This document shows positions 1 to 64,000 of a stretch of DNA of 64,000 nucleotides, piece after piece. Position numbers and translations under genes: made by a program. Origin of the DNA: a virus; IMG/VR virus record IMGVR_UViG_3300035684_000001, positions 124,554 through 188,553 of that record; one strand, given 5' to 3'. The first letter of the stretch is position 1. The number at the start of each line of letters is the position of its first letter. The notes beneath the pieces are model-generated. The model ran no database searches. It was given only the letters and a program-made list of their open reading frames with translations, and was not told the origin of the DNA.

Positions 1-950
1 AATCTGTATCCAAAGGGAACAAGGCGGCTGCCGAGTTCTTCGCCTGAAAGATATTCCTCCCACAACAACTGGGCGATCGGGTCTGCATCGCCCGATTTTA
101 GTTCGCGGATTGTAGCCTTGGTATACCCCTCCGGGGAATTAATGTTGATGCACTGCTGAGCGTATATCAGTAGCTTGTAGAAAAAATCCTGTTGTTGAGT
201 CTGGTTGACCGAACTGAGCTTTGCGGAACTTTCGTCCAATGCTTGAACTTCAGTTGTAACGACAAGCTCTGGTTTATTTTTAACCGTGTCAAAAATCTTT
301 TCGGCATTTGTCTTTGTCGTTAGTCGATCCTCTTGGTCAATTATATTTTCAAAGTCTTCCCCACCCCCTTTTTTGTTTATTGCTGGCTTCGGTTTTACCG
401 ATCGCCCTACTGGAGTGGGTTTGTTTTGATAAAGTCTTTCTGAATAGGTATTTTGATATGATTTGTCACCATTCGACAAATCGAGGTGATCAGATTTGAC
501 AGATCGATGTGTTCTGTTTTGACAAATGCAGAGCGGCGCACGTTTCAGTAGCTCAGCTAGCTTGGTGTAATTTACCGTGTAATATTTACACTGATCCCAG
601 AATTGGGCTCGAAGTTTTTCGGAAATGATGAGCCCAGTTTCTTCGAGATAATTAAAGATTCTGCGGAGCTTGGCAAAAGTAGCCCAAGTAAAATTCGACA
701 GCCAATCTATCAGCTTCCCGTGTTCCCGACTTTTTTCTAGTTTGCGCTGGCTCGTGCAGGCGATCGGATTGCGGATGTACTTTGCGCCGTCGGGGGCGAT
801 CGTCCCTGCCATATCTGGGTTTTCGACGCACCACTGAATTTTAGAAAAGACTGTTGCGGCCTCTACGCCTACTATCTCAGCCACGTCTGGCGAGAAGAAG
901 GAAAGTTTTTCTGTTTCTCGAACGACGTTTTGCGAATTATGTGATATCAT
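1..950 (-). CDS. Replication-initiator-like (wHTH) protein, paralog of 59948..61333; 3' end runs off the window
   Basis: Manual translation from ATG at 950 is open to the window edge, which is why the ORF track misses it. It reads MISHNSQ...LSFFSPDVAEIVGVEAATVFSKIQWCVENPDMAGTIAPDG...WDQCKYYTVNYTKLAELL...SPEGY...LLWEEYLSGEELGSRLVP and is collinear with the 59948 protein. Confidence 0.75.
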   Translation of the reverse strand, partial: MISHNSQNVVRETEKLSFFSPDVAEIVGVEAATVFSKIQWCVENPDMAGTIAPDGAKYIRNPIACTSQRKLEKSREHGKLIDWLSNFTWATFAKLRRIFNYLEETGLIISEKLRAQFWDQCKYYTVNYTKLAELLKRAPLCICQNRTHRSVKSDHLDLSNGDKSYQNTYSERLYQNKPTPVGRSVKPKPAINKKGGGEDFENIIDQEDRLTTKTNAEKIFDTVKNKPELVVTTEVQALDESSAKLSSVNQTQQQDFFYKLLIYAQQCININSPEGYTKATIRELKSGDADPIAQLLWEEYLSGEELGSRLVPFGYR

Positions 951-1362
951 GGTGGTTATACACAAAATTTTATCTTCAAGGAAGTACGACTGTCCAGGTC
1001 GCGCTTCCTATTTTTTTGAGTATAATCGATGATCGCCATTTGCGCTAGCCTTGGACGCAAAAAAACAATAACCCGCGATAACTTTCGATTAAGGGCGGGC
1101 GATCGCGTACAATTACTTTTAACACTATATTTTATTGCAATTTTGTGAGCGATAAATTAAAACTGCTTTGTGGTACAAACGAAGTTACTGAAAATAACCA
1201 TAGATAATTAACGCTGTTTTGCTAAAGTGCTGGTGATCGGTGAGACAAACTTCTCTACCGGGCAATCACAATTTTCCACAATCTTTACCCCATCGCCCGC
1301 GTGATAAGAGCTTAGGCTTTTTGTTGCGGTTGTTTGAACGGTGGAGTGATCAATGGTAATAT

Positions 1363-1608
1363 TTAATCATTTACAACAAGGGAGGGATCGTCCGGAGGTA
1401 TCCAAACGCCATTTGCGTCAAATAAGCAATCCACCGCTTGAGCTAAGTATGGGTTGATCGCCCGATCTTTCTCGCCGGCACCGATATCCCAAACTCCAGT
1501 CCGATCGCCCCTTTCAAGCAAAGGCTCAAGACCTATCATTTCTCGCGCTTGGTTTACGGTTATTACACGATAGAAACAAAGTGCTTCTGCTGTTGCGCGA
1601 TTGCTCAT
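1363..1608 (-). CDS. Small protein containing a portal C-terminal-like motif
   Basis: VITVNQAREMIGLEPLLERGD resembles IITKNESRRRVGEKPLSEEGGD in the portal (25488..26915). Confidence 0.5.
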   Translation of the reverse strand: MSNRATAEALCFYRVITVNQAREMIGLEPLLERGDRTGVWDIGAGEKDRAINPYLAQAVDCLFDANGVWIPPDDPSLVVND

Positions 1609-1901
1609 GTTTTTAAAATTGAATTAATGTAACGGTAAGTTACAGCTATAATAGCAAAAACGTCTGAATACGCCTTTTGTAACATAAATTGCTAATTATG
1701 TCAAATATTCCTTTGCTTATTACTGAAAAGTGGCGATCCAGCTCACTTTCATTGCGAATACCAGAACGTCAATTGTCTGTTGTTGTGAAATTTGACGATA
1801 ATAAAGAATGTGTATATTTCTGTAAAGATGAGTACGTTGCTTTCTGACTAATCAAAAATGGTTATTGTGTTACAGCCCCTTGTTACCCTAAGAATTAGAA
1901 A

Positions 1902-2294
1902 ATGAAAATAGTAAGATTTCGATCGCCCGAGTCGCCTGAAACCGCACAACAGATGGCAAAAAAAGTTCAAGCACATTTGTACGACGTTATAAAAGAGGAA
2001 AATGAGCTGACATTTTCTAAATTTGATAAACAAGCTTTTGATTGCGTTATTGCTTTAGAAGGTCTTAACGAACAAGATTATTTTTTTGTTGACACTGAAC
2101 TTTCCTCTGCACTTTTTTCTGGTTTTACGCAACTTAATATTTGTATAGAGATAGTTATTCAATCGTCACAAAGTAATTCTAGTATGTCTGGTCATTTTTA
2201 CAATCATTTAGTTTGCAACTATTTTCAATGCTTGGGAGGTGCAAATGAATTTTTTTCGCAATCACTCCAAGGTTGGTTGGATTTATCAATTTAA
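1902..2294 (+). CDS. Hypothetical protein, AT-rich accessory gene
   Basis: 130-aa ORF with no recognised motif. Confidence 0.45.
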   Translation: MKIVRFRSPESPETAQQMAKKVQAHLYDVIKEENELTFSKFDKQAFDCVIALEGLNEQDYFFVDTELSSALFSGFTQLNICIEIVIQSSQSNSSMSGHFYNHLVCNYFQCLGGANEFFSQSLQGWLDLSI

Positions 2295-2503
2295 TTTTGA
2301 GAGAACTAATAACAAGCTCTACACTGACACTTTTAAATCCTATATTAAGCACAAATGAAATAACTGAATTTGTTTATATAACGGATTGTATTTACAATCC
2401 TACAATACACGTTTTAAGATTTAAAAGAAATGGAGAGCTGCAATTACATCAATTTTTCCCAACCAGGTTAACGATTAGTTTATTTGAGAATTTTACTGAG
2501 TAT

Positions 2504-2821
2504 TTATAACCGATCGCCCCTACTTTCGCCTCCATCATCTTCAACAGTTTGCTCAATATCTACCCGATCGATATGCCCTACTCGTGTCTGCTCTTGCCTT
2601 CTTTCTTTTGACTGGGGATTGTAAGTACCGCAAGCACCTGTTAATGCTGAACCTGCAACACCAAGGGCAATCGCAAATTTTTCGGAGGACAAGTTTGTTG
2701 CAGTAATAACGTAAATAGCAACCACCGCTCCAGAAGCCGTAAGCGCTAACGGTGTGAACGATCTAACTATTTCGGCGAGCGCGTAATAATGTTCGGGCGT
2801 GTTTTTCACTTTATTTACCAC
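2504..2821 (-). CDS. Small two-TM membrane protein, candidate holin
   Basis: Two hydrophobic segments (LALTASGAVVAIYVITAT; FAIALGVAGSALTGACG) followed by a charged C-terminal tail. Confidence 0.4.
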   Translation of the reverse strand: MVNKVKNTPEHYYALAEIVRSFTPLALTASGAVVAIYVITATNLSSEKFAIALGVAGSALTGACGTYNPQSKERRQEQTRVGHIDRVDIEQTVEDDGGESRGDRL

Positions 2822-2922
2822 TTGGTGTTTCTATCTAAACAAGAAAATAACAATACAGCCATTGTTAGACCCGTCAAACAAATTACTACTAAAACCTCAT
2901 ACCATTCCATATTAATATTCCT

Positions 2923-3321
2923 TTAATTTCCATCTGTTTTAACTAGACTATACTTGTACTGCAACACGACGCCGCGACTGTAAATTTCATCAACCAGTTC
3001 CATTTGATAATAAATGCTTCCTACCAGCAATCTAGAATTGGGCAAAACATCTTTATTCGTAAACCCCTCGATCGCCAGTATATAGGCAAAAATTTTTTCT
3101 GTCGTTACCCAGCCTGCGTCTGTTGGAATTCTTGACTGTTTCCGCTCGATATGACCCTGAACAGATCGCCTAGTAAATCCAACTTGTGCTTTTACCGCGT
3201 ATTCAGGATTTGCTGGTTCCACAATTCCTTTTTGACATAGAAACAGTGGAGTCCCCTGCTCTAGAGAACATTGTCTAAATGCCTCCATGTCAAACCAAGG
3301 CGAGTTCATGTCTAGAACCAT
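2923..3321 (-). CDS. Putative head-closure / head-tail adaptor protein
   Basis: Size and beta-rich composition fit; translationally coupled to the head-tail connector-like gene upstream. Confidence 0.4.
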   Translation of the reverse strand: MVLDMNSPWFDMEAFRQCSLEQGTPLFLCQKGIVEPANPEYAVKAQVGFTRRSVQGHIERKQSRIPTDAGWVTTEKIFAYILAIEGFTNKDVLPNSRLLVGSIYYQMELVDEIYSRGVVLQYKYSLVKTDGN

Positions 3322-3929
3322 AGTTTTTTCCGGTAGCGTTCCAGCGGCGACATCAAATCGTCGAGGTTGGTTGAGGATCGCTGGTTTTTGGCTTCTTTCC
3401 CCACCGCGAAAGTTTGAGAAATTCCGCCTTGCAGCCCAACGTTTATTAAATGGCGGGTGCGATCACCCAACACAACTCCTGCCATCAGTCGTCTTAATAT
3501 GTTGAACATAACTTGAGGGACGATCTTCGGCAAAGGGTCGTAACCAGCGGTATAAGTTACTTTATACCGCTGACCGACAGGCGAACAGCAAAATCCGCCT
3601 ACTTCAACGCTCTGACCGCCGCGCCATATAGCTTGAACTTCAATGTCTGGCTGCGGATGTCCCACAAGTGAGGGCAAAGTTGTGGTTATCCCTTTGATTT
3701 CGATTACGGGCGATCGGGAAATGCTCAGCATTCCTCGATAGTTAGCCGGCAAGACTTCCACGTACTCCTTGACCAGCAAAGATTGGTGAAGCCAGTTGTC
3801 CATTTCTTCCTGGGCGATCGTCAACCAGTTTTCCAGTTCCGGCAAATCTGGTAAAGTCTCTAGAGAACAAAGTCGAGCTGCCAGCAATCTACTTGAAGCT
3901 TCGTCAGGTGTAAGATAAAGTTTTCGCAC
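3312..3929 (-). CDS. Phage head-tail connector (gp6/gp15-like)
   Basis: N-terminal YLTPDEA and the YTAGYDPLP..V motif are typical of head-tail connectors. Confidence 0.6.
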   Translation of the reverse strand: MRKLYLTPDEASSRLLAARLCSLETLPDLPELENWLTIAQEEMDNWLHQSLLVKEYVEVLPANYRGMLSISRSPVIEIKGITTTLPSLVGHPQPDIEVQAIWRGGQSVEVGGFCCSPVGQRYKVTYTAGYDPLPKIVPQVMFNILRRLMAGVVLGDRTRHLINVGLQGGISQTFAVGKEAKNQRSSTNLDDLMSPLERYRKKLWF

Positions 3930-3984
3930 AACTTGATTCCAATCGTTTCTAGTGCTAGCATACGCTAAATACTAAAAATACTTC

Positions 3985-4142
3985 AACCTATGCAACGGGT
4001 CTAAAAGCCCCTTTTGTCGTTTAAGGCGATCTCAACCCATGTTGTCGCTGGCGATTCAGTAACTACCAGCTTTCAATCTAAACCCATGCAGGGGCTCCTA
4101 GGGCCCCTTTCGTCGTTTAAGGCGATCTCAACCCATGTTGTC
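3985..4142 (+). repeat. Tandem direct repeat (period 96 bp) in a divergent intergenic region
   Basis: GCCCCTTT(T/C)GTCGTTTAAGGCGATCTCAACCCATGTTGTC occurs at 4007-4046 and 4103-4142. Confidence 0.9.
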
Positions 4143-4488
4143 AAAAGTTCCTCATAATTTATCGCTAAGTGCTGATCAACTTGAAGTGCTATCCGAAATG
4201 GGTATTGCACCAACATCTGTCTACATTATCAAAGCTGAAACCCTCCACCAAACGGCAGTAAGAGTTGATGGCTACACCAACGGGCATTATGTTTTTTTTC
4301 TGGAAGGTGATGCCCGCGACCACGCCATGTTTTTGAAGTATCTGTACGGAGAAAGCTACAGCATTGTAATGCCTACGCGCTTCCGAAATATCACTATTTA
4401 CGGAAGTCCGACAGAGAAGTACGTTATCCCTGCAAATTTAGTCAATTTACAATCAGCGCCGATCAGCCCCATCAACTACAGCGCCTAA
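4135..4488 (+). CDS. Hypothetical phage protein, paralog of 4490..4807
   Basis: LSLSADQLEVLSEMGI and DGYTNGHYVFFLEG match LTLTADQKEILGQLGI and DAYTSGHYLIFVDG in the next gene. Confidence 0.65.
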   Translation: MLSKVPHNLSLSADQLEVLSEMGIAPTSVYIIKAETLHQTAVRVDGYTNGHYVFFLEGDARDHAMFLKYLYGESYSIVMPTRFRNITIYGSPTEKYVIPANLVNLQSAPISPINYSA

Positions 4489-4489
4489 T

Positions 4490-4807
4490 ATGCCTACAGC
4501 GACTCCAGCTTCTCTAACTCTCACCGCCGATCAAAAAGAAATTCTAGGTCAACTGGGAATCGACGTTACAAAGTTAAATTTTGTCAACAACACCGCTGTC
4601 GATCCCGGAATTCTTTGCGACGCTTATACATCGGGTCACTACCTGATTTTTGTAGACGGACTTCAAGAACAGCACGTCAATTTTTTCAAAAAAATGTACG
4701 CGACTCAGACAATTCCAGAACTTGCAATCAAGGTTCCAGGATTGTGGGTTTACGAAACTCCATCTGCCAAGTTCAACAAACCAGAAACTAAAGTAACTGT
4801 GAATTAG
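4490..4807 (+). CDS. Hypothetical phage protein, paralog of 4135..4488
   Basis: Tandem paralogy with 4135..4488. Confidence 0.65.
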   Translation: MPTATPASLTLTADQKEILGQLGIDVTKLNFVNNTAVDPGILCDAYTSGHYLIFVDGLQEQHVNFFKKMYATQTIPELAIKVPGLWVYETPSAKFNKPETKVTVN

Positions 4808-4880
4808 ACGCGATGCAAAATTCAATACTCACCCAAGCCGGGCTAACCAAATTAGTCCGGCTTTTTAAATTGGAGAAAAA

Positions 4881-5303
4881 ATGACACTCGTACAAGCTCA
4901 CCTCAGATTTGGTCGCGAACCCTTACAGATTCCATATCCCGAAGATTTTGAAGGGGATAAATACGACGGTGGAAATACAGACTTTGACGATGCTGAAATT
5001 TACATTTCTACTGAACCGAGATTTTTTACCCCTGACGAGATCGAAGTTGTTCAAGAGTACCTAAAAACCCTTCTTTATTCGCAAGAGTTGATTGAGACGG
5101 GCTGCATCATGATCGACGAAGACGATCCGCTCCTTGAATTCGATCACGACCAATTAGATGCTCTCGAACAAGATCAGTCGTTGCCTCAAACTCGCAAACC
5201 GATCGGCGGTGGAACTCGCCAGTTGTTCGAGCGGGTTTTGCTGATCAGGGAATACGGCTACAGAGGTACGGGGTTTAAAGGATTACCAGGAGCTAAAGAA
5301 TAA
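4881..5303 (+). CDS. Hypothetical protein upstream of the sheath
   Basis: Acidic 140-aa ORF whose stop overlaps the sheath start (TAATG). Confidence 0.6.
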   Translation: MTLVQAHLRFGREPLQIPYPEDFEGDKYDGGNTDFDDAEIYISTEPRFFTPDEIEVVQEYLKTLLYSQELIETGCIMIDEDDPLLEFDHDQLDALEQDQSLPQTRKPIGGGTRQLFERVLLIREYGYRGTGFKGLPGAKE

Positions 5304-8300
5304 TGCCCAGCGCTTTGCAACAATCAATCAAAATTTACGGACCCCCAGAAGGCGCACCCGGTGTGTCTGTAATCGAGCAGCGGTCAGTAAGTATGCTCGG
5401 CGATCCTCAATTTGGCGCGATCGCCCTTTGGGGAAATTTGCGTCGGGGTCCAGTCGGTTTGCCCGTAGCTATTTCATCGAAAAAGCAGTACCTAGAACTG
5501 TTCGGCGATCCCAAAAACCCGGCGTGGCACTTGTACGAAAACAGCGCCCACCTTTGCCCGGATGCAATTGACGGTTTTTTTGCAACTTCAAGGGGTAAAG
5601 GAATTCTATTCCTGTCGCGCCTCGAAATAGATAATGCTAGACCGGCCGAAATAATTATCAAGAACCGTCAAGGTGCGGACGCACTCAGAATCACCGCCGC
5701 CAACCCAGGTCGCTGGGGCGGATACAGAAATGAAATTCCGATTTCTACCGTTGTCGTGGCTACTTCACGGACGTTTACGCTCGTCGCACCTTCGGTAAAA
5801 TCCAATGAATTCATTGGAGCTAAGGTTCGTTTTACGTCCAACTCCGGCAAAACCTACGAAATAGTTGCAAACACGGCAGCAACAGATTCTGGTGAAGTAG
5901 TCTTCACAGTAGGAGCTCAGTACGATCTTGTAGCTGATGGAATTTCGGGTCCAATTTCCATCGACGGAACAGCCAGTTACGCAACAACGAGATCGCTCTC
6001 CGGTACAATTTCTTTTCCGCTTTTGGTTAATTTATCGGGTCAGTGTACGGCTAACCTGACTACAATTACTGGATTCTCAACCTTGTTTGTTTCCGAGTTG
6101 AAAGTAGGTGCAAACATCTATTTAAACGGCGAAGCGAGAAGGATCGAAAGCATTACTTCAGACACTACTTTAACTATCTCAGAACCCTTTAGCAGCGATG
6201 GTCGAGATTTAGTAATGCAGCGCGACAATCTCGTTGTAACAGGAGTAGGTACGGAATTTGTTTCGGAATTAAAACCAGGAGATTCAATTTATTACTCACA
6301 CGATGGCGAAGAATATAGCAGAGAAATTGCTGCGATCGCCTCTGCAACTTCTTTGACCCTTGTATCGGGTTTTGATTTTCCAATTTTAGCTGGCTCATCT
6401 GCTTACGCAGACAATCTGTGGGTGACAGGACAAAACTCGGAATACGAAATTGATATCAAGACTGGCGATGCAATTATCGATCCAAATCGCCGGGGCGAAG
6501 CTGCTACTGTAGTTGAAATTGATGCAGCCAATCAGAGGTTTAAGGTATTCCCCCGTTTTTCTTCAAGCTTTACCGACGCCCAATTGACGAAACAGTCTCA
6601 AAAAGTGCAGGTCAAGCTGGAACAACCAGAAAACGTTGGGCTGGCAATCGAAATTGGACAAGGAACTAAATATCCCGAAACTCATTTTTCATTGAAATGT
6701 TATTTCAATGGAACTTTGATGATTTCGGTTCCAGATGCTTCTCTAGAGAGGGAAGATCCTTATTTTGTCGAGACTATCGTCAATGACGGCAATATCGGCT
6801 ACCGCACCTCCGGACAAAATTATCAAACGTGGATTGTGGTTGAGTCGTTGTGGAGTTCGACTTACACGACGGGAATACAGTCTGACGTTCGCCCCTGCAA
6901 CGGTACTGGCCAAGTTTTGGAGTTGGCAGCTCAAAAACTTTATACAGTCGGTCAATTTGATTACAACGCGGTCATCGGTCGCCTGTTTGCCCCAAATCCT
7001 TACAAATATTCCCGCAACGCGCTGAGAATAAAAAATGCCAGCGCTCCTTTGACCTTAGAAGGAACGATAAGTTCCAGCGGCGTAGATGTTAGGGGTACGG
7101 GAACAATTTTCCGCAAGCAGTTGAAGCGCGGCGATTACCTTTACGATCCGGCATCGGGAACCGTTCGCAAAATTAGGTTGATTCCGAGCGACACCGAATT
7201 AATTCTTGAAACCATGTTTCTAAAGAATGTTCGGTCAGGGACAAAAGCACTGCGCTCTGGATATCTGCTTGTAGATCAAGGTAACGATCTTACGAACTAC
7301 TGTAAAGTTGGTGATCGGTTTTTGGTGTCTTACCCTGAATATTTAAAATTTGGGTATGATGGCGACACGGCTCGTTTAACTTCCTACAACTTTACCAAAT
7401 ATTTCGATCTTGATCGCAACTATTTAGTAACAGCAGTTTTTGGGAGAAATGTTGGACTCGTAAGAATGGCTGTTCCCGGTGTTTCCGACATATCAACTCA
7501 AAAAGCTGGCATTGAGTATGCGTATCAAAACGCTTTTGAGTATCGAGCAGAAATACCTTCCAATATCAACAATTCAGCAGTAGCGGAAGTTTTTATCGAG
7601 CAAGATTTGGAGCGCAACAATTATATGTCTGTTGCGTTTCCTTCTTATGGATATGTTTCCAACCCGAGGGGAACTGGCGATCGGTTTGTTTCACTTTCGG
7701 GCGACATTATGGGACTAGAAAGTGCCAAAGCAAGTTTAGCAGAAGGCTATCACCATCCCGCTGCTGGGCTTGACGCTCGTTTGTCAAGAGTAACAAAACT
7801 ACCGTTTACGCCCACTCCCAGCGATGAAGCAATTTTGAATTTAGTCGGCATTCAACCGATTAAAGTTTATGCCGGCAAAGTTATTGTTTGGGGTGCTAGG
7901 TGTCCGTCTGTTGACGATATTTATACCTTTCTCCATGTCAGGCGAATTCAGTCGAATTACCTGCGAGTGTTTATGGAAGCTAGAAGCTTCTTGCAAACAC
8001 TGTTTCAGCCAAATCAACCTGAATTAGCGCAGCAAATTGTACTAATTCTCGAAAGTTTTGCGCGACGGGAATACCAGAAAGGAGTTTACACTCGATATCT
8101 TTCTTTCGATCAAGCCGTAAGAATTGATTCTTCCGGTGGGGAGTCTGGCGATTTTGACGTAGTAGTTTCAATTCTCAATGGAGAATTGAATATTTATTAC
8201 GGGTACATTCCAACAGGTGTATTAGAAAGGTTGCAAATTTTTGTAGCCCCAGAAACAATTGTTTCTCGCGTTGGAAATAGCAGTGTAAATGCTAACTTTC

Positions 8301-8305
8301 TATAG
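5303..8305 (+). CDS. Contractile tail sheath protein (1000 aa) with inserted repeat domains
   Basis: N-terminal PGVSVIE...GPVGLPVAISSKKQYLELFGDP. C-terminal sheath fold motifs GYHHPAAG, LNLVGIQPIK...VWGAR, LHVRRI and FQPN. Confidence 0.9.
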   Translation: MPSALQQSIKIYGPPEGAPGVSVIEQRSVSMLGDPQFGAIALWGNLRRGPVGLPVAISSKKQYLELFGDPKNPAWHLYENSAHLCPDAIDGFFATSRGKGILFLSRLEIDNARPAEIIIKNRQGADALRITAANPGRWGGYRNEIPISTVVVATSRTFTLVAPSVKSNEFIGAKVRFTSNSGKTYEIVANTAATDSGEVVFTVGAQYDLVADGISGPISIDGTASYATTRSLSGTISFPLLVNLSGQCTANLTTITGFSTLFVSELKVGANIYLNGEARRIESITSDTTLTISEPFSSDGRDLVMQRDNLVVTGVGTEFVSELKPGDSIYYSHDGEEYSREIAAIASATSLTLVSGFDFPILAGSSAYADNLWVTGQNSEYEIDIKTGDAIIDPNRRGEAATVVEIDAANQRFKVFPRFSSSFTDAQLTKQSQKVQVKLEQPENVGLAIEIGQGTKYPETHFSLKCYFNGTLMISVPDASLEREDPYFVETIVNDGNIGYRTSGQNYQTWIVVESLWSSTYTTGIQSDVRPCNGTGQVLELAAQKLYTVGQFDYNAVIGRLFAPNPYKYSRNALRIKNASAPLTLEGTISSSGVDVRGTGTIFRKQLKRGDYLYDPASGTVRKIRLIPSDTELILETMFLKNVRSGTKALRSGYLLVDQGNDLTNYCKVGDRFLVSYPEYLKFGYDGDTARLTSYNFTKYFDLDRNYLVTAVFGRNVGLVRMAVPGVSDISTQKAGIEYAYQNAFEYRAEIPSNINNSAVAEVFIEQDLERNNYMSVAFPSYGYVSNPRGTGDRFVSLSGDIMGLESAKASLAEGYHHPAAGLDARLSRVTKLPFTPTPSDEAILNLVGIQPIKVYAGKVIVWGARCPSVDDIYTFLHVRRIQSNYLRVFMEARSFLQTLFQPNQPELAQQIVLILESFARREYQKGVYTRYLSFDQAVRIDSSGGESGDFDVVVSILNGELNIYYGYIPTGVLERLQIFVAPETIVSRVGNSSVNANFL

Positions 8306-8332
8306 TTTTTTCATTCTTGAGACTTTTTTACA

Positions 8333-8899
8333 ATGCGTAAAGCAACATTATCTCCAAATCCGATTCCGCAAAACAAACAGCGATTTATTGTTGAAGGATT
8401 GCCAGAATGCGACCGAATTATTACTAGAGATGCAATCAATCTTGAGATTACAACTGCCGATCGCCCGGATAAAACTAAGGTTCCAATTGGTCGAGTCAAT
8501 CCCGGTGATTTTGGCATCACTTTAGACTTTGCTGACGACAAAGCCAGAAATGAATATTTGGGATGGTTTGAAATGTGCATCGATCGAGGTTCTGCTTTGC
8601 GAGCTACTAACGCTCGCACTAGGGAATTGATTGGAGCTGGTGGCGATGTTGCATCTAGAACTTACGGGGGGGTTCCGGGTATCGATCCTAAATACAAAAA
8701 ATTGGCGTCAATTATTTATCAAAGATTGTACATACAAGAACCGCCAATTGTTTGTAAATTAATTGGCGTATTTCCGTCGTCATGCGAATTTCCGGATTAC
8801 GATATGGACGGCGAAGATTTGTGTACTCTGTCTATGACGCTTTCTTACGACGACGTTGAACCGATTGGCGATTTCAGAGCGTTTGGAAACAGTTTTTAA
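8333..8899 (+). CDS. Tail tube protein
   Basis: Directly follows the sheath. 188 aa with LIGVFPSSCEFPDYD and LSMTLSYDDVE, a T4 gp19-like pattern. Confidence 0.75.
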   Translation: MRKATLSPNPIPQNKQRFIVEGLPECDRIITRDAINLEITTADRPDKTKVPIGRVNPGDFGITLDFADDKARNEYLGWFEMCIDRGSALRATNARTRELIGAGGDVASRTYGGVPGIDPKYKKLASIIYQRLYIQEPPIVCKLIGVFPSSCEFPDYDMDGEDLCTLSMTLSYDDVEPIGDFRAFGNSF

Positions 8900-8900
8900 T

Positions 8901-9722
8901 ATGGTACTTAAAACTCCTCGCATTGTATCGATCGCCCCTTGGTTGGCGCTGCCAAATCAAAAAATCGTAATTAACGGTAGCGGATTTACAAAGGATGTTG
9001 CCGTTAAACTAGGAGAATCTGTAAGTTTAACGGTAACATTCCACAGTCCGACTCAAATTTCGGCGATTGTCCCGGTCGTCTCTCCGGGAAGTTATTTTAT
9101 TGTTGTTGATCGCGCCGGGGTAAAATCTAATGCGGTACGGGTGGCGATCGACAACAACTCTGCAATTACTCCACCGCCCCCGCCAATAAAACCGCAACCT
9201 TCTCCTGAGATTGAGATTGTTTGCGTCGATTATCCTGTTGTTGGGGCGATCGCCACCATTAAAGGCTCTGGATTTACGCCAGCAACATCTGTATTTTTTG
9301 GCGATGTGTCGGCGACAGACGTTGCTGTAGTTGATTCCGGCAAGATTCGGGTCAAAATTCCCGTCGTTGAACCGGGGAACCTCACTCTAAAGGTTAAAAC
9401 AGTTGCAGGCGAAGATTCAGAGTCGTTCCAAGTTTTGCATCCCATCCCGAACCCTACTTTTAGGACTGTGGACGACGAATTTGAGTATTGGAATATGGCA
9501 ACAAATACTTGGACTCGCTGGGAATCTAAAACTCCAGAATCTACACCTCAAGATGTTTTAATGGCGATGGTCGGTAATTTGAGTGCAATGGCGATCGCTC
9601 AGTCGAAGCAAATATCAGAACTTGAAAATCGGGTGTCGGTACTGGATTCGGTACAGTTAAATTTGGATCTGGCGATCGCTATTCTCAAAGCACAGGGAAA
9701 TAGCTTGAGCTTGATTGTGTAG
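8901..9722 (+). CDS. IPT/TIG-domain virion protein with C-terminal coiled coil
   Basis: Two TIG repeats (IVINGSGFT...ISAIVP; ATIKGSGFTPATSVFFG...IRVKIP) joined by a Pro-rich linker. Start is likely ATG 8901. Confidence 0.75.
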   Translation: MVLKTPRIVSIAPWLALPNQKIVINGSGFTKDVAVKLGESVSLTVTFHSPTQISAIVPVVSPGSYFIVVDRAGVKSNAVRVAIDNNSAITPPPPPIKPQPSPEIEIVCVDYPVVGAIATIKGSGFTPATSVFFGDVSATDVAVVDSGKIRVKIPVVEPGNLTLKVKTVAGEDSESFQVLHPIPNPTFRTVDDEFEYWNMATNTWTRWESKTPESTPQDVLMAMVGNLSAMAIAQSKQISELENRVSVLDSVQLNLDLAIAILKAQGNSLSLIV

Positions 9723-9736
9723 GCAAATTTAAACAG

Positions 9737-9778
9737 CAAAAAGCCCGCACCCTGTTAGTTTAGGGCGCGGGCTTTTTG
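9737..9778. terminator. Symmetric bidirectional hairpin
   Basis: CAAAAAGCCCGC...GCGGGCTTTTTG. Confidence 0.8.
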
Positions 9779-9789
9779 TTTTTTATTTC

Positions 9790-10071
9790 TTATTGACTCT
9801 GAGCAACTTGCTGATCTGAATAACCGTAGCCATGCTTGGCGTCTATTGCCAACTTATGCTGACTCTCTATGCTTTCACTTTCAAGTATTTCACGAATGCA
9901 ATTCCTGTTCTTAACTCTGTAAAAACTAGCGTAGCTGTGAATTACTGCCGCAGCATATAGCATTTCCTGCCTGCTATTAAGATCAGTTTTAGTAAGATGT
10001 TTGCTCAGGTCTTCTGGAGTTTCGACTCCAAAAGCTTTCATTAGATTTTGTTTTACATGAAAAGTATTCAT
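9790..10071 (-). CDS. Hypothetical cassette gene
   Basis: 93 aa, with upstream GTTATAAT and an AC-rich leader. Confidence 0.6.
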   Translation of the reverse strand: MNTFHVKQNLMKAFGVETPEDLSKHLTKTDLNSRQEMLYAAAVIHSYASFYRVKNRNCIREILESESIESQHKLAIDAKHGYGYSDQQVAQSQ

Positions 10072-10198
10072 TGTTTTTGTGTTTGCTCGTACATATTAAT
10101 ATTATAACGTAGGTAAATAAAACAAGCTAGTATTTATCGTTATTTTCAAGGTACAAGGCAGCAGTTTGAGTTTGATATTGTAGCCAAAAATAAACACA

Positions 10199-10237
10199 AA
10201 AAAGCCCGCAACCTAATTAATGGGTTGCGGGCTTTTT
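10199..10237. terminator. Symmetric hairpin (AAAAAGCCCGCAAC family)
   Basis: AAAAAGCCCGCAACC...GGTTGCGGGCTTTTT. Confidence 0.85.
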
Positions 10238-10340
10238 ACGGGCTAGAAGTTGTTATTTTGCTAGAAGTTCGCGACAAATCGCAAGTAAATCTGATCACTA
10301 ACTGCTTGAATTGCCCTTGAAAATCGATGAAATAACCCAT
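10236..10340 (-). pseudogene. Truncated paralog of 10874..11386 (34 aa)
   Basis: MGYFIDFQGQFK resembles MSHATTFHGKFN, and the two share a near-identical 5' leader of about 45 nt. Confidence 0.5.
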
Positions 10341-10406
10341 GTCGTTTAAATTGTTTAGATTTGTGTCTACCTCTTTATTATACTTTTAGTATATAGAATA
10401 AATAAC

Positions 10407-10446
10407 AAAAAGCCCGCAACCTAAATTAATAGGTTGCGGGCTTTTT
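10407..10446. terminator. Symmetric hairpin (AAAAAGCCCGCAAC family)
   Basis: 17-bp perfect stem AAAAAGCCCGCAACCTA/TAGGTTGCGGGCTTTTT. Confidence 0.85.
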
Positions 10447-10462
10447 TAAGCTAAACCAGACG

Positions 10463-10762
10463 TTACATTATTTTTCCGTAAAGAATGGATGTTTTAGTGG
10501 GAAACCCTATAACGTAACTTCTTTCTTCTATCTTTGCTACGATCGCCTCACGAGTACACTTGATACCGTGATACTTAGCAAAATCTTTAAAAGAAGATTC
10601 TGCGTAGTCCTGATCTATTACACCGATATCAAACTCCCAGTCTTCTCCGAGAGTTTCTTCAATGTAGTCATATAAAATCCTGAGTCCTTTATTAGAGAAA
10701 TTGTCTGGACTTGCAGATTTAACGCGCCTGAAAAAATCTTTGAAAGACATTTGCATTTTCAT
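10463..10762 (-). CDS. Hypothetical cassette gene
   Basis: 99 aa, with upstream TTGCTT-N17-TATAAT on the minus strand. Confidence 0.65.
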   Translation of the reverse strand: MKMQMSFKDFFRRVKSASPDNFSNKGLRILYDYIEETLGEDWEFDIGVIDQDYAESSFKDFAKYHGIKCTREAIVAKIEERSYVIGFPTKTSILYGKIM

Positions 10763-10823
10763 TGTGTTTCTGAAGAGTGTTTATAATACTATTATAACTC
10801 GAATAAATAAATAAAGCAAACGC

Positions 10824-10863
10824 AAAAAGCCTGCAATCTATTAGTTTAGATTGCAGGCTTTTG
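10824..10863. terminator. Symmetric hairpin (variant of the same family)
   Basis: AAAAGCCTGCAATCTA/TAGATTGCAGGCTTTT. Confidence 0.85.
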
Positions 10864-10873
10864 TTAATGAGAT

Positions 10874-11386
10874 TTATTTAATCTCAGTTTTTTTGGTAAT
10901 AACATAACTGTTGTTGACAACAGTTATTGTTCCTGTGTTTGTCTCATCACCTTTTTCGCCACGCCATTCGACGCAGCCGTTGACAATGACACCCCAAGGT
11001 CTTAAAAAATTGTCAATGAGGTAGTCCAACCATTCTGAGGGATAATGAAACGAGTCATTTCCATCCCATTGGAGGAAGTCACCTTCTGTTGAAGGTATCC
11101 AATTACAGTACAAGCTAGGTTGGTTGGTAGGTGGTTCATTGGGATGAACGACAGATAGAGAGTCACAATCTTGACCCATAAGTACCATCGATCCGACATA
11201 ATATTCTGCTTCCCAACCTATTGGTAGTTTGACAGCTTTTCTTATTGGATCTGGGAGCTTTTCAGCAATTAGCTGATCTCGTTTCATCCGCCTCGTTCTT
11301 GCGAATTTCATTAGATAATTAACTTGCTCCGTTGTTAGTTTTGGGGATAGATTGAATTTTCCGTGAAACGTGGTTGCGTGACTCAT
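10874..11386 (-). CDS. Conserved hypothetical phage protein (cassette)
   Basis: 170 aa with YCNWIP...LQWDG..SFHYPSEWLDYLI..FL.PWG..VNG, a pattern I associate with phage hypotheticals. Promoter TTGTTT-N17-TATAAT. Confidence 0.7.
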   Translation of the reverse strand: MSHATTFHGKFNLSPKLTTEQVNYLMKFARTRRMKRDQLIAEKLPDPIRKAVKLPIGWEAEYYVGSMVLMGQDCDSLSVVHPNEPPTNQPSLYCNWIPSTEGDFLQWDGNDSFHYPSEWLDYLIDNFLRPWGVIVNGCVEWRGEKGDETNTGTITVVNNSYVITKKTEIK

Positions 11387-11454
11387 GTTGTTTAAATTGT
11401 TTAGATTCGTGTTTACCTCTTTATTATAAAGCCGAAAAATAAAATAAACAAGTA

Positions 11455-11781
11455 TTAGTCAGTACACACGTCAACTATTTCTACGTTCATTACACTTGGC
11501 TCTCCGAGTTCGCTTTTTGAACTCAAATGCACGGTAAATTCGCGATCAAAATCCAAACTATTGTCTTCAAATATCGGAATTTCAATATCGCACTGCCTTT
11601 GACCGGGTATGAACAACAATAGGCGATCGAGGTGATCGAAATCAACTCCTGCCCTAGCTGTTCCGTTTTGTGAAGTAACCCGGACTTTTTCTGGCAATGA
11701 AATATCTAACTTTCTGATTACGGCAAATCGTGCCATTCGACCTTCCGCCACAATTAACGAGGGACTACTCAATAAAAACAT
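11455..11781 (-). CDS. Stand-alone Calx-beta domain protein
   Basis: VTSQNGTARAGVDF...LLFIPGQ...IEIPIFEDNSLDFDREFTVHL. True start is probably ATG 11781, since the longer ORF would overlap the tRNA. Confidence 0.7.
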   Translation of the reverse strand: MFLLSSPSLIVAEGRMARFAVIRKLDISLPEKVRVTSQNGTARAGVDFDHLDRLLLFIPGQRQCDIEIPIFEDNSLDFDREFTVHLSSKSELGEPSVMNVEIVDVCTD

Positions 11782-11782
11782 C

Positions 11783-11811
11783 TTGACAATATCCAGAAAC
11801 AACGATATTAT
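11783..11811 (+). promoter_or_regulatory. Sigma70-type promoter for the tRNA (and possibly the downstream baseplate gene)
   Basis: TTGACA (11783-88), 17-nt spacer, TATTAT (11806-11). Confidence 0.75.
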
Positions 11812-11822
11812 TAAAACTGCAA

Positions 11823-11896
<74 letters not shown>

Positions 11897-11903
11897 TTAA
11901 AAA

Positions 11904-13814
11904 ATGCCACATTCCCGTCGCCTTTTTGAAATGCTTCCGCTGTACGCACAGTTGGCGGACGAGATCGGTTTATTGCAGCATTTGTGCGACGTAGGAGTCC
12001 AACCACAACTGGACATCCTCTACAAGATAGTCCAACTCCAAGAGTATCTCTACGATCCAGATCACCCCGCATCTTTCCCGCATTTGGACTGGCTGGGTCA
12101 ATTTGTAGGTCTGGGGAAAATTGAAGATCACTATTTGGGAATTGGCATCAATCCCGAGTGGTCAACCATCCATAAGCGAAACCTAATCAAGTCCGCGTGG
12201 AAGTATTGGCGGATCAAGGGAACCGAGAAAGGAATTCGGATGGCGATCGCCCTGTGGCTGCTTTGGGACAAATCCGACGATCGCCAGCTACTAGAAATCA
12301 GGCAGCCTCTGGGTCGGTTCCCGCTAGAAGAACCTCCCAACTGGATAACCTGCGGAACCCGCTACAATCACTTTCGCACTCAAACTTTCAACGACTTGCA
12401 GCGCATGGGCTGGGGCGACGCTCCCGGAAGGACTTATCGACCTCGTTACAAAATATTTACAGATCCCGGTGGAAGTTGGGTTTATGGCAACAGGTACAGC
12501 GATCGCCGACTGTTGTACCGCAAGCCCAACGAAATTTCTAAAGAATGTTCGATGATGGGGATATACCGCCCCTGGATGCACTTCAACGAATTAGACGAAA
12601 CCAACTGGCACAAAATATTTCCCGACATATTCGATCTCAATCACGAGATTTGGATGGCAACATCAACCCCGACCGTAATTGGCTGGTTTCATTTTCCCGT
12701 CAAAGCATTGGAACCAAAAGTTTTACCTCCAAAACCGATCGCCCACAAGTACAAATTTGAGTGCGACGGCATCCACTACGGCGATCGCTACCAACCTCGA
12801 ATTGTCAAAAAACAAGAAATTGTTAGAATCCAGAAACGCTGGACTTTTTGGGAGAAAGCTTGTTGGTACGGCGACGCTTTTGGATGGACGAAGCCAACAA
12901 CTGTTATTCCTCCTCCTCGCCCGCCGATGGCATTAGCTTTTTACGGGGATATCTACGGAACTGTCGCCAAGGTTTCCAATGAGTCAAGACGATCGCGCAT
13001 ACACCCCGCCAAGTTTTATTACGGCGATGGAGTTTTAACTGAGTCTGCAAAAATAGAAACTTTAATTTGCAGCCCGGGAATCTGGCTTCAGGTTTCAAAA
13101 AAAACTGCGGGCGAGCGTCGTTTTAACGAACAAATCTTAACGATAGAGGTTACGACTGTCGAAACGGAAATACCAGCGGGCAATCGGCTCACGAATATTT
13201 CAGCGCTGCAGGGCGATCGTTTTTTTGACTTGCGACAAAATTTTCTACAGCCCTATGCTGCAACCAAAATTGAGGAAATTAAAAAAATTGGCTCAATAAT
13301 TGCCTCTGGTTTTTGGAATTCTGGTGCACCTTGGAATTACTTCGTTAGAAAACCCGGGCAAGGGCAATCGAGCGCTGAAACTACTGAGTTAATTCAGTTG
13401 TGCCACTTCACTCGCCGATACAGCCGGCGCATCTTAACGATTGTTGAGAAAAAAACAATTCCACAGCGGGCGATCGCCTTGCACGAGTTATTCCCAATGT
13501 TGAAGCAGGCGTCAGACTCAAAGAATTGGGAGTGTCAACTATCGACGACGCTTGGCTGGCTGGTCTATCCCCCTATCTCTATAGTTGCGCTGAGCAATGC
13601 GAACTGGAAAACAGCAAGGCGATCAACTGCTGTTTCTAGAGATTTTCCGTACTTGCTGGTTGAATTTTTGGGACGATCGGAATCTGACACATTGGTCGAT
13701 TCTATCAAAATATACTTAGCTGGCAAGTTAGTTGAGGCGCGCTACTTTGACAAATCACTGTTTATGGGGGAAATCGGTGGGTTTGGCGTAAGAATAATTT
13801 TACAATTAACTTGA
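11904..13814 (+). CDS. Baseplate/tail protein with a P2 gpI-like N-terminal domain
   Basis: LFEMLP...YDPD...LDWLGQFVG...KRNLIKSAWKYWRIKGTEKGI. Confidence 0.75.
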   Translation: MPHSRRLFEMLPLYAQLADEIGLLQHLCDVGVQPQLDILYKIVQLQEYLYDPDHPASFPHLDWLGQFVGLGKIEDHYLGIGINPEWSTIHKRNLIKSAWKYWRIKGTEKGIRMAIALWLLWDKSDDRQLLEIRQPLGRFPLEEPPNWITCGTRYNHFRTQTFNDLQRMGWGDAPGRTYRPRYKIFTDPGGSWVYGNRYSDRRLLYRKPNEISKECSMMGIYRPWMHFNELDETNWHKIFPDIFDLNHEIWMATSTPTVIGWFHFPVKALEPKVLPPKPIAHKYKFECDGIHYGDRYQPRIVKKQEIVRIQKRWTFWEKACWYGDAFGWTKPTTVIPPPRPPMALAFYGDIYGTVAKVSNESRRSRIHPAKFYYGDGVLTESAKIETLICSPGIWLQVSKKTAGERRFNEQILTIEVTTVETEIPAGNRLTNISALQGDRFFDLRQNFLQPYAATKIEEIKKIGSIIASGFWNSGAPWNYFVRKPGQGQSSAETTELIQLCHFTRRYSRRILTIVEKKTIPQRAIALHELFPMLKQASDSKNWECQLSTTLGWLVYPPISIVALSNANWKTARRSTAVSRDFPYLLVEFLGRSESDTLVDSIKIYLAGKLVEARYFDKSLFMGEIGGFGVRIILQLT

Positions 13815-13827
13815 CTTTTAATATTGT

Positions 13828-14160
13828 TTGAGTTTTAATAATATTAAAAGTCACACAATACTTTATCAAGTTATGCGTATAAAAGTTACAAAAAACAACG
13901 AACATACTTTTGAGGGAATCGCTTTAGAGCTTCATGAGACAATTTTCATAGATCGCCAAGGAGGTTTAATTGAAAAATACCATATTTTTGAAGGACAAAA
14001 AATATGGGGTTGGCATAAAAATTTACCAGTAGATAAGGAGATAGAAGTTCAACGACTCGTTGCAAAAAGCAGCTTTGGGATTGTGGGACACCCAGAAGGT
14101 CAACTCGTATTAATTGAGTTTCCATCTGAAAAAGTTTCAGAACGCATAATTTACCTTTAA
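13828..14160 (+). CDS. Hypothetical protein
   Basis: AT-rich ORF with no recognised motif. Confidence 0.45.
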   Translation: MSFNNIKSHTILYQVMRIKVTKNNEHTFEGIALELHETIFIDRQGGLIEKYHIFEGQKIWGWHKNLPVDKEIEVQRLVAKSSFGIVGHPEGQLVLIEFPSEKVSERIIYL

Positions 14161-14176
14161 TTCGAGACTTAAAAAC

Positions 14177-14773
14177 ATGAAATTTTCAGAAATAACACCG
14201 GATACTAAGTTGAATTCTCCTCTCCTTGTCGGCGTTGCAGGAACAAGCAAAATAAAAGTCGATGCAACTAGAAACGCAATTGATAGGCTAAATTTATATT
14301 GTGGTGTAATCTCGATCGAGATTGGTAATACTGGCACGAATGAGCAACCATGTGGCTATCCTGAAATTTATCAGGGTGCGAGAAAAAGAGCAAAAATGGC
14401 AAAAGAATCTCAGCCAGAACACATCGATGTTTACTTTGGGATAGAAAATGGGATAGATTTAGTTGAACAATCAGGAATAATAGAATTAGATACGTGGATT
14501 GATTATGCGATTATTTACGCAATCGTACCAGGAAAATCGATTGTGTGTACAAAGTCGGACAAATGTGTTTTCCCGACAGGGGCTGTACTCGCTACAGAAC
14601 AACTGCCAGGTGGTTTTAAAAAGAATACAGTTGGCAAGTATATGGCTGAGCAAAAAATTGTTTCGCGTCATGATAACCCGCACATCGATCTTTGCAGAAA
14701 AAGTCGTCTTCAGTTTTTAGAAGATGCGGTTTTTGAAGCGTTATTACATATTTTTCCGAAAATGCGTCAATAA
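14177..14773 (+). CDS. yjjX: YjjX/DUF84-family non-canonical purine NTP phosphatase (ITPase/XTPase)
   Basis: VAGTSKIKV..TRNA, NEQPCGYPEIYQGARKRAKMA, YFGIENG and C-terminal SRLQFLEDAV match the YjjX pattern. Confidence 0.75.
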   Translation: MKFSEITPDTKLNSPLLVGVAGTSKIKVDATRNAIDRLNLYCGVISIEIGNTGTNEQPCGYPEIYQGARKRAKMAKESQPEHIDVYFGIENGIDLVEQSGIIELDTWIDYAIIYAIVPGKSIVCTKSDKCVFPTGAVLATEQLPGGFKKNTVGKYMAEQKIVSRHDNPHIDLCRKSRLQFLEDAVFEALLHIFPKMRQ

Positions 14774-15198
14774 CTAATTGTGATCGCCAGACCAATTCGC
14801 TATATTGTAACCAATGAATTGTACAAAATCTTGTTGTATCTCAATACTTGACAGCCAAAATAAGGAGATCAAAAAACAATGAAACTAGAAGTGGGCGATG
14901 TTTTTGAATCAATTACGGTGATGGCAATATTAACAACAGAACTATTGAAATTAAAGCCTTGTTTGACAATTATGTTGTCATCAAAACACTGAAAGCTGCA
15001 AGGACTCGTACTCATCCTTATGAAATTGAACATGAATATTTTTTTGAATGTGCAGCAGCAAGAGGATATATGTCAAAATATGATTGAAAGCGCAATTACC
15101 AAAATGTAATATTCCTTTTAACGTCTTATTCCGATCGCCCAAAATTAATTGTGTTGCGATCGCCCCCCCGATCCGGTATAATCGACCCAGTGTATTAA

Positions 15199-17496
15199 TT
15201 GCACCTTACCCTGTTATATTTTCCCAAGCCGGGACTCCCTCAAACGAGTCTTGGTTATTTTTTTTGGAGAAGCATTTGTGTGGCTGAAGTATTTCAGAGA
15301 AAAGTTAACGATTTGGCGGTCAATCCCAAGGCTCCAGAAGGTATAGGAGACATATCTGTCCTTCTCGCGGAGGAAGTTAACCTCAACAACGATATTCAAG
15401 TTCAATATATTTACTGCTCCCGAGGACAGCCGAAGTGGCTGAAACAGCCCCAAGTCACCCCGATCGCCTCCGAACAAAACGTCTACCAAGTTCACGGTAA
15501 AGCGCACCTGCCGATCTACCCGAACGACGGACTCAGCTTAGACTTTAACCTAAAAATTCCATCTATTAAGGCGTCAGCCGGGTCGATTGTCAACCGGGAA
15601 GACTATTTATACTTAATTGCATTCAGTTGCGAAGTTGGCGCAGAACAAGACCCAGAACTGGGTCAGCTAGAGTTTTCGTATCGCGATCAAGACGAGCAGA
15701 CGCAGGAAATTCAGATTAAGCAGATGGTAGGCGAGAACTCCCGCAGGAAAAGGGTGTTTTTCATTGCCATTTTGTCTCCCGAACCGATCGCCTCAGAAGA
15801 TTTTCGCCAACTGACGGCAATTCCCCGCAGCGGCGACATTGACGCGCACCACCGATTTACCGTAACTAAAAAAGGCGGTACTGGGTTTCCGTTTGGCGAA
15901 CATCACGTCTGGGCGATCGACGACAACTGGACAGAATCAAAAAGCTATCGAGTTTTCCCAGATCATATAGATGTACTGCAAATTTGTACGGTTCGCCGCA
16001 AAGCCAACTATACAGAAGGAGGCTACACGGGGGGCGACGGCATTGACATTATCGGGATCATTTTAGATGGTGCCGCTTCGACGGAGGATGTCAACACGAT
16101 CGCGTGGAAGCGAATAGTCGATTTATTTTCCGGTTTCAGTCGCAACTATTCCCGGACAGTCCAAAACTTGGTTCTTGGAACTGTCCAGGGAAACAGTTCT
16201 CCCGGAGAAGCGGCGATCGCCTCGAACGGAACAAACATGATTGCCAACGGGCAGCGCATGACCTTTTTGGATCAAGCTGTTACCGACAATATTTCGGTGG
16301 TAAAGGTTCGAGCGGAAAACGATGGAACCGACCGCGCGCTGGTATCGATCGTCTTGCAGCAACCGACTCCCTACGGTACATACTTTTCAGAAAATCTTGC
16401 GCTCCATAAAATTTACAGTCCCGACGGTAAAGATCAATCTAGTTTGGGGCGATTTACCAGGCTCGGACATTCAGGGGTGTTGGCTTGGATTGCCAGCGAA
16501 GATTCTTCGATCAAACCCGGTGGCATTGCTTACTGCGTCCCGGCAATTTGCTACCCGCCCGGATGCGGTTTTCAAGTTCCTTTCCGCCGCTGCGAAAAAG
16601 TTTGGTTTGCTGGAAAGGAATTGGCTGAGGGCAACATTCGAGAAGGCGGACAAAACGACTTAGTAGAGTATCAAGAACCTGCCGGAGATCAGTCGATAAT
16701 TGCTGTTATGGCGCGGGAGCGGTCAGGAATTCTTTATCTATACGAAGATGTGGTCGTTCAGTCCAATGAGTTTGGGATGGTAGTTGTTCCGGACGAACCC
16801 GCTGGTTGTTTTGCTTTCATAGAAGGAGTACCGGAAAGACTGGATTCGCCGATCGCCAGAGTCCCGCGTCCAAACACCGCCTACCGAGCGCTAGTTTACC
16901 GCAGCCCCCGTCCTTCAGACAAACTGCAATTTCTTTTGGCTTATCCCAAGTATGAAGGTCTGGGAGATGCAGGTTTGCTCGACGGTGCGGAAATTATTTC
17001 CGATCCGCTGTTTGTTGCACACTCTCAAGGCGGCGGCAACACCGTACACCGGGGGGAGGCTACGTTCCGCTTTTCGCCGATCGCCAAATACCTACCGCAA
17101 GCTAGCGCAGCTAGAGCGCCAGAACTTTACGGACCGATTCACCTTGCCGGCGAGACTTATCCGGGGCCGCTAACAATGCGAGTCTTGCCGATTCAGGCAA
17201 GTCCGGGATTGGCACTTCCTTTCTTGGGTCAGAAAATCGAGTACGTTAAAAACTCAATTGCTCCAATTCAGGGAGATCGGTCGATTGAGGGAAGGCTGAC
17301 GATCGGGGGCGAAACGATGGGTTTCAGGCTCCCAAACCTGTCTCACGATTCTTTGTTTCAAGGCGTTGTGGCGATCGTTATTCGGAAAGAAAAAGAAATT
17401 CGACTGCTGGTTATAACGCACGATGGAATTGGTGGGACTGCGGCTGCTTGCGACACTTCTGCCGGAACTGCATTCGATCTATTTACCTTGGTTTAA
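15199..17496 (+). CDS. Large virion structural protein (baseplate/tail)
   Basis: 765 aa, beta-rich, inside the tail operon. No specific family recognised. Confidence 0.55.
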   Translation: MHLTLLYFPKPGLPQTSLGYFFWRSICVAEVFQRKVNDLAVNPKAPEGIGDISVLLAEEVNLNNDIQVQYIYCSRGQPKWLKQPQVTPIASEQNVYQVHGKAHLPIYPNDGLSLDFNLKIPSIKASAGSIVNREDYLYLIAFSCEVGAEQDPELGQLEFSYRDQDEQTQEIQIKQMVGENSRRKRVFFIAILSPEPIASEDFRQLTAIPRSGDIDAHHRFTVTKKGGTGFPFGEHHVWAIDDNWTESKSYRVFPDHIDVLQICTVRRKANYTEGGYTGGDGIDIIGIILDGAASTEDVNTIAWKRIVDLFSGFSRNYSRTVQNLVLGTVQGNSSPGEAAIASNGTNMIANGQRMTFLDQAVTDNISVVKVRAENDGTDRALVSIVLQQPTPYGTYFSENLALHKIYSPDGKDQSSLGRFTRLGHSGVLAWIASEDSSIKPGGIAYCVPAICYPPGCGFQVPFRRCEKVWFAGKELAEGNIREGGQNDLVEYQEPAGDQSIIAVMARERSGILYLYEDVVVQSNEFGMVVVPDEPAGCFAFIEGVPERLDSPIARVPRPNTAYRALVYRSPRPSDKLQFLLAYPKYEGLGDAGLLDGAEIISDPLFVAHSQGGGNTVHRGEATFRFSPIAKYLPQASAARAPELYGPIHLAGETYPGPLTMRVLPIQASPGLALPFLGQKIEYVKNSIAPIQGDRSIEGRLTIGGETMGFRLPNLSHDSLFQGVVAIVIRKEKEIRLLVITHDGIGGTAAACDTSAGTAFDLFTLV

Positions 17497-17499
17497 AAA

Positions 17500-19143
17500 A
17501 TGGGAAAAATTAATTTCGGAATTAAAGGTACGTTCGGGGATTTTTACCAAGGTAGATTTCCTACATTTAGCAGATCTTCTCCTTTATTTCTTGAAAAAGA
17601 AATAAATGGCTCTTTAGACTTAATCCCGATATCAAGCAATGAACCGGCTATTTACGACAACGGCAATTTTGTGATTGCCCCAGAAATTAGCAATTTGCTG
17701 ACATACTCTGACGATTTAAAGAGTTCGGAGTGGATAGCAGGTTCTAATGTTTTTGTGAGGCGCGAAACAACTCGCGGCGCGGTGTCGATAAGGCAGGAAG
17801 CAGACTCGATCGCCGTCATTGCTGGTAAAGGGCAGGATGAAGAAAGTCGAAAACGGCAAATACTAAGGCGATCAATCTACCTAGAAACGGGAAAAACGTA
17901 CACGGCTTGGACGATTTTGCGACTTGCCAACGGTAGTGCTGGGGCGGGCGACACATTTCGCGTAATTCAATCGGGCAAAATTTTGGCTCAGGCTTCTTTG
18001 GGCGAAATGCTGAACGACGCGATCGATGCAAACAAGCGAATTGACATTCAGTTTGTCCCCATCGACGAAACCTTAGTTCACATTGAGTTTTTCATGGAAA
18101 ATTCAATGACGCTTGAAGTGACGATCGTCCAGATTGAAGAGAGAAATTTTCCGACTTTCCCGGTCTACCAACAATCAGTTATCGTACCAGTAGAGCCAAC
18201 AATCCTCTACTACCACCAATCGCCGCTGCAAGGCTTGAGGACTTTTGGGGTGATGGGCGCGATTGAGTATTGGAGAGGCGATGGCAATGTTGTCGAATGC
18301 GGTGATTTTAAAATAGCGATTAAAGGTAAAAAATTGTATGTAGAAATTGGCACTTCTTCTGTTTTAAGTGAAGAATTGCCCAGCAGCTTTAAGTTTTACG
18401 TTCAAGTTGTCAGCGAAACTGGACTGACAAACGTCTACATAGATGGAAAACTAGCAGCCAAAACACCTACTCCGAATCTGTACCGAGCATCTGAGTCTGC
18501 AATGGTTTTATCGAGCGAAGGGGTGAGATGTTTTCAGCACTTGGTTTGCACCGAGGGCTTAATGGAGGATGGAAGAGTTGAAATCGGGCATCTTGCACTC
18601 AAAGATATAAAACGATTGTTTGAAGGAATCCCTATTCCGGCTGAAATTATAGGATCTTCTTCACAAAAATTTATCGGCAAACCCGTAGAGGTTCCAGCCG
18701 CTTCGATTGATGAGTCTGGTTTTCTTATTCCCGGGTATGCTGCGGTAAGGATGCCGTTTTTGGCGATCGACCCGCAGGAGATTGAAAAAGTATTTCCTTC
18801 GACGCAAGAAGTCCAAATCAATTCTACTTTATCCTTTAAAGTGGGGAAAGCGTTCGTGCAAACCCTTGCAGGCGCAGATATTCGGACTGTCGAAGTAGTT
18901 GCCACTGACAATGCCTCTCGCAGGTTAAAGCTTGATACCGTAGAGTTGTTGCTTCCCGGTCAGGTGATCTCGCAGCCGACGCCCAACGGTGAGACTATCG
19001 TCCCCTGGATGAATTACGGGATAGACTTTTTGTATCCGTCGCCAAATGTTTCTGTCGTCGCTAGTTATGGAGACGGTATAATATTAGCAAATAAAGGTTC
19101 AGAACCTTGCAGCGTAATTCCTGAGTACAAGATAAACCTATGA
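17500..19143 (+). CDS. Virion structural protein with carbohydrate-binding/lectin-like beta domains
   Basis: NLLTYSDDLKSSEW N-terminal motif and a concanavalin-like VYIDGK segment; operon context. Confidence 0.5.
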   Translation: MGKINFGIKGTFGDFYQGRFPTFSRSSPLFLEKEINGSLDLIPISSNEPAIYDNGNFVIAPEISNLLTYSDDLKSSEWIAGSNVFVRRETTRGAVSIRQEADSIAVIAGKGQDEESRKRQILRRSIYLETGKTYTAWTILRLANGSAGAGDTFRVIQSGKILAQASLGEMLNDAIDANKRIDIQFVPIDETLVHIEFFMENSMTLEVTIVQIEERNFPTFPVYQQSVIVPVEPTILYYHQSPLQGLRTFGVMGAIEYWRGDGNVVECGDFKIAIKGKKLYVEIGTSSVLSEELPSSFKFYVQVVSETGLTNVYIDGKLAAKTPTPNLYRASESAMVLSSEGVRCFQHLVCTEGLMEDGRVEIGHLALKDIKRLFEGIPIPAEIIGSSSQKFIGKPVEVPAASIDESGFLIPGYAAVRMPFLAIDPQEIEKVFPSTQEVQINSTLSFKVGKAFVQTLAGADIRTVEVVATDNASRRLKLDTVELLLPGQVISQPTPNGETIVPWMNYGIDFLYPSPNVSVVASYGDGIILANKGSEPCSVIPEYKINL

Positions 19144-19445
19144 GCAATTTTACCGTTGATGGTGTAACGCTTGAAGTTGGCGATAAAATTTCAATTTTTC
19201 TTGTTGCAACGAACAAAGAAGATTTAGCCAAAGAATGCGATTGCACTCCGCTGTACCCCCAAGAAGAATTGATCGAAATGGAGGGAGTTCATTTTAGAAG
19301 GGCGTTTATCCTTCAAGATTCCGATCTCAAATATAACGGTATGCTTCTTGTTCCTTGGGACAAAGAAAAAAATGCACGGGCGATAGCTTACCAACAAGCT
19401 AATCCTAAGGTTAACGGTATTTACAAAGTTCGATCTGGATCTTAG
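19140..19445 (+). CDS. Small tail-associated protein
   Basis: Start overlaps the previous stop; TVDGVTLEVGD motif. Confidence 0.55.
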   Translation: MSNFTVDGVTLEVGDKISIFLVATNKEDLAKECDCTPLYPQEELIEMEGVHFRRAFILQDSDLKYNGMLLVPWDKEKNARAIAYQQANPKVNGIYKVRSGS

Positions 19446-19449
19446 TCTG

Positions 19450-20070
19450 ATGGGGTCGATCAATTTAAAAAGACTCTTGGTAAAATATAAAACCATGAAC
19501 TATTACACCGCCGATGACGTAAAGCGCTTAAATGGTGACGATACCTTGAATATTCTTCTTTGCTCGGGTGGAAAACCTGTTTTCAATAATGAACCTATTG
19601 ACAAAGAAGAATATTTGTATAGATTTATGGGGTCTTTATATCGAAGGGTTGTGTTAGCGTTGCAAGCAGATCCGAGAGATAATGGAGTTCATTATGTACC
19701 TATTGCTAAATCACTAACTAAAAATTTTCCCGAAGATCGGATTCGTACAATTTTATTACCTTCGGAAGCAGAAAACGTAAAACGTTTAATTGGTGATGAA
19801 ACTCCAATTCGTTTGACAAATCCAGTTGAAGAATTTAATCTTAATAGGACACCCCTTGATAAAGAAGAAAATTTGTACAGATTTGGTGAAAATTTGTATC
19901 GAAAAATTTTACTTCAATCACAGAGAGAACCAAAAGATAACGGAATCTGGTATATGAAAGTTTCTGACTCACTGGCTGCGAACGTCCCCGAAGATCGAAT
20001 TCTTACAATTTTATCACCTTCGGATTCAAACCTTTATTTCGCTAAAGAAGCAAATGCCTCAAAATCTTGA
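19450..20070 (+). CDS. Hypothetical protein with an internal two-fold repeat
   Basis: DKEE.LYRF...LYR...P.DNG..Y......PEDRI.TIL occurs twice. Confidence 0.65.
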   Translation: MGSINLKRLLVKYKTMNYYTADDVKRLNGDDTLNILLCSGGKPVFNNEPIDKEEYLYRFMGSLYRRVVLALQADPRDNGVHYVPIAKSLTKNFPEDRIRTILLPSEAENVKRLIGDETPIRLTNPVEEFNLNRTPLDKEENLYRFGENLYRKILLQSQREPKDNGIWYMKVSDSLAANVPEDRILTILSPSDSNLYFAKEANASKS

Positions 20071-20410
20071 ATTTTATCCCGAAGATTTCTCCTTCCCTTC
20101 CACCCTTTCCCCAGAAGAACAGATGGCGAGAATGGAAGCTCGCTTCGTTCAGTCCATTTTTCAAGGGCTTGCTTACCAGCGACGAGCGACGGCAGCCCAG
20201 ATCCGCGCCGAGAAAGCTTCTATGATCGTGGGCGATCGCCTACCATCTCCTTCCGTCGCCCCGGACATTCATTTACTTGACAATCAAACGAAACCTGCTA
20301 CAGTAGAACAGTATAGAGCTGTTTGCGGTTCTATACTGAACATACTAAATCAAGTTCAACAATGGCAGTTAGTCGCCCCATCATGCAACAGTGAGGGCGA
20401 AAAGCTATAA
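20054..20410 (+). CDS. Hypothetical protein
   Basis: Coupled ORF in the operon. Confidence 0.55.
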   Translation: MPQNLEFYPEDFSFPSTLSPEEQMARMEARFVQSIFQGLAYQRRATAAQIRAEKASMIVGDRLPSPSVAPDIHLLDNQTKPATVEQYRAVCGSILNILNQVQQWQLVAPSCNSEGEKL

Positions 20411-20491
20411 AAATAAGCTTAAAAACAAAATACCAACTCATGCCGAGGTTCATTACCTCGGTATTTTTTTGTCTAGTTCTGGGGATTCTCA

Positions 20492-20890
20492 ATGACAAGC
20501 GCGATCAACAGTCTTGCTCAAAAAGTTCAAGAAAGCTTGGAAGATATAACCGAATCGGTTGACGATGTTATCCAGCAATCTACGGACACCCGAGAAAACA
20601 CACAGTCAGCCATATTGGCTTTGAGTACAGCGACGATCGCCCTCCAATCAAGGCAGATTGAAAATGATTTTGAGCAAGCCAGTAACGCAAAAAAACGAGA
20701 TCGATGGCTGGAAACCTACATCCAGTGGGCGATCAAAGTTGTTAGCGATTGTAGTAAAAAAATTATCTCTGACAGCGAGGTGCGAGCAAGGCGCGAGCGC
20801 GAAAAAGAGTTGCAATTAGGTAGCTTGATAGAACTAGCTACTGCAACAATTAACACCCAAAAGTCAATAATTCAACATCTATTTGAATAA
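20492..20890 (+). CDS. Coiled-coil hypothetical protein
   Basis: Heptad-like helical composition. Confidence 0.55.
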   Translation: MTSAINSLAQKVQESLEDITESVDDVIQQSTDTRENTQSAILALSTATIALQSRQIENDFEQASNAKKRDRWLETYIQWAIKVVSDCSKKIISDSEVRARREREKELQLGSLIELATATINTQKSIIQHLFE

Positions 20891-20893
20891 TAT

Positions 20894-21703
20894 ATGCCGA
20901 CATATTCTGACCATCTAAACGTTAACAATTATTCGATTTTTAATTTACAGGAAAGCGAAGACCCCTCTTCAGCAGTTCGTCGAGATTATGTGATGGCTCT
21001 AGTTGCTGCAATTGAAAAAAAGTTGATGGCGGCGATTGAATCTCGCACGACTGGCATGAACTACAAAAATTTGAAGTCTCCGTGCGAGATCGCCCTAACC
21101 TCTCATTTTAACATTGGCGTAGGTGGATTACCACCACTACAAGGAGTCACCTTGTCAGCAAATTCGCGAGTTTTGCTGACGGGTCAACAAAATCCAGCCG
21201 AAAACGGTCCATACGTTGCTCGTTCTGGAACATGGGTAAGAGCTTTCGATTCTAACGACCCAGCAGATTTTACGTTTGGGTTTACGGTCGAAATTTTGGG
21301 GGGCGATCCGGCAAATAAAGGGTTTTGGATGCTTACAACTCCAGATCCGATCGTCTTGGATCAAACGGCTTTAGTTTTTAAAAAACAAGAACGGGGTGGA
21401 ATTGAATTTTTGGGCGGGGGTGTGGGAGGTAACACGCCCGAAGCTGTTCGCAAATATTTGGGTGCAGCCGAAGAAATAATTTTTTCACCCCTAGGTGATG
21501 GCTCGACTACTGTTTTTACCGTTACTCACGGATTGAACAATCGATTTGTTCAAAAGCCAAGCATTATTCATTTAGCTGAAGGGCTAAATAAATATATGGA
21601 ACCATCCGTTCGAGTCCTGGATGAAAACAGGGTAGAAGTTACTTTTGGTCGCCCTCCTGATACTAATAGTTTTGCCATCACTATCGTCGGATTGCGCCAT
21701 TAA
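20894..21703 (+). CDS. Tail fibre / decoration protein (paralog of 21742..22740)
   Basis: KSPC..A...RVLLTGQQNPAENGPYVARSGTWVRAFD motif; C-terminal GDG..TVFTVTHGLN. Confidence 0.65.
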   Translation: MPTYSDHLNVNNYSIFNLQESEDPSSAVRRDYVMALVAAIEKKLMAAIESRTTGMNYKNLKSPCEIALTSHFNIGVGGLPPLQGVTLSANSRVLLTGQQNPAENGPYVARSGTWVRAFDSNDPADFTFGFTVEILGGDPANKGFWMLTTPDPIVLDQTALVFKKQERGGIEFLGGGVGGNTPEAVRKYLGAAEEIIFSPLGDGSTTVFTVTHGLNNRFVQKPSIIHLAEGLNKYMEPSVRVLDENRVEVTFGRPPDTNSFAITIVGLRH

Positions 21704-21741
21704 CCACACACAATTCACAAATATTTACAAGGAGCAACTAA

Positions 21742-22740
21742 ATGCTATTAGGCAGTAATATTAATGCCAACAATCTAACAATCAACCAGCTTGATCGTTC
21801 AATCGTCGATGGTTCTTCTGCTTGTCGCAATGATCGCGTCAGCAGTATTGAGAATGATTTCAACGCGCAAGCTGCGGCTCTTGAAGCGCAATTTCAAGCA
21901 GCAATAAACAACCTCGACACTAAAGAGTCTTGCCTTGTTGCCGCTACTGAAAACGTCGATATTGCAACAGGCGGACTGCTGACTATTCAAGATACTGTAC
22001 TGGCAATACGCGATCGCGTCCTGCTTACAGCGCAAACAGATCGCACTGAGAATGGTCCTTATGTTGTTGCTGCGGGCGCTTGGGCGCGCGCTGCAGACGC
22101 AGATGCAGATGCAGAAGTTACGTCAGGGATGGCGGTTCCTGTTGTTGGTGGCGACCTTGACAACCGCACTTTGTGGTTGCTGACAACTCGCGATCCGATC
22201 GTCCTAGATACAACCGATCTGACGTTCATTCGCAGTCGTTCGCCATACGAAACTACCGTCGCTGGCGGTGGTTTAGATTTAACCCCAGCCCACGTACTTT
22301 CGCTGATCGGTACACCGGATCGCGTTAGCGTTTCTGGTCCCGGGATTGACATTGCTCCTAACTACGCAGGTCAAGCATCTATCGCGGCTGTCGGCAATAT
22401 TGTCAATCCCGAAGCTCAATGGAATGGTCAGAAGATATCGATCGAGAGAGGCGGTACGGGCGAAACTACTGTTGCTGCGGCAAAGCTTGCTTTTGGTATC
22501 CCAGAAGAAATTTCGGCGACGATCGGTAACGGTACGGATACTGAATACCTTGTTACTCACGGATTGAACAACACAAAAACAGTGTTTGTTAAAGTGATGC
22601 GACGTTCCGACAACGAAGAAATTCAGGTTGGTGTAAAATACGCACTTAATAGCGTTACAGTCAAATTTGACGGCGCAGCACCTCCAACAGACTCTTATGA
22701 AGTCTCAATTATGGGGATAAAGAAACCTTTTTTGGGCTAA
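21742..22740 (+). CDS. Tail fibre / decoration protein
   Basis: KESCLVA...RVLLTAQTDRTENGPYVVAAGAWARAAD; IERGGTG; GNGTDTEYLVTHGLN. Confidence 0.65.
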   Translation: MLLGSNINANNLTINQLDRSIVDGSSACRNDRVSSIENDFNAQAAALEAQFQAAINNLDTKESCLVAATENVDIATGGLLTIQDTVLAIRDRVLLTAQTDRTENGPYVVAAGAWARAADADADAEVTSGMAVPVVGGDLDNRTLWLLTTRDPIVLDTTDLTFIRSRSPYETTVAGGGLDLTPAHVLSLIGTPDRVSVSGPGIDIAPNYAGQASIAAVGNIVNPEAQWNGQKISIERGGTGETTVAAAKLAFGIPEEISATIGNGTDTEYLVTHGLNNTKTVFVKVMRRSDNEEIQVGVKYALNSVTVKFDGAAPPTDSYEVSIMGIKKPFLG

Positions 22741-22851
22741 ATTTTTTAATTGAAACTCCAACTAGGATTTGGTCGTGGATTTCAACTAACGTCTGAAGAT
22801 AGCCTCACTTTGCACCGCGCTTGGTGAGGTTATTTATATTTTTAAAAAATC

Positions 22852-23121
22852 ATGGAAGAAATTACGATTATTCCACTCGATCCACTACCAGAATGTTCGT
22901 CTAACGAAGTACGTAAAATATGCGTCAAAATTGGTGACGGAGTTAAGACTAGATTTAAGTTTATTTTGCCATTTGCAATAATTGTTTCTTGGAGATTGCT
23001 TACGTGTCTTGATGAAGTAATCGAACCAGACTGCTTGTTGCGCGACAAAGAATTAATTTTACATTTTGGTAGACCTCCGTTGTTTCACGAGTTTACTTTT
23101 GAAATTTTGGGAATTTTATGA
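22852..23121 (+). CDS. Small tail-fibre-associated protein
   Basis: IGDGVKTRF motif shared with the fibre C-termini. Confidence 0.45.
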   Translation: MEEITIIPLDPLPECSSNEVRKICVKIGDGVKTRFKFILPFAIIVSWRLLTCLDEVIEPDCLLRDKELILHFGRPPLFHEFTFEILGIL

Positions 23122-23525
23122 AAACAAATGAAGCTGGACTGAACCTGATTAAATCTTTTGAAGGTTTGCGACTAGAAGCTTATCTTTGTTCTGCTGGTAT
23201 TTGGACAATTGGTTACGGACATACTGGCGATGTACAAGAAGGCTATATTATCACAGAAACAGAAGCAGAAGAACTATTTTTGAGAGATTTGCAAAATGCA
23301 GAATCTATAGTCAATGATTTAGTGAAAGTTAAACTTAATGACAATGAATTTTCTGCATTGACAAGTTTCGTGTTTAATGTGGGTTTAAGCCAATTCTCTG
23401 AATCCACTTTGCTCAAAATGCTGAACGATCAAGAATATCAAAAAGCTGCCGATCAATTTTTGAGGTGGAACAAAAATGGCGAGGATAGACGACGAATTTT
23501 GGAACGAAGATTGTTTCTATCTTAA
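23118..23525 (+). CDS. Phage lysozyme (GH24 endolysin)
   Basis: GLNLIKSFEGLRLEAYLCSAGIWTIGYGHT...QFLRWNK...RR..ER.LFL. Confidence 0.95.
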   Translation: MKTNEAGLNLIKSFEGLRLEAYLCSAGIWTIGYGHTGDVQEGYIITETEAEELFLRDLQNAESIVNDLVKVKLNDNEFSALTSFVFNVGLSQFSESTLLKMLNDQEYQKAADQFLRWNKNGEDRRRILERRLFLS

Positions 23526-23541
23526 AGGAAAAATAAATTAA

Positions 23542-23892
23542 ATGTTCTTTTTTCGCCAAGAAAATTATTCGGTAAGGGAAGGCGAGTCTATCGAAATTTC
23601 CGTAGTTCGACACGATAGCTCTCGACCTGCGTCGGTTCGAGTTGCGACCAGCAACAGGAGTGCCAAAGAAACTGACTACGTTCCAATAAATCAAGTTCTT
23701 TCTTTTGATGTTGACGAAACTCACAAAGTAGTCAGAGTTTTTGCAAAAAAAGATTACCTTGTAGAAGGAGATGAATTTTTCACTCTACAACTGTTAGCGA
23801 CAGAACCAAATACTATTGGATCTCCGTCGATCGCCACGATCAAAATTATCGATATGCCCGTACCAACTGACGGTTTACCTACTTTTGATTGA
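23542..23892 (+). CDS. Stand-alone Calx-beta domain protein
   Basis: YSVREGE...VRVATSNRSAKETDY...LSFDVDETHKVVRV...LVEGDEFFTLQL...IGSPSIATIKIID. Confidence 0.8.
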   Translation: MFFFRQENYSVREGESIEISVVRHDSSRPASVRVATSNRSAKETDYVPINQVLSFDVDETHKVVRVFAKKDYLVEGDEFFTLQLLATEPNTIGSPSIATIKIIDMPVPTDGLPTFD

Positions 23893-24004
23893 GTTAATTT
23901 TACAAAAAAATGGCAAAATTAAGCAAGTTATTTTAAAAATAATAATTGTGCATAATGTTACACTAAGGTGTGTTATAATAATCATGTTCACGTTGGTTAA
24001 ACAC

Positions 24005-24556
24005 ATGACACTTGATAATGCAATGAAATTAATGGATGTGCAAGTAGTTTTCACTCTTGAAAATATATTTTCCATTGAAAAAACAATTGAACTAGAGAAT
24101 AATACTTCTTTTGAAAAACTGGTGTTTAAGATTGACAAACCTTTTGAAATGTTTGCCTTACAAGGTTGTACTACATTTTTGGTTGTCTGTAAAGATGTAG
24201 CAATACAAGCAATGAAGTCTGTCAATACTGCAAAAGGAGGCGGACTACCTCTTGATGCTGATGATTCTTTTTCAAATTACCCCGACAAAAATAGCGCTGA
24301 TATTCTTGGTCTTATAACTTCAGCAAAGATCGAGAGTTCAGATTTCTTTGTAAAAGGACATTTGTTTCCTTGGAGTCCAAAAAATAAAGCAGGCGACATT
24401 ATAAACCCAAACAATTTGGGAATATTTTTGAATGGAAAAGTTTTGGGAAATATTGTCGAAATTAATGAATCAAAAGTGTTACAAGTATCTAGCCTCGAAT
24501 TTCTAGGGGGAAATCTTTTTCTCACGAACAACAACTCTGCTCTGCTGCCAGCTTAG
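24005..24556 (+). CDS. Stand-alone diverged copy of the prohead protease domain
   Basis: Aligns to the middle of 26988..28634 (FKID.P, GLPLDADDS, DF.VKGHLFPW, LG..LNGK..G.IVE.N.SKV). Has its own TGTTATAAT at 23971-79. Confidence 0.7.
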   Translation: MTLDNAMKLMDVQVVFTLENIFSIEKTIELENNTSFEKLVFKIDKPFEMFALQGCTTFLVVCKDVAIQAMKSVNTAKGGGLPLDADDSFSNYPDKNSADILGLITSAKIESSDFFVKGHLFPWSPKNKAGDIINPNNLGIFLNGKVLGNIVEINESKVLQVSSLEFLGGNLFLTNNNSALLPA

Positions 24557-24663
24557 AACTTCAAAGTCATAGCTAGCATAAAATTTTTAGCATTTTACTG
24601 GTCAATTAAAAAGAGGGGCGATCGAATTATTATCCTATCGCCCCTCTTTTTGTGAATCAAATT

Positions 24664-25053
24664 TCAGTTATTTAGCGGGAACGACAATTCGATCGCTGTT
24701 ATTTGCGTCAAAAAATATACTGCGCTAGGATTGCGTTCTCCAACTTGCTCTTGCATTTGAATTTTTAAGTATTGTAAGTATCCCGGAGTTAGGGACGATT
24801 CAATTAATTTTGCTGATTCCGCGATATACTTTGCAGACTCCAATTTAGCCATCGCATCTTGTACTTGTGCTTTTTTTGAATATTCTGCACGGGCTAGTGC
24901 TGCCCTTCCGTCTTGTTCGGAACTGTACACATTGTAGTTAGGGATAAACCAAAGCACAAATGCAATTGCAAACAACAAAACTATAAATCCTAAAAAACTA
25001 AAATTGAATTGGTTTGACAGATCGATTTTGAAGCCATATTTTGCCAGTGACAA
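24664..25053 (-). CDS. Membrane protein resembling the phage stomatin/prohibitin-like 'membrane protease subunit' family
   Basis: TM helix followed by PNYNVYSSEQDGRAALARAE...EA/AKLESAK...YLQYL. Confidence 0.6.
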   Translation of the reverse strand: MSLAKYGFKIDLSNQFNFSFLGFIVLLFAIAFVLWFIPNYNVYSSEQDGRAALARAEYSKKAQVQDAMAKLESAKYIAESAKLIESSLTPGYLQYLKIQMQEQVGERNPSAVYFLTQITAIELSFPLNN

Positions 25054-25154
25054 CCGCTTTTAACGCTTTTTATTATACGTTGCTTGTTTGGAAAATAGCG
25101 CACTTTTGTATAAAATTAATAATTTGTTTTAATAAATCTGTGATTTTCCAGAAG

Positions 25155-25496
25155 TTAAGCTTCCGGGTGACGCAGGAACTCAGAACCCCGATCGCCCGCC
25201 CGTTGAACTTTGACTTCCATTCCCGGATACATTTCGTCAAAAACCGAACCGACCTCGTTTTGGATCAAAAATTCCCGGACGTTCCGGGGTTCTCCGTTAT
25301 TTTCGAGCAAAAAGTAAGGAATCAGAGTATCGTTGTAGATACTTGTTTTATTTGATTTCCTTGGGATGTCGCGACCGTAAATAACTGGTGGCGACGCTCT
25401 GCGGGTAATCGAATCCCATATTAGAGTCATAAAAATAAATAAATTTCCTAGCCGGAGTCCCTGCAGATTGCGGTATTTTTTTTCGTTATGGTTCAA
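25155..25496 (-). CDS. Hypothetical protein
   Basis: 113-aa ORF divergent from the portal. Confidence 0.4.
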   Translation of the reverse strand: MNHNEKKYRNLQGLRLGNLFIFMTLIWDSITRRASPPVIYGRDIPRKSNKTSIYNDTLIPYFLLENNGEPRNVREFLIQNEVGSVFDEMYPGMEVKVQRAGDRGSEFLRHPEA

Positions 25497-26915
25497 AACA
25501 GCCTAACCCGATCGCCCGTCCCAGACTTTCAGTATCAGCAACGCGCCATTGCCTCATTATACAGTGCCTCGGAATACTTCAACCCGGTGGGTCACTTTAA
25601 TAAATCGCTCAACTGCGATCCAGTGAGTCCCCAAAAATTGAGGTCGATTTCTAAAAAGACACTGTTCTCGCGGGCGATCGAGCGGATTTCGAATGCTGTT
25701 GTGGCAATGCCGTGGACGATCGCCCCACCAGAAGAACTGAGCGATGATGAAGGAGCTCGAAAAAAAGCGCTCGAATTGACCAAGGCACTGAGCCAGCCGA
25801 ACAACGCGGAACACGACTTGTACAGCAGTTTTGTCAAGGCAGTAATCCGGGATATTCTGGTCATGGGGGTTGCAGCGGTAGAGAGGCAACCGGGAACTCA
25901 AGGATTTCAGCCTTTTTGGCTGTGGGTAGTGCCACCGGAAAAAGTTTACCTAGATGGAAATTGGGATGCGTCTAGGGAGGGTATACACCCCAAGTTTTGG
26001 TACTGTCAAAACCAAGACAGAAGTTCTTATCGTTATTTGGACGATACTAACTGGATACCGATCCTCAGTAAAAATCTTTTTTTAATTCAGAACCGATCCG
26101 CGAGTAACGAATTATTTCCGCCGTCTCCAGTCGCTTGTGCTTACGAACGGTTAAATACGTGGTTGGATCTCGATAACTATCAAAGCCGGATAGTGAACAA
26201 TCCGGTACGAGATTACATGATCACAGTTGAAAATGCTACTCACGATGAATTGCAACCGTTCCGAGAGTATTGGAAAGTCAACGTTGTAGGCTCGGGAGAG
26301 GTTCCGATCCTAGCAGGCAAAGTAGATGTCATAAAATTTGGAGCCAGAAACGACGAAGAGTTATTTTTGAAGTTCTCAGACTATCTGGCTGGGCTGATCG
26401 CGATCGAGTTTGGACTATCGAAGCGCGACTACGGAATTGATCCCCATGATAACCGATCAACGATGGGGCCCGCAGCGGATTTAACGTTCCAAGATGCAAT
26501 CTTGCCGATCGCCACCTGCGTAATTGAAAATTTAAACATCAAAGTTATTGACTTCTATGCTCCTGGATACACGTTGACGTTAACTGACACGGAGCCGAGA
26601 AAAGAAAGCGAGGAAGCTGACACAGCAAGCACTCTGTACACTAACGGAATTATTACAAAAAATGAAAGTAGACGGCGGGTCGGTGAAAAACCTTTAAGTG
26701 AAGAGGGGGGAGATAAATTTTTTGAAGGAAAAACGGGAACAACTGAGGAGACTCTTGCAATTCCAGCAGAACCTCCGATACTACCAATGGAGCTTCCAAC
26801 AATTCCGCCGCAGTCTAAACGAGAATCCCAAGGCAGAACTCGGCGCAAATCCCCGCGAAAACCCAAAAGGTCTTCCATTGAAGAAACTAATAGTATACAA
26901 TTATCATTATTCTAA
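25488..26915 (+). CDS. Portal protein
   Basis: AIERISNAVVAMPW, DILVMGVAAVE, IAIEFGLSK, GIITKNESR motifs; position ahead of protease and capsid. Confidence 0.85.
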   Translation: MVQNSLTRSPVPDFQYQQRAIASLYSASEYFNPVGHFNKSLNCDPVSPQKLRSISKKTLFSRAIERISNAVVAMPWTIAPPEELSDDEGARKKALELTKALSQPNNAEHDLYSSFVKAVIRDILVMGVAAVERQPGTQGFQPFWLWVVPPEKVYLDGNWDASREGIHPKFWYCQNQDRSSYRYLDDTNWIPILSKNLFLIQNRSASNELFPPSPVACAYERLNTWLDLDNYQSRIVNNPVRDYMITVENATHDELQPFREYWKVNVVGSGEVPILAGKVDVIKFGARNDEELFLKFSDYLAGLIAIEFGLSKRDYGIDPHDNRSTMGPAADLTFQDAILPIATCVIENLNIKVIDFYAPGYTLTLTDTEPRKESEEADTASTLYTNGIITKNESRRRVGEKPLSEEGGDKFFEGKTGTTEETLAIPAEPPILPMELPTIPPQSKRESQGRTRRKSPRKPKRSSIEETNSIQLSLF

Positions 26916-26987
26916 AATCACACACGCACCTTTGCCGGGGAACTGCTAATACAGCAGATTTCCGGCTATTTTGTTTTTTACCCAAAG

Positions 26988-28634
26988 ATGGACAAGGAAC
27001 TAGCCGGAGCCGGAAAAATGCTATCTCAATTAAACAGCGGTCGCTTGACAGCGGCTTTTGTTGAGATAGGTAAAACGCTCATAGCCGCAGGCGCAATCTC
27101 CGCATCAGATTTAGGAACTCTGTTTGAAGGGGTTGCAGAAACTTTTGAGGGTGAAAACACCTTAGAAGCGGGTGCAGCTATGAGCCTTCGGGAGCGATAC
27201 AAGCGAGAGATTGTCTGGAGCAATTTTCGCCATTTGCTCAGCAACCTAGAATCTATGTGTAATGGAATTCTTTCCACACCTAAGGATTCAGCAGATCGAC
27301 TATCTGCAATCGTTTCTGACTTTAAAGACACTTTTAACGAAATACTCAAAGAAGCATCAACCCTCGATCCGATTCCAGACGATTTTGGAATGATGCACAG
27401 AGGCGGTCTTTACTGCGCTAAAACAGAAGATCCTAGCGAGTTATCGGCTTTGCAGTTAGTGGAGTCTGCATCTCAATTAGTTGATGTAGAACTGCATTTT
27501 GGTATTGAAAAGCCGCTAATCCTTGAAAAAGCAATCGAAATTAATTCCGACGAATCTGTAGAAACTGTAGAGGCTTCTAGTCCAAATCAAAATATTACTC
27601 CGCTAAAAGGGGTGTTATTTAAAATTGACGAACCTTCCGAGTCAGCTCCTTCAAAAGGTTCTGATTATCCTCTGCTTATCCCTATGGATGTAGCGGAAAG
27701 AGCAATGGAATTTGTTAATGCCGCAAAAGGACTGCCTCTTGATGCTGACGATTCTTTGTCAAAACACGCCAACGAAGATATTATCGGCATCATGACTTCA
27801 GCGGAAATTGATGCTTCCGATTTCGTTGTTAAAGGACATCTATTCCCTTGGAACCAAAAAGACAAGGTAGACGCAATCGCCCTAAACCAAAACAACTTGG
27901 GGATGTCTTTAAACGGAAAAGCTTCTGGGAAAATTGTCGAGATGAACGGCTCAAAAGTTTTTGAGTTGTCCAACCTCGAAATTTTAGGGGCAAACATTCT
28001 ACTTAAGAACAGAGCGACATATCAAAAAACGCGAATTTATCCGCTGGGTGAAATCGCAGCATCCGCACCAAATGAACTAGAAAACCAATCAACAGAAGGA
28101 GTAAAACCAAATATGGACTTAGAACGGGCGATCGGGGAACTCCAAAAAACTTTAGGAGAAATCAGAGCAGATGGCGCCAAGGAGGCTGAAATTGCAAAAG
28201 CCAGAATTCAGCAACTAACAGAAACAGTTAGCGCTCAACAACATTTGCTACAAACGATTCAAGCCGAACGCGACCAATCAATCGCAGTAGCTCAATCGCA
28301 AACTTTGGCGGCCCAAAAAGCCCAAGAACACCAAGAGTTAATTGCAGCTATTGGTACTGCGGTGCAATCACAAGTTCAGGCTCAAGTAGGTTCATTAAAA
28401 GAAGAAATTATCGACTCGATTAATCCTAAGCGAGTACCCCCGCGCATGACTGGTTCTTTGGTGGGTATAACAGCAGCCGGACAGGAAAACCAACAGTCAA
28501 ATGCGGTGCGCGATAAACTTTTAATTATCTCTGGAGAACTAAAAGCGTTAGGCGAGGATCAAGCTACTAATCCTCGACGTATCGCTCTATTAGACGAAGC
28601 TCACAGACTGAACCAACAATTATCTGTAAGCTAG
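26988..28634 (+). CDS. Putative prohead protease / scaffold fusion
   Basis: Lies between portal and capsid; central globular domain plus a C-terminal Q/A-rich coiled coil. Confidence 0.6.
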   Translation: MDKELAGAGKMLSQLNSGRLTAAFVEIGKTLIAAGAISASDLGTLFEGVAETFEGENTLEAGAAMSLRERYKREIVWSNFRHLLSNLESMCNGILSTPKDSADRLSAIVSDFKDTFNEILKEASTLDPIPDDFGMMHRGGLYCAKTEDPSELSALQLVESASQLVDVELHFGIEKPLILEKAIEINSDESVETVEASSPNQNITPLKGVLFKIDEPSESAPSKGSDYPLLIPMDVAERAMEFVNAAKGLPLDADDSLSKHANEDIIGIMTSAEIDASDFVVKGHLFPWNQKDKVDAIALNQNNLGMSLNGKASGKIVEMNGSKVFELSNLEILGANILLKNRATYQKTRIYPLGEIAASAPNELENQSTEGVKPNMDLERAIGELQKTLGEIRADGAKEAEIAKARIQQLTETVSAQQHLLQTIQAERDQSIAVAQSQTLAAQKAQEHQELIAAIGTAVQSQVQAQVGSLKEEIIDSINPKRVPPRMTGSLVGITAAGQENQQSNAVRDKLLIISGELKALGEDQATNPRRIALLDEAHRLNQQLSVS

Positions 28635-28722
28635 AACCGCGCAAAATACCGCGAATACAACCTCAGCCGGGAAACCATCAAGTTTCCCGGTTTTTTATTC
28701 TTTTCGTATCAGGTTTAAATAA

Positions 28723-29778
28723 ATGGCTAATCACGTAAGCGACATTCGATTTGAAGATCCCCTTGCTGTTCAAGATTCCATGATTCAAGCAGGAGCTAGC
28801 AACCTAGGCGGGTTTGCAGTTCGCCAAGATTTTTTACCTTTGATTGGAGATTACCGCGTCAAAGTTACACAATTCTGGAAAAGAATTACTAACAAGCTTC
28901 CGGCAGCTTCCCCGATTATTCAAGAAATGATAACTTCTTCGTTGCCAACAGTTGCGTTTGCACCTAGAGGCAACTTAGAAGCTGTTCCCACTCAACCACC
29001 AATTTCGCTTGGGTATGGTCCTGGGCAAGAAGTTAAAGCAATAGTTGGTCGCATTCACTGCGAACACTTTGCTATGAGTATGGTTCACCAACAAAATAAT
29101 GCTTACGGCGATCAAATGTCAACAGACACTCACAACTTGATTCTGTCGGCAATGCGTTTCTTGGAAAGGTCTTTGTTTACCGGAAATGCAAGCGTTAACC
29201 AACTTGCTTTTAACGGAATGGTGGCGCAAATGCCACCTGAAAACCTTTTTACGGCAGACATTACGAGCGATAATCCAGACGCAATTCACGATAAAATCGA
29301 CGAAATTTGCTCAAGATCGGCGTATCGACCTAACTCGCTGATCGAACACTATCCAACACATATCTTTTGTAGTGGGGCTGGTGATCGACTAATCAAAAAA
29401 GAAATCAAGCAACTTCAGTTATATCACAACGTAAAAGAGATAACTCCTGGCGTTAAAGTGCCAGCTATTTCTACTTCATTTGGAGATGTAGAAATTGTTC
29501 CTACTGTTTATTTGCAAGATAAATCAGAAGAAGATGCAGATATCATTTCCTACTATATAGTCGATATGAATAATTTTGCTTGGTTCGGCGTTTATCCCTA
29601 CGGCGGTCAAAGAAAATTCGAGCCGCAAATATTTGACTTGAGCCACGTAGTGAACGGACTGCCGACCCTGCGAGAAAGAATGATTATTCTCTACGGGACT
29701 CCAAAAGCTATGGACGAAGGTAGGGGAATCTTTAGGCTCGACGTAAAAGCTCCTCGCGGTTCTAAGTTTGAGGGTTAA
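28723..29778 (+). CDS. Major capsid protein
   Basis: 351 aa following the protease. LERSLFTGNASVNQLAFNGM and ISTSFGDVEIVPT are HK97-fold-type motifs. Confidence 0.8.
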   Translation: MANHVSDIRFEDPLAVQDSMIQAGASNLGGFAVRQDFLPLIGDYRVKVTQFWKRITNKLPAASPIIQEMITSSLPTVAFAPRGNLEAVPTQPPISLGYGPGQEVKAIVGRIHCEHFAMSMVHQQNNAYGDQMSTDTHNLILSAMRFLERSLFTGNASVNQLAFNGMVAQMPPENLFTADITSDNPDAIHDKIDEICSRSAYRPNSLIEHYPTHIFCSGAGDRLIKKEIKQLQLYHNVKEITPGVKVPAISTSFGDVEIVPTVYLQDKSEEDADIISYYIVDMNNFAWFGVYPYGGQRKFEPQIFDLSHVVNGLPTLRERMIILYGTPKAMDEGRGIFRLDVKAPRGSKFEG

Positions 29779-30306
29779 AAATATCAATCACAATAGCGAA
29801 GAGGATTTTAACGGGACAAGATTATGAATAAAAATCACGACAAATTACTGGAAAGTCTAGATGTCGTAGGGTGTCGGGTTGTTTTGAACGGAATGGTAGC
29901 TCAAATACCTACTGACAACCTTTTTGAAGCGGACATCACTAGCCATAATCCCGATGTGATTAGCGAAAAGATTGAGGAAATCTGCACAAAATCAGCGTTT
30001 CGACCAAAATCGCCAATCAAACCGACACATATTTTTTGTAGCGGAGCTGGTGTTCGATTAATGATTGCAGAAATCAAACAGTTGCAGTTGTTTCACAAGG
30101 TAAAGAGATAACTCCCGGCGTTAAAGTACCATTTATTTCTACTCCATTCGGGGATGTAGAAATCGTTTCTACCGTCTATTTACAAGATAGAACAGAGCCA
30201 GGTGCAGATATCATTTCGTACTATATCGTTGACATGAAAAATTTCGTCGATCAAGGAACGTTTAGGCTCGACGTAAAAGCTCCTCGCGGTTCTAAGTTTG
30301 AGGGTT
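29731..30306 (+). repeat. 46-bp perfect direct repeat (29731-29776 and 30261-30306)
   Basis: TTTAGGCTCGACGTAAAAGCTCCTCGCGGTTCTAAGTTTGAGGGTT occurs twice, 530 bp apart. Confidence 0.95.
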
Positions 30307-30317
30307 CAAAATGCTAA
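29824..30317 (+). pseudogene. Diverged partial duplicate of the capsid C-terminal half, frameshifted at about 30105
   Basis: NGMVAQIP.DNLF.ADITS.NPD...PTHIFCSGAG; after a 1-nt deletion it continues EITPGVKVP...FRLDVKAPRGSKFEG. Confidence 0.85.
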
Positions 30318-30790
30318 GTATTTCTCTTATCGTTACTAATAAATGGCGATCGCGCCCACCAATATTGATTGTTCCGGGTCACGGTATTGTTCGCCGACCC
30401 GGAATAGGAGGGCGTTTGGTTGTGAGCTATCAGGTGGTGGCAAATTGGTTAGTCAGTAACGGGTTTTGCAAGTTGGTGGAACCAGGAGAACCTCCAGAAC
30501 CGCAACCTACAGAAGTACCAGTAATAGATCGCCAGCTATATATCACTCAAGACTCAAACTTGGAGTTCATTCCACCGCTAACAATCGATGTTCCGATCGA
30601 GAACGTGCGCTTGATCAACTTTTTTATGACAGCCGAACCCACTGAGATTAACAGTGCAATTTCGGCTATTAGCCTCAAAAAAGCTCAAGAGCTCAAGCAA
30701 GTCGAAATTTTGCAGTGGTCGGATGTGGTGAGAGTTCTGAGTGATCGCGCGATCGAGGCAGCAATCAAGTGGGTTCAGACTGTGCCATAG
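30311..30790 (+). CDS. Hypothetical protein downstream of the capsid
   Basis: 159-aa ORF in a typical post-capsid position. Confidence 0.6.
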   Translation: MLSISLIVTNKWRSRPPILIVPGHGIVRRPGIGGRLVVSYQVVANWLVSNGFCKLVEPGEPPEPQPTEVPVIDRQLYITQDSNLEFIPPLTIDVPIENVRLINFFMTAEPTEINSAISAISLKKAQELKQVEILQWSDVVRVLSDRAIEAAIKWVQTVP

Positions 30791-30875
30791 AAAAGCCCGC
30801 AACACTCCAAAGTTGCGGGCGATCGATAGTATACGCTCAAGAAATAACACTTCTGAAATCTCAAAGAGCAAACGA

Positions 30876-31043
30876 ATGAATATCTTTCTTAAACCGGAAC
30901 ACGAGAAGTTTATTAAAGAACTGCGCCAAAAAATAGAAGTCGGAGCTGCACAAATTGTTAAGGGGCAAACAACAGACGGAGAGCTTGTGTTTGCTAGACT
31001 TCAAGAAAAATTGACGAAATACAATTCTCAGGATCGCGAGTAA
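30876..31043 (+). CDS. Internally deleted ParD-like (CC2985-type) antitoxin
   Basis: MNIFLKPEHEKFIK joined directly to ELRQKIEVGAAQIVKGQTTDGELVFARLQEK; the RHH middle segment appears absent. Confidence 0.6.
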   Translation: MNIFLKPEHEKFIKELRQKIEVGAAQIVKGQTTDGELVFARLQEKLTKYNSQDRE

Positions 31044-31356
31044 CCCAGCTTTTAAACACATTCAATCCAATCAGCAATTAAGTCGAATCAGCTTGTGCCA
31101 TAGAAAAACCTGCAGCTTTTGATTGTTGCCGACGGGCGATCACCCTAAGAACAGACAACAAAAAGCCCCCGGATGGGTTGGGAGCCTCAAGTCTGTTGAT
31201 ATACTCCAGCGCTTTGTCAAGGCGCTAGTTTACTCGCTCAGTCTAACACGAATCGATCCAGCAATTTCGGCGTGATCGCGCCGAAAAAATCAATATTCAA
31301 CCTCAACCAGGGAGCCTATTGCTTCCCGGTTTTTTGTAAAATCACACCCAAAAATC

Positions 31357-32190
31357 ATGACCATCCAAGCACTGAAAGCTACCGTCTTAAAAGCTAAATT
31401 GAAAGATGCAGCAAGCCTGCAACCTTCAGAAAAAGCCTCGATCGCCCTCAGTCAAAGTTTATTCAATTACTCCGACCTAACCCCAGTTCGAGATCAGCAC
31501 TATCAAATAATGCTTGCCGACGGCATTGAGGCGATCGACGGCACCTTGATTAAAAAGGGCTACATTTACGCCCCGCACTGGCAGCTACCAAAATCTACGA
31601 CTCGACTGGATGTCAGGTATTTTAGCCAGGTTGACAATTACAGCGGTTATTTCGGCCCCGGAACGCGCCAGTGCAACCTGACAGCCTGTGCGATGTTTGC
31701 CGAACACCTGCTGGAAAAATTCGGTAAAAAAACCCTTTCCCAAAGAGCTGAGGATGACGGTTTGCAGGAGCCGGAAGACTACTACGGCAAAATTTTAAAC
31801 AAGTACGGCGACACGATCGACCACGGTGCTCAAACAAAAGCCCTGAGAGATCTAGGGATTGACAGTTATTTTAGTTACACCCTTGACGTTCCAGAAGCGA
31901 TCCATTCTCTTGAAAACGGCTATCCCGTGGTGCTAGGAGTCACTTACAAAGTTAGTGGCCACATGATTTTGTTGGTTGGGTACGATCGCGCCAAACGAGA
32001 ATTTTACGTTCACGACCCCTACGGTTCTCGGGCCGGTATTGCCGACTACTACGCGGTGGTCGGTGGCGATAGCGGAAAATATGATGTCTACACCCAAGAA
32101 TCTTTAGAGGCTATTTGGGGCGACAGCGGGTGGGGGCGGATTCCGGTTGCCGTTGGAGGGCGATCGACTGGACTGCCGACGAATTGGTGA
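31357..32190 (+). CDS. Peptidase C39-like protein (candidate cell-wall hydrolase)
   Basis: YFSQVDN...RQCNLTACAM (Cys), GHMILLVGYD (His), FYVHDPYG (Asp). Confidence 0.85.
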   Translation: MTIQALKATVLKAKLKDAASLQPSEKASIALSQSLFNYSDLTPVRDQHYQIMLADGIEAIDGTLIKKGYIYAPHWQLPKSTTRLDVRYFSQVDNYSGYFGPGTRQCNLTACAMFAEHLLEKFGKKTLSQRAEDDGLQEPEDYYGKILNKYGDTIDHGAQTKALRDLGIDSYFSYTLDVPEAIHSLENGYPVVLGVTYKVSGHMILLVGYDRAKREFYVHDPYGSRAGIADYYAVVGGDSGKYDVYTQESLEAIWGDSGWGRIPVAVGGRSTGLPTNW

Positions 32191-32359
32191 GCGGGTATGT
32201 TATGAGCAGGTGGATTACCCAAACCACTCATAGTTCGTTGCCTCGGGTTCGACTCCCAGTGCGCCTTTTAATTGAGCAAAGTTTAGACAACAAAAAAGCC
32301 ACCCAAACTAATTGGGTGGCTTTTTACTTATAAAACAAGGACGGAAAGCGGAAATATCA

Positions 32360-32617
32360 TTAACTCAAGTTGTGAGGAACCTGACTTGCCTCCATTTTTC
32401 CTGCGTAATTGCCTGCGCGGTCGTAGAGGCTTCCATCTTTGTGCATTATTACTTCCTTGCCGTAATCTCGGAGATTCCGAACAAAACATTCTTCTTCTGC
32501 CTTATCGTAATAATTTGTCCCCTTTCCTTGCACTTTCCCTATCTTTTTTCTTTTGTTTGTTGCGGTATTTAGGATATACCAAAAATTCGATGAGGTGCAT
32601 GAAGTTACGATCCACAT
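32360..32617 (-). CDS. Hypothetical cassette gene
   Basis: Upstream TTGATT-N17-TACAAT. Confidence 0.45.
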   Translation of the reverse strand: MWIVTSCTSSNFWYILNTATNKRKKIGKVQGKGTNYYDKAEEECFVRNLRDYGKEVIMHKDGSLYDRAGNYAGKMEASQVPHNLS

Positions 32618-32791
32618 AATTTTTGATTTTGTCTTTGACTTGTGTTTATACTTTATTGTAACAAATTTTAGTGTTCAAATCAAGTAAAATACTTTGCGGA
32701 TTAATCAAATAATTTTCTAATTGATGAGCGATCGAATTTTAGGTAGCAAAAAGCCTCGCGATCGATTTGATCGCGAGGCTTTTTGCTGATC

Positions 32792-33046
32792 TTAATGGAA
32801 ATAGACAAAAGCTAAGGTTTTTGTCAAATCAGTTAATTCCGCTTTCTCTAGACAGCAGATTTCATTTACTGCATCTGTAAAATCCTTAGATGGATTCTCA
32901 ACAGAACGACTGACCAGACCTCTAACTGTTTCGGGACCGTGTGATGAGCAATAAACTGCTCCTATTATAAGCAGTTTTTCTTGTCGAGAAAGTTTGTTTA
33001 ACTCTCGCAAAATTCGTGTTATGTCATACGATCGTACTTTTGTCAT
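32792..33046 (-). CDS. Hypothetical cassette gene
   Basis: TGTTATACT promoter; hairpin at 32745-32787 downstream. Confidence 0.6.
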   Translation of the reverse strand: MTKVRSYDITRILRELNKLSRQEKLLIIGAVYCSSHGPETVRGLVSRSVENPSKDFTDAVNEICCLEKAELTDLTKTLAFVYFH

Positions 33047-33203
33047 TGTTTTTTATTTTGTGATTTATTATAGTATAACATATATTGTGTGTTTGCATTT
33101 ATTTGTAGTTTAGTATATTTAGTATAATATTTTGTTACAATTTATGCAGTAAAAAACCTCGCTATTTAATCGATAGCGAGGTTTTTAATTAAACAACAGA
33201 CTT

Positions 33204-33536
33204 TTACTGCTGATTGAACAAGAAGTAGTTACTTAGTTCGGTTGTTGATGTTTTGTGAATTTTTTTTGCCAATTCTTTGGCGGTCAAGGGAACTTCGGGA
33301 AGTTCGTCAATCAGGAATGCAAGATCGTCGGCAGTGCAGTACAACTGTTTCTCGAATACTGTAAGGCGATCGTGCTTAACCGCAATTTGTACAGCTTTTT
33401 CCCAAGAACATCCTAAAATACTTGAAATGCCGTAAAAGTCGCAAAGGATCAATCCATCGCATTTGTAAATGTGATGAATTTTTGTACCTAATATGCTAAA
33501 CACTTCTGTGGGCTGAATTGTCAGTATGTTTGTCAT
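33204..33536 (-). CDS. Hypothetical cassette gene
   Basis: TGTTATAAT promoter; hairpin at 33152-33186 downstream. Confidence 0.6.
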   Translation of the reverse strand: MTNILTIQPTEVFSILGTKIHHIYKCDGLILCDFYGISSILGCSWEKAVQIAVKHDRLTVFEKQLYCTADDLAFLIDELPEVPLTAKELAKKIHKTSTTELSNYFLFNQQ

Positions 33537-33709
33537 GTTTTTGATTTTCTATTGTTATTTTATTATAACAAATAAATCAAGTTAATACATTTATATTTGG
33601 GTTTAAAAAAAATATGTGTCGTGTTTTGAGATAAAATTAGTAGATACGGCATTTAGACAGCAAAAAGCCTTGGAATCAATTGATTCCAAGGCTTTTTGGC
33701 TAGATCGAT

Positions 33710-34432
33710 TTAGATAGTGATACCACATTTTGGAAGTTTCTTGCACAACCAGTTGATATCACGATCGCTAATTTGATTGCCTCCGAGGTAGAGTCTTGTC
33801 AGATTAGTCAGCGATGCTAGTGGTTTGATATCGCTAATCTGATTGTTTTCGAGGGATAGCCCGACCAGATTAGTCAAAGTTGTTAGTGGCGTAAGATCGG
33901 TAACTTGACTGTCGCTGAGAGCAAGCCATTCCAAATTAGTCAAAGCTTGTAACGGTTCGAGGTTGGTAAATTGATAACCGTAGAGGTGATCGTAGATTAC
34001 GAGATTAGTCAACTTAGTCAAAGCTCGTAACGCTTCAAGACTGCCGATCTGGTTTGTTAAGTGTCTTGGCGGTTCAACGTCGCTAATCCGATTATTTCCT
34101 ATGAAAAGCTCAGTTAGATTAATCAAAGAAGCTAGCGAATCAAAATTGCTGATTTGATTGCTTACCAGCATGAGCCAAGTTAGATTAGTCAAAGTTGTTA
34201 GTGGTGTAATATCGCTAACCGGATTGTCTCTGAGACAGAGCCGACTCAGGTTACTTAAAGAGGATAACGGCTTAATGTCGCTAATTTGATTGTTTTCAAG
34301 GTAAAGTGCCGTTAGGTTGACTAAAGATTCTAGCGGTTTAATCTCGCTGATTTGATAGTCAGCGAGATCAAGCTCTGTTAAATTGTTTAGGTCAAATTGA
34401 GCTAGAATTTTTTCAGTGTGTTGGATTGTCAT
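33710..34432 (-). CDS. Leucine-rich repeat (internalin-like) protein 1
   Basis: 22-aa repeats L.L..NQISDI.PL..L.NL..; C-cap LCKKLPKCGI. Confidence 0.95.
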   Translation of the reverse strand: MTIQHTEKILAQFDLNNLTELDLADYQISEIKPLESLVNLTALYLENNQISDIKPLSSLSNLSRLCLRDNPVSDITPLTTLTNLTWLMLVSNQISNFDSLASLINLTELFIGNNRISDVEPPRHLTNQIGSLEALRALTKLTNLVIYDHLYGYQFTNLEPLQALTNLEWLALSDSQVTDLTPLTTLTNLVGLSLENNQISDIKPLASLTNLTRLYLGGNQISDRDINWLCKKLPKCGITI

Positions 34433-34498
34433 TGTTTTAAGTTTGCGATCATGTTACTTTTTTATTGTAACAATTAATTAATAAAAATACAACAAACC

Positions 34499-35032
34499 AT
34501 GAAATTTAAAGCAACCAAAAACGAGTTCCCTGCGCTCCGATCGCGCCTAACACAACTACAAAAACAAGTAGTACCAACTGGTCAAAAGTGGGCAGAAGAG
34601 GCAGCGAAAGAATTTGAGGAAAAATACCGATCACACTTAGCGACACAGGGTAGGGGCGGCGCGCCTCCTCCGCTATCGGAGGCAACCGAGTATATGTACA
34701 GTCAGTACGGGGAAACGGACGGCTCTGGCATATTGAATCACATCGAATTTGGAAGCAAGACTAATGCCAAGGGTGCGATCTCCTGGGTGGGAATTCCGTC
34801 TGGGAAACCGACCGTGGTGGCGATCGTCCAAGACAGGGGGGCAACAATTACCGTTACCCCCAAAATGCGGGGTTTCCTTGCTTCACGGGGGATTTTCTTG
34901 CGGGCCGATACGATGGCGATCGTTGTGCCGGGGCGCGGGTCTTGGAGCGAATCGATTCATCGGGCGATCGGCGAAGCAAAAACTCGACTAAAGCGGGATT
35001 TTGGTATCATCCTTGGCGCAGGCAAAAAATAA
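34499..35032 (+). CDS. Phage neck / virion morphogenesis protein (HK97 gp10 / Mu gpG-like)
   Basis: PPLSEAT..., AIVQDRGATI.VT.KMR.FL...I.VPGR pattern. Confidence 0.6.
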   Translation: MKFKATKNEFPALRSRLTQLQKQVVPTGQKWAEEAAKEFEEKYRSHLATQGRGGAPPPLSEATEYMYSQYGETDGSGILNHIEFGSKTNAKGAISWVGIPSGKPTVVAIVQDRGATITVTPKMRGFLASRGIFLRADTMAIVVPGRGSWSESIHRAIGEAKTRLKRDFGIILGAGKK

Positions 35033-35065
35033 GACCGTAAGATTTTTGGTCTTACGGTCTTATTT

Positions 35066-35359
35066 TTAAATAGCTATACAGTAAACTAGCAGAGCTAATT
35101 CTAGCACTGCATTTACTGAATGTTTTGAGTACCCGCTTTTGCAGGAAATCAAAAATGCTAAGGCATATTGAATTATTGTTAAGCCTATTATTTCAGTTAC
35201 AAAATGAATTGGGATATGTATGATATATCCGTGTCCGTAGGACATCTCAATTGTTTTGACGATCGCCTCACCAAACTCCAACAAAGTAGTCGCTAGTGGA
35301 AAGATCTCCAGCAAAAATTGGATCGGATTACTTCGATCAACGTGATTATTTAAGTTCAT
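35066..35359 (-). CDS. Small membrane protein (cassette)
   Basis: Hydrophobic segments; TGATATAAT promoter. Confidence 0.5.
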   Translation of the reverse strand: MNLNNHVDRSNPIQFLLEIFPLATTLLEFGEAIVKTIEMSYGHGYIIHIPIHFVTEIIGLTIIQYALAFLISCKSGYSKHSVNAVLELALLVYCIAI

Positions 35360-35480
35360 GATGCTTTGTTCTGTGTTTATAATAATATTATATCATAAAA
35401 ATATATTAATTTAAACGTTAAATAGAATTTTCAGTATTATTTTGCTATAATGTCAATTTTATAGTTTTAAAGTTTGAATA

Positions 35481-36521
35481 ATGGAAATAATTCGCACTTT
35501 TGATACTTCGATCACCCCTATTGGGATTAAAAACATAGCAAAATTTGAGAAGTTTTGGACAACCAAAGATCGAAAAAATTCAGCAGAAATCTTGCTTCCC
35601 CTCCTTCACCCAAGGCTTGCAGATAGCTGGATGGGATTTGAGTTGAACGGATTTGGCGTGATGAGTGCAGCGATCGCCTCGACGGGCGACAATTGGTTTT
35701 ACTTCGACAACGGGTGCTGGCAAGAGTCTGAATTTCCTGTTTTTGCTACCGCTGCGGAGATTCGCGAAGGAATGTCGAAATGGGCTGGAGCAATTCAATT
35801 TTTAGTCCGCGTCGAGCCTAACTCTTTGTTCCGCGAACTGAAGATAGGTTACTCGGTTCGCCAAGATATGGTGGAATACATTCTAGAAACTGCACTGCCT
35901 CAAAAACTGACAGCGCCGATCACCTTTGCCCAGAACGTCGCAATCAACAGCGACGGATATTCAACCCCATTCCCGCAGGGCTTTGACGGAAGCGCTCTGA
36001 CAGACGTAAAATTCCAGCTATTTAACGAGTTCCCCGTCTCGGCAACGCCCGTGCCAGAGTTGGGAAATATACAGCTTTCTGAAAAATTAACAGGTGGGGT
36101 GATCGGGCAACTGCTATTCTCTGTCGCCCCCAGCGTCGAGTTCAGTCAGTACCTCTACCAAATATCGACTGTTCCCTGCGTCGTAATTCGCGAACTCGAA
36201 GAAGGTGTTCATCACCGACCGCAGTGGGAAGATACCATCCAAGTCTCAGAAACCGAAAGCATTAAAGTGCCGCTGGTTTACGGAAGCGATCGCGCGATCG
36301 AGATTTCTTGCATTGCATCGAAAGAAGGCGAAGCGAGACAGGTGGCGATCGGGCTGATGTCGTTAATTCAGCAAAATGGAAAAGTTTATTCCCCGCCACA
36401 CGATCTGGCGATCGGGTTGCAAGTAGTGGGAAATTTTAAAAAAGGAACGCAGAACTATATTAAAAGTGGAAGTTTGCCAACAATGAGTTTTAAAGTTTTA
36501 ATGCGTAATATTAGCAACTAA
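35481..36521 (+). CDS. Putative tail completion / terminator-like virion protein
   Basis: 346 aa with core-gene composition and a C-terminal PCVVIRE...ISCIAS segment. Family uncertain. Confidence 0.4.
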   Translation: MEIIRTFDTSITPIGIKNIAKFEKFWTTKDRKNSAEILLPLLHPRLADSWMGFELNGFGVMSAAIASTGDNWFYFDNGCWQESEFPVFATAAEIREGMSKWAGAIQFLVRVEPNSLFRELKIGYSVRQDMVEYILETALPQKLTAPITFAQNVAINSDGYSTPFPQGFDGSALTDVKFQLFNEFPVSATPVPELGNIQLSEKLTGGVIGQLLFSVAPSVEFSQYLYQISTVPCVVIRELEEGVHHRPQWEDTIQVSETESIKVPLVYGSDRAIEISCIASKEGEARQVAIGLMSLIQQNGKVYSPPHDLAIGLQVVGNFKKGTQNYIKSGSLPTMSFKVLMRNISN

Positions 36522-36565
36522 TTATGTTATACTAAAAAAGTAAATCACAAACCAAATAAACAAAA

Positions 36566-37153
36566 ATGAAAATTGCAAAACAAAGTATTGCACAATATTT
36601 AACTGTTGTCAGTGCAACTCAACTCAGCAACTACAGCTTATTGACTTCTTTTATAGACCTCAGTCATGTTGCACTCAAAGACCATCAGATTAACGATATT
36701 AGTTTTATATCTTTTTGTAGAAAACTAAGCTGGCTCGGACTCGGAGACAATCAAATTGAAGATATTAGTTCGCTGTCTTCGTTAATTTCTTTGACCGACT
36801 TATTTCTTGGACAAAATCAAATTAAAGACATTAGTCCGCTAGCTGGCTTGATTAATTTGACCGGTCTTGGTCTTGGCGACAATCCGATCAAAGAAATTGA
36901 TCCGTTAAGTTCTTTGATCAATTTGACTCATCTCGAATTTGGAAATAATCAAATTGAAAGTATCAGTTCGTTAGTTTCTTTGGTTAATTTAAAATGTCTC
37001 GCTCTTGGAAACAATTGCATCACAGATATTAGCCCGTTAGCATCTCTGGGTAATTTGACTTTACTCCACCTTGGAAGTAATCGCGTTAGCGACAAAAATA
37101 TGAGTTGGCTACGCAACAAATTACCAAATTGCCGTATCACAATGGACGAGTAA
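36566..37153 (+). CDS. Leucine-rich repeat protein 2
   Basis: L.LG.NQI.DIS.LS.LI.LT repeats; C-cap LRNKLPNCRI. Confidence 0.95.
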   Translation: MKIAKQSIAQYLTVVSATQLSNYSLLTSFIDLSHVALKDHQINDISFISFCRKLSWLGLGDNQIEDISSLSSLISLTDLFLGQNQIKDISPLAGLINLTGLGLGDNPIKEIDPLSSLINLTHLEFGNNQIESISSLVSLVNLKCLALGNNCITDISPLASLGNLTLLHLGSNRVSDKNMSWLRNKLPNCRITMDE

Positions 37154-37240
37154 TAAAAACCAACACGCAGTTAAATTAGAATTTAACTGCGTGTTGTTGT
37201 GTTTAATACTTGCGTCAATAAGTTGATTGCGTTACAATAG

Positions 37241-37693
37241 GTGTGGTTTACAATTGACAAACACAAAGCAATGAAATTACTAACAGTCGGAATTCTTTCT
37301 TCACTACAGATGGTTACAAATCACTGGGGCAATAGAGAAAGATTGTGTGATCTGCTTGAACAATTAGTGGGCGATCGTAATCCTAGTTGGGAAACAGAAA
37401 TTTCACCTCAAAAGTTTAAAACTGAATACCCCAAAACCTTTGATTTGATCGAAACAACAAAGGTGGATGTAATGAAAAGAACCTATGTTCGCAACTCTTT
37501 AGACACATGGACGATTGAAGAATCAGGCGTAAGCATCGAAGATGCGGTAAAGACAATAAATGCGTACCCCCGCAATTTCATCATGGTTTCTAAGGCAGCG
37601 TCTGAGTTGATGAAAGATAAGCTCACTTGTGATACTTATTTTGTCGATGGCTTTGTTCATTTGAGCGGGAAACAAATTAAAGCGTATGACTAG
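37241..37693 (+). CDS. Hypothetical cassette gene
   Basis: TTGCGT-N17-TACAAT upstream; hairpin at 37759-37797 downstream. Confidence 0.55.
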   Translation: MWFTIDKHKAMKLLTVGILSSLQMVTNHWGNRERLCDLLEQLVGDRNPSWETEISPQKFKTEYPKTFDLIETTKVDVMKRTYVRNSLDTWTIEESGVSIEDAVKTINAYPRNFIMVSKAASELMKDKLTCDTYFVDGFVHLSGKQIKAYD

Positions 37694-37891
37694 CCTACTA
37701 AACTATTTAGTTAAATGTCGTAGCGCGATTACCCGCAGCATTCTAGATTGATTTAGTTGAAAAAACCTTGGAGTTAATTCAATTCCAAGGCTTTTTCATG
37801 CGAATTTGTTAATAAGCTTTTAAGTATTAATATTTAAAATTGGGTAATTAATATGTTATAATTAAAATGTAAACACTCAATTCACAAAACA

Positions 37892-38368
37892 ATGACAATG
37901 CGATTTACCCAAAGCAAATTTTATGTCTTTGACGATCTAAACAATCTTACTGGATTGACCGTCGCGGACAGTCAAATCAATGACGTTAAATTTTTGACTC
38001 CTCTAACAAACCTGAGAATGCTCAGACTTAACAACAATGACATTAGCAACATTAAACCGTTAGAATCTTTAGTAAATCTAGAAAGACTTGATCTTAACAA
38101 CAATCAAATTAGCGACATTAAATCATTAGCTAATTTAACCAATTTGCATTGGCTTTATCTTGAGAACAATCCAGTAAAAGATATTGAGCCATTAGCTAAT
38201 TTAACTAAGCTAACAAGGCTCAATCTGAGCAAGACGCTAACAACAACTTCTCGTGTAATGTGGTTAAAAAAACGACTCCCACATTGCGAAATTCGTTACG
38301 CATTCGTAAAAAACAACATACATTACGTAAAAAGGAATAATGAATGGTATATTCATACAGAAGAATAA
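37892..38368 (+). CDS. Leucine-rich repeat protein 3
   Basis: L.LNNN.IS.IKPL..L.NL repeats; C-cap LKKRLPHCEI. Confidence 0.95.
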   Translation: MTMRFTQSKFYVFDDLNNLTGLTVADSQINDVKFLTPLTNLRMLRLNNNDISNIKPLESLVNLERLDLNNNQISDIKSLANLTNLHWLYLENNPVKDIEPLANLTKLTRLNLSKTLTTTSRVMWLKKRLPHCEIRYAFVKNNIHYVKRNNEWYIHTEE

Positions 38369-38554
38369 TGTGTTAGTATAAAGACTAATACAACTGAAAA
38401 AGCTTTGGAACCGAATTAGTTCCAAAGCTTTTTTGTACAAGTTTATCAAAAATATCAAAATTATTGCACGATTGATAAAATTAAGTTATAATTAGGTATA
38501 AGCAAGAGAACACTTCACAAACCTTTTGCAAGCAATTTACAACACAAAACAATC

Positions 38555-39337
38555 ATGAAAGTTCAAAACATTTTCATGTCAGCAGCGATGCTGGCAATCT
38601 TTGTATTGGCGACACTGAATTTAATCATCGGATTATTTCAGCGTGTCATCGAAATCATGCAAGCAGTCTTAGTTACAACCCTTGTTATAGCCAAAATTGC
38701 TTGCAAAGCAGTCAAAGTATTCCAGCAACTGCTGGAAGTTTTTGACTGGGTATTGTCGGAAATCGTCAACACTGTTGATTCGATTCATTCTTCCCTTGAG
38801 GACTGGATGGTATCGACTGTACCAATTCCGACAATCGCGCCCCCCAACAAATCAACCCTAATCCTCACCAGCGCAGCAAGTTTCCTCTCGGAAATAACTG
38901 CATTTGAGGAAAGAGCGATCGTCTCCCTTGAGTCGATAATATTCCAATGTAAACCACTGATGCTTGTCGGTGCAGCACCTATCCCCTTGGAAAGAACTGC
39001 ATTCGAGTATCATGCCATAAGCGCGATCGCCCGCTCCCTTGAGTTGGCAATTGTAGAACCAGATGAGGCGATCAAATCCCTTGAGGCGATCGTCGAAGTA
39101 ACTACCAAGCCCCTCGGCAAGGTGATTACTATCGGAAAAAAAACAGAGCTAATACCTTTGTCAGTCCCGGGAGTTTACGTGCAACGGACTCCCAATAAAA
39201 AACGCTCGAAAGGTGAACTTAGCAAACTCACTGTACCCAAGCTCCGCGAGCTAATTGCGGAAAGCAACTCCTCAGTTGCAAAACCAAAAAAATCAGCCAA
39301 AAAATCAGTCCTTGTGGACTGGTTGATGGTTAATTAA
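38555..39337 (+). CDS. Membrane-anchored hypothetical protein with a Rho-N-like C-terminal helix pair
   Basis: N-terminal TM segments; C-terminal LSKLTVPKLRELI...KKSVLVDWL; TTGCAC-N17-TATAAT promoter. Confidence 0.55.
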   Translation: MKVQNIFMSAAMLAIFVLATLNLIIGLFQRVIEIMQAVLVTTLVIAKIACKAVKVFQQLLEVFDWVLSEIVNTVDSIHSSLEDWMVSTVPIPTIAPPNKSTLILTSAASFLSEITAFEERAIVSLESIIFQCKPLMLVGAAPIPLERTAFEYHAISAIARSLELAIVEPDEAIKSLEAIVEVTTKPLGKVITIGKKTELIPLSVPGVYVQRTPNKKRSKGELSKLTVPKLRELIAESNSSVAKPKKSAKKSVLVDWLMVN

Positions 39338-39434
39338 CGACGGGCGATCAAATCCCTAGACCAGATCGCTCATAACTCCCTTGAGTTGAAATAAAAACCG
39401 ATTTAATCCCTTGATTAAGTCGGTTTTTTAGTAT

Positions 39435-39983
39435 ATGCTTAAATTAGCTAGTAAATACAAAGAACTTATGTCAATGTTAAACAACAAAAGACCAATTGAA
39501 GCAAAATACAGCCAATCGTCATTGCTACACATATTATCGAACAAAGATTACTTAAATTACTGCTGTGACTCTCAACTGATTCAAAATTACTGGCGCAGTC
39601 CTGAGTATATGGTGTATCCAATGAACGAGGTTATGCAACAACCTATACCCGTTGTAGCAAGCAATATAAATCCAGGAGATTTTTTTAATTTAGGGAATTC
39701 AAAAAAAGCACAAATTGCAATGGTTACAGAAAAACAAACAGTATGCCAATCTGCATTAAAAGAACAATCATGGAAACCTTCAGTACACAAGCCAGGAGGT
39801 GACTATTTGCGATACCATATTCAAAGCGATCGGGGTGGATTTTTTTACGAACAGCCACATAAGGAAATGATTTCCGGTTTTTTTCAATGGTTGCCATTGC
39901 CTTGCCAGTTGACTGCAATAGGGATGATTGCTGAAGCTCAAGAATTGCAAGAGATCCTGTTTGTGGTGGCTAGTTTTAAATAA
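39435..39983 (+). CDS. Hypothetical protein
   Basis: 182-aa ORF between two hairpins. Confidence 0.5.
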   Translation: MLKLASKYKELMSMLNNKRPIEAKYSQSSLLHILSNKDYLNYCCDSQLIQNYWRSPEYMVYPMNEVMQQPIPVVASNINPGDFFNLGNSKKAQIAMVTEKQTVCQSALKEQSWKPSVHKPGGDYLRYHIQSDRGGFFYEQPHKEMISGFFQWLPLPCQLTAIGMIAEAQELQEILFVVASFK

Positions 39984-40192
39984 AAAATAAATTGGTTATT
40001 TAATTGTCCGTAAATCCTTTGTTAAAATTAAAAGCCCGATTCAATCCTTGGATTGCGTTGGGTTCTTTGTTATTAAAAAGTAAGTACCGCTAGAAATTTA
40101 ACTGAGCAAACAACTTGTCGAGAGCTTTTAGGATGCGAACTTGGGTAACAGGTTTCATGGTTTTTGGTTTGGCTAGAGTAAGTAATTTTTGA

Positions 40193-41446
40193 TTAACAAG
40201 CATGGCATTGAACTCCGTTACTGCTGGAATTAATTTGTCGTTCAAGTGCCGTATAAATAGTTTCAGCAACTTCTACAGCAACGCCATTACCAATTCCTTC
40301 GCTAGCAAGTGCATTGTTGGTAGGTAACTTGTAGTCGTCACGCAAGCCCTGCAACCTTGCCAACATCCTTGTAGAAAATTTCACAAAAATGCAGTTTTCA
40401 AGAATAAATTGAAGTTGAGATTCAGGAGATTGCAACGGATTCAATTTTATCCGATCGCCCGACAAGACTCCTGTAGGGTACGCACCGGGAGTTACGGTCA
40501 CTGTTGGCTTGTCCCCCAAGCGAATAGTTGGAGAATTGTTACCAGCATTTGCACCCGGAACGAGTATCGCTGTCGGCCAGTGACTTTCGGAGTTACAACT
40601 GCCGATGATCGTGTATGCGGGTTTTTGTTCGTCACAGAAGGTAATTTCGCGACCAGCATTTTTGCCGTCTACAATCAAGGAGTTAAATTCTTTAAGCTTA
40701 CCAAGGGCGATCGCCTCCTTCAGTCGATTCATCTGCCATTTAGCTAAACCGTTTGTCCTGCGATCGCCCTTGGTTTGATGAAAAAGCCAATCAGATTTTT
40801 CAGAATCCCAGGTATAGTAGGGGCGATCGGGTAACAAATCTGTTACCGCTTCAAGCCAGCCTTTCCAAGGTTTAATAGGATCACCGAATAGTTGTGGTAT
40901 CGGGTTCTTGGCGTGTGTTGGGGCGATCGCTGGTACTGAACCAATATCTTTGCGAGTCGCAATCAAAAACATTCGCTTCCGTGTTTGGGGTGTGCCGTAG
41001 TCAGCGGCATTCAGCACAAAGGTTTGTGTGTTATAGAACAATTGCCACAATTCCCTTTTTAAATGATTGTAACTCCTAGAGCCGATGTAGCCCTCTACAT
41101 TTTCGACAACCACACACTTGGGCATTAGTATTTTTATATGATCCGCGACTGCAAAAGCAGAACTTGTTTGTTCTAGTCCTTCTGCACCGCCTTTTTTTCC
41201 TCTTGAAAACTCGTCACACTCGGGTGATACCCAATAGATGTCTAGATTACCTTTGCCAATTTTAAAATTTTCTGCACAGACATCTTGGACTTTTGAAATC
41301 AAAAGATGTTCAGCGCCGTGATTCGGGATATACATTTCTTTTGCTATTTTTTCCCAAAATTCAACTGCAAAGATCAATTTCCCACCGCGTTGTTTAAAGG
41401 CTTCATCGACTGTCCCAGCTCCGCTGAATTCAGTTCCACACAACAT
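40193..41446 (-). CDS. DNA (cytosine-5)-methyltransferase 1
   Basis: FSGAG (motif I), SPECDEFS (IV), VENV (VI), LNAADYGTPQTRKR (VIII), LARLQGL...GNGV (IX/X). Confidence 0.9.
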   Translation of the reverse strand: MLCGTEFSGAGTVDEAFKQRGGKLIFAVEFWEKIAKEMYIPNHGAEHLLISKVQDVCAENFKIGKGNLDIYWVSPECDEFSRGKKGGAEGLEQTSSAFAVADHIKILMPKCVVVENVEGYIGSRSYNHLKRELWQLFYNTQTFVLNAADYGTPQTRKRMFLIATRKDIGSVPAIAPTHAKNPIPQLFGDPIKPWKGWLEAVTDLLPDRPYYTWDSEKSDWLFHQTKGDRRTNGLAKWQMNRLKEAIALGKLKEFNSLIVDGKNAGREITFCDEQKPAYTIIGSCNSESHWPTAILVPGANAGNNSPTIRLGDKPTVTVTPGAYPTGVLSGDRIKLNPLQSPESQLQFILENCIFVKFSTRMLARLQGLRDDYKLPTNNALASEGIGNGVAVEVAETIYTALERQINSSSNGVQCHAC

Positions 41447-41521
41447 ATTGAAATCCTCTTTCTAACTACCATTACCCCAAAGCCTTGCGAATTGTTGAGA
41501 TTTGCGAGGCTTTGTTTTGTC

Positions 41522-42409
41522 CTACAGCACGAAACCCGCTGCGTGTTCGTAACCGCCACCGCCCAGCGAAGTCGCAATTATCTCGACATCAGCACCGCCG
41601 TAACGGCGCGATCGTAGGGAAACTTGTTTCGGATCATCAGTTGTTAGGGCCACGAACGGATGTTGCGGAAGCCGAATAGCCGCCCGCGCCCCCACCATTG
41701 AGTAATGTCGGTGCAGGTCGGGGCGATCGCGCAAATCGAAATAAGGAACCGACACGCCAGCGACATCCATAAATTCAAGAGATTTATCGTCTAAATATTG
41801 ATCGATCAACCTATTGCGTTCAGCAATTTTTGGCAATCCTTCCTGTATGAGTATAGATTTAGGAATCCCGCACAGTTCGTCAAAAAACTTAAACGCAGCT
41901 ACACCGGAACCGTACTCGCGACGACGAGCACTCATCGCCTCTCCGATCGCCTCTGACTCAGGAATTTCGCCCTGATAGTAACCGTCAGCACCGATGTCGC
42001 GCTGGCGGACATAGGGGAGAAACCAGGGCATTGCCAATCTTCCTGCAATCCCAGTACCGTGAAAATATTTCCAGGCAAGTGTCGCACCGCATTCGGCAAT
42101 GTCGAATACTCCAAATTTTGCAACAAACTCTTTGCCTTTGTGGTGATCCAAGACCACCAGTTTATTAGCTTGCCTCTTTATTTGATTAAGAATCGATTCA
42201 GGATAACTGATATCTACTAAATAAAGGTCATTACCCATTGACTTGAAAGGCAAAGATTCAAACCTATAGTCGTCTGATTTGAGGTGGACTTGCGGAATTA
42301 ATTCCCACCCATGCCCCCCGATTGCCCGTGCAGCAATCCATGAAGCGCAGATAGCGTCAGGACAATCAATTCCGTCTTTGATTTGGTGGTAAACAATGTT
42401 AATCCACAT
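41522..42409 (-). CDS. DHH/DHHA1-family phosphoesterase
   Basis: YH...DCPDA, VDIS, LDHH, ECGATLAW, SLRS, GGGGYEHAAGF. Start ATG 42409 overlaps the MTase 2 stop. Confidence 0.8.
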   Translation of the reverse strand: MWINIVYHQIKDGIDCPDAICASWIAARAIGGHGWELIPQVHLKSDDYRFESLPFKSMGNDLYLVDISYPESILNQIKRQANKLVVLDHHKGKEFVAKFGVFDIAECGATLAWKYFHGTGIAGRLAMPWFLPYVRQRDIGADGYYQGEIPESEAIGEAMSARRREYGSGVAAFKFFDELCGIPKSILIQEGLPKIAERNRLIDQYLDDKSLEFMDVAGVSVPYFDLRDRPDLHRHYSMVGARAAIRLPQHPFVALTTDDPKQVSLRSRRYGGADVEIIATSLGGGGYEHAAGFVL

Positions 42410-43539
42410 TAGAATTCTCCGTTTTTTAAGTGTTTTGCGTAGGCGACCATCGGCTCGATCGCTACTCCATTTCCGATCATTTTGGAATCCTCGACGTTCT
42501 TGCCCGAAAGCTTGAAGTCGTCGGGCAGTCCCTGAAGTCGAGCCAAGCACCGAGGCGACAGTTGCACGACTTTAAGAGATTTCAAATATTCATCGATCGC
42601 CCCAGTCTTAGCAGTTCCGCCAAACACGCAGTCCATGCGGTGCCAGTGTCCGTCCTTACCAAAAGCTCGGATCGTGTTGCTGGGATACTCAGGGGCGATC
42701 GCGCTCAATGGCCCGTTCCTTGCTCCGGTTTTTCCAACGAGCACTTTTGGTATACCTTTTTGGCGGAACTTGTGCTTGGAGGCGATCGCCCCTGACGCTA
42801 GGCGTTGAATTTGCCAAAGTGCTAAACCATTTTTTGTGGTGCGCTCCCCGTTACAAATCCACTGGTACTGACCGTTTGGCTTTTTCTGAGGTATCCCGTC
42901 AGCGATCACCACCGTGTAAACGGGCAACTCGGTCAATAAGTCGGCGATCGCCCCATACCAGCCTCGCCAAGCAGGTAGCCCGTAAATAGAGGTATCGAAC
43001 AAAGTGCCTTCATCTTTCCGTTTAGCGTGAGACGGTGGCACGATAGGTAGCTTACCGCGACTGTAAATAGCAAAACCCCTCTCCCTATCTTGGGGAGTTC
43101 CAAAGTTAGCTGCATTGACGCGATCAACCCTGACTTTATACCCCATCCGCTTTAAAGCAGACTCTACGATCGCCCAACTCTTTGATTTTTCGCCAAAATA
43201 GGGAAGAACTTGCTCTATAATCCCGAACTTAGGATTGAGCAACTCTATTTTCCGCACCAAAGCTTGTGCCAGCAAAATGTCTAACTCAGTTTCTAAGCCA
43301 GTACCGACCTCGCTGAACCTTTGGCACGGCGGAGAGTCTTGGCAGATATCGATTGACCCGATCGCCGACCAATCCACGTCAGCGATCGATTTAACCTCTA
43401 AGTGTGTTTGAGAAAAATTCATCGTATAAATCTCTGCCGCGCTGGGATTATTCTCGACTGCGTGTACGACTTTAACCCCCGCTAGTTCTAGGGCGATCGA
43501 ACTCAGTCCACCCCCCGCAAATCCGATTGAAGCTCTCAT
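42409..43539 (-). CDS. DNA (cytosine-5)-methyltransferase 2
   Basis: FAGGG, SPPCQRFS, IEQV, NAANFGTPQDRER, LARLQGLP...IGNGV. Confidence 0.9.
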   Translation of the reverse strand: MRASIGFAGGGLSSIALELAGVKVVHAVENNPSAAEIYTMNFSQTHLEVKSIADVDWSAIGSIDICQDSPPCQRFSEVGTGLETELDILLAQALVRKIELLNPKFGIIEQVLPYFGEKSKSWAIVESALKRMGYKVRVDRVNAANFGTPQDRERGFAIYSRGKLPIVPPSHAKRKDEGTLFDTSIYGLPAWRGWYGAIADLLTELPVYTVVIADGIPQKKPNGQYQWICNGERTTKNGLALWQIQRLASGAIASKHKFRQKGIPKVLVGKTGARNGPLSAIAPEYPSNTIRAFGKDGHWHRMDCVFGGTAKTGAIDEYLKSLKVVQLSPRCLARLQGLPDDFKLSGKNVEDSKMIGNGVAIEPMVAYAKHLKNGEF

Positions 43540-43931
43540 AGCCTTGCCTCAAGACTTAGGGACAATTTTCCGTTGACAAACGGGTTTAACCAAGAAACAT
43601 TTGGTCGATAATGACAGGCATAACCTTCCTCCTCTTCCTGACTGTCAAAAACACATTCATCCAACAATTCGTACAGTTCACCGTGACAACACAGATTGTC
43701 TTTCAACTCCTTAAGTAAATCATCGTCATGGTCTTGACGAATGAAGTTGATTATTTCTTGACACTGCAAACAAGTGTAAAAAGTCTGAAATCCGCCATCG
43801 TAAAGTGCATCTACTTTTTCCGCTTTTTCTGCGATAGCGATCCGATTCCCGCATTCTACACATTTATGCTTTTTCCGGGTCGTTACCAATTTTGACTTAT
43901 ACACTCTCGGGTAGTCACAGTCACAGTTCAT
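43536..43931 (-). CDS. Zn-finger phage protein
   Basis: RKKHKCVECG...YTCLQC. Confidence 0.65.
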   Translation of the reverse strand: MNCDCDYPRVYKSKLVTTRKKHKCVECGNRIAIAEKAEKVDALYDGGFQTFYTCLQCQEIINFIRQDHDDDLLKELKDNLCCHGELYELLDECVFDSQEEEEGYACHYRPNVSWLNPFVNGKLSLSLEARL

Positions 43932-43933
43932 CT

Positions 43934-44260
43934 TTATTTCTCCTTGATAACTCTTGGTGTATCTACCTTAGGATGCAAAGTAAAACGCATTACAACAACT
44001 GGAACAGTTAGCAAAACTTCCTTTGCTATTTTGTTTTTAAGCTCATATTCTGCTTGGATCGCTTGCTTGATCGCCTTAATGCAATCTTCCACACATCTGT
44101 CGTACCTGCGTTTCCCAAATCCCGCCAAAGGGCTGTTTGATTCTGGTTTAACCGCGTCCCAGTATTCGGCTACCATTAAAAATTGATAATTGCCGTAAGT
44201 TGTAAAGTTACAACCCGAGCAAGTAAATGAGTCGTATCTTTTAATGTTGATTTTAGACAC
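43934..44260 (-). CDS. Hypothetical protein
   Basis: Operon-coupled ORF. Confidence 0.5.
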   Translation of the reverse strand: MSKINIKRYDSFTCSGCNFTTYGNYQFLMVAEYWDAVKPESNSPLAGFGKRRYDRCVEDCIKAIKQAIQAEYELKNKIAKEVLLTVPVVVMRFTLHPKVDTPRVIKEK

Positions 44261-44360
44261 AATTACTTTCCTAAAAAGATTGGGGATTCTCAGATTGGAT
44301 CTACACCTCTAAGAGAATTTTACTAAAATCGACTTCTCTTGGGTTGGCTCAAACGATCCG

Positions 44361-44771
44361 TTAGTATATTTTCAAGATTTTTCCTTTCACTCCAGTCCCA
44401 TATTCCTCTCCGTCACGGTCAAAACCAACAAATAACGTCAGTGTGTCTCCGTGTACTGTCGCTAAATCTTGTTTGTCGATAACGTAATCACCGCTAACTT
44501 GAATCGGAAAGCCAAAACACAATCTAGTAAAATAATTCGTAATAGTCACCGAGCCAATAATCGCAAAAATTACCTGCTCGTATATTACGTTGTCGTCATC
44601 TTCTTCGATCTTAATTTCTATAGTTTTTCCGAGAGACTGCTCCAAATTAAACATGATTCCTCCCTTGTCGTTCGTTGTTTTGCTAGAAATTCTCGAAATT
44701 GCAAATCCGCAGGAAGTTTGACAACACCACCTAGAAACCCAATCTAATATCTTATTCAGACCACGTTTCAA
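44361..44771 (-). CDS. Hypothetical protein
   Basis: ORF; the start may be the internal MFNLEQ. Confidence 0.45.
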   Translation of the reverse strand: MKRGLNKILDWVSRWCCQTSCGFAISRISSKTTNDKGGIMFNLEQSLGKTIEIKIEEDDDNVIYEQVIFAIIGSVTITNYFTRLCFGFPIQVSGDYVIDKQDLATVHGDTLTLFVGFDRDGEEYGTGVKGKILKIY

Positions 44772-44801
44772 TCGTCGATTGATCGATCCAAGAAAAAATC
44801 T

Positions 44802-45800
44802 TTACTTTCCTAAAAAGCGTGGAAATTCTCGAATCTGTATATCCAAAGGAAGCTCAGTAATATCGCCCCCTTTGGGATTTTTAAGCTTTACCTGGAAGTG
44901 AGTTTGAACAACTCCATCAATGTATGGAGTTGAGTTGATCGCCTGACTTCCCCATTGCTTGACAAACACCGCCGTTTTGGTTTGCTGGCATTGGCGCACG
45001 AGCGATCGAATCCACTCAATGTGGCAGGGACGAGCACTGGAACCAGACTCGCCGCCAATAATTACTTGATTAATGCTTTTATCAGTAAAAGGGGATATCC
45101 GACCTCCAGCAACCGCGCCACCAGCACCAGATATACGAGGCTCCCACGTATTGAGAAGGTAGTTATAGATACCATTTTGGCGTTCATGGGAAACTAAATT
45201 CAACTCCTCTAAAAGTGGTTCACAAGATAAAAATCGCACCGCCACGGGAGCGTCAAGTAACAGCGGAATCCGATCAACTGCAGCTTGCTGATTTTCAACC
45301 GACGTTCCCAACCAAACATTAGGTAGTGGCCAATCAAAATCACAAGTTTCATAGGCTTCGTAGCGCTTTTGTGCTAGTTTTAACTCTCGTCCCAAATCAA
45401 CAGCGCCACGTCTGATGCGCTGCTTAGCACCCTGTTGTAGATAAGGTCGTATCCGCTCTGGGCGTTTTGTCAGAACTTGAAACGTGTGTTGCTTGGCGAG
45501 TGCCATTACTGCAAAAATCTTGTCCAACCATTCGTCTTTGACGTTTTTATGGAAAATATCAGACATCGAGCAGACAAACACTTTTTTGGGTGATCGCCAC
45601 GACAAGGGTTTTACTAATTGATTTTCAACAAATTCGATCGTACCGTTCCACTCTTTCACTTTTTGGTATTGAGGGAATTGCTGCAACCGTGCAGATTTAG
45701 CAGCTTCAGCAGCGTAACATTCTTTACAGCCGATACTTATTTTTGAGCATCCCACTAAAGGATTCCAAGTTTCATCTGTCCAAGGAATTAAAGTAGCCAT
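44802..45800 (-). CDS. DUF5131 (phage Gp37/Gp68) radical-SAM-like protein
   Basis: IPWTDETWNPLVGCSKISIGCKECYA, VFVCSMSDIFH, LTKRPER, SCEPLL, IGGESG, FVKQWG. Confidence 0.9.
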   Translation of the reverse strand: MATLIPWTDETWNPLVGCSKISIGCKECYAAEAAKSARLQQFPQYQKVKEWNGTIEFVENQLVKPLSWRSPKKVFVCSMSDIFHKNVKDEWLDKIFAVMALAKQHTFQVLTKRPERIRPYLQQGAKQRIRRGAVDLGRELKLAQKRYEAYETCDFDWPLPNVWLGTSVENQQAAVDRIPLLLDAPVAVRFLSCEPLLEELNLVSHERQNGIYNYLLNTWEPRISGAGGAVAGGRISPFTDKSINQVIIGGESGSSARPCHIEWIRSLVRQCQQTKTAVFVKQWGSQAINSTPYIDGVVQTHFQVKLKNPKGGDITELPLDIQIREFPRFLGK

Positions 45801-45913
45801 CTAATTTTTCTCCAAAATTAATGCGATAAAGTTACTAAGACTTGCTCCCTGATTTATTGTTTGAACTGGTGTCTAGGTTTGTATTTTCGTGTGCGACCAC
45901 TGTTAACGACCGC

Positions 45914-46171
45914 CTAGTATGCCACACCTTCTACGTCATAGTATTTTGTCTTAGCGAAATGCTCTTCTTGTGCTAAGATTTCGATACTGAGATAATCACT
46001 GTCCACTAGCTCCGGCTTTTGTACTTGCAAAAATACCGTGTTTGAGACGGGGCAAAACTCAATAAATTTTAATTCGGTTTCTACTGTTAGATCTCCATCC
46101 ATAATAGAGACGATCGCGTCGGGATGACACTTTTGAAGTATTTGGATGAGTTGTTCTACATTTATTGACAT
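45914..46171 (-). CDS. Hypothetical protein
   Basis: MSINVEQLIQILQKCHPDAIV-type phage N-terminus. Confidence 0.5.
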   Translation of the reverse strand: MSINVEQLIQILQKCHPDAIVSIMDGDLTVETELKFIEFCPVSNTVFLQVQKPELVDSDYLSIEILAQEEHFAKTKYYDVEGVAY

Positions 46172-46232
46172 GATTTACTTCCTTAATTGCGATTTACCTG
46201 AACTAGGGCGATCGTCCGATCGCCCTATACGT

Positions 46233-46667
46233 TTAATTGTCTAGGTACGCAGCTAGATCGAATGTTTCTTTGCCAAACGGCGAATAGAGAATTTTTTCAC
46301 CAAGTTTAACTCGAATCTCTAATGACTCTCTATTCTCCATGCTATGCAAAAAGAAACTGTCATTTTGAAGCTTTAATTCTGCAATATTTACAGAATTAGT
46401 GTTTGAATGAATAAAATATTCCGTAGCTTCTTTTTGGAGATTGGGGCGACCGCGCAACAAATGACACTGATGCGCGTCTGAGTATTTACTGCATCCTGAC
46501 GACGATTGCAAAGAAGCTCTGTAAGCACAGGGACATTTGATTTCCGTACACACGTTTATTGTTTCTGATACGTTTATAGTTGACGCTTCTTCGTCTCTTT
46601 CCGCCCTGACTAGCGCCTTTGCTATTTGACGAAATTTGTTCCAATCGATAGACATAATTTGCTCCAC
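46233..46667 (-). CDS. Hypothetical Cys-rich protein
   Basis: ORF with a C..C.C pattern. Confidence 0.5.
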   Translation of the reverse strand: MEQIMSIDWNKFRQIAKALVRAERDEEASTINVSETINVCTEIKCPCAYRASLQSSSGCSKYSDAHQCHLLRGRPNLQKEATEYFIHSNTNSVNIAELKLQNDSFFLHSMENRESLEIRVKLGEKILYSPFGKETFDLAAYLDN

Positions 46668-46746
46668 TTGTTAGACTAAACCAATAGTCGCATACTTGTA
46701 CGACCCGTGTCAAGGGGTAAATCATTTAACCAAGAATCCTTGACAA

Positions 46747-47004
46747 GTGGGTAACATAAGTAGCATACTCACAATAGTCCTACCCAGAATCACAAAAATG
46801 CCAAAACCACTAGGTAAAGATACAGTGAATGTTTTTCTTCATCCTTCGGATAAAAGAGGTTTTAAAAAACTATGTGCAGAGCTAGATACTCCAATGTGTG
46901 GCAGGCTTGAAGCTTGGGCAATATTCGACAAGCTTTACTTCGAGGAATATGGAAGACCGTTCGACATCGAAGATCTCGAAACAACCTACTTTGGGAAAAA
47001 ATAA
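46747..47004 (+). CDS. Small RHH-like DNA-binding protein
   Basis: TVNVFLHPSDKRGFKKLCAELDTPM strand-helix-helix pattern; start is probably ATG 46798. Confidence 0.5.
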   Translation: MGNISSILTIVLPRITKMPKPLGKDTVNVFLHPSDKRGFKKLCAELDTPMCGRLEAWAIFDKLYFEEYGRPFDIEDLETTYFGKK

Positions 47005-47429
47005 TGGATACCTACCTGATTTCCGTCAAACCAAACTGGGCAGACAAGTTTTTTTTGATCGCCACCCCAAAAACAGTCGAACTCCGCAAGGGAAGTTTCG
47101 GTCAATCCTTAAAAGCAGGCGATCGGCTGCTAATCTATGCCACGCTCCCGGTAGGCGAGGTCATTGGCGAAGTTAGGGTGCGCCATCGCGCCCAATACTG
47201 GATAGACAAGCTCCGCAGCGAAACTGAAAATTTTGCACAGGTATCATCAGAAGATTTCAATGCTTACTACCGAGGCAAAGATCACGGTGTGGCAGTTTGG
47301 GTTGATCGACCCAAAAAGTTTGAAAGCGCGATCGCCCTTGCTTCATTAAAAGAGATTGGCATCACTTCCCCGCAGCAGCTTTTGAAGTTAACCGAGAAAC
47401 AAGTCGATGCGTTACTTCAAATCCCATAA
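47004..47429 (+). CDS. ASCH/PUA-domain protein
   Basis: LISVKPNWADKFF...KTVELRK...GDRLLIYATLPVGEVIGEV. Confidence 0.85.
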   Translation: MDTYLISVKPNWADKFFLIATPKTVELRKGSFGQSLKAGDRLLIYATLPVGEVIGEVRVRHRAQYWIDKLRSETENFAQVSSEDFNAYYRGKDHGVAVWVDRPKKFESAIALASLKEIGITSPQQLLKLTEKQVDALLQIP

Positions 47430-47450
47430 ACTAATTAAGGAAATACAACG

Positions 47451-48659
47451 ATGCAAAAACAGCAACAATTGTCATTTTTTGAGAACGATCGCACAACTCA
47501 ATCAGAAGCGATCGCCATTACCACCGAATACCTAAAAGATTATTTCACCCGTTACAACTACGTGGCGATCGCCTACAGTGGCGGCAAAGATTCAAGCGCA
47601 ACAGTCAGTTTAATTCTCCACTTGATAGAAACAAAGCAGGTTCCGCGCCCCCGATCGCTCACAGTAATTTACGCGGACACTCGACTGGAGCTTCCGCCAC
47701 TACACGAAGCAGCAATGGCAATGCTCAGGGAGGTTGAACGACGGGGTTTTAACACAAAAATAGCTATAGCCCCGATCGCCAAACGTTTCCTTCCCTACAT
47801 CCTCGGTCGGGGCGTGACTCCACCAAACAATTCGACTTTCCGCTGGTGTACTGAGAAAATAAAAGTCAACCCAATGGACGAGGCACTTGCAGAAATCAGA
47901 AACGCTATGCCAGAAGGTGATCGCTTATTGATGATTACAGGTGTGCGGATCGGAGAATCCGCTGTGCGCGATCGACGCATCTTAACTTCTTGCTCGATCA
48001 ACGGTGCAGAGTGCGGGCAAGGTTGGTTTCAAAACGGCACTTACGACCGTACCGACAAGCTTGCCCCTATCCTGCATTGGCGCGTCTGCCAAGTCTGGGA
48101 ATGGTTAATAGCAGGAGAATTAGAACACGGATTCCCAACTTATGCGGTCGCTGAAGTGTACGGAGGCGACGAGGCTCAAGAATTAAATGCGCGAACCGGG
48201 TGCATTGGATGCCCGCTCACTAAAAAGGATACCGCTTTGGATGCACTGGTATCGCAGGACAAATGGAGTTACCTAGCACCGCTCAAGAAACTAAAACCTA
48301 TTTATGAAGAAATGCGGCTGTTTGAAAACCGCCTGCAAAAAAACGGAGAAGAACGCAAAAAAGATGGAACCCTAGTAGCAAATCCCAATAGAAGAGGCCC
48401 GCTAACGTTAGAGGCAAGAAGCAGATTCCTCGATCGCATCTTAGCGATTCAATCAGAAATCAACGAACGGGCGATCGAGTTGAATTCCCCGCAAGTATTT
48501 TTAATCGATGCAGAGGAAGAGGAATTTATTCGAGAGGCGATATCCAACAAGTTATTCCCTAACAAGTGGAGTGGAAACGAACCCAACGCTAGCGAACTGT
48601 TGCCTCACGTTTATCAAGACGGTTCAGTTCAATTGTTACTATTTCAGCAAAAACATTGA
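47451..48659 (+). CDS. PAPS-reductase-family (DndC-like) protein
   Basis: AYSGGKDSS PP-loop, YADTRLE, RWCTEKIKV.PM, TGVRIGES..R, RTGCIGC. Confidence 0.85.
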   Translation: MQKQQQLSFFENDRTTQSEAIAITTEYLKDYFTRYNYVAIAYSGGKDSSATVSLILHLIETKQVPRPRSLTVIYADTRLELPPLHEAAMAMLREVERRGFNTKIAIAPIAKRFLPYILGRGVTPPNNSTFRWCTEKIKVNPMDEALAEIRNAMPEGDRLLMITGVRIGESAVRDRRILTSCSINGAECGQGWFQNGTYDRTDKLAPILHWRVCQVWEWLIAGELEHGFPTYAVAEVYGGDEAQELNARTGCIGCPLTKKDTALDALVSQDKWSYLAPLKKLKPIYEEMRLFENRLQKNGEERKKDGTLVANPNRRGPLTLEARSRFLDRILAIQSEINERAIELNSPQVFLIDAEEEEFIREAISNKLFPNKWSGNEPNASELLPHVYQDGSVQLLLFQQKH

Positions 48660-48741
48660 CAAACTAAACAAGATATTGGCAATCCTTGAAAAAAATAATC
48701 TTGTCCCTAGTCCGATCGTCAACCAACACAAAACAAGAACA

Positions 48742-50481
48742 ATGTACAAACTGAGAAATTATCAAGAAGAAATAGAAGCCAAAGTAAACGAATTGTGGGA
48801 AAATGATATTCGCTGCATTATGGTGCAACTCGCTACTGGCGGTGGTAAAACACCTACGTTCGGGACGATTAGCGCACCTTTTTTAAAAAACGGGCTGCGT
48901 GTTTTAGTCATCGCCCACAGGGAAGAACTGCTTTTACAAGCCCAAGAAAAAATGGAGGCTATTTCTGGGGTTTCGGCGGGAATCATTAAAAACGGATACA
49001 AACCAAACCCTCTCTACAACTTACAGATTGCGTCGATCCAGTCGCTCGCCCGCCGCCAATATCTACCGCTAGCAGATTTGGTGATCGTTGACGAAGCACA
49101 CCACGCTTGCAGCCAGAGCTACACAAAAGTTTTAGAAAAATATCCCGATACCAAAATCTTGGGATTCACCGCAACACCGTGCAGAAATGACGGTCAAGGA
49201 TTTAAGTATCTATTTCAATAACTAATCTGCGGGCCGTCCACCAAGGAACTGATTGATCGCGGATATCTATCTCCGTACAAGCTGTACCAAGCTGGCAAAA
49301 CAATCAATACCAACAAAATCAAAAGCAGCGGTGGAGACTTCAATGCTGAAAAATTGAGCGAAGCGGTTGCCGAACAAATAGAGCCAAACGACGTAGTAGC
49401 TGAATGGAAGCGACGAGCAGGTGGCAAGCGGACGGTAGTTTTTGCCGTAGACGTTGCTAGGAGTCGCGAATATTCAGAAGCTTTTCAAGCTTCTGGAATT
49501 CCAGCGGAACATTTAGATGGAGAAACGGAAACGGGCGATAGGCGGGATGTTTTGCACAGGTTTGACTCAGGGGAGACGATCGTACTTTGCAACTGCGGAA
49601 TCATTTCGGAAGGTTTCGACCTTCCCGGTATTGAAGTTGTTCAGATTGTGCGACCTACAAAAAGCTTGAGCCTGTGGCTCCAGATGGTCGGTCGCGGACT
49701 GAGACTGGCAGACGGCAAGACTTTTGCCACAATCATCGACCATGGTAAAAGCTGGGAATCGCTGGGACTGCCAGACGAAGAAAGAGAATGGTCGCTGGAA
49801 CCTCAAAGCCTCGGGATAGAAGCTAAACGGTTCCTGCACGCTGTGTGCGAGTCGTGTTCTCACATCTTCAAGCCGCTGTCGCACGAGATTCCCGATCTAA
49901 AATGTCTTTGTCCAAACTGTCTAACTGAAAACACGTTCAAAGTAGGTAGCGGTGGAGCGGACAAACCAAAGCCAGTTTTAAACGCAAATGACAAAGACAA
50001 AGAGATCGATTTAACACCCAACCCAGCACACATTGCAATAATTGATGATTTATTGGCTAACTGCCGACGCCTTGAGTATCCAATTGCTTGGGTCTACCAT
50101 CAATTTATAGAAAAAAGCAAAGAGTGGCGATCGGAAATTTCTCTCGGTACTTGGCGATACTTAGCCAAAAAACTGGGTCATTCAACCAAGTGGGCCCGGC
50201 TCAAGTATCAGGAAGCCAACGAAGAAAGTAAGCCGTTAAGCGCGATCGAGTTACACCGCTTGTGGAGTAAAGCCTTAAACGAGGTTAGACCCTACGGAAC
50301 GCAGGCATTATTGAGACAGCACGGTCGCCTCGTTGATTTTACGAATAACACCGCAGAGATTAGAATTAACTCGCTTCCTCTATTAAAGATGGTCAAAGAT
50401 CGAGTTTGTAATATCGAAATAGCATTTAGAAAAGTTCTACAGCGAGAAATCTCAGCAAAACTAGGTGTTAAAAATAGCTAA
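48742..50481 (+). pseudogene. SF2 (DEAD/DEAH-like) helicase interrupted by an in-frame TAA at 49219-49221
   Basis: ATGGGKT, DEAHH, TATP, then FQ*LICGPS continuing in frame to helicase-C motifs (GFDLP, QMVGRGLR). Confidence 0.85.
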
Positions 50482-50837
50482 AAATGATTTACTTCACAGC
50501 ATTTTCTAAATGGGAATTTCAGTTTGGCGAACTTCAGTCGATCACCAAGTATATAAATACTGCAAGTCAATCCACCGCAATGATGGGTATATGTATTCGT
50601 TTTCCACGAATATCCCATGATAAATTAGTGACTAGAGGTGTATCGATCGGAAGGCTGGAGTTTTCGAGTCAGATCACCCGGATCTTTTCATTACGATTTT
50701 GGAGCGGACGCGGGTGATCGGACATTGAGCGCACCGCATCCAACTCCCGAAAAAGCTTGGCTAGCTGCTGAAAAGTTTTTGGAAAATTGAAAAAGTGGGC
50801 GATCGGAATAGCAATTTAAACTTTATTTGGTATCAAA

Positions 50838-51326
50838 ATGAAAATCCTAAACAGGTTAAACACTTCTTTCAAGGACAAACAAGAGATAACACTAGATCTT
50901 GATGGATCGCAACTGAACGCAATCGTAGGGCAGAACTGTTCGGGCAAAACTTACGTCTTGAAAACTATAGCGCTTGAATTTAGTGGGTCTTACCACAAAC
51001 TCAGTTTTGCAGATCTTAGTAAAAATGTTAAGACAATTCCTTGGAGTGTTGATCAGGAACAAGTTCAAAGCGATGGTGGCTATTTGTGTAATGTACTTAG
51101 TTATATTTCTGAAAATGCGCCGAATAATTTTAGCTTTTTGCAAAATTGCTTGATCCGAATTATCCCTAATGTAGAAGCTGTATCAGTACACCCCTTTGAG
51201 GGGGGTACTGAAATCCAATTTAAAACAAAAAATATCGCGTGTATCCTAGTACGGGCGAAAGTTACAAGCAAATTGGGAATTCGGTTTGTGTATCGGTGGT
51301 GGAGGCGATCGCGCAAGAGATACTAA
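50838..51326 (+). pseudogene. Truncated AAA/ABC-type ATPase
   Basis: Walker A GQNCSGKT is present, but there is no Walker B or C-terminal half. Confidence 0.55.
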
Positions 51327-51424
51327 GTCAAAATTTGTTGTCAAGTTGAAACAATTTGGCGATCTAAATAAACCTTTACAGGTTTTATTGTGCTAAGCTT
51401 AAATAGTAAAAATCAACAAAAACA

Positions 51425-51805
51425 ATGACACGCAAAAACATCGAAAATCAATTAGCGATATCAGGGCTTACTTTAGCAAGTGTTCGTAATTTTTTCCAAT
51501 CTCCGCCCCCTACCTATTTGAACAAGGAACAGGCGGTATGCTACATTCTCTCGGTCTTGTTACAAAGGGATTCCTATGGAACGGAATTGACGAGTCACTT
51601 GGAAGAAAATTTTCCTACTTATCGTCTTTCGGATACGGTACTTTATAGTGCGTTAATTTTTCTTGAGAAAGAAGGGATAACGATCGCCTACTGGAAAAAA
51701 ACAGAAGGGCGCGGGCGACCGCGCCGAATGTACAGTATAGCAGCACAATGGCGGGAAGAAGCTCGGGTACTAGCTCATTTTTGGAACACACAGCACAATC
51801 AATAA
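51425..51805 (+). CDS. pex: Pex (circadian period extender) homolog, PadR family
   Basis: FFQSPPPTYLNKEQAVCYILSVLL..DSYGTEL..HLE...YRLSDTVLYSAL.FLE.EG...YWKK.EGRGRPRRMY matches my recollection of cyanobacterial Pex almost residue for residue. Confidence 0.85.
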   Translation: MTRKNIENQLAISGLTLASVRNFFQSPPPTYLNKEQAVCYILSVLLQRDSYGTELTSHLEENFPTYRLSDTVLYSALIFLEKEGITIAYWKKTEGRGRPRRMYSIAAQWREEARVLAHFWNTQHNQ

Positions 51806-52183
51806 AATCAATGAATTCATCCCACCCAGTCAAGCTAAACTTTCTGAAACTCTTGAAACAGTTCAAAGATTACAGACACAAATAAAACATGAAATCAGAT
51901 TAGAAAGTATCTCAATGGAATGTGATGGATTTACTGTCTTCTGGACAAGGAAAATGATGGAAATCTGGTAAAATACTACGTCAACCCACGTGTAGAAATA
52001 CCGGGCAATTTCATGATTAATCGGTACAATCCAGATGCGTTCGATCTCCCTTGCTTTTTATTGTGGTTACAGACGATCGATTCTAATGATTGGGTAGAGA
52101 TCGATAGCTATTAATATTGAATCAATCCCAAAAGCCTTTCAGCTTTTAGCTGAGGGGCTTTTGTTTGCGTATCACCACAACTT

Positions 52184-52711
52184 GTGATACCATCAAAACA
52201 AAATGGATTTCTACCCATATATCTAATGACATACATTTACCCTGCCGCATATACCGCCGAACAGTTAGAAAAAATTTCTAACATAGTCCTCCTAACGGAC
52301 GTGGCTGCTGAAGACAAAGGCATTGAAGATTTATCGCCTTTCACCGAGCTCACGCGAATAGATCGTCTGTGGTTGAAAGGTAATAAAATTAGCGATCTCA
52401 GCCCGCTGACATCGCTAACCAAAATGGTACATTTAGATCTGAGAAAAAATAAAATAGTCAATCTCGCTCCACTGGCAGCGTTGACGAGATTGACTTGGCT
52501 TTACCTTGACGACAATCAAATTGTCGATCTTACACCGTTAGGTTCGTTAACCAACCTAACACGGCTAGATCTTATAAATAATAAAATTACGAGCCTCAAG
52601 CCATTAAGCTCGCTGCCCAACTTAGCCGAGCTTTTCATCACAGGAAATGACATTAGCCCGGAGGAAAAAAGCTCGTTTCAGAAAGCGCTGCCAAATTGCA
52701 TCATGCAGTAA
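52184..52711 (+). CDS. Leucine-rich repeat protein 4
   Basis: L.L..NKISDLSPL..LT repeats; C-cap FQKALPNCIM; flanked by hairpins at 52129-52163 and 52737-52767. Confidence 0.9.
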   Translation: MIPSKQNGFLPIYLMTYIYPAAYTAEQLEKISNIVLLTDVAAEDKGIEDLSPFTELTRIDRLWLKGNKISDLSPLTSLTKMVHLDLRKNKIVNLAPLAALTRLTWLYLDDNQIVDLTPLGSLTNLTRLDLINNKITSLKPLSSLPNLAELFITGNDISPEEKSSFQKALPNCIMQ

Positions 52712-53150
52712 GCCTTTGTACCCACAATATTTCACGAAAAAGCCCAGCAAACAATTGCTGGGCTTTTGTTGTGGGCGATCGCCCGAATCAGCTATTTCTG
52801 CTATGGATTACTGCGGCAATTCAGTCGAGCAGTTAGCCTGTACTGTACCCGCCAGAACAAATCTGTCTGCCTCGCCTTCCCGATCGCGCGAAATTTCCCC
52901 AACAATCTCAGCGCGATACCGACCGAAAAAATTCAGACAAACGCCGTCCGCAAAATCCCAGCGCCCTTGGCGACCTACTTGCCAGCACCTAACAGCTCCA
53001 CCGGGCAAAGGTTTTTGCCAGCAATTAGTGAATCGGTGGCGATCGGGATGAGAGTATCGTCCGTTTAATTTCACTTCCTCTTCTAAGGAAGACTTTTTTG
53101 CTGGTTCAAAAACTCTAACCTCGACTAATTTGCGATTTTTCATGTGTTTG

Positions 53151-53636
53151 TCACCTTGTCTTGCCGCTCCGCTGAAACTCCCGGACAACAAAACCCAAAA
53201 ATTTAGGGTTTTGATCACAAAGTTTTACAAACCGATCGGGTACAGAGGTAAAACCTAGTTGCACCAGCCATTCAGTCAAGAAAAAGACAGCATATCCGAG
53301 CCAAAACAATTTAGGGGCTACGTCACCGTTTTCGACAAACCCTTCTGTGTACATGAAAGAAGTGCCGCTACTATCAACGTATTTCACTATGTGGATAGTT
53401 CCACGAACACCATCACAGTTGAACGCTAACGATTCTCTGCCTACCTCTTGCATTGTACCGATCGGGCGATCATGTTTAAATGCGTCGTACATTTCAACTC
53501 TTAATGCCTTCATACGCTCTAATTTTTTAGTCAATCGTTCTGTTTCCGCCTTTATACTTTCCTTTTCTATCTTCAGACATTCTTTTTTTACACGTAGCTG
53601 TAAGTTTTCAATCAAAAGTTCAACGAAGTTAGTCAT
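53151..53636 (-). CDS. Hypothetical coiled-coil protein
   Basis: 161-aa ORF. Confidence 0.5.
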   Translation of the reverse strand: MTNFVELLIENLQLRVKKECLKIEKESIKAETERLTKKLERMKALRVEMYDAFKHDRPIGTMQEVGRESLAFNCDGVRGTIHIVKYVDSSGTSFMYTEGFVENGDVAPKLFWLGYAVFFLTEWLVQLGFTSVPDRFVKLCDQNPKFLGFVVREFQRSGKTR

Positions 53637-53708
53637 ATTGTCTCTCTATTTTTTGCATTTTTAGATAACTAAATCTCGCGTGTACGATGCGCGACCCCGA
53701 GCTCGCCT

Positions 53709-54383
53709 CTAAACTACTAACTCTTCATCTTTTGAATCTAAGTCAATCCCATTGCATTCTAATTGTCGATATAAATCAAAATTTTCCCATTGTCCTGTGA
53801 GTTTACCACCAAGTCTAAGCGGATCTATACTCCAGCCTGCACCAACTGTCCAAAACAATCCAGCTTTTTTGCCATGCCAGTCTAATTGCCAACTTTTTAA
53901 ATCATCGAAATTAGAAATTAACTTGTCAAACTTAATCCCGATCGCCACAAGTTCTTTTTGAATAAGCAAAAATTGTCGGTACTGTTTGACGCGCTCTCCG
54001 AAAATTGCAGCAACATTTTCAATTGCATCAAAATCCAGATTAAGTTTCTTATTGATTTTAACGTAATCGCTAGGTGCTGCAAACGCTTCTACAGAATTGG
54101 GTTCGTGTAATACCATCTCTCCAATTCTAGCATCCCACTTTGATCGCCATTCCGCCGCTTCAAACTTTGCGTCAATTTCACTTTTGAAAATTGCAACTTG
54201 ATCTGGACTAAGTTTGTTTAGCATTTCAATCGTCCGCCCAACCTGCCAGAGAACAGATTTGTGCATTGTTTCAGTAGCTTTCAGCAAATCGTGACGCTCT
54301 TGTAATTGATCGAGTTGGTTCTGAAGCGTAGCAATTTTAGATTCAGATTGAGCAATCAAGTCAGTCATTTTTGAGTCAGTCAT
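53709..54383 (-). CDS. Hypothetical coiled-coil protein
   Basis: 224-aa ORF. Confidence 0.6.
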   Translation of the reverse strand: MTDSKMTDLIAQSESKIATLQNQLDQLQERHDLLKATETMHKSVLWQVGRTIEMLNKLSPDQVAIFKSEIDAKFEAAEWRSKWDARIGEMVLHEPNSVEAFAAPSDYVKINKKLNLDFDAIENVAAIFGERVKQYRQFLLIQKELVAIGIKFDKLISNFDDLKSWQLDWHGKKAGLFWTVGAGWSIDPLRLGGKLTGQWENFDLYRQLECNGIDLDSKDEELVV

Positions 54384-54440
54384 TGTTTTTTAGTTGTGTG
54401 TGTTTACTCGCGTGTAGGATGCGCGCCCCCAATATCGATT

Positions 54441-54773
54441 CTAGAAAAGAACAGGGTCTGTATCAGGAACCTCTTCACCTGTCACAACTTTGTTGGACAG
54501 CGCTTCACTGGAAAGTGGTGCTTCGTTAAACAGAAGATCGATTGGAATACCTGGGAACTTAGCGTAAAGCTTTTTCCGGTCTTCGTCGTCAAAGATTGAT
54601 AGATGCGGACGTTCAATACCGTACTCTTCTCCAACGCCGATACTTGTACCTAAATAGACTAAGGTGCGAAACCTTTTGTCGTATATACTCTGTTCATTCC
54701 AACAAATATCAGAAACGAGATTCATGTCGATCGTCCTGCCTAGCGATGGAAGATGTAACCAATCTTTGCTCAT
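54441..54773 (-). CDS. Hypothetical protein
   Basis: 110-aa ORF coupled to 54770..55033. Confidence 0.55.
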   Translation of the reverse strand: MSKDWLHLPSLGRTIDMNLVSDICWNEQSIYDKRFRTLVYLGTSIGVGEEYGIERPHLSIFDDEDRKKLYAKFPGIPIDLLFNEAPLSSEALSNKVVTGEEVPDTDPVLF

Positions 54774-55033
54774 AGAATTTGCTTTTTGCTTTGTGTTTCT
54801 CTACTCGTAGTATCTACCATGCAAGATACACTGTCAAGGTGATTTTGAAAGATTTTCCTTAAATAGTCCGCTTTGCTTACCCCGTCTGGGATTGAGGCTT
54901 CTAGCGCGGTTGACAAATCCGTATCCAACCAAACTTCCCATTTGACCCGCCTGCACCTGTAGGCAACGATCGCCGTTTGCTGCGCTTGTTTTCCTTTTTC
55001 CGTCCGCTTGTACCGCTTTTGCTTAGTTTCCAC
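54770..55033 (-). CDS. Small basic DNA-binding protein
   Basis: QKRYKRTEKGKQAQ basic helix plus an RHH-like C-terminus. Confidence 0.5.
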   Translation of the reverse strand: METKQKRYKRTEKGKQAQQTAIVAYRCRRVKWEVWLDTDLSTALEASIPDGVSKADYLRKIFQNHLDSVSCMVDTTSRETQSKKQIL

Positions 55034-55059
55034 GCTATTACCTTGACATTACATATTAC

Positions 55060-55455
55060 ATGATATACGCTAGCATAGTAATAGATGTCAGATTACCACA
55101 AAACAAAAACTTGAATATGGCAACTCTAACTACAAGCGATTATGTCAACCACTGGCTCAAAGATGCTCAGGAAATGCAAGGCGAGTACGACGATTGCAAA
55201 ACAATCTCTCAGGCGATCGTCCGCTATACCCAAATACTTGAAACCGAAAGGGCGATCGGGCTTCGGATTGATCCAACCGATACCGACTATTTTTTGGAGT
55301 TTATTCAGCAGGCTAAGCACTTATCAAAACTTTGGAAAGAAAGTAGTCAAGATAACAATAAATTTTTGGAGCTAGTGCGATCGCAGTCTCTGGGTTTTTG
55401 TGAAGAATTAGCGGAGATTCTTGTCTCTGGCAATTTCAATGAACTCTGTTTCTAA
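55060..55455 (+). CDS. Hypothetical protein
   Basis: ORF; start is probably the internal MATLTT. Confidence 0.5.
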   Translation: MIYASIVIDVRLPQNKNLNMATLTTSDYVNHWLKDAQEMQGEYDDCKTISQAIVRYTQILETERAIGLRIDPTDTDYFLEFIQQAKHLSKLWKESSQDNNKFLELVRSQSLGFCEELAEILVSGNFNELCF

Positions 55456-55801
55456 TTAGTAGAGTTCACGATAACTTCGCAATCGCCCAAAAACTTAAAC
55501 CTGCCCCGTGCTTTAAAAAAAAGCACGGGGCAGGTTTTTGACGATCGCTCACTTTTCAAAACAGGTATATTTTTTCCACGTATAACAAGCACGATCGTCG
55601 TCGTTATCCGAATTCCAATACTCCCACCCTTTCGGAATACTTTTGATTCCGAATTTCGACCATCCCCTTGGGCGATTGCAGCGGTGAAAACTGCCGTCTG
55701 CATTCTCGACTGCATAGTCATCGCCAATTCACCGCTTGTGTCGTTGACACTCACTCGGCCTAAAGTATATTATAAAAAATAACTTTACAAATCAAAACCA
55801 A

Positions 55802-56464
55802 ATGAAAATCGTAAAATTGCTCAACGACAGCGGCGTGTTAATCAGCAAAAAACTAGCTGACACAATAGCAGCTTTTAAGTTCCATAACTGCGGAAGTATT
55901 GACGAGTTAGCAAGCGATTTTGTTAAAAAGTTGGTAAAATTCACCAAAGAAGCGTTGCAAGACTCCGAGAATTTCTACCAGGACGACGATTACCCCCGTA
56001 AAATTTACAACCTTATTTCCGAAGATGCTGCTTCCCGTGAACTGCAAGACGCGATCGACAAAATAGAAGATGATTTGCATGAATGGAAAGTCGGAGACGA
56101 GCTTGACAATTTGATTGTCGAAATTATTGCCTGCACGGTTGAATCTACGACACACAGCAGTGATTTAAAACAACCACATCTATGTCAGTCATTACCTAAT
56201 ACTGAGGAAAACAGCGTCCTCTTAACAGTAGAGGGTTCTCAAGAGTATATTGAACAACTTGTATCTTCCATCAAATCAGAAGATTTAAAAAAATTAAGCG
56301 ATTTTCCCATCCTAGATGTTCAAATCTTGAGTAAAAATTCAGAGAAAAGTGAAGATGAAATAAAAAAGCCCCCAACACTAGAACAGCTAATGGAGGGAGT
56401 TACGGCAGAAAATATGCACTCAGAAACAGATTGGGGTTCTCCCGTTGGCAAAGAGATATGGTAA
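55802..56464 (+). CDS. Chimeric protein ending in a MazE-type antitoxin tail
   Basis: C-terminus PTLEQLMEGVTAENMHSETDWGSPVGKEIW. Confidence 0.65.
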   Translation: MKIVKLLNDSGVLISKKLADTIAAFKFHNCGSIDELASDFVKKLVKFTKEALQDSENFYQDDDYPRKIYNLISEDAASRELQDAIDKIEDDLHEWKVGDELDNLIVEIIACTVESTTHSSDLKQPHLCQSLPNTEENSVLLTVEGSQEYIEQLVSSIKSEDLKKLSDFPILDVQILSKNSEKSEDEIKKPPTLEQLMEGVTAENMHSETDWGSPVGKEIW

Positions 56465-56483
56465 TCAACAAATAATTCACAAC

Positions 56484-56949
56484 TTGACACTCCCCAGCCT
56501 AAAGGCGTGGGGATTTTTAATTCAGCGACTGACCTTAAAATTGACTATCCTTACGGCATTACTTAAACCAAATACCCGTTCAATTGAACCAAGTATCGAG
56601 CCTAACTTAGACAATCCCAGCGGGTCTATCTCCAAAAGCGTACTAGAATATTTATCTAGAGTTTGGGTATGCCCTACCCTACTGTACAGACGTTCTGCCA
56701 GAACGTCTCTAAATAGTTTGTTTTTGCTGGTTTAAGGCTTACTGAATTCAGCCTCTAGCTGTTTAAAGAGTTTTCGCTGCTCTGCGTCCAACAATTTATG
56801 CCTAAAAGTGTGTCTCATGTCCTGTTTCACGATGGCACAGGAGTTTAACCTTGACTACTCTAGTATACTAGAAATTTCCTGACTTTTAGGAAGGGATTTA
56901 AGAAATTAAAGCCGTCCTAGAAGGACAGGGTTTTAAACCCAGATTTTTG
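56484..56949 (-). mobile_element. Non-autonomous IS200/IS605-family miniature element (about 466 bp)
   Basis: Left end CAAAAATCTGGGTTTAAAACCCTGTCCTTCTAGGACGGCTTT preceded by TTTAT; right end AATCCCCACGCCTTTAGGCTGGGGAGTGTCAA; no intact tnpA or tnpB. Confidence 0.75.
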
Positions 56950-57537
56950 ATAAAGAAGACAAATGAAAACCTCGAAACTTTGACCTCGCCCACCCAATAT
57001 CGCTTAAAGACCAAGAATGGTTCTAAACGCATACAATGCCCACAAGAGACAAAATTAGACATTTGTCTCCGCTAGATGAAACAAAACCACACATTAAACG
57101 ATGAAAAAGAATTAGCTCCGGGCAATCAGATTATTGACGATACAGGACGGACGATCGCCCATCCATAAAAAACCCGCAGTCTCTCAATCTTGCGGGTTTC
57201 TGATTTCGGTTGGCTTTGTCGGTTGTCTGGTAATCAGCATTGTAACACCGATCGCCCGCAACCCAAAACAAACCCGGGCGATCGGTTCAATCAGCGTTCA
57301 AATTGCTTGACACACTTATTTGTACCTAGTAATATATTTATCGGAAAAGCGCATAGTTCGCTTACCAAAATCAAAAAATCCAACAAAATTCGCCAAAACC
57401 CGCTATGAAAAAAGCAAACGACAAAACTCTTGAAACAATAATAACAAGTTCAAGAATAAATTAAAATCGGCAAATCCGGCGACGGCAACAATGTTTTACA
57501 GCGACGAATTAAAGTTATTTCAGTTCGTCGCTAAATT

Positions 57538-58092
57538 TTAAACAAATAAATTTTGTGAAAGAAGTAATCGCTGTTTCTCTCTTTTTACGTGACACGGCAC
57601 ACAGACGCATTGAACGTCTAAATGGTTGACGCCAGCGTAACCTTTGTAGTGATCGTATTCATGCTTGCGATCGCCCCCAATATGCCCGCAATCAAAACAA
57701 GACAAAGTTTTGGCAGCGGGGATCTTTCTACAAGCTACAGCATAATTCACCTTGTTTCTGGCTTGCCGCTTGTCACCATCTCTTGACGGTTTAGAGCGAC
57801 CCGGTTTCCGCTGTTCGACAGGTTTGTACCTAGCTTTGTCAAACGATCGCCGACATTCCCTACAAATCTTATCTTTGTCGTCGTGCGCGCTTCTGTTTTG
57901 GTTGAAATTGTGAATGTTCTGCCACGATTGACAAACTGAACACCATTTCAGGTTTAGATTGATCTTTTCTAAATAGTCTTCAATCGGTATTCCAAGCCGT
58001 TTTGCAGCCGACTTTCTTGCAGCTAAATATCTGTCGCTTAATACTACTTGAGGCATATTTTTTGAGTATATAAAAAATAACGTGCGGAACAC
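57538..58092 (-). CDS. HNH-type endonuclease with Zn ribbons
   Basis: KWCSVC...ICREC; CFDCG...EYDHYKGY...VCVPCH. Confidence 0.7.
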   Translation of the reverse strand: MFRTLFFIYSKNMPQVVLSDRYLAARKSAAKRLGIPIEDYLEKINLNLKWCSVCQSWQNIHNFNQNRSAHDDKDKICRECRRSFDKARYKPVEQRKPGRSKPSRDGDKRQARNKVNYAVACRKIPAAKTLSCFDCGHIGGDRKHEYDHYKGYAGVNHLDVQCVCVPCHVKREKQRLLLSQNLFV

Positions 58093-58159
58093 CCGTCAAT
58101 GAAACTTCTGACCGAGGCTAGCACAAATCTCCGGTTCTACTAGAATGATCGGCGGGCGA

Positions 58160-58573
58160 TCAACCGTCCATCCAATCGTCGAGTTCGACACCATAGCGCT
58201 TCTTGAACTGTTTCCGCACCGCCGCCAGCCACTCATCATACTCTCGCTGCGCCGGCACATCCAACTTGTGCGCTTCTTCGTCCGTGAAAGGATTAAGCTC
58301 AATCCGAAAAATCAATTTCCGGAAACCCTTAGAAAAAATGAAAGCCTGGTTGATTTCAAGTTCTTTCGCTTCCGGATCGGAAAAAGTATTCCATACTGTC
58401 ATCATCGCCCAGCGTTTTTCCCACTCCCGATTACCAACATCCGGAACTTGTATCTGCTCGGTCTTTTTTAACACCTCCCGATCGCCCGTGGCGTCATCCG
58501 GCGGACGGTGTTTAAACTCTACTTCAAAAGTGCGCGTCGGAATGCGGAGCTGCCGAAATCCTTTTACTGGCAT
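58160..58573 (-). CDS. Hypothetical protein
   Basis: 137-aa ORF with plausible composition. Confidence 0.5.
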   Translation of the reverse strand: MPVKGFRQLRIPTRTFEVEFKHRPPDDATGDREVLKKTEQIQVPDVGNREWEKRWAMMTVWNTFSDPEAKELEINQAFIFSKGFRKLIFRIELNPFTDEEAHKLDVPAQREYDEWLAAVRKQFKKRYGVELDDWMDG

Positions 58574-58662
58574 AAGGTTTAAATTTGCTTGTGTTCAGTG
58601 GGTAATGTTCAGCTAGGCAGAATTTGAGGCTGCGGGCGATCGTCCCTAACAGCAATTCGGCA

Positions 58663-59523
58663 TTACTTTTTTGTTCTTAATTTCGATCCAATCCCTTCTA
58701 CGTTAGTCCAAATTTTCCCTATATTGATAAGATAAATAGTCTGACTAGAAACACCAAACTTCTCTCCAATCTCTTTGAACGTCATGTTTCCTTCGATTAA
58801 TAAATCTCGAATCTCTTTAACTTGGTCTACGTTCAATTTAATGTTATTATTAGACTGCCTAGAACCTCTTATTCTAGATCCAACTCCTTCTATATTAGTC
58901 GAACTTCCACTTTTATTGATAAGTCCAATAGTTTGAGGAGAAACATTAAAAATTTCACCAATTTGTTTCATCGTAAACTTCTCTTCAACCAAAAGATCTT
59001 TAATTTCCGCAACCTTAGTGTTGTCAAGCTTGATACTACCTGTTCTTTTTGTTTTTATTTTTAACCCTATTCCTTCCACCTGAGTCCAAGATTCTCCGTT
59101 ATTAATACGTCGGATTGTTTGACAAGAAACCCCAAACATCTTGGCAATTTGTTTGAATGTAAGTTTCCCTTCAACCAACAAGTCTCTAATCCGCTTGACC
59201 TCGACTTCACTAAGTTTAGAACCACTTGTCGCCGAATTCGTCGTTTGATTTCGTCTATTTTTGCCTAGGTAAAGATGATCGGGATTGATGCAAAGTAGGT
59301 TGTCACACCTGTGACAGACAAATCGATTTCCAGGGAGGTCGTCTTTGTATATCTTGTAGACTACACGAGCGAGTATACAAAATTTTCCGTCGATCATAAT
59401 CCTGGATCTACCAGCCGAGTCAGGTTTGTAGTCAGTTATCCAGCAATCATCTTTTGAGATAATATGAGCTTCGATGCGTTCTTTGACGGTCAGTTTGGGA
59501 GTAGCCATAAAAATAATATACAA
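58663..59523 (-). CDS. HNH homing endonuclease with three C-terminal HTH repeats
   Basis: VCHRCDNLLCINPDHLYLG; three copies of KL....V..I.DLL.E...T.K.I...F.VS.QTI..IN. Confidence 0.85.
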   Translation of the reverse strand: MYIIFMATPKLTVKERIEAHIISKDDCWITDYKPDSAGRSRIMIDGKFCILARVVYKIYKDDLPGNRFVCHRCDNLLCINPDHLYLGKNRRNQTTNSATSGSKLSEVEVKRIRDLLVEGKLTFKQIAKMFGVSCQTIRRINNGESWTQVEGIGLKIKTKRTGSIKLDNTKVAEIKDLLVEEKFTMKQIGEIFNVSPQTIGLINKSGSSTNIEGVGSRIRGSRQSNNNIKLNVDQVKEIRDLLIEGNMTFKEIGEKFGVSSQTIYLINIGKIWTNVEGIGSKLRTKK

Positions 59524-59651
59524 AAAAAAGAAGTTTCTATTTTAAATGTATATTGTCACCCAGAGAGTTCACTAATTGCGCTCAATAACATTCTACTTGA
59601 ATTTAGTTGTGCGGGTTTGTGGGGCGGGCGATCGGGCGATCAACAAGAAGT

Positions 59652-59686
59652 TTGGTCATTGGTCATTGGATTCTGGATTCTGGATT
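59652..59686. repeat. STRR-like heptamer tandem repeat
   Basis: TTGGTCA TTGGTCA TTGGATT CTGGATT CTGGATT, flanked by HIP1-containing inverted arms. Confidence 0.6.
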
Positions 59687-59947
59687 GTCCCGATCGCCCC
59701 GTCCACAGGCAAAATCTACAGCTATCCGGCAAACCTGTGATATCATCAAAACAAGAAGCCCCGCTATTCGACTAGCGGGGCTCCTCTAAATAACGTTCAC
59801 GGTTCAGAAAACGCTATCTCTCAAGCGAAAAACTCTAAGCTGATTATAGCACGATTTCACAAAAGTCAAGTTTTTCAAGAAAATCAGCGATTTGCGAGGG
59901 ATAGTCTAAAGCGTGAGCGAGTCAGCCAAACTCGTGGTATTTGTGTC

Positions 59948-61333
59948 ATGCAAGACTTAGGATTTTTCTGCCCAGACCTAGCGGCCGCCATCGGGCTCGA
60001 CGAAGCAGTAATTTTCAACAAACTTCAGTGGTGCGTCGAGAACCCGGCGATGAGCGGCACGATCGCCCCTGACGGACTAAAGATGATCCGAAATCCGATC
60101 GCCTGTACAGACCCGCGCAAACTGAGCAAGTCCCACGGCAAGAAAATAGACTGGCTCAGCAACTTCCCCTGGTTAACCGCCCACAAACTCCGCCGCATAT
60201 TTGCTCGACTTGAGGGATTGGGCTTGATCGTTGTACGCCAACTTCGAGCTCATACTTGGGATCAGTGCAAATACTATTCGGTGAACTATAAGAAGCTAGC
60301 TGAGCTGCTAGAACCCGCACAACTCTCGATTTGTGCAAAACCGCCAAATCGATCGCCCGAAAACGATCGCATCGATCTCGCGTCTGAGCGCAAATCATAT
60401 CAAAATACATCTTCAGAAAAAGTCTTTCAAGAAATCTCTCCCGGAGAAGCGGGCGGAACTATTGATAAATTTTTAGAAACAAAAAAAGAACTCGAACAAG
60501 AGAAGAGGTTGCCTGAAGATGGTCTGCTAGAAGCAAAGGTAGTTTCTGAACCCTGGCAAAAAAATGAAATCTTTGAAAAGGATAAATGTTCCGTGCTGTC
60601 GAGTTCGGTTGAGCGGAAATTGTTTTTTGAGAGGTTATTGGAGTATTGCTACCAGCGGACAGACATCGATTGCCCCGAGGGGTATGCCAACTGGGTAATG
60701 CGCGAGTCTAAGTCGAAAACACCTGAAGCCAGCGTGGCCCTGCTGTGGGATGAGTTTACCGCCGGCGAGGAATTGGGCAGCCGCTTAGTTCCCCCCGGCT
60801 TCAGGTTGCGGGGAGCACCGGAACGGGTGGTAGCTGAGGCGATCGCCCAGGACTGCATCAACAAAGTCGGCGCGACGACGACAGAAGCGGCCAAAAATGC
60901 AGCGGGGCAGTTGCGGAGATTGCCAGTTGTGGCGGCGGTGGCGAATGCTGTGAAATTGGGATTGGAGCGGGCGATTGAGGATGCGACGCGGCAAGTAGAG
61001 TTGGGAGTGCCGAAGCAACGGGCGATCGCCAACAACCTTCCAACTTATGCAAGTGCCTGCGTTGAAAATTCACTGCCGGAACTTCAGCTTGCTGCCGGCG
61101 GGGACGCAGTTGCAGAAGAAACAGAAGACCCTTACGCACCGACGCCGGAAAGTTTAGCAGCCCGGGAAAGAGCGCGATTGCTTCTCAACAAGAAGTTTGA
61201 CAAACCGACTAAGGCAGAAGAGATTTTGGCTGCTAATATTGCTGAATTTGTTGAAAAAGAAGCCTCCACAGTTGAATCTGCGAAGGCTGCAATTACCGAG
61301 AAACATGAAGACGAGGAACCAATACCTTGGTAG
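59948..61333 (+). CDS. Replication-initiator / replisome-organizer-like protein
   Basis: N-terminal FCPDLAAAIGLDEAVIFNKLQW...WL..FPW....LRRIF..LE..GLI...WDQCKYYSVNY wHTH pattern. Confidence 0.6.
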   Translation: MQDLGFFCPDLAAAIGLDEAVIFNKLQWCVENPAMSGTIAPDGLKMIRNPIACTDPRKLSKSHGKKIDWLSNFPWLTAHKLRRIFARLEGLGLIVVRQLRAHTWDQCKYYSVNYKKLAELLEPAQLSICAKPPNRSPENDRIDLASERKSYQNTSSEKVFQEISPGEAGGTIDKFLETKKELEQEKRLPEDGLLEAKVVSEPWQKNEIFEKDKCSVLSSSVERKLFFERLLEYCYQRTDIDCPEGYANWVMRESKSKTPEASVALLWDEFTAGEELGSRLVPPGFRLRGAPERVVAEAIAQDCINKVGATTTEAAKNAAGQLRRLPVVAAVANAVKLGLERAIEDATRQVELGVPKQRAIANNLPTYASACVENSLPELQLAAGGDAVAEETEDPYAPTPESLAARERARLLLNKKFDKPTKAEEILAANIAEFVEKEASTVESAKAAITEKHEDEEPIPW

Positions 61334-61336
61334 GAC

Positions 61337-62023
61337 TCAAGCCCGACAATTGAACTCTTCGCGGTTCGCTTTTTCGCAGCGTTCAAAATTTCCGCCTCGA
61401 AAAAGGGCCGTCAACTCGCACTGGTTTTGAGTGCGGTTTTCAAACAAATTTTCGTGCAAAGTTTTTTTTAGGCTTGGCAGACCCAGCTCTTTTTCTAAAT
61501 CGATAGAATGTTTGATTCGCTTGATCGTACTGAGGTTGCCATTTTTCAGGTGAACGTCCAAAGTATGGTTGTTGTTTACAAAACGCGAAACTGAAGCTTT
61601 CAATTTTTCTAGCGCGATTGCCAAAGAGTCTTCTTTTCTGCGACCAATTTTTTGAGCGACTAATTCGGCTGTCCGAACATCAACAAACCACATTTTTAGA
61701 GTGGTGGTCGAAATAAAAACCGAATTGTTCTCGCGTTCGAGGAGGATCTCCGTTGCCGTATCTACATTTCGCATACTGTTTAGAATTGCAGGCTGCACGA
61801 TCGCCCGCAGTTCTGCAAACAGTTGATTGCTGGGGTTTTTCCCTAGTTCTACCGTTAAAAACGAGTAAAAAACAGTTTTAATTTTGGCATTGGGAGTATC
61901 CTCCCGCATGACAACCGAGATTTCCCCTTTTGTAGTCGAGTCGTTTTTGGTATTTTTTTTGAATTCCTCTTCAACTCGGGCTATTTGATCCCATACTGCA
62001 TTAAACCGAAAAGAGTTGTTCAT
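61337..62023 (-). CDS. Hypothetical protein
   Basis: 228-aa ORF coupled to 62023..63096. Confidence 0.55.
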   Translation of the reverse strand: MNNSFRFNAVWDQIARVEEEFKKNTKNDSTTKGEISVVMREDTPNAKIKTVFYSFLTVELGKNPSNQLFAELRAIVQPAILNSMRNVDTATEILLERENNSVFISTTTLKMWFVDVRTAELVAQKIGRRKEDSLAIALEKLKASVSRFVNNNHTLDVHLKNGNLSTIKRIKHSIDLEKELGLPSLKKTLHENLFENRTQNQCELTALFRGGNFERCEKANREEFNCRA

Positions 62024-63096
62024 CAGCTCGTCAACTCGTCGGAACCATAAATGAACTGAGAAAGCTGCGGCCAGGGGATTTGGTGCTGCACGTTTTTTTG
62101 GCAGTGATAGCAGAAAATTTGGAACGTTTGAGCAGGTCCTATGTCTAATAAAGGTTTTAAGCCCATTAGTACCGCTTTAATGTCGGCGATCGACATTGCA
62201 TTGTAAAGTTCCTTGCCGAAAGGTCTAGAGTTTTTGGACTGCCCGTAGATTTCGCTTTCGGGTACGGCAACGATCATCTCGTGCATAACTTTGAACTCGC
62301 TGCTACCTTCTTGTTCCTGGTTTGCAACCTCTCCTACCTGAAACCATTTCAACGGCTCCACAAAAAACTTAGTAATTTTTGTGGAACCTCCATCAGAAAA
62401 CCCGCGCGGCAGTGCAATCTCAAAAACTGGTTTGGCTATCGAGTCGGTTTCGTACAGTTTCATTTCCACCAGTCGCAAGGAATATTCTCCCGTCTCTCGC
62501 GGGTCATGTTTGATCCGCTTTGCATCCTCACAACCGCATTCGGTGTCGATCGCGTAATCAAATGGCGTCCTCGGCTGCTGTTCCGGTTTTATGTCGCCTT
62601 GGAAAGCACAGGCGGAACCCACAACTTTCAGCCGGCAGGCATAAATCAAAGTGACGACATCTTCCCGGTACATCCGTTCAATGAGCATTTCGGTGGAGAC
62701 GCTCATTTTTTTTGCAATGTCGGCGATCGGGTATTTTCCAAAATGCGTTACAGCTTTTGCGAGGAAACTTGATGCGATCTTCACGACTCGCTGGAGCGAC
62801 AGTTTCTGCCTTTCCATCATTCTCGATAGCAGACCGTTATAGGCTCCTGTATCGATATTGTCTGCTAGCGTGTAATCTCGCAGTCTTTCTGTCGATCCGT
62901 CTTCTGTAGGTTGGCAATAAAGCCCAAACGGTAGCGTTGGAAGGCTTTCGGGACTGAAGTCGCCGTATTTAACGGTTGACAATCGAACTTCTTTGACTGG
63001 AATAGCGTTGGCTAGTTTGCCTGAAGAGGCTGGGCTGATGGAGTCTATAGTGACTGCATCTGCCGGAAAACTGGGATTACCAGCGGTCGGAGTCAT
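62023..63096 (-). CDS. Putative baseplate-hub / tail assembly chaperone (T4 gp26-like)
   Basis: RTPFDYAIDTECGC, LPRGF, LKWFQV and C-terminal CYHCQKNVQHQIPW...F. Confidence 0.5.
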   Translation of the reverse strand: MTPTAGNPSFPADAVTIDSISPASSGKLANAIPVKEVRLSTVKYGDFSPESLPTLPFGLYCQPTEDGSTERLRDYTLADNIDTGAYNGLLSRMMERQKLSLQRVVKIASSFLAKAVTHFGKYPIADIAKKMSVSTEMLIERMYREDVVTLIYACRLKVVGSACAFQGDIKPEQQPRTPFDYAIDTECGCEDAKRIKHDPRETGEYSLRLVEMKLYETDSIAKPVFEIALPRGFSDGGSTKITKFFVEPLKWFQVGEVANQEQEGSSEFKVMHEMIVAVPESEIYGQSKNSRPFGKELYNAMSIADIKAVLMGLKPLLDIGPAQTFQIFCYHCQKNVQHQIPWPQLSQFIYGSDELTS

Positions 63097-63213
63097 TGTG
63101 CAAAGTATTAAAATTTCTATCTTTGAGGTTAGTACCTTTATTTTTAAACGGACGAAAAAATTGCAAAAAGTTACTACTGACGATATATTGACTTATATTG
63201 GAATTTATTACGT

Positions 63214-63549
63214 ATGTCGTGCATTATGACCAATGTCAAGGTTCTCGATATAACAATTAAGGAAGAAGCCTTGCTTCGCAGTTTGTACGATCAAGATTTG
63301 TACGGCTTGGAGATATCTCGTTTGATCTGTGAAAAAACAGACAATACAACCAATTATCAATCTGACGCGCTTTATCCAGCTCTTAGAAAATTAGAACAAA
63401 AAGGCTGGATAATTTCAAGATGGGGGAATGAATTAGAAGGGGTGCGGCGGAAGTATTATCGAATTACGGAAGCCGGGAAAGTTGTAATACAAAATCGCCA
63501 GTTGTTTTTGAATCGACTGGCGATCGTTGATGTTGATTCGGAGAAGTAA
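63214..63549 (+). CDS. PadR-family transcriptional regulator (generic, not Pex)
   Basis: LYGLEI...ALYPALRKLEQKGWIISRW...RRKYYRITEAG. Confidence 0.9.
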   Translation: MSCIMTNVKVLDITIKEEALLRSLYDQDLYGLEISRLICEKTDNTTNYQSDALYPALRKLEQKGWIISRWGNELEGVRRKYYRITEAGKVVIQNRQLFLNRLAIVDVDSEK

Positions 63550-63550
63550 A

Positions 63551-63877
63551 ATGAGCAAGTCAGTATATTTTCTTAGTCAAACAGATAATAGTTTTTGTCC
63601 AAACTGCGATAAATAAGTTTGTCTTTTGGGTTCTGATTTAACAAATATTCCGATATTTTACATTTGCTTTGGGTGTCGTTTTGTTGAACAAATTGGAGTT
63701 GGCAGTGTCTTATTTTATAATGATGGTAATGAGGGGCATACCGGAACTTTTGCACTAGATGCAAGTAACGCTTCGGGAGAATTGACCTCTACTTTTGCGC
63801 TGGAGAAATCCTGCCTGAGCAAGTCAGCTCGTAGAACGAAGAATCCCCACGCCTTTAGGCTGGGGAGTGTCAACTGA
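63551..63877 (+). pseudogene. Zn-ribbon gene with an in-frame TAA (63614-16), fused to an IS remnant
   Basis: CPNCDK*...CFGC, then tnpB-tail-like GHTGT...NASGELTST. Confidence 0.45.
63720..63873 (+). mobile_element. IS200/IS605 right-end (omegaRNA-region) remnant
   Basis: AATCCCCACGCCTTTAGGCTGGGGAGTGTCAA at 63842-63873 is identical to the reverse complement of 56484-56515. Confidence 0.75.
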
Positions 63878-64000
63878 TGATGACATATATGCTTGAAGTA
63901 ATTCTTTGACAATTTCCGAGCCATCCTGCATACCGATAGCACGAAACAAATATGGATTTTTTCGCCGTAAAGTATTCCACAAATCTAAGTTTGAAAGCGT

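Follow-up and report, generated by a model that had tools for sequence, protein, structure and literature searches.

Do three sequences that resemble parts of phage head genes, all found in one stretch of a large cyanophage genome, form a functional system that interferes with head assembly? The original prediction held that all three consecutive head genes (portal, protease and capsid) possess a diverged, truncated counterpart elsewhere in the DNA, and that the prophage might carry these fragments as a dominant-negative module against kin or as an archive of variation. Our analysis indicates that each of the three pieces arose on its own by duplication, recombination and loss, that they stand at different stages of this process, and that they do not make up a functional set; we give this reading a probability of about 0.63.

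The phage, its relatives and its head genes

The DNA derives from a temperate cyanobacterial myovirus of ~189 kb. The IMG/VR viral contig comprises 188,553 bp, and the window analyzed here is its final 64 kb. The single near-complete relative, the sister record G001 (188,942 bp), is classed as a provirus and was searched end to end. The other relatives are mostly short contigs that span the head module only; capsid and protease copies were scored within those spans, and in L023-L029 every head gene occurred once within +/-10 kb. A tblastn search of 50,697 GenBank phages with the major capsid protein (MCP) and the protease gave no match, and a scan of genome contigs with a single MCP recovered no relative. 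The head genes from which the pieces could have been derived, and the gene that follows them, are arranged as follows:

25488..26915, plus strand: portal protein, 475 aa (PF04860, E 2.9e-22; phrog_2662)
26988..28634, plus strand: 548-aa prohead protease, with the protease domain at residues ~190-352 and a coiled-coil, scaffold-like region fused C-terminally (AF2 and Foldseek)
28723..29778, plus strand: MCP, HK97 fold, 351 aa (AF2 pLDDT 77, pTM 0.78)
30311..30790, plus strand: conserved gene, 159 aa, found 2-6 nt 3' of the MCP gene in relatives without the capsid half-copy (L013, L015, L016, L017, L018)

The 548-aa protein matched no Pfam family, its C-terminal part matching coiled-coil only, and a profile of its family yielded nothing but coiled-coil noise among PDB sequences. 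For the AF2 model of residues 150-360 (pLDDT 86), T4 gp21 (5jbl) was the first Foldseek match (E 3e-4, probability 1.0), followed by herpesvirus assemblins (HCMV, PrV, EBV and KSHV proteases). Judged by this model, the gene codes for a prohead protease with the T4 gp21/assemblin fold. Our family search assembled 438 representatives, and three residues of the protease domain proved near-invariant among its members: S68 (144/145), H111 (145/145) and S158 (144/144), which correspond to S217, H260 and S307 of the 548-aa protein. Invariance and fold, rather than a superposition, point to H260 and S307 as catalytic residues. The MCP model gave 203 Foldseek matches at E<=1e-3, to phage capsids and encapsulins, and there was a weak SU10_MCP match; the spine helix of the model comprises residues 129-153.

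An extra copy of the protease domain, predicted to be inactive

One of the three pieces is a second protease domain located upstream of the portal gene, within a small cassette:

23945..24556, plus strand: truncated prohead-protease-domain paralog, ORF from an ATG at 23984 or 24005, stop codon at 24554-24556
23970..23978, plus strand: extended -10-like box TGTTATAAT, upstream of the protease-domain ORF, a consensus match read from the sequence
24608..24650, no strand assigned: strong hairpin with an A-run and a T-run on its flanks, which probably acts as a bidirectional terminator and closes the cassette of the protease copy

When the 548-aa protein was compared with the window by tblastn, its residues 135-342 matched 23945-24532 (42% identity, E 2e-40), and BLASTP of the extra copy against the phage's own protease (residues 158-341) gave 45% identity over 189 aa (E 4e-46). 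The search for protease family members recovered the same copy as P0074. Its nearest relatives are the phage's own protease (45%) and then the G001 protease (42%), with all others at 38% or below. All three near-invariant residues are gone from the copy, S217, H260 and S307 being replaced by F47, Y92 and F141. Since the catalytic His and Ser are absent, we regard the copy as a pseudoenzyme and not as an active family member, and predict it to be catalytically dead. The short family members P0116, P0129, P0132 and P0135 were also considered as decoys and rejected; their catalytic residues are intact, and they are stand-alone proteases in other phages.

The copy has lost its active site, yet its reading frame is free of stops over 203 codons, where neutral simulation leads one to expect 5-10. 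The frame stayed open in 0 of 2000 simulations at full divergence and in 5 of 2000 at half divergence. Identity to the parent gene by codon position is 62/73/52%, a pattern that stems partly from the selected parent gene; as the copy has no ortholog, it is on this pattern and on the simulations that the constraint ascribed to it rests.

The slot in which the extra copy sits, with the tail-fibre/lysozyme genes on one side and the portal gene on the other, is variable. Its GC content is 34% vs 43% for the window. The segment 24596-24660 folds at -26.8 kcal/mol (z -5.9), a stability that none of 200 shuffled sequences reached. For TGTTATAAT, the promoter scan gave no matching -35 element. In G001/L007, an unrelated stretch of 468 bp stands in place of window positions 23895-24614; the hairpin is kept in L007 and marks the right edge of this indel. 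No extra protease copy is present in the whole 188,942-bp record of G001, none was seen at 11 other related loci, and the copy forms a singleton cluster.

With a terminator of its own, a deviant composition and a presence/absence polymorphism, the cassette at 23970-24650 resembles a moron. Phage morons are promoter-ORF-terminator cassettes between prophage operons. The protease piece is like them in its -10-like box, strong terminator, lower GC content and presence/absence relative to the sister phage; unlike them, it carries a copy of the phage's own structural enzyme and not an outside gene for host fitness or exclusion, and its promoter is putative. We propose that this truncated paralog lost Ser/His/Ser while selection held its frame open, and that it most likely yields a non-catalytic protein which may bind partners of the protease (the substrate sites or the protease itself).

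A counterpart is known from SPN3US and related giant phages, whose gp117 is a truncated, presumably inactive prohead protease paralog (PMC5694885). Both gp117 and the extra copy are a second, shortened T4 gp21-type protease in the same large myovirus genome, and in both the catalytic His is not aligned. However, related giant phages have retained gp117, whose Ser and Asp still align, whereas the copy described here occurs in one genome, has lost both His and Ser, and sits in a slot that is variable and moron-like, where it has a terminator to itself. The frame-keeping pseudoprotease is a second, independent example beside the SPN3US-like 'cryptic protease.'

A partial tandem copy of the capsid gene

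Directly downstream of the MCP gene, the window contains a partial copy of it in two sections, together with a pair of direct repeats:

29824..30111, plus strand: capsid half-copy part 1, a 95-aa ORF with a new 17-aa N-terminus followed by a homolog of MCP residues 160-238 (66% identity, E 1e-35)
30102..30317, plus strand: second part of the capsid half-copy, read in frame 3 and homologous to MCP residues 238-286 and 333-351 (tblastn)
29731..29776, plus strand: first copy of a 46-bp direct repeat, in the 3' end of the MCP gene, identical to 30261-30306
30261..30306, plus strand: second copy of the 46-bp direct repeat, in the 3' end of the half-copy, identical to 29731-29776

In a tblastn search of the window, the MCP matched 29875-30126 (frame 1, residues 160-245, 63%) and 30102-30305 (frame 3, residues 238-351) with a joint E of 2e-49. 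Since these matches lie in frames 1 and 3, the half-copy spans two frames. Comparison with L007 reveals that the frame of part 1 is closed by a stop resulting from a 1-nt deletion in the A-run at 30102-30104. The stop of the half-copy is displaced by 3 codons and overlaps the ATG (30311) of the next gene. In G001/L007, both parts are joined in one intact 161-aa ORF (L007:11101-11586), and the deletion in the A-run could be an assembly error rather than a real frameshift. Programmed frameshifting at this site appears improbable, the G GTA AAG context offering no canonical slippery heptamer.

Relative to the MCP, the half-copy has an internal deletion of 46 aa, and MCP strands 302-329 fall within the deleted stretch. 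Of the HK97 fold, the A-domain and the final strand make up most of what is retained, and the complete set of N-arm, E-loop, spine helix, P-domain sheet and A-domain is not present.

The half-copies of the window and of G001 form one clade (SH-aLRT 99) nested within the close MCP clade, and 30 sites favour a duplication that preceded the split of the window phage from G001, vs 5 concerted sites. As judged from these comparisons, the half-copy is a tandem duplication derived from the phage's own MCP clade. A foreign-allele origin was considered and rejected; the copies are 72-74% identical to all close MCPs vs 56-61% for the next group, and they nest in the close MCP clade. Searching 5.8 billion proteins for half-size MCP homologs revealed none outside the window genome and G001, and the half-copy was not found at the 11 other related loci; in L013, L015, L016, L017 and L018 the 159-aa gene directly follows the MCP gene with no half-copy between. 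That the fragments are self-derived, as the original prediction had supposed, is supported for the protease and capsid pieces, which identity ranking and the tree identify as truncated, diverged copies from this phage or near kin.

We envisage that 29824-30317 arose once, before this phage and G001 separated, as a tandem partial duplication that took in the MCP gene from about codon 160 to its stop, together with the junction to the gene that follows. The half-copy is still intact in G001 and is broken here by the 1-nt deletion and the displaced stop. Outside the 46-bp repeat, the half-copy is ~75-78% identical to the MCP gene; the identical 3' ends have probably been kept alike by gene conversion and would also make loss of the half-copy easy.

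Between the window and L007, the half-copy has a dN of 0.106 and a dS of 0.273, an omega of 0.39 compared to 0.08 for the MCP, so that it evolves several times faster than the MCP; this NG86 estimate takes no account of transition bias and might be lowered by gene conversion from the MCP gene. Synonymous changes are in excess (binomial p = 0.0015). Unusual constraint at the nucleotide level was considered and rejected, the 87% identity to L007 lying inside the 75-92% mosaic range of the neighbouring genes. Purifying selection, for which the original prediction had called as a test, is in evidence to a degree: the omega of 0.39 and the open protease frame indicate that these two pieces are not purely neutral, but the frameshift in the half-copy of this genome speaks against it.

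Capsid paralogs within head modules have precedents. The vertex protein gp24 of T4 is a paralog of its major capsid protein, gp23, and is full-length, essential and conserved. Like gp24, the half-copy is an HK97-fold capsid paralog encoded in the head module; unlike gp24, it is sporadic and is devoid of the N-arm, E-loop, spine helix and P-domain hairpin. It also resembles the tandem partial duplications of prophages, in that it adjoins its parent, is bounded by direct repeats and occurs in some related genomes only. Campylobacter CJIE4 prophages, for example, carry a partial duplication beside the full-length gene (PMC3995785). Unlike duplications of the CJIE4 type, the one described here has the major capsid gene as its parent, and the copy is an intact ORF in one genome with an omega of about 0.4.

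A small accessory gene with a portal-like motif

1363..1608, minus strand: conserved small ORF, 81 aa, whose N-terminal ~33 residues resemble a C-terminal motif of the portal protein (hhalign)

The third piece differs from the other two. A tblastn search of the window with the portal protein returned nothing at 1363-1608, even at E<=10, and PF04860 did not match the 81-aa ORF at E<=10, either by hmmscan or in a six-frame search of the contig. Pairwise BLASTP aligned ORF and portal with 12/29 identities at an E of 3e-4 in a search space of 81 x 475; scaled to the six-frame window this becomes ~0.5, and the pairwise match alone is therefore not above chance. Comparison of profiles built from four ORF homologs and four portals with hhalign paired ORF residues 5-37 with portal residues 378-410 (33 columns, 80.5% probability, E 1.3e-5), and the structure and feature leads for the ORF in the protein atlas were portal clusters. 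On the basis of these two results, a short motif shared with the portal is plausible.

The family of this ORF has four known members with 54-76% identity and an invariant N-terminal half; the ortholog in G001 is syntenic and comprises 76 aa. The ORF is a conserved accessory gene and not a fragment of the portal gene. We suggest that it is older than the other pieces and has a short portal-crown-like motif only. Of the proposed trio of truncated counterparts, those of protease and capsid are thus substantiated by tblastn and BLASTP, whereas the portal is represented by a motif of 33 residues.

Do the pieces act together?

The pieces lie 22 kb and 5 kb apart, on both strands and in different transcription units. 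G001 possesses the 81-aa ORF and the capsid half without the protease piece, and the 11 other loci are without extra capsid or protease copies. The survey of related loci proposed as a check on co-occurrence thus found the pieces sporadic and unconserved, and the notion of a single set or system is not supported. Searches of the three pieces against Pfam, PHROGs and PADLOC identified no family, and the PADLOC models gave 0 families at E<=0.01 for the three products and their neighbours. Because neither the ages and distributions of the pieces nor their strands and transcription units agree, and about 20 other paralog families, with other fragments among them, occur on the contig, we read the pieces as independent.

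Are they then functionless? It is unlikely in our view that all three are neutral debris, made up of the remains of pseudogenes and a motif due to chance, and that none has a function as a protein. The sporadic distribution, the frameshift and displaced stop of the capsid half, the loss of invariant protease residues through single changes of the C-to-T type in an AT-drifted segment, and a contig rich in paralogs and fragments would all agree with it; the stop-free protease frame, the omega and p value of a half-copy that is intact in G001, and the retention of the 81-aa ORF with its invariant N-terminal half in four genomes would not. The original prediction had allowed for independent duplication debris, and the data favour the independent duplication but not full neutrality. 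As two of the pieces show some constraint at the protein level, the term 'leftover' may undersell them.

Equally unlikely, by our estimate, is that the protease domain predicted to be dead and the capsid copy with only the A-domain each function independently as assembly regulators or exclusion factors, with the pseudoprotease, for instance, restraining the protease or its cleavage sites. A protease ORF that is retained with fold-supporting residues after loss of the active site, the moron-like features of its cassette, the half-copy omega below 1 and the conserved cryptic protease paralog of giant phages (PMC5694885) are in keeping with such roles; the protease piece is nonetheless found in one genome only, and the half-copy is broken here. 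We hold it to be less probable still that the protease copy with its dead domain, perhaps along with the A-domain-only capsid half of G001, is an expressed, selected, self-derived assembly inhibitor that is produced in the lysogen from a moron-type promoter and poisons head maturation of superinfecting kin. If true, this would be superinfection exclusion of a new class, made out of structural genes that belong to the phage itself.

The capsid-redirection proteins P4 Sid, SaPI CpmA/CpmB and PLE TcaP are small proteins, encoded by satellites, that act on the way another phage assembles its head. A function of this kind was first proposed for the pieces, but the satellite proteins are not derived from helper head genes and share no homology with the pieces. 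A joint, self-derived interference module, in which dominant-negative fragments poison head assembly of superinfecting kin, is very improbable. It could draw on the presence of some counterpart for all three head genes, on an inactive protease piece with an open frame and a promoter-like box and terminator of its own, on the half-copy omega below 1, and on a sister record that is a provirus, which makes expression in a lysogen conceivable. Against it stand the lack of co-occurrence, with the protease piece absent from G001, the capsid half missing from 11 other loci and a second protease copy in none of them; a capsid piece broken in this very genome; a portal 'fragment' that belongs to a separate conserved gene family of accessory regions; differing strands and transcription units; and the lack of any PADLOC match. 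As a decoy system the pieces would have represented a new principle of defence, but the evidence does not bear out a system.

Least credible of all is the archive of variation, in which the pieces are silent donor cassettes feeding the head genes by gene conversion, since, although MCP gene and half-copy have identical 3' ends over 46 bp against ~75-78% in the remainder and at two shared sites both have Lys codons in this genome where both copies of L007 have Arg codons, 3 concerted sites outside the 46-bp end face 3 homoplasy and 30 copy-separating sites, the protease piece (62% nucleotide identity to its parent) is too diverged for homologous exchange, and the capsid diversity of relatives does not track the presence of the cassette.

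The pieces provide a clear case of a large temperate cyanophage whose head genes have, inside a narrow clade, undergone duplication, truncation and loss. The retained protease copy, predicted to be dead, is the piece most worth testing, and it is a simple candidate with which to ask if capsid maturation is regulated or blocked by protease domains that have lost their activity. The analysis also defined a family of protease-scaffold fusions that has no Pfam model, comprises 438 representative clusters and is predicted to adopt a T4 gp21-like fold.

Head module and host of the phage

Contractile-tail and fibre genes occupy the left part of the window, and the head module comes next:

25488-26915, portal (PF04860)
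26988-28634, 548-aa gene (prohead protease and scaffold-like region)
28723-29778, major capsid protein (MCP)
30311-30790, conserved 159-aa gene
following the 159-aa gene, endolysin-like gene

Within the tail module, 8 nt separate a tRNA-Met gene (11823-11896) from a downstream 636-aa gene that encodes a P2 gpI-like baseplate domain. The window makes up the final 64 kb of its IMG/VR viral contig, which measures 188,553 bp. The closest relative that we found is the sister provirus G001 (188,942-bp record, provirus class, estimated 98% complete), which contains the locus L007. Since the HIP1 octamer GCGATCGC is present in 34 copies in the window (0.5 expected), and in 112 copies in the contig as a whole (1.5 expected), a cyanobacterial host is very likely; for a phage genome, this excess is a strong signature of such hosts.

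The 548-aa protein belongs to a family of 438 representative clusters for which Pfam possesses no model. Its AlphaFold model (residues 150-360, pLDDT 86) matches T4 gp21 and then herpesvirus assemblins, and its C-terminal third has coiled-coil matches only; the gene therefore encodes a prohead protease that continues into a scaffold-like part. Among 145 family members (numbering of the 548-aa protein), S217 is conserved in 144, H260 in all and S307 in 144 of 144. Near-invariant positions across P0004-P0153 of the family are N202, G208, S217, P221, A236, H260, G267, G305 and S307. This fusion group could merit a new family definition of its own.

A dead protease domain with a maintained reading frame

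A search of the window with the 548-aa protein (tblastn) returned a match at 23945-24532 (E 2e-40), within the protease copy at 23945-24556. The copy carries F, Y and F where its parent has S217, H260 and S307; relative to the parent codons, one C-to-T step each accounts for the His and Ser307 replacements, and two steps for that of Ser217. Compared with the parent, 135 residues are missing at the N-terminus and 200 at the C-terminus, and there is a 15-aa deletion. Judged by its sequence, it cannot be an active protease. Nevertheless, no stop codon interrupts its frame for 203 codons, with 62% of nucleotides identical to the parent (62/73/52% by codon position), and neutral simulations left the frame open in none of 2000 runs at full divergence and in five of 2000 at half divergence. 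The closest known case is gp117, a shortened and presumably inactive prohead protease paralog that has been described in SPN3US and related giant phages (PMC5694885).

The copy is AT-rich (34% GC vs. 43% for the window), is preceded by the extended -10-like box TGTTATAAT (23970-23978, plus strand; a consensus match only), and is followed by a strong hairpin (-26.8 kcal/mol, z -5.9) between a run of A and a run of T, features of a putative moron-like cassette. It is most similar to the phage's own protease (45%) and that of G001 (42%), with others at 38% or less, and it is a singleton in a collection of 15 billion proteins. It was not found anywhere in the whole G001 record; the same slot there holds other DNA, 468 bp in length. 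A 129-aa ORF on the minus strand (24664-25053) adjoins the cassette; it matches phrog_11227, annotated as "protease" (E 7e-16), and has a homolog on the minus strand of L007 (5987-6358).

The capsid half-copy

With the MCP, which has the HK97 fold, tblastn matched 29875-30126 and 30102-30305 in two frames (E 2e-49). Behind a new 17-residue N-terminus, this half-copy (29824-30317) aligns to MCP residues of about 160-286 and 333-351; on the MCP model this amounts essentially to the A-domain plus the last strand, with no N-arm, E-loop, spine helix (129-153) or strands of residues 302-329. In L007 it is a single intact 161-aa ORF whose stop codon abuts the ATG of the next gene. The version in the window has one A fewer in the run at 30102-30104, and its stop codon has shifted by three codons.

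The 3' ends of the MCP gene (29731-29776) and the half-copy (30261-30306) share 46 identical bp in the window, and two sites that read Lys in both genes here read Arg in both in L007. This identity and concerted variation suggest local gene conversion. Elsewhere, 30 sites group the two half-copies together and apart from the two MCPs, as compared to 5 concerted sites and 3 homoplasies. In the tree, the half-copies form a clade nested inside the close MCP clade, so that derivation from this phage or a near relative is indicated; the same nesting rejects an origin from a distant allele.

In a comparison of the two genomes, the half-copy shows a dN of 0.106, a dS of 0.273 and an omega of 0.39 (MCP: omega 0.08), and synonymous changes are in significant excess (p = 0.0015); these values point to a constraint that was relaxed yet genuine during some of its history. 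We did not find the half-copy in L013, L015, L016, L017 or L018 (MCP 64-91% identical), where the 159-aa gene starts 2-6 nt after the MCP gene, nor in the related loci L023-L029. A search of 5.8 billion proteins turned up no other half-size homolog.

The 81-aa ORF is a conserved small gene

The original prediction assigned a diverged counterpart to each of three consecutive head genes. This held for protease and capsid but not for the portal, which had no tblastn match at 1363-1608 even at E<=10. A pairwise comparison of portal and 81-aa ORF gave 12 of 29 residues, about chance level once scaled to the six-frame window, and the PF04860 profile did not detect the ORF. In a profile-profile comparison with four portals, ORF residues 5-37 resembled portal residues 378-410 (80.5% probability), and a protein atlas independently listed clusters of portals as its neighbors by structure and by features; a short common motif is likely. 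The ORF belongs to a four-member family with an invariant N-terminal half, and represents a small gene conserved in its own right rather than a piece of the phage's own portal. It resides in accessory-gene regions in every context visible. The G001 ortholog (76 aa) has two ORFs next to it (L009:621-1223), one of 200 aa with the Walker-A-like motif GSNGTGKS and one of 58 aa that is Cys-rich; since both are missing at the corresponding position of the window, the flanks are variable accessory cargo.

Probably independent pieces rather than a system

The three pieces had been proposed to form one self-derived module interfering with head assembly. The evidence says no: their ages and distributions differ, with the 81-aa ORF carried by four genomes, the half-copy by two and the protease copy by one, and the survey of relatives did not reveal co-occurrence of all three. 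The pieces are distributed over both strands and separate transcription units, at spacings of 22 kb and 5 kb, and defence models gave no match for their products. Some 20 other paralog families occur in the contig, among them further fragments such as a 90-aa piece of fibre-like proteins, so it is no surprise that two or three head genes should also be partly copied here.

Most likely, duplicates are born and die independently. The half-copy would be a tandem duplication decaying in the window genome, with the 46-bp direct repeats permitting both its conversion and its deletion. The protease copy would be a retained pseudoenzyme, which might bind the protease's substrates or the protease itself.

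Among the paralogs of the contig are four LRR proteins, three replication-initiator-like genes, the pair 40193-41446 / 42409-43539 and two fibre-like proteins, whose extra 90-aa fragment lies just upstream of the window. A replaceable slot is found on each side of the head module. In the left one, window positions 23895-24614 correspond to unrelated DNA in the sister phage (L007:5462-5930); in the right one (about 30800-31200), the sister phage lacks some 300 bp after the 159-aa gene, a region with a small ParD-like ORF in the window. Two distant relatives harbor mobile elements: an RRXRR/HNH endonuclease gene directly after the homolog of the 159-aa gene (L023:11570-12865), and an IS200/605 Y1 transposase with a Cas12f/TnpB-like gene near the head module (L024:13836-15891). 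These elements fit the view of the head region as a recombination hot spot.

Follow-up and report, generated by a model that had tools for sequence, protein, structure and literature searches.

Cyanophages are known to carry host-derived auxiliary and takeover genes, such as psbA and nblA, most of which encode metabolic or photosynthetic proteins. Their infections follow day-night rhythms, for which light and host photosynthesis, rather than clock control by the virus, have been held responsible (PMC6628666). In the host, Pex acts at the input of the KaiABC clock and negatively regulates kaiA, its only experimentally known target, and loss of pex shortens the period by approximately 1 h (PMC12000584, PMC5520375). 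Darkness increases pex expression, according to a paper title in the references of PMC12000584. Pex has been reported as exclusive to Cyanobacteria, some of which contain KaiA but no Pex (PMC5520375).

The DNA analyzed here (the window) is the final 64 kb of a 188,553-bp IMG/VR record (G000), and it contains a pex-like open reading frame (Table 1). Like genes of the psbA/nblA type, phage pex comes from a host and is maintained in a lineage of phages by purifying selection, and it plausibly holds host physiology in a state favorable to replication; unlike them, it encodes a transcription factor that belongs to clock input. Its location inside a bona fide phage genome and its conservation across related phages, together with this selection, are attributes expected of an auxiliary gene.

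Table 1. Positions in the window of pex, of its upstream elements, and of the phage genes named in the text
Feature	Position	Strand	Remarks
Sheath-like	5303-8305	+	PHROG
Head-decoration-like	20894-22740	+	PHROG
Portal	25488-26915	+	PHROG
Major-head-like	28723-29778	+	PHROG
Endolysin	31357-32190	+	PHROG
PAPS-reductase-like gene	47451-48659	+	Upstream part of conserved module
ResIII/DEAD helicase	48508-50481	+	Upstream part of conserved module
N-terminal fragment of AAA/SMC-type ATPase	50838-51326	+	162 aa; weak AAA_15/AAA_23 matches, N terminus only
Conserved pex upstream region	51356-51424	+	Includes short A-rich leader
HIP1-like GGCGATC	51358-51364		
Inverted repeat ATAAAC-N9-GTTTTAT	51368-51388		
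Extended -10-like element TGCTAAGCT (TGCTAAnnT)	51391-51399		
pex-like ORF	51425-51805	+	ATG start, 126 aa, stop codon included in coordinates
Small leucine-rich-repeat (LRR) protein	52184-52711	+	LRR_4/LRR_8; conserved downstream neighbor of pex
Replication-initiator-like gene	59948-61333	+	PHROG replication-initiation matches
Two genes without assigned function	61337-63096	-	Downstream end of module
Generic PadR	63214-63549	+	Downstream end of module

The phage Pex protein

The open reading frame is intact, as an earlier note on this DNA had stated, and its translation contains all of the Pex motifs quoted there, PPPTYLNKEQAVCYILSVL, DSYGTEL, YRLSDTVLYSALIFLE, and YWKKTEGRGRPRRMY. Pfam recognized a PadR domain (PF03551) at residues 41 to 112 with 42.5 bits, for a cut-off of 27 bits; NCBIfam had no specific model for the protein. 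Among the sequences of solved structures, the Pex entries (S. elongatus 2zfw and 2e1n, and Anabaena 2dql) matched residues 9 to 121 with E values of 3e-39 to 4e-39 and approximately 137 bits, whereas the best non-Pex PadR reached only 32 bits (E value of 6.7e-07). This distance between Pex and the other PadRs places the Pex assignment far beyond chance.

The AlphaFold2 model, with a pLDDT of 89.6, shows helices, a two-strand wing, and a C-terminal helix. Pex crystal structures (2dql and 2e1n) took ranks 1 to 3 in a Foldseek comparison with this model, with TM scores of 0.78 to 0.90, rmsd values of 1.7 to 1.8 Å, and 56 to 58% identity, followed by LmrR and other PadRs at TM scores of approximately 0.6. 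As judged from its sequence and modeled fold, the product is a true Pex-subfamily PadR winged-helix regulator. The membership in the Pex family that had been proposed at the outset thus holds for sequence, fold, and phylogeny (see below), and the protein does not group with generic PadRs. We regard it as almost certain that the gene encodes a phage-borne, functional DNA-binding regulator of this family.

The second PadR gene of the window, at 63214, had been called clearly different from pex, and this is the case: the two products are 29% identical over 75 aa (E value of 0.007), and the second one matches generic PadR structures only. Generic PadRs, including this copy, share the superfamily and the winged-helix DNA-binding domain with phage Pex, but they lie approximately 100 bits below Pex in the solved-structure comparison and lack the Pex motifs. 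With the cellular Pex proteins of S. elongatus PCC 7942 and Anabaena (2e1n, 2zfw, and 2dql), phage Pex has in common the fold, the signature motifs, the recognition helix, and the Arg-rich wing. Unlike them, it is encoded by a virus and belongs to a separate clade on a long stem, and it carries an N-terminal extension of 13 to 14 residues relative to most Pex proteins of filamentous hosts.

Phage Pex does not differ from the cellular Pex consensus in its recognition helix (YRLSDTVLYSAL) or its wing (EGRGRPRRM). The wing is the element said to recognize DNA in the structural work on Pex by Arita et al. in 2007. In an alignment of 24 phage and cellular Pex proteins, the invariant positions are F24, PP27-28, Y31, E35, AVCY37-40, SYGT50-53, SDTVLY69-74, FLE79-81, YW89-90, GRGRPR95-100, and M102. 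These family-invariant columns are likewise invariant inside the phage clade, where R96-R100 and S69-Y74 do not vary.

Approximately seven changes are specific to the phage clade, all of them outside the DNA-reading residues. Phage Pex has Q36 where cellular Pex has Leu, M56 for Ile, K82 for Asp or Glu, T93, adjoining the wing, for an invariant Val, L105 for Ile, F119 for Leu, and Q123 for an invariant Tyr. The K82, T93, and Q123 changes could alter the specificity or the partners of the protein, which counts against an action on the host clock.

The phage genome and the module around pex

The earlier note had placed pex among phage genes, and its surroundings bear this out: the sheath, portal, head, and endolysin genes of Table 1 are accompanied in the window by two DNA methyltransferases, a DHH phosphoesterase, the PAPS-reductase-like gene, the helicase, and the replication-initiator-like gene. 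A GH19/M23 lysin and an S74 fiber-chaperone domain are encoded elsewhere on G000, upstream of the window. A second IMG/VR record of 188,942 bp (G001) shares its portal and sheath with G000, at identities of 94% and 88%, respectively. It is a reverse-complemented circular permutation of G000: both ends of G001 adjoin each other inside G000, at approximately 38.6 and 41.8 kb, and both ends of G000 adjoin each other inside G001, at approximately 32.2 and 34.6 kb. The parent of G001, JGI contig Ga0376087_0000040, is 194,977 bp long, and its last 137 bp are identical to its first 137 bp. An independent NCBI assembly reads through this junction with 99.97% identity, into a terminase-like gene. The genome of this relative, approximately 194.8 kb in size, is thus either a closed circle or circularly permuted.

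The circular permutation, the 137-bp end overlap, and the junction read-through together show that G000 is essentially complete and has no host flank; pex is located deep inside the replicon. The approximately 6 kb that had been cut from the G001 parent (188,943-194,977, corresponding to 10,914-16,948 of contig L040) are phage DNA, colinear with G000 at 38.5 to 40.9 kb, and contain an IS607-type element (resolvase and TnpB) that is not in G000, as well as an HTH_3 gene and a Peptidase_M78 (ImmA-like) gene. G001 carries the label "provirus" in IMG/VR because this phage DNA with its IS element was trimmed off. Both the label and the 67% completeness that CheckV gives for G000 look like artifacts. 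With virion genes, the permutation between G000 and G001, and a closed relative, the proposal that pex lies on a phage genome and not on a host chromosome has been confirmed.

The HIP1 motif (GCGATCGC) occurs 112 times, against approximately 1.5 expected, which indicates a cyanobacterial host. The suggestion that the phage uses Pex for timing its induction presumes a prophage and is without basis. Neither a tyrosine integrase (PF00589), nor a serine recombinase (PF00239), nor ParB (PF02195) was found on G000, PF00589 was likewise absent from G001, and the phage portal was absent from 401 sampled cyanobacterial genomes, so that a prophage state is unsupported. No KaiB or KaiC was found on the viral replicon. 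The reported distribution of the family, beside kai genes in cyanobacterial genomes, thus does not extend to phage Pex, but a distribution is not a molecular criterion; the viral location is what makes the protein new and is no argument against its membership in the Pex family.

Two further features of the genome were noted. A 672-aa histidine kinase (HisKA and HATPase_c) is encoded on the minus strand of G000 at 94,681-97,121 (contig L028, 682-3122), adjoining a 136-aa stand-alone receiver. We considered this kinase as a light or clock sensor and rejected the idea, as only the kinase core matches known families; its 440-aa N-terminal sensor region gave no Pfam match at an E value of 0.001 or below and no PDB or NCBIfam match. 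A tRNA-Met gene (CAT) at 11823-11896 of the window is located directly upstream of a 636-aa ORF without a PHROG match.

In contigs from JGI, ENA, Logan, and NCBI, gene order around pex is kept. One or more methylases, a DUF5131 gene, the PAPS-reductase-like gene, the helicase, and a variable slot precede pex, which is followed by the small LRR protein, small ORFs, an approximately 460-aa Rep, proteins of 228 and 355 aa, and the generic PadR. Across at least five metagenome assemblies that are independent of each other, pex thus resides in one replication and DNA-modification module. The variable slot, occupied here by the ATPase fragment, contains a DUF488-N3a gene and/or a methylase and small ORFs in the relatives. 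The LRR gene lies directly downstream of pex in the related contigs L002 (10495-11007), L003 (8735-9232), and L006 (11190-11705), with 72 to 91% identity and a product of approximately 161 to 175 aa in the related phages. The downstream end of the module (59948 to 63549) is syntenic in the same three contigs. More distant relatives found through Rep (L035 to L038) have neither synteny nor pex and are uninformative on its gain or loss.

The helicase gene of the window is a single frame except for an in-frame TAA at 49219-49221, where L002 has TCA. Its product is 92% identical to the L002 protein, and the gene is intact, with 579 aa, in L002 and L006. The TAA may have arisen by nonsense mutation or through a sequencing error, or it may be read through.

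Origin and selection of phage pex

The nearest relatives of phage Pex are full-length metagenomic proteins with 60 to 88% identity (P0002 to P0011). A tree built from the 120 nearest proteins placed all 11 Pex sequences from phage contexts in one clade, with an SH-aLRT support of 100 and a long stem. In a second tree, rooted with generic PadRs and complemented with representatives at 50% identity, the phage clade (support of 99) falls within a Pex clade of 73 rows (SH-aLRT of 89), in a polytomy with cellular Pex groups; the alignment is short and many forks of this tree are unresolved. The closest named cellular Pex proteins belong to the filamentous genera Okeania, Microcoleus, Kamptonema, Kastovskya, and Trichodesmium and are 55 to 70% identical. 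Phage pex derives from cellular cyanobacterial Pex by one acquisition, and within the known Pex family it represents a new clade that is specific to viruses. Among GTDB species genomes, all 12 matches were of the host type and none of the phage type.

Pairwise comparisons of four phage pex genes yielded dN/dS values of 0.09 to 0.24 with dS values of 0.5 to 2.4, which shows clear purifying selection. The Pex proteins of G000 and G001 are approximately 70% identical and have evolved faster than the virion proteins (88 to 94%). pex is a fixed, selectively maintained part of an approximately 190-kb contractile-tailed cyanophage lineage.

This lineage was the only one to match when 2.9 million IMG/VR contigs were searched with phage-type and universal Pex motifs, and 50,697 GenBank phage records contained no Pex. 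No other virus-encoded clock component turned up in the viral records and literature searched, nor did the literature search return a paper joining cyanophages or phages with Pex, the period extender, or an encoded clock gene. Within this scope, the earlier claim of novelty stands, and the idea of a virus with a clock input factor appears to be undescribed.

Three unusual Pex-like proteins came up among the relatives. P0003 is a phage-type Pex of 200 aa with a C-terminal extension of approximately 75 residues, which may reflect a fusion or a lost stop codon. P0121, a 364-aa representative protein, contains three Pex-like stretches, i.e., a tandem Pex fusion. The MinION-only assembly of Cyanobacteriota bacterium JS3 (L020 and L021) has two Pex-like frames with stops or frameshifts, which may be pseudogenes or long-read errors.

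Control of pex and its possible targets

Four phage genomes show unusual conservation over approximately 100 nucleotides 5′ of pex, whereas the coding DNA of pex is just 72 to 88% identical. The conserved region contains an inverted repeat and an extended -10-like element (Table 1), to which we assign putative operator and promoter roles on the basis of sequence features; a generic sigma-70 scan called no promoter in this region. The repeat together with its GTTTTATYGTGCTAA core occurs once in the 188.5 kb of G000 and not at all in shuffled sequences. Located in the putative promoter of pex itself, it may be an autoregulatory operator. As the repeat is single on the phage, no phage regulon is visible. 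An operator shared with the host was sought and rejected: the repeat and the 15-nt core gave only chance-like matches away from promoters upstream of 12 host pex and 4 host kaiA genes. The conserved region of the phages differs from the upstream regions of the host pex genes compared. The "cassette-type leader" that had been attributed to the gene could not be upheld, since AAAAATCAACAAAAACAATG (51408-51427) is single in the window even when up to three mismatches are allowed.

Relatives of the likely hosts contain kaiA and their own host-type pex, showing that a target for phage Pex exists. We propose that during infection the phage would make its own Pex from its own promoter, free of the control that induces host pex in the dark. 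As a dimer, phage Pex would occupy host Pex operators, chiefly the negative element upstream of kaiA. Such binding is to be expected because the DNA-reading surfaces are the same as those of cellular Pex. Less KaiA would lower KaiC phosphorylation, and the resulting false "night" input would delay or hold the clock, and with it the clock-driven day/night transcription program, decoupling host physiology from the real time of day to the benefit of the phage.

That phage Pex is a regulator of the host clock acting through host Pex operators or kaiA has, with its presumed target included, close to an even chance of being correct. The host Pex regulon or kaiA may be the main target, at a likelihood slightly under one half, and repression of host kaiA would be the most likely mechanism. 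The complete scheme, in which the phage represses host kaiA with its own Pex, forces a false time-of-day signal on KaiABC, and would represent the first virus-encoded manipulator of a prokaryotic clock, is offered tentatively, as somewhat more probably wrong than right. In front of the host kaiA and pex genes compared, the phage repeat has no equivalent, which weighs against an action on the host clock; so do two published observations. Pex function is known from S. elongatus only, where the effect of pex loss is modest (PMC12000584), and, according to a report cited in PMC6628666, cyanophage AS-1 infects clock mutants normally.

A contrasting explanation, on the whole unlikely but deserving attention, is that a Pex-derived repressor acts on phage promoters only, i.e., its own and perhaps those of early or late genes, for instance to pause the phage program, with no designed effect on the clock. 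Many PadR regulators are autoregulatory, and the inverted repeat, conserved in four phages, and the putative promoter of pex overlap; a second, generic PadR is encoded in the same module, and the phage clade has its long stem and its specific substitutions. Yet the repeat and core are single in the genome, leaving such a regulon without visible members, and the identity of helix and wing with cellular Pex means that phage Pex is expected on host Pex sites too, "intended" or not. The same conservation bears on an anti-Pex role, in which phage Pex would form inactive heterodimers with host Pex or compete with it without repressing, so that kaiA would be de-repressed and the clock shifted toward "day." The C-terminal helix and helix 1 mediate dimer contacts in PadR proteins; the clade-specific residues F119 and Q123 lie in the former and Q36 in the latter, and the 55 to 70% identity to cellular Pex would also speak for this role. 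However, a pure poison subunit would not need the DNA-binding elements that are strictly conserved in the phage clade (R96-R100 and S69-Y74), and we consider this role very improbable.

Phage Pex might also serve a host Pex regulon outside the clock, such as dark or stress metabolism, with incidental effects on the clock. Pex targets beyond kaiA are unmapped and the clock phenotype of the pex knockout is small (PMC12000584), and KaiA-containing cyanobacteria that lack Pex would fit such a regulon (PMC5520375), but the sole experimentally known target is kaiA (PMC12000584, PMC5520375), making this reading improbable. Finally, pex could be an artifact: the gene might belong to host DNA, brought in by a chimeric contig or present as the flank of a provirus, or it might be a passenger in decay. 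The "provirus" label of G001 and the CheckV value of G000 would point that way, but the circular permutation with its 137-bp overlap and independent read-through, the trimmed "flank," which consists of phage DNA and an IS607/TnpB element, the gene order shared by at least five assemblies, a monophyletic clade apart from all cellular Pex, purifying selection, and GTDB matches that are all of the host type effectively refute this extremely improbable explanation.

With a conserved, selected viral Pex, there is a concrete candidate through which viruses may interfere with a circadian oscillator, and one that can easily be tested: phage Pex is a small, soluble protein, a reporter system in pex-null S. 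elongatus exists, and crystal structures have been solved for its cellular homologues. If phage Pex acts on kaiA, timekeeping would join the host processes taken over by phages, and the protein would be a natural tool for perturbing clock input. If it acts on phage genes only, a host clock regulator would still have been recruited as a phage transcription factor.

A direct repeat, TTACAATTAATTACA, is common to the kaiA upstream regions of Oscillatoria, Spirulinaceae, and Kastovskya metagenome-assembled genomes (L029, L031, and L032), and an extended -10-like element, TGYTAAnT, comes after it. The repeat resembles the HLR1 motif bound by RpaB.
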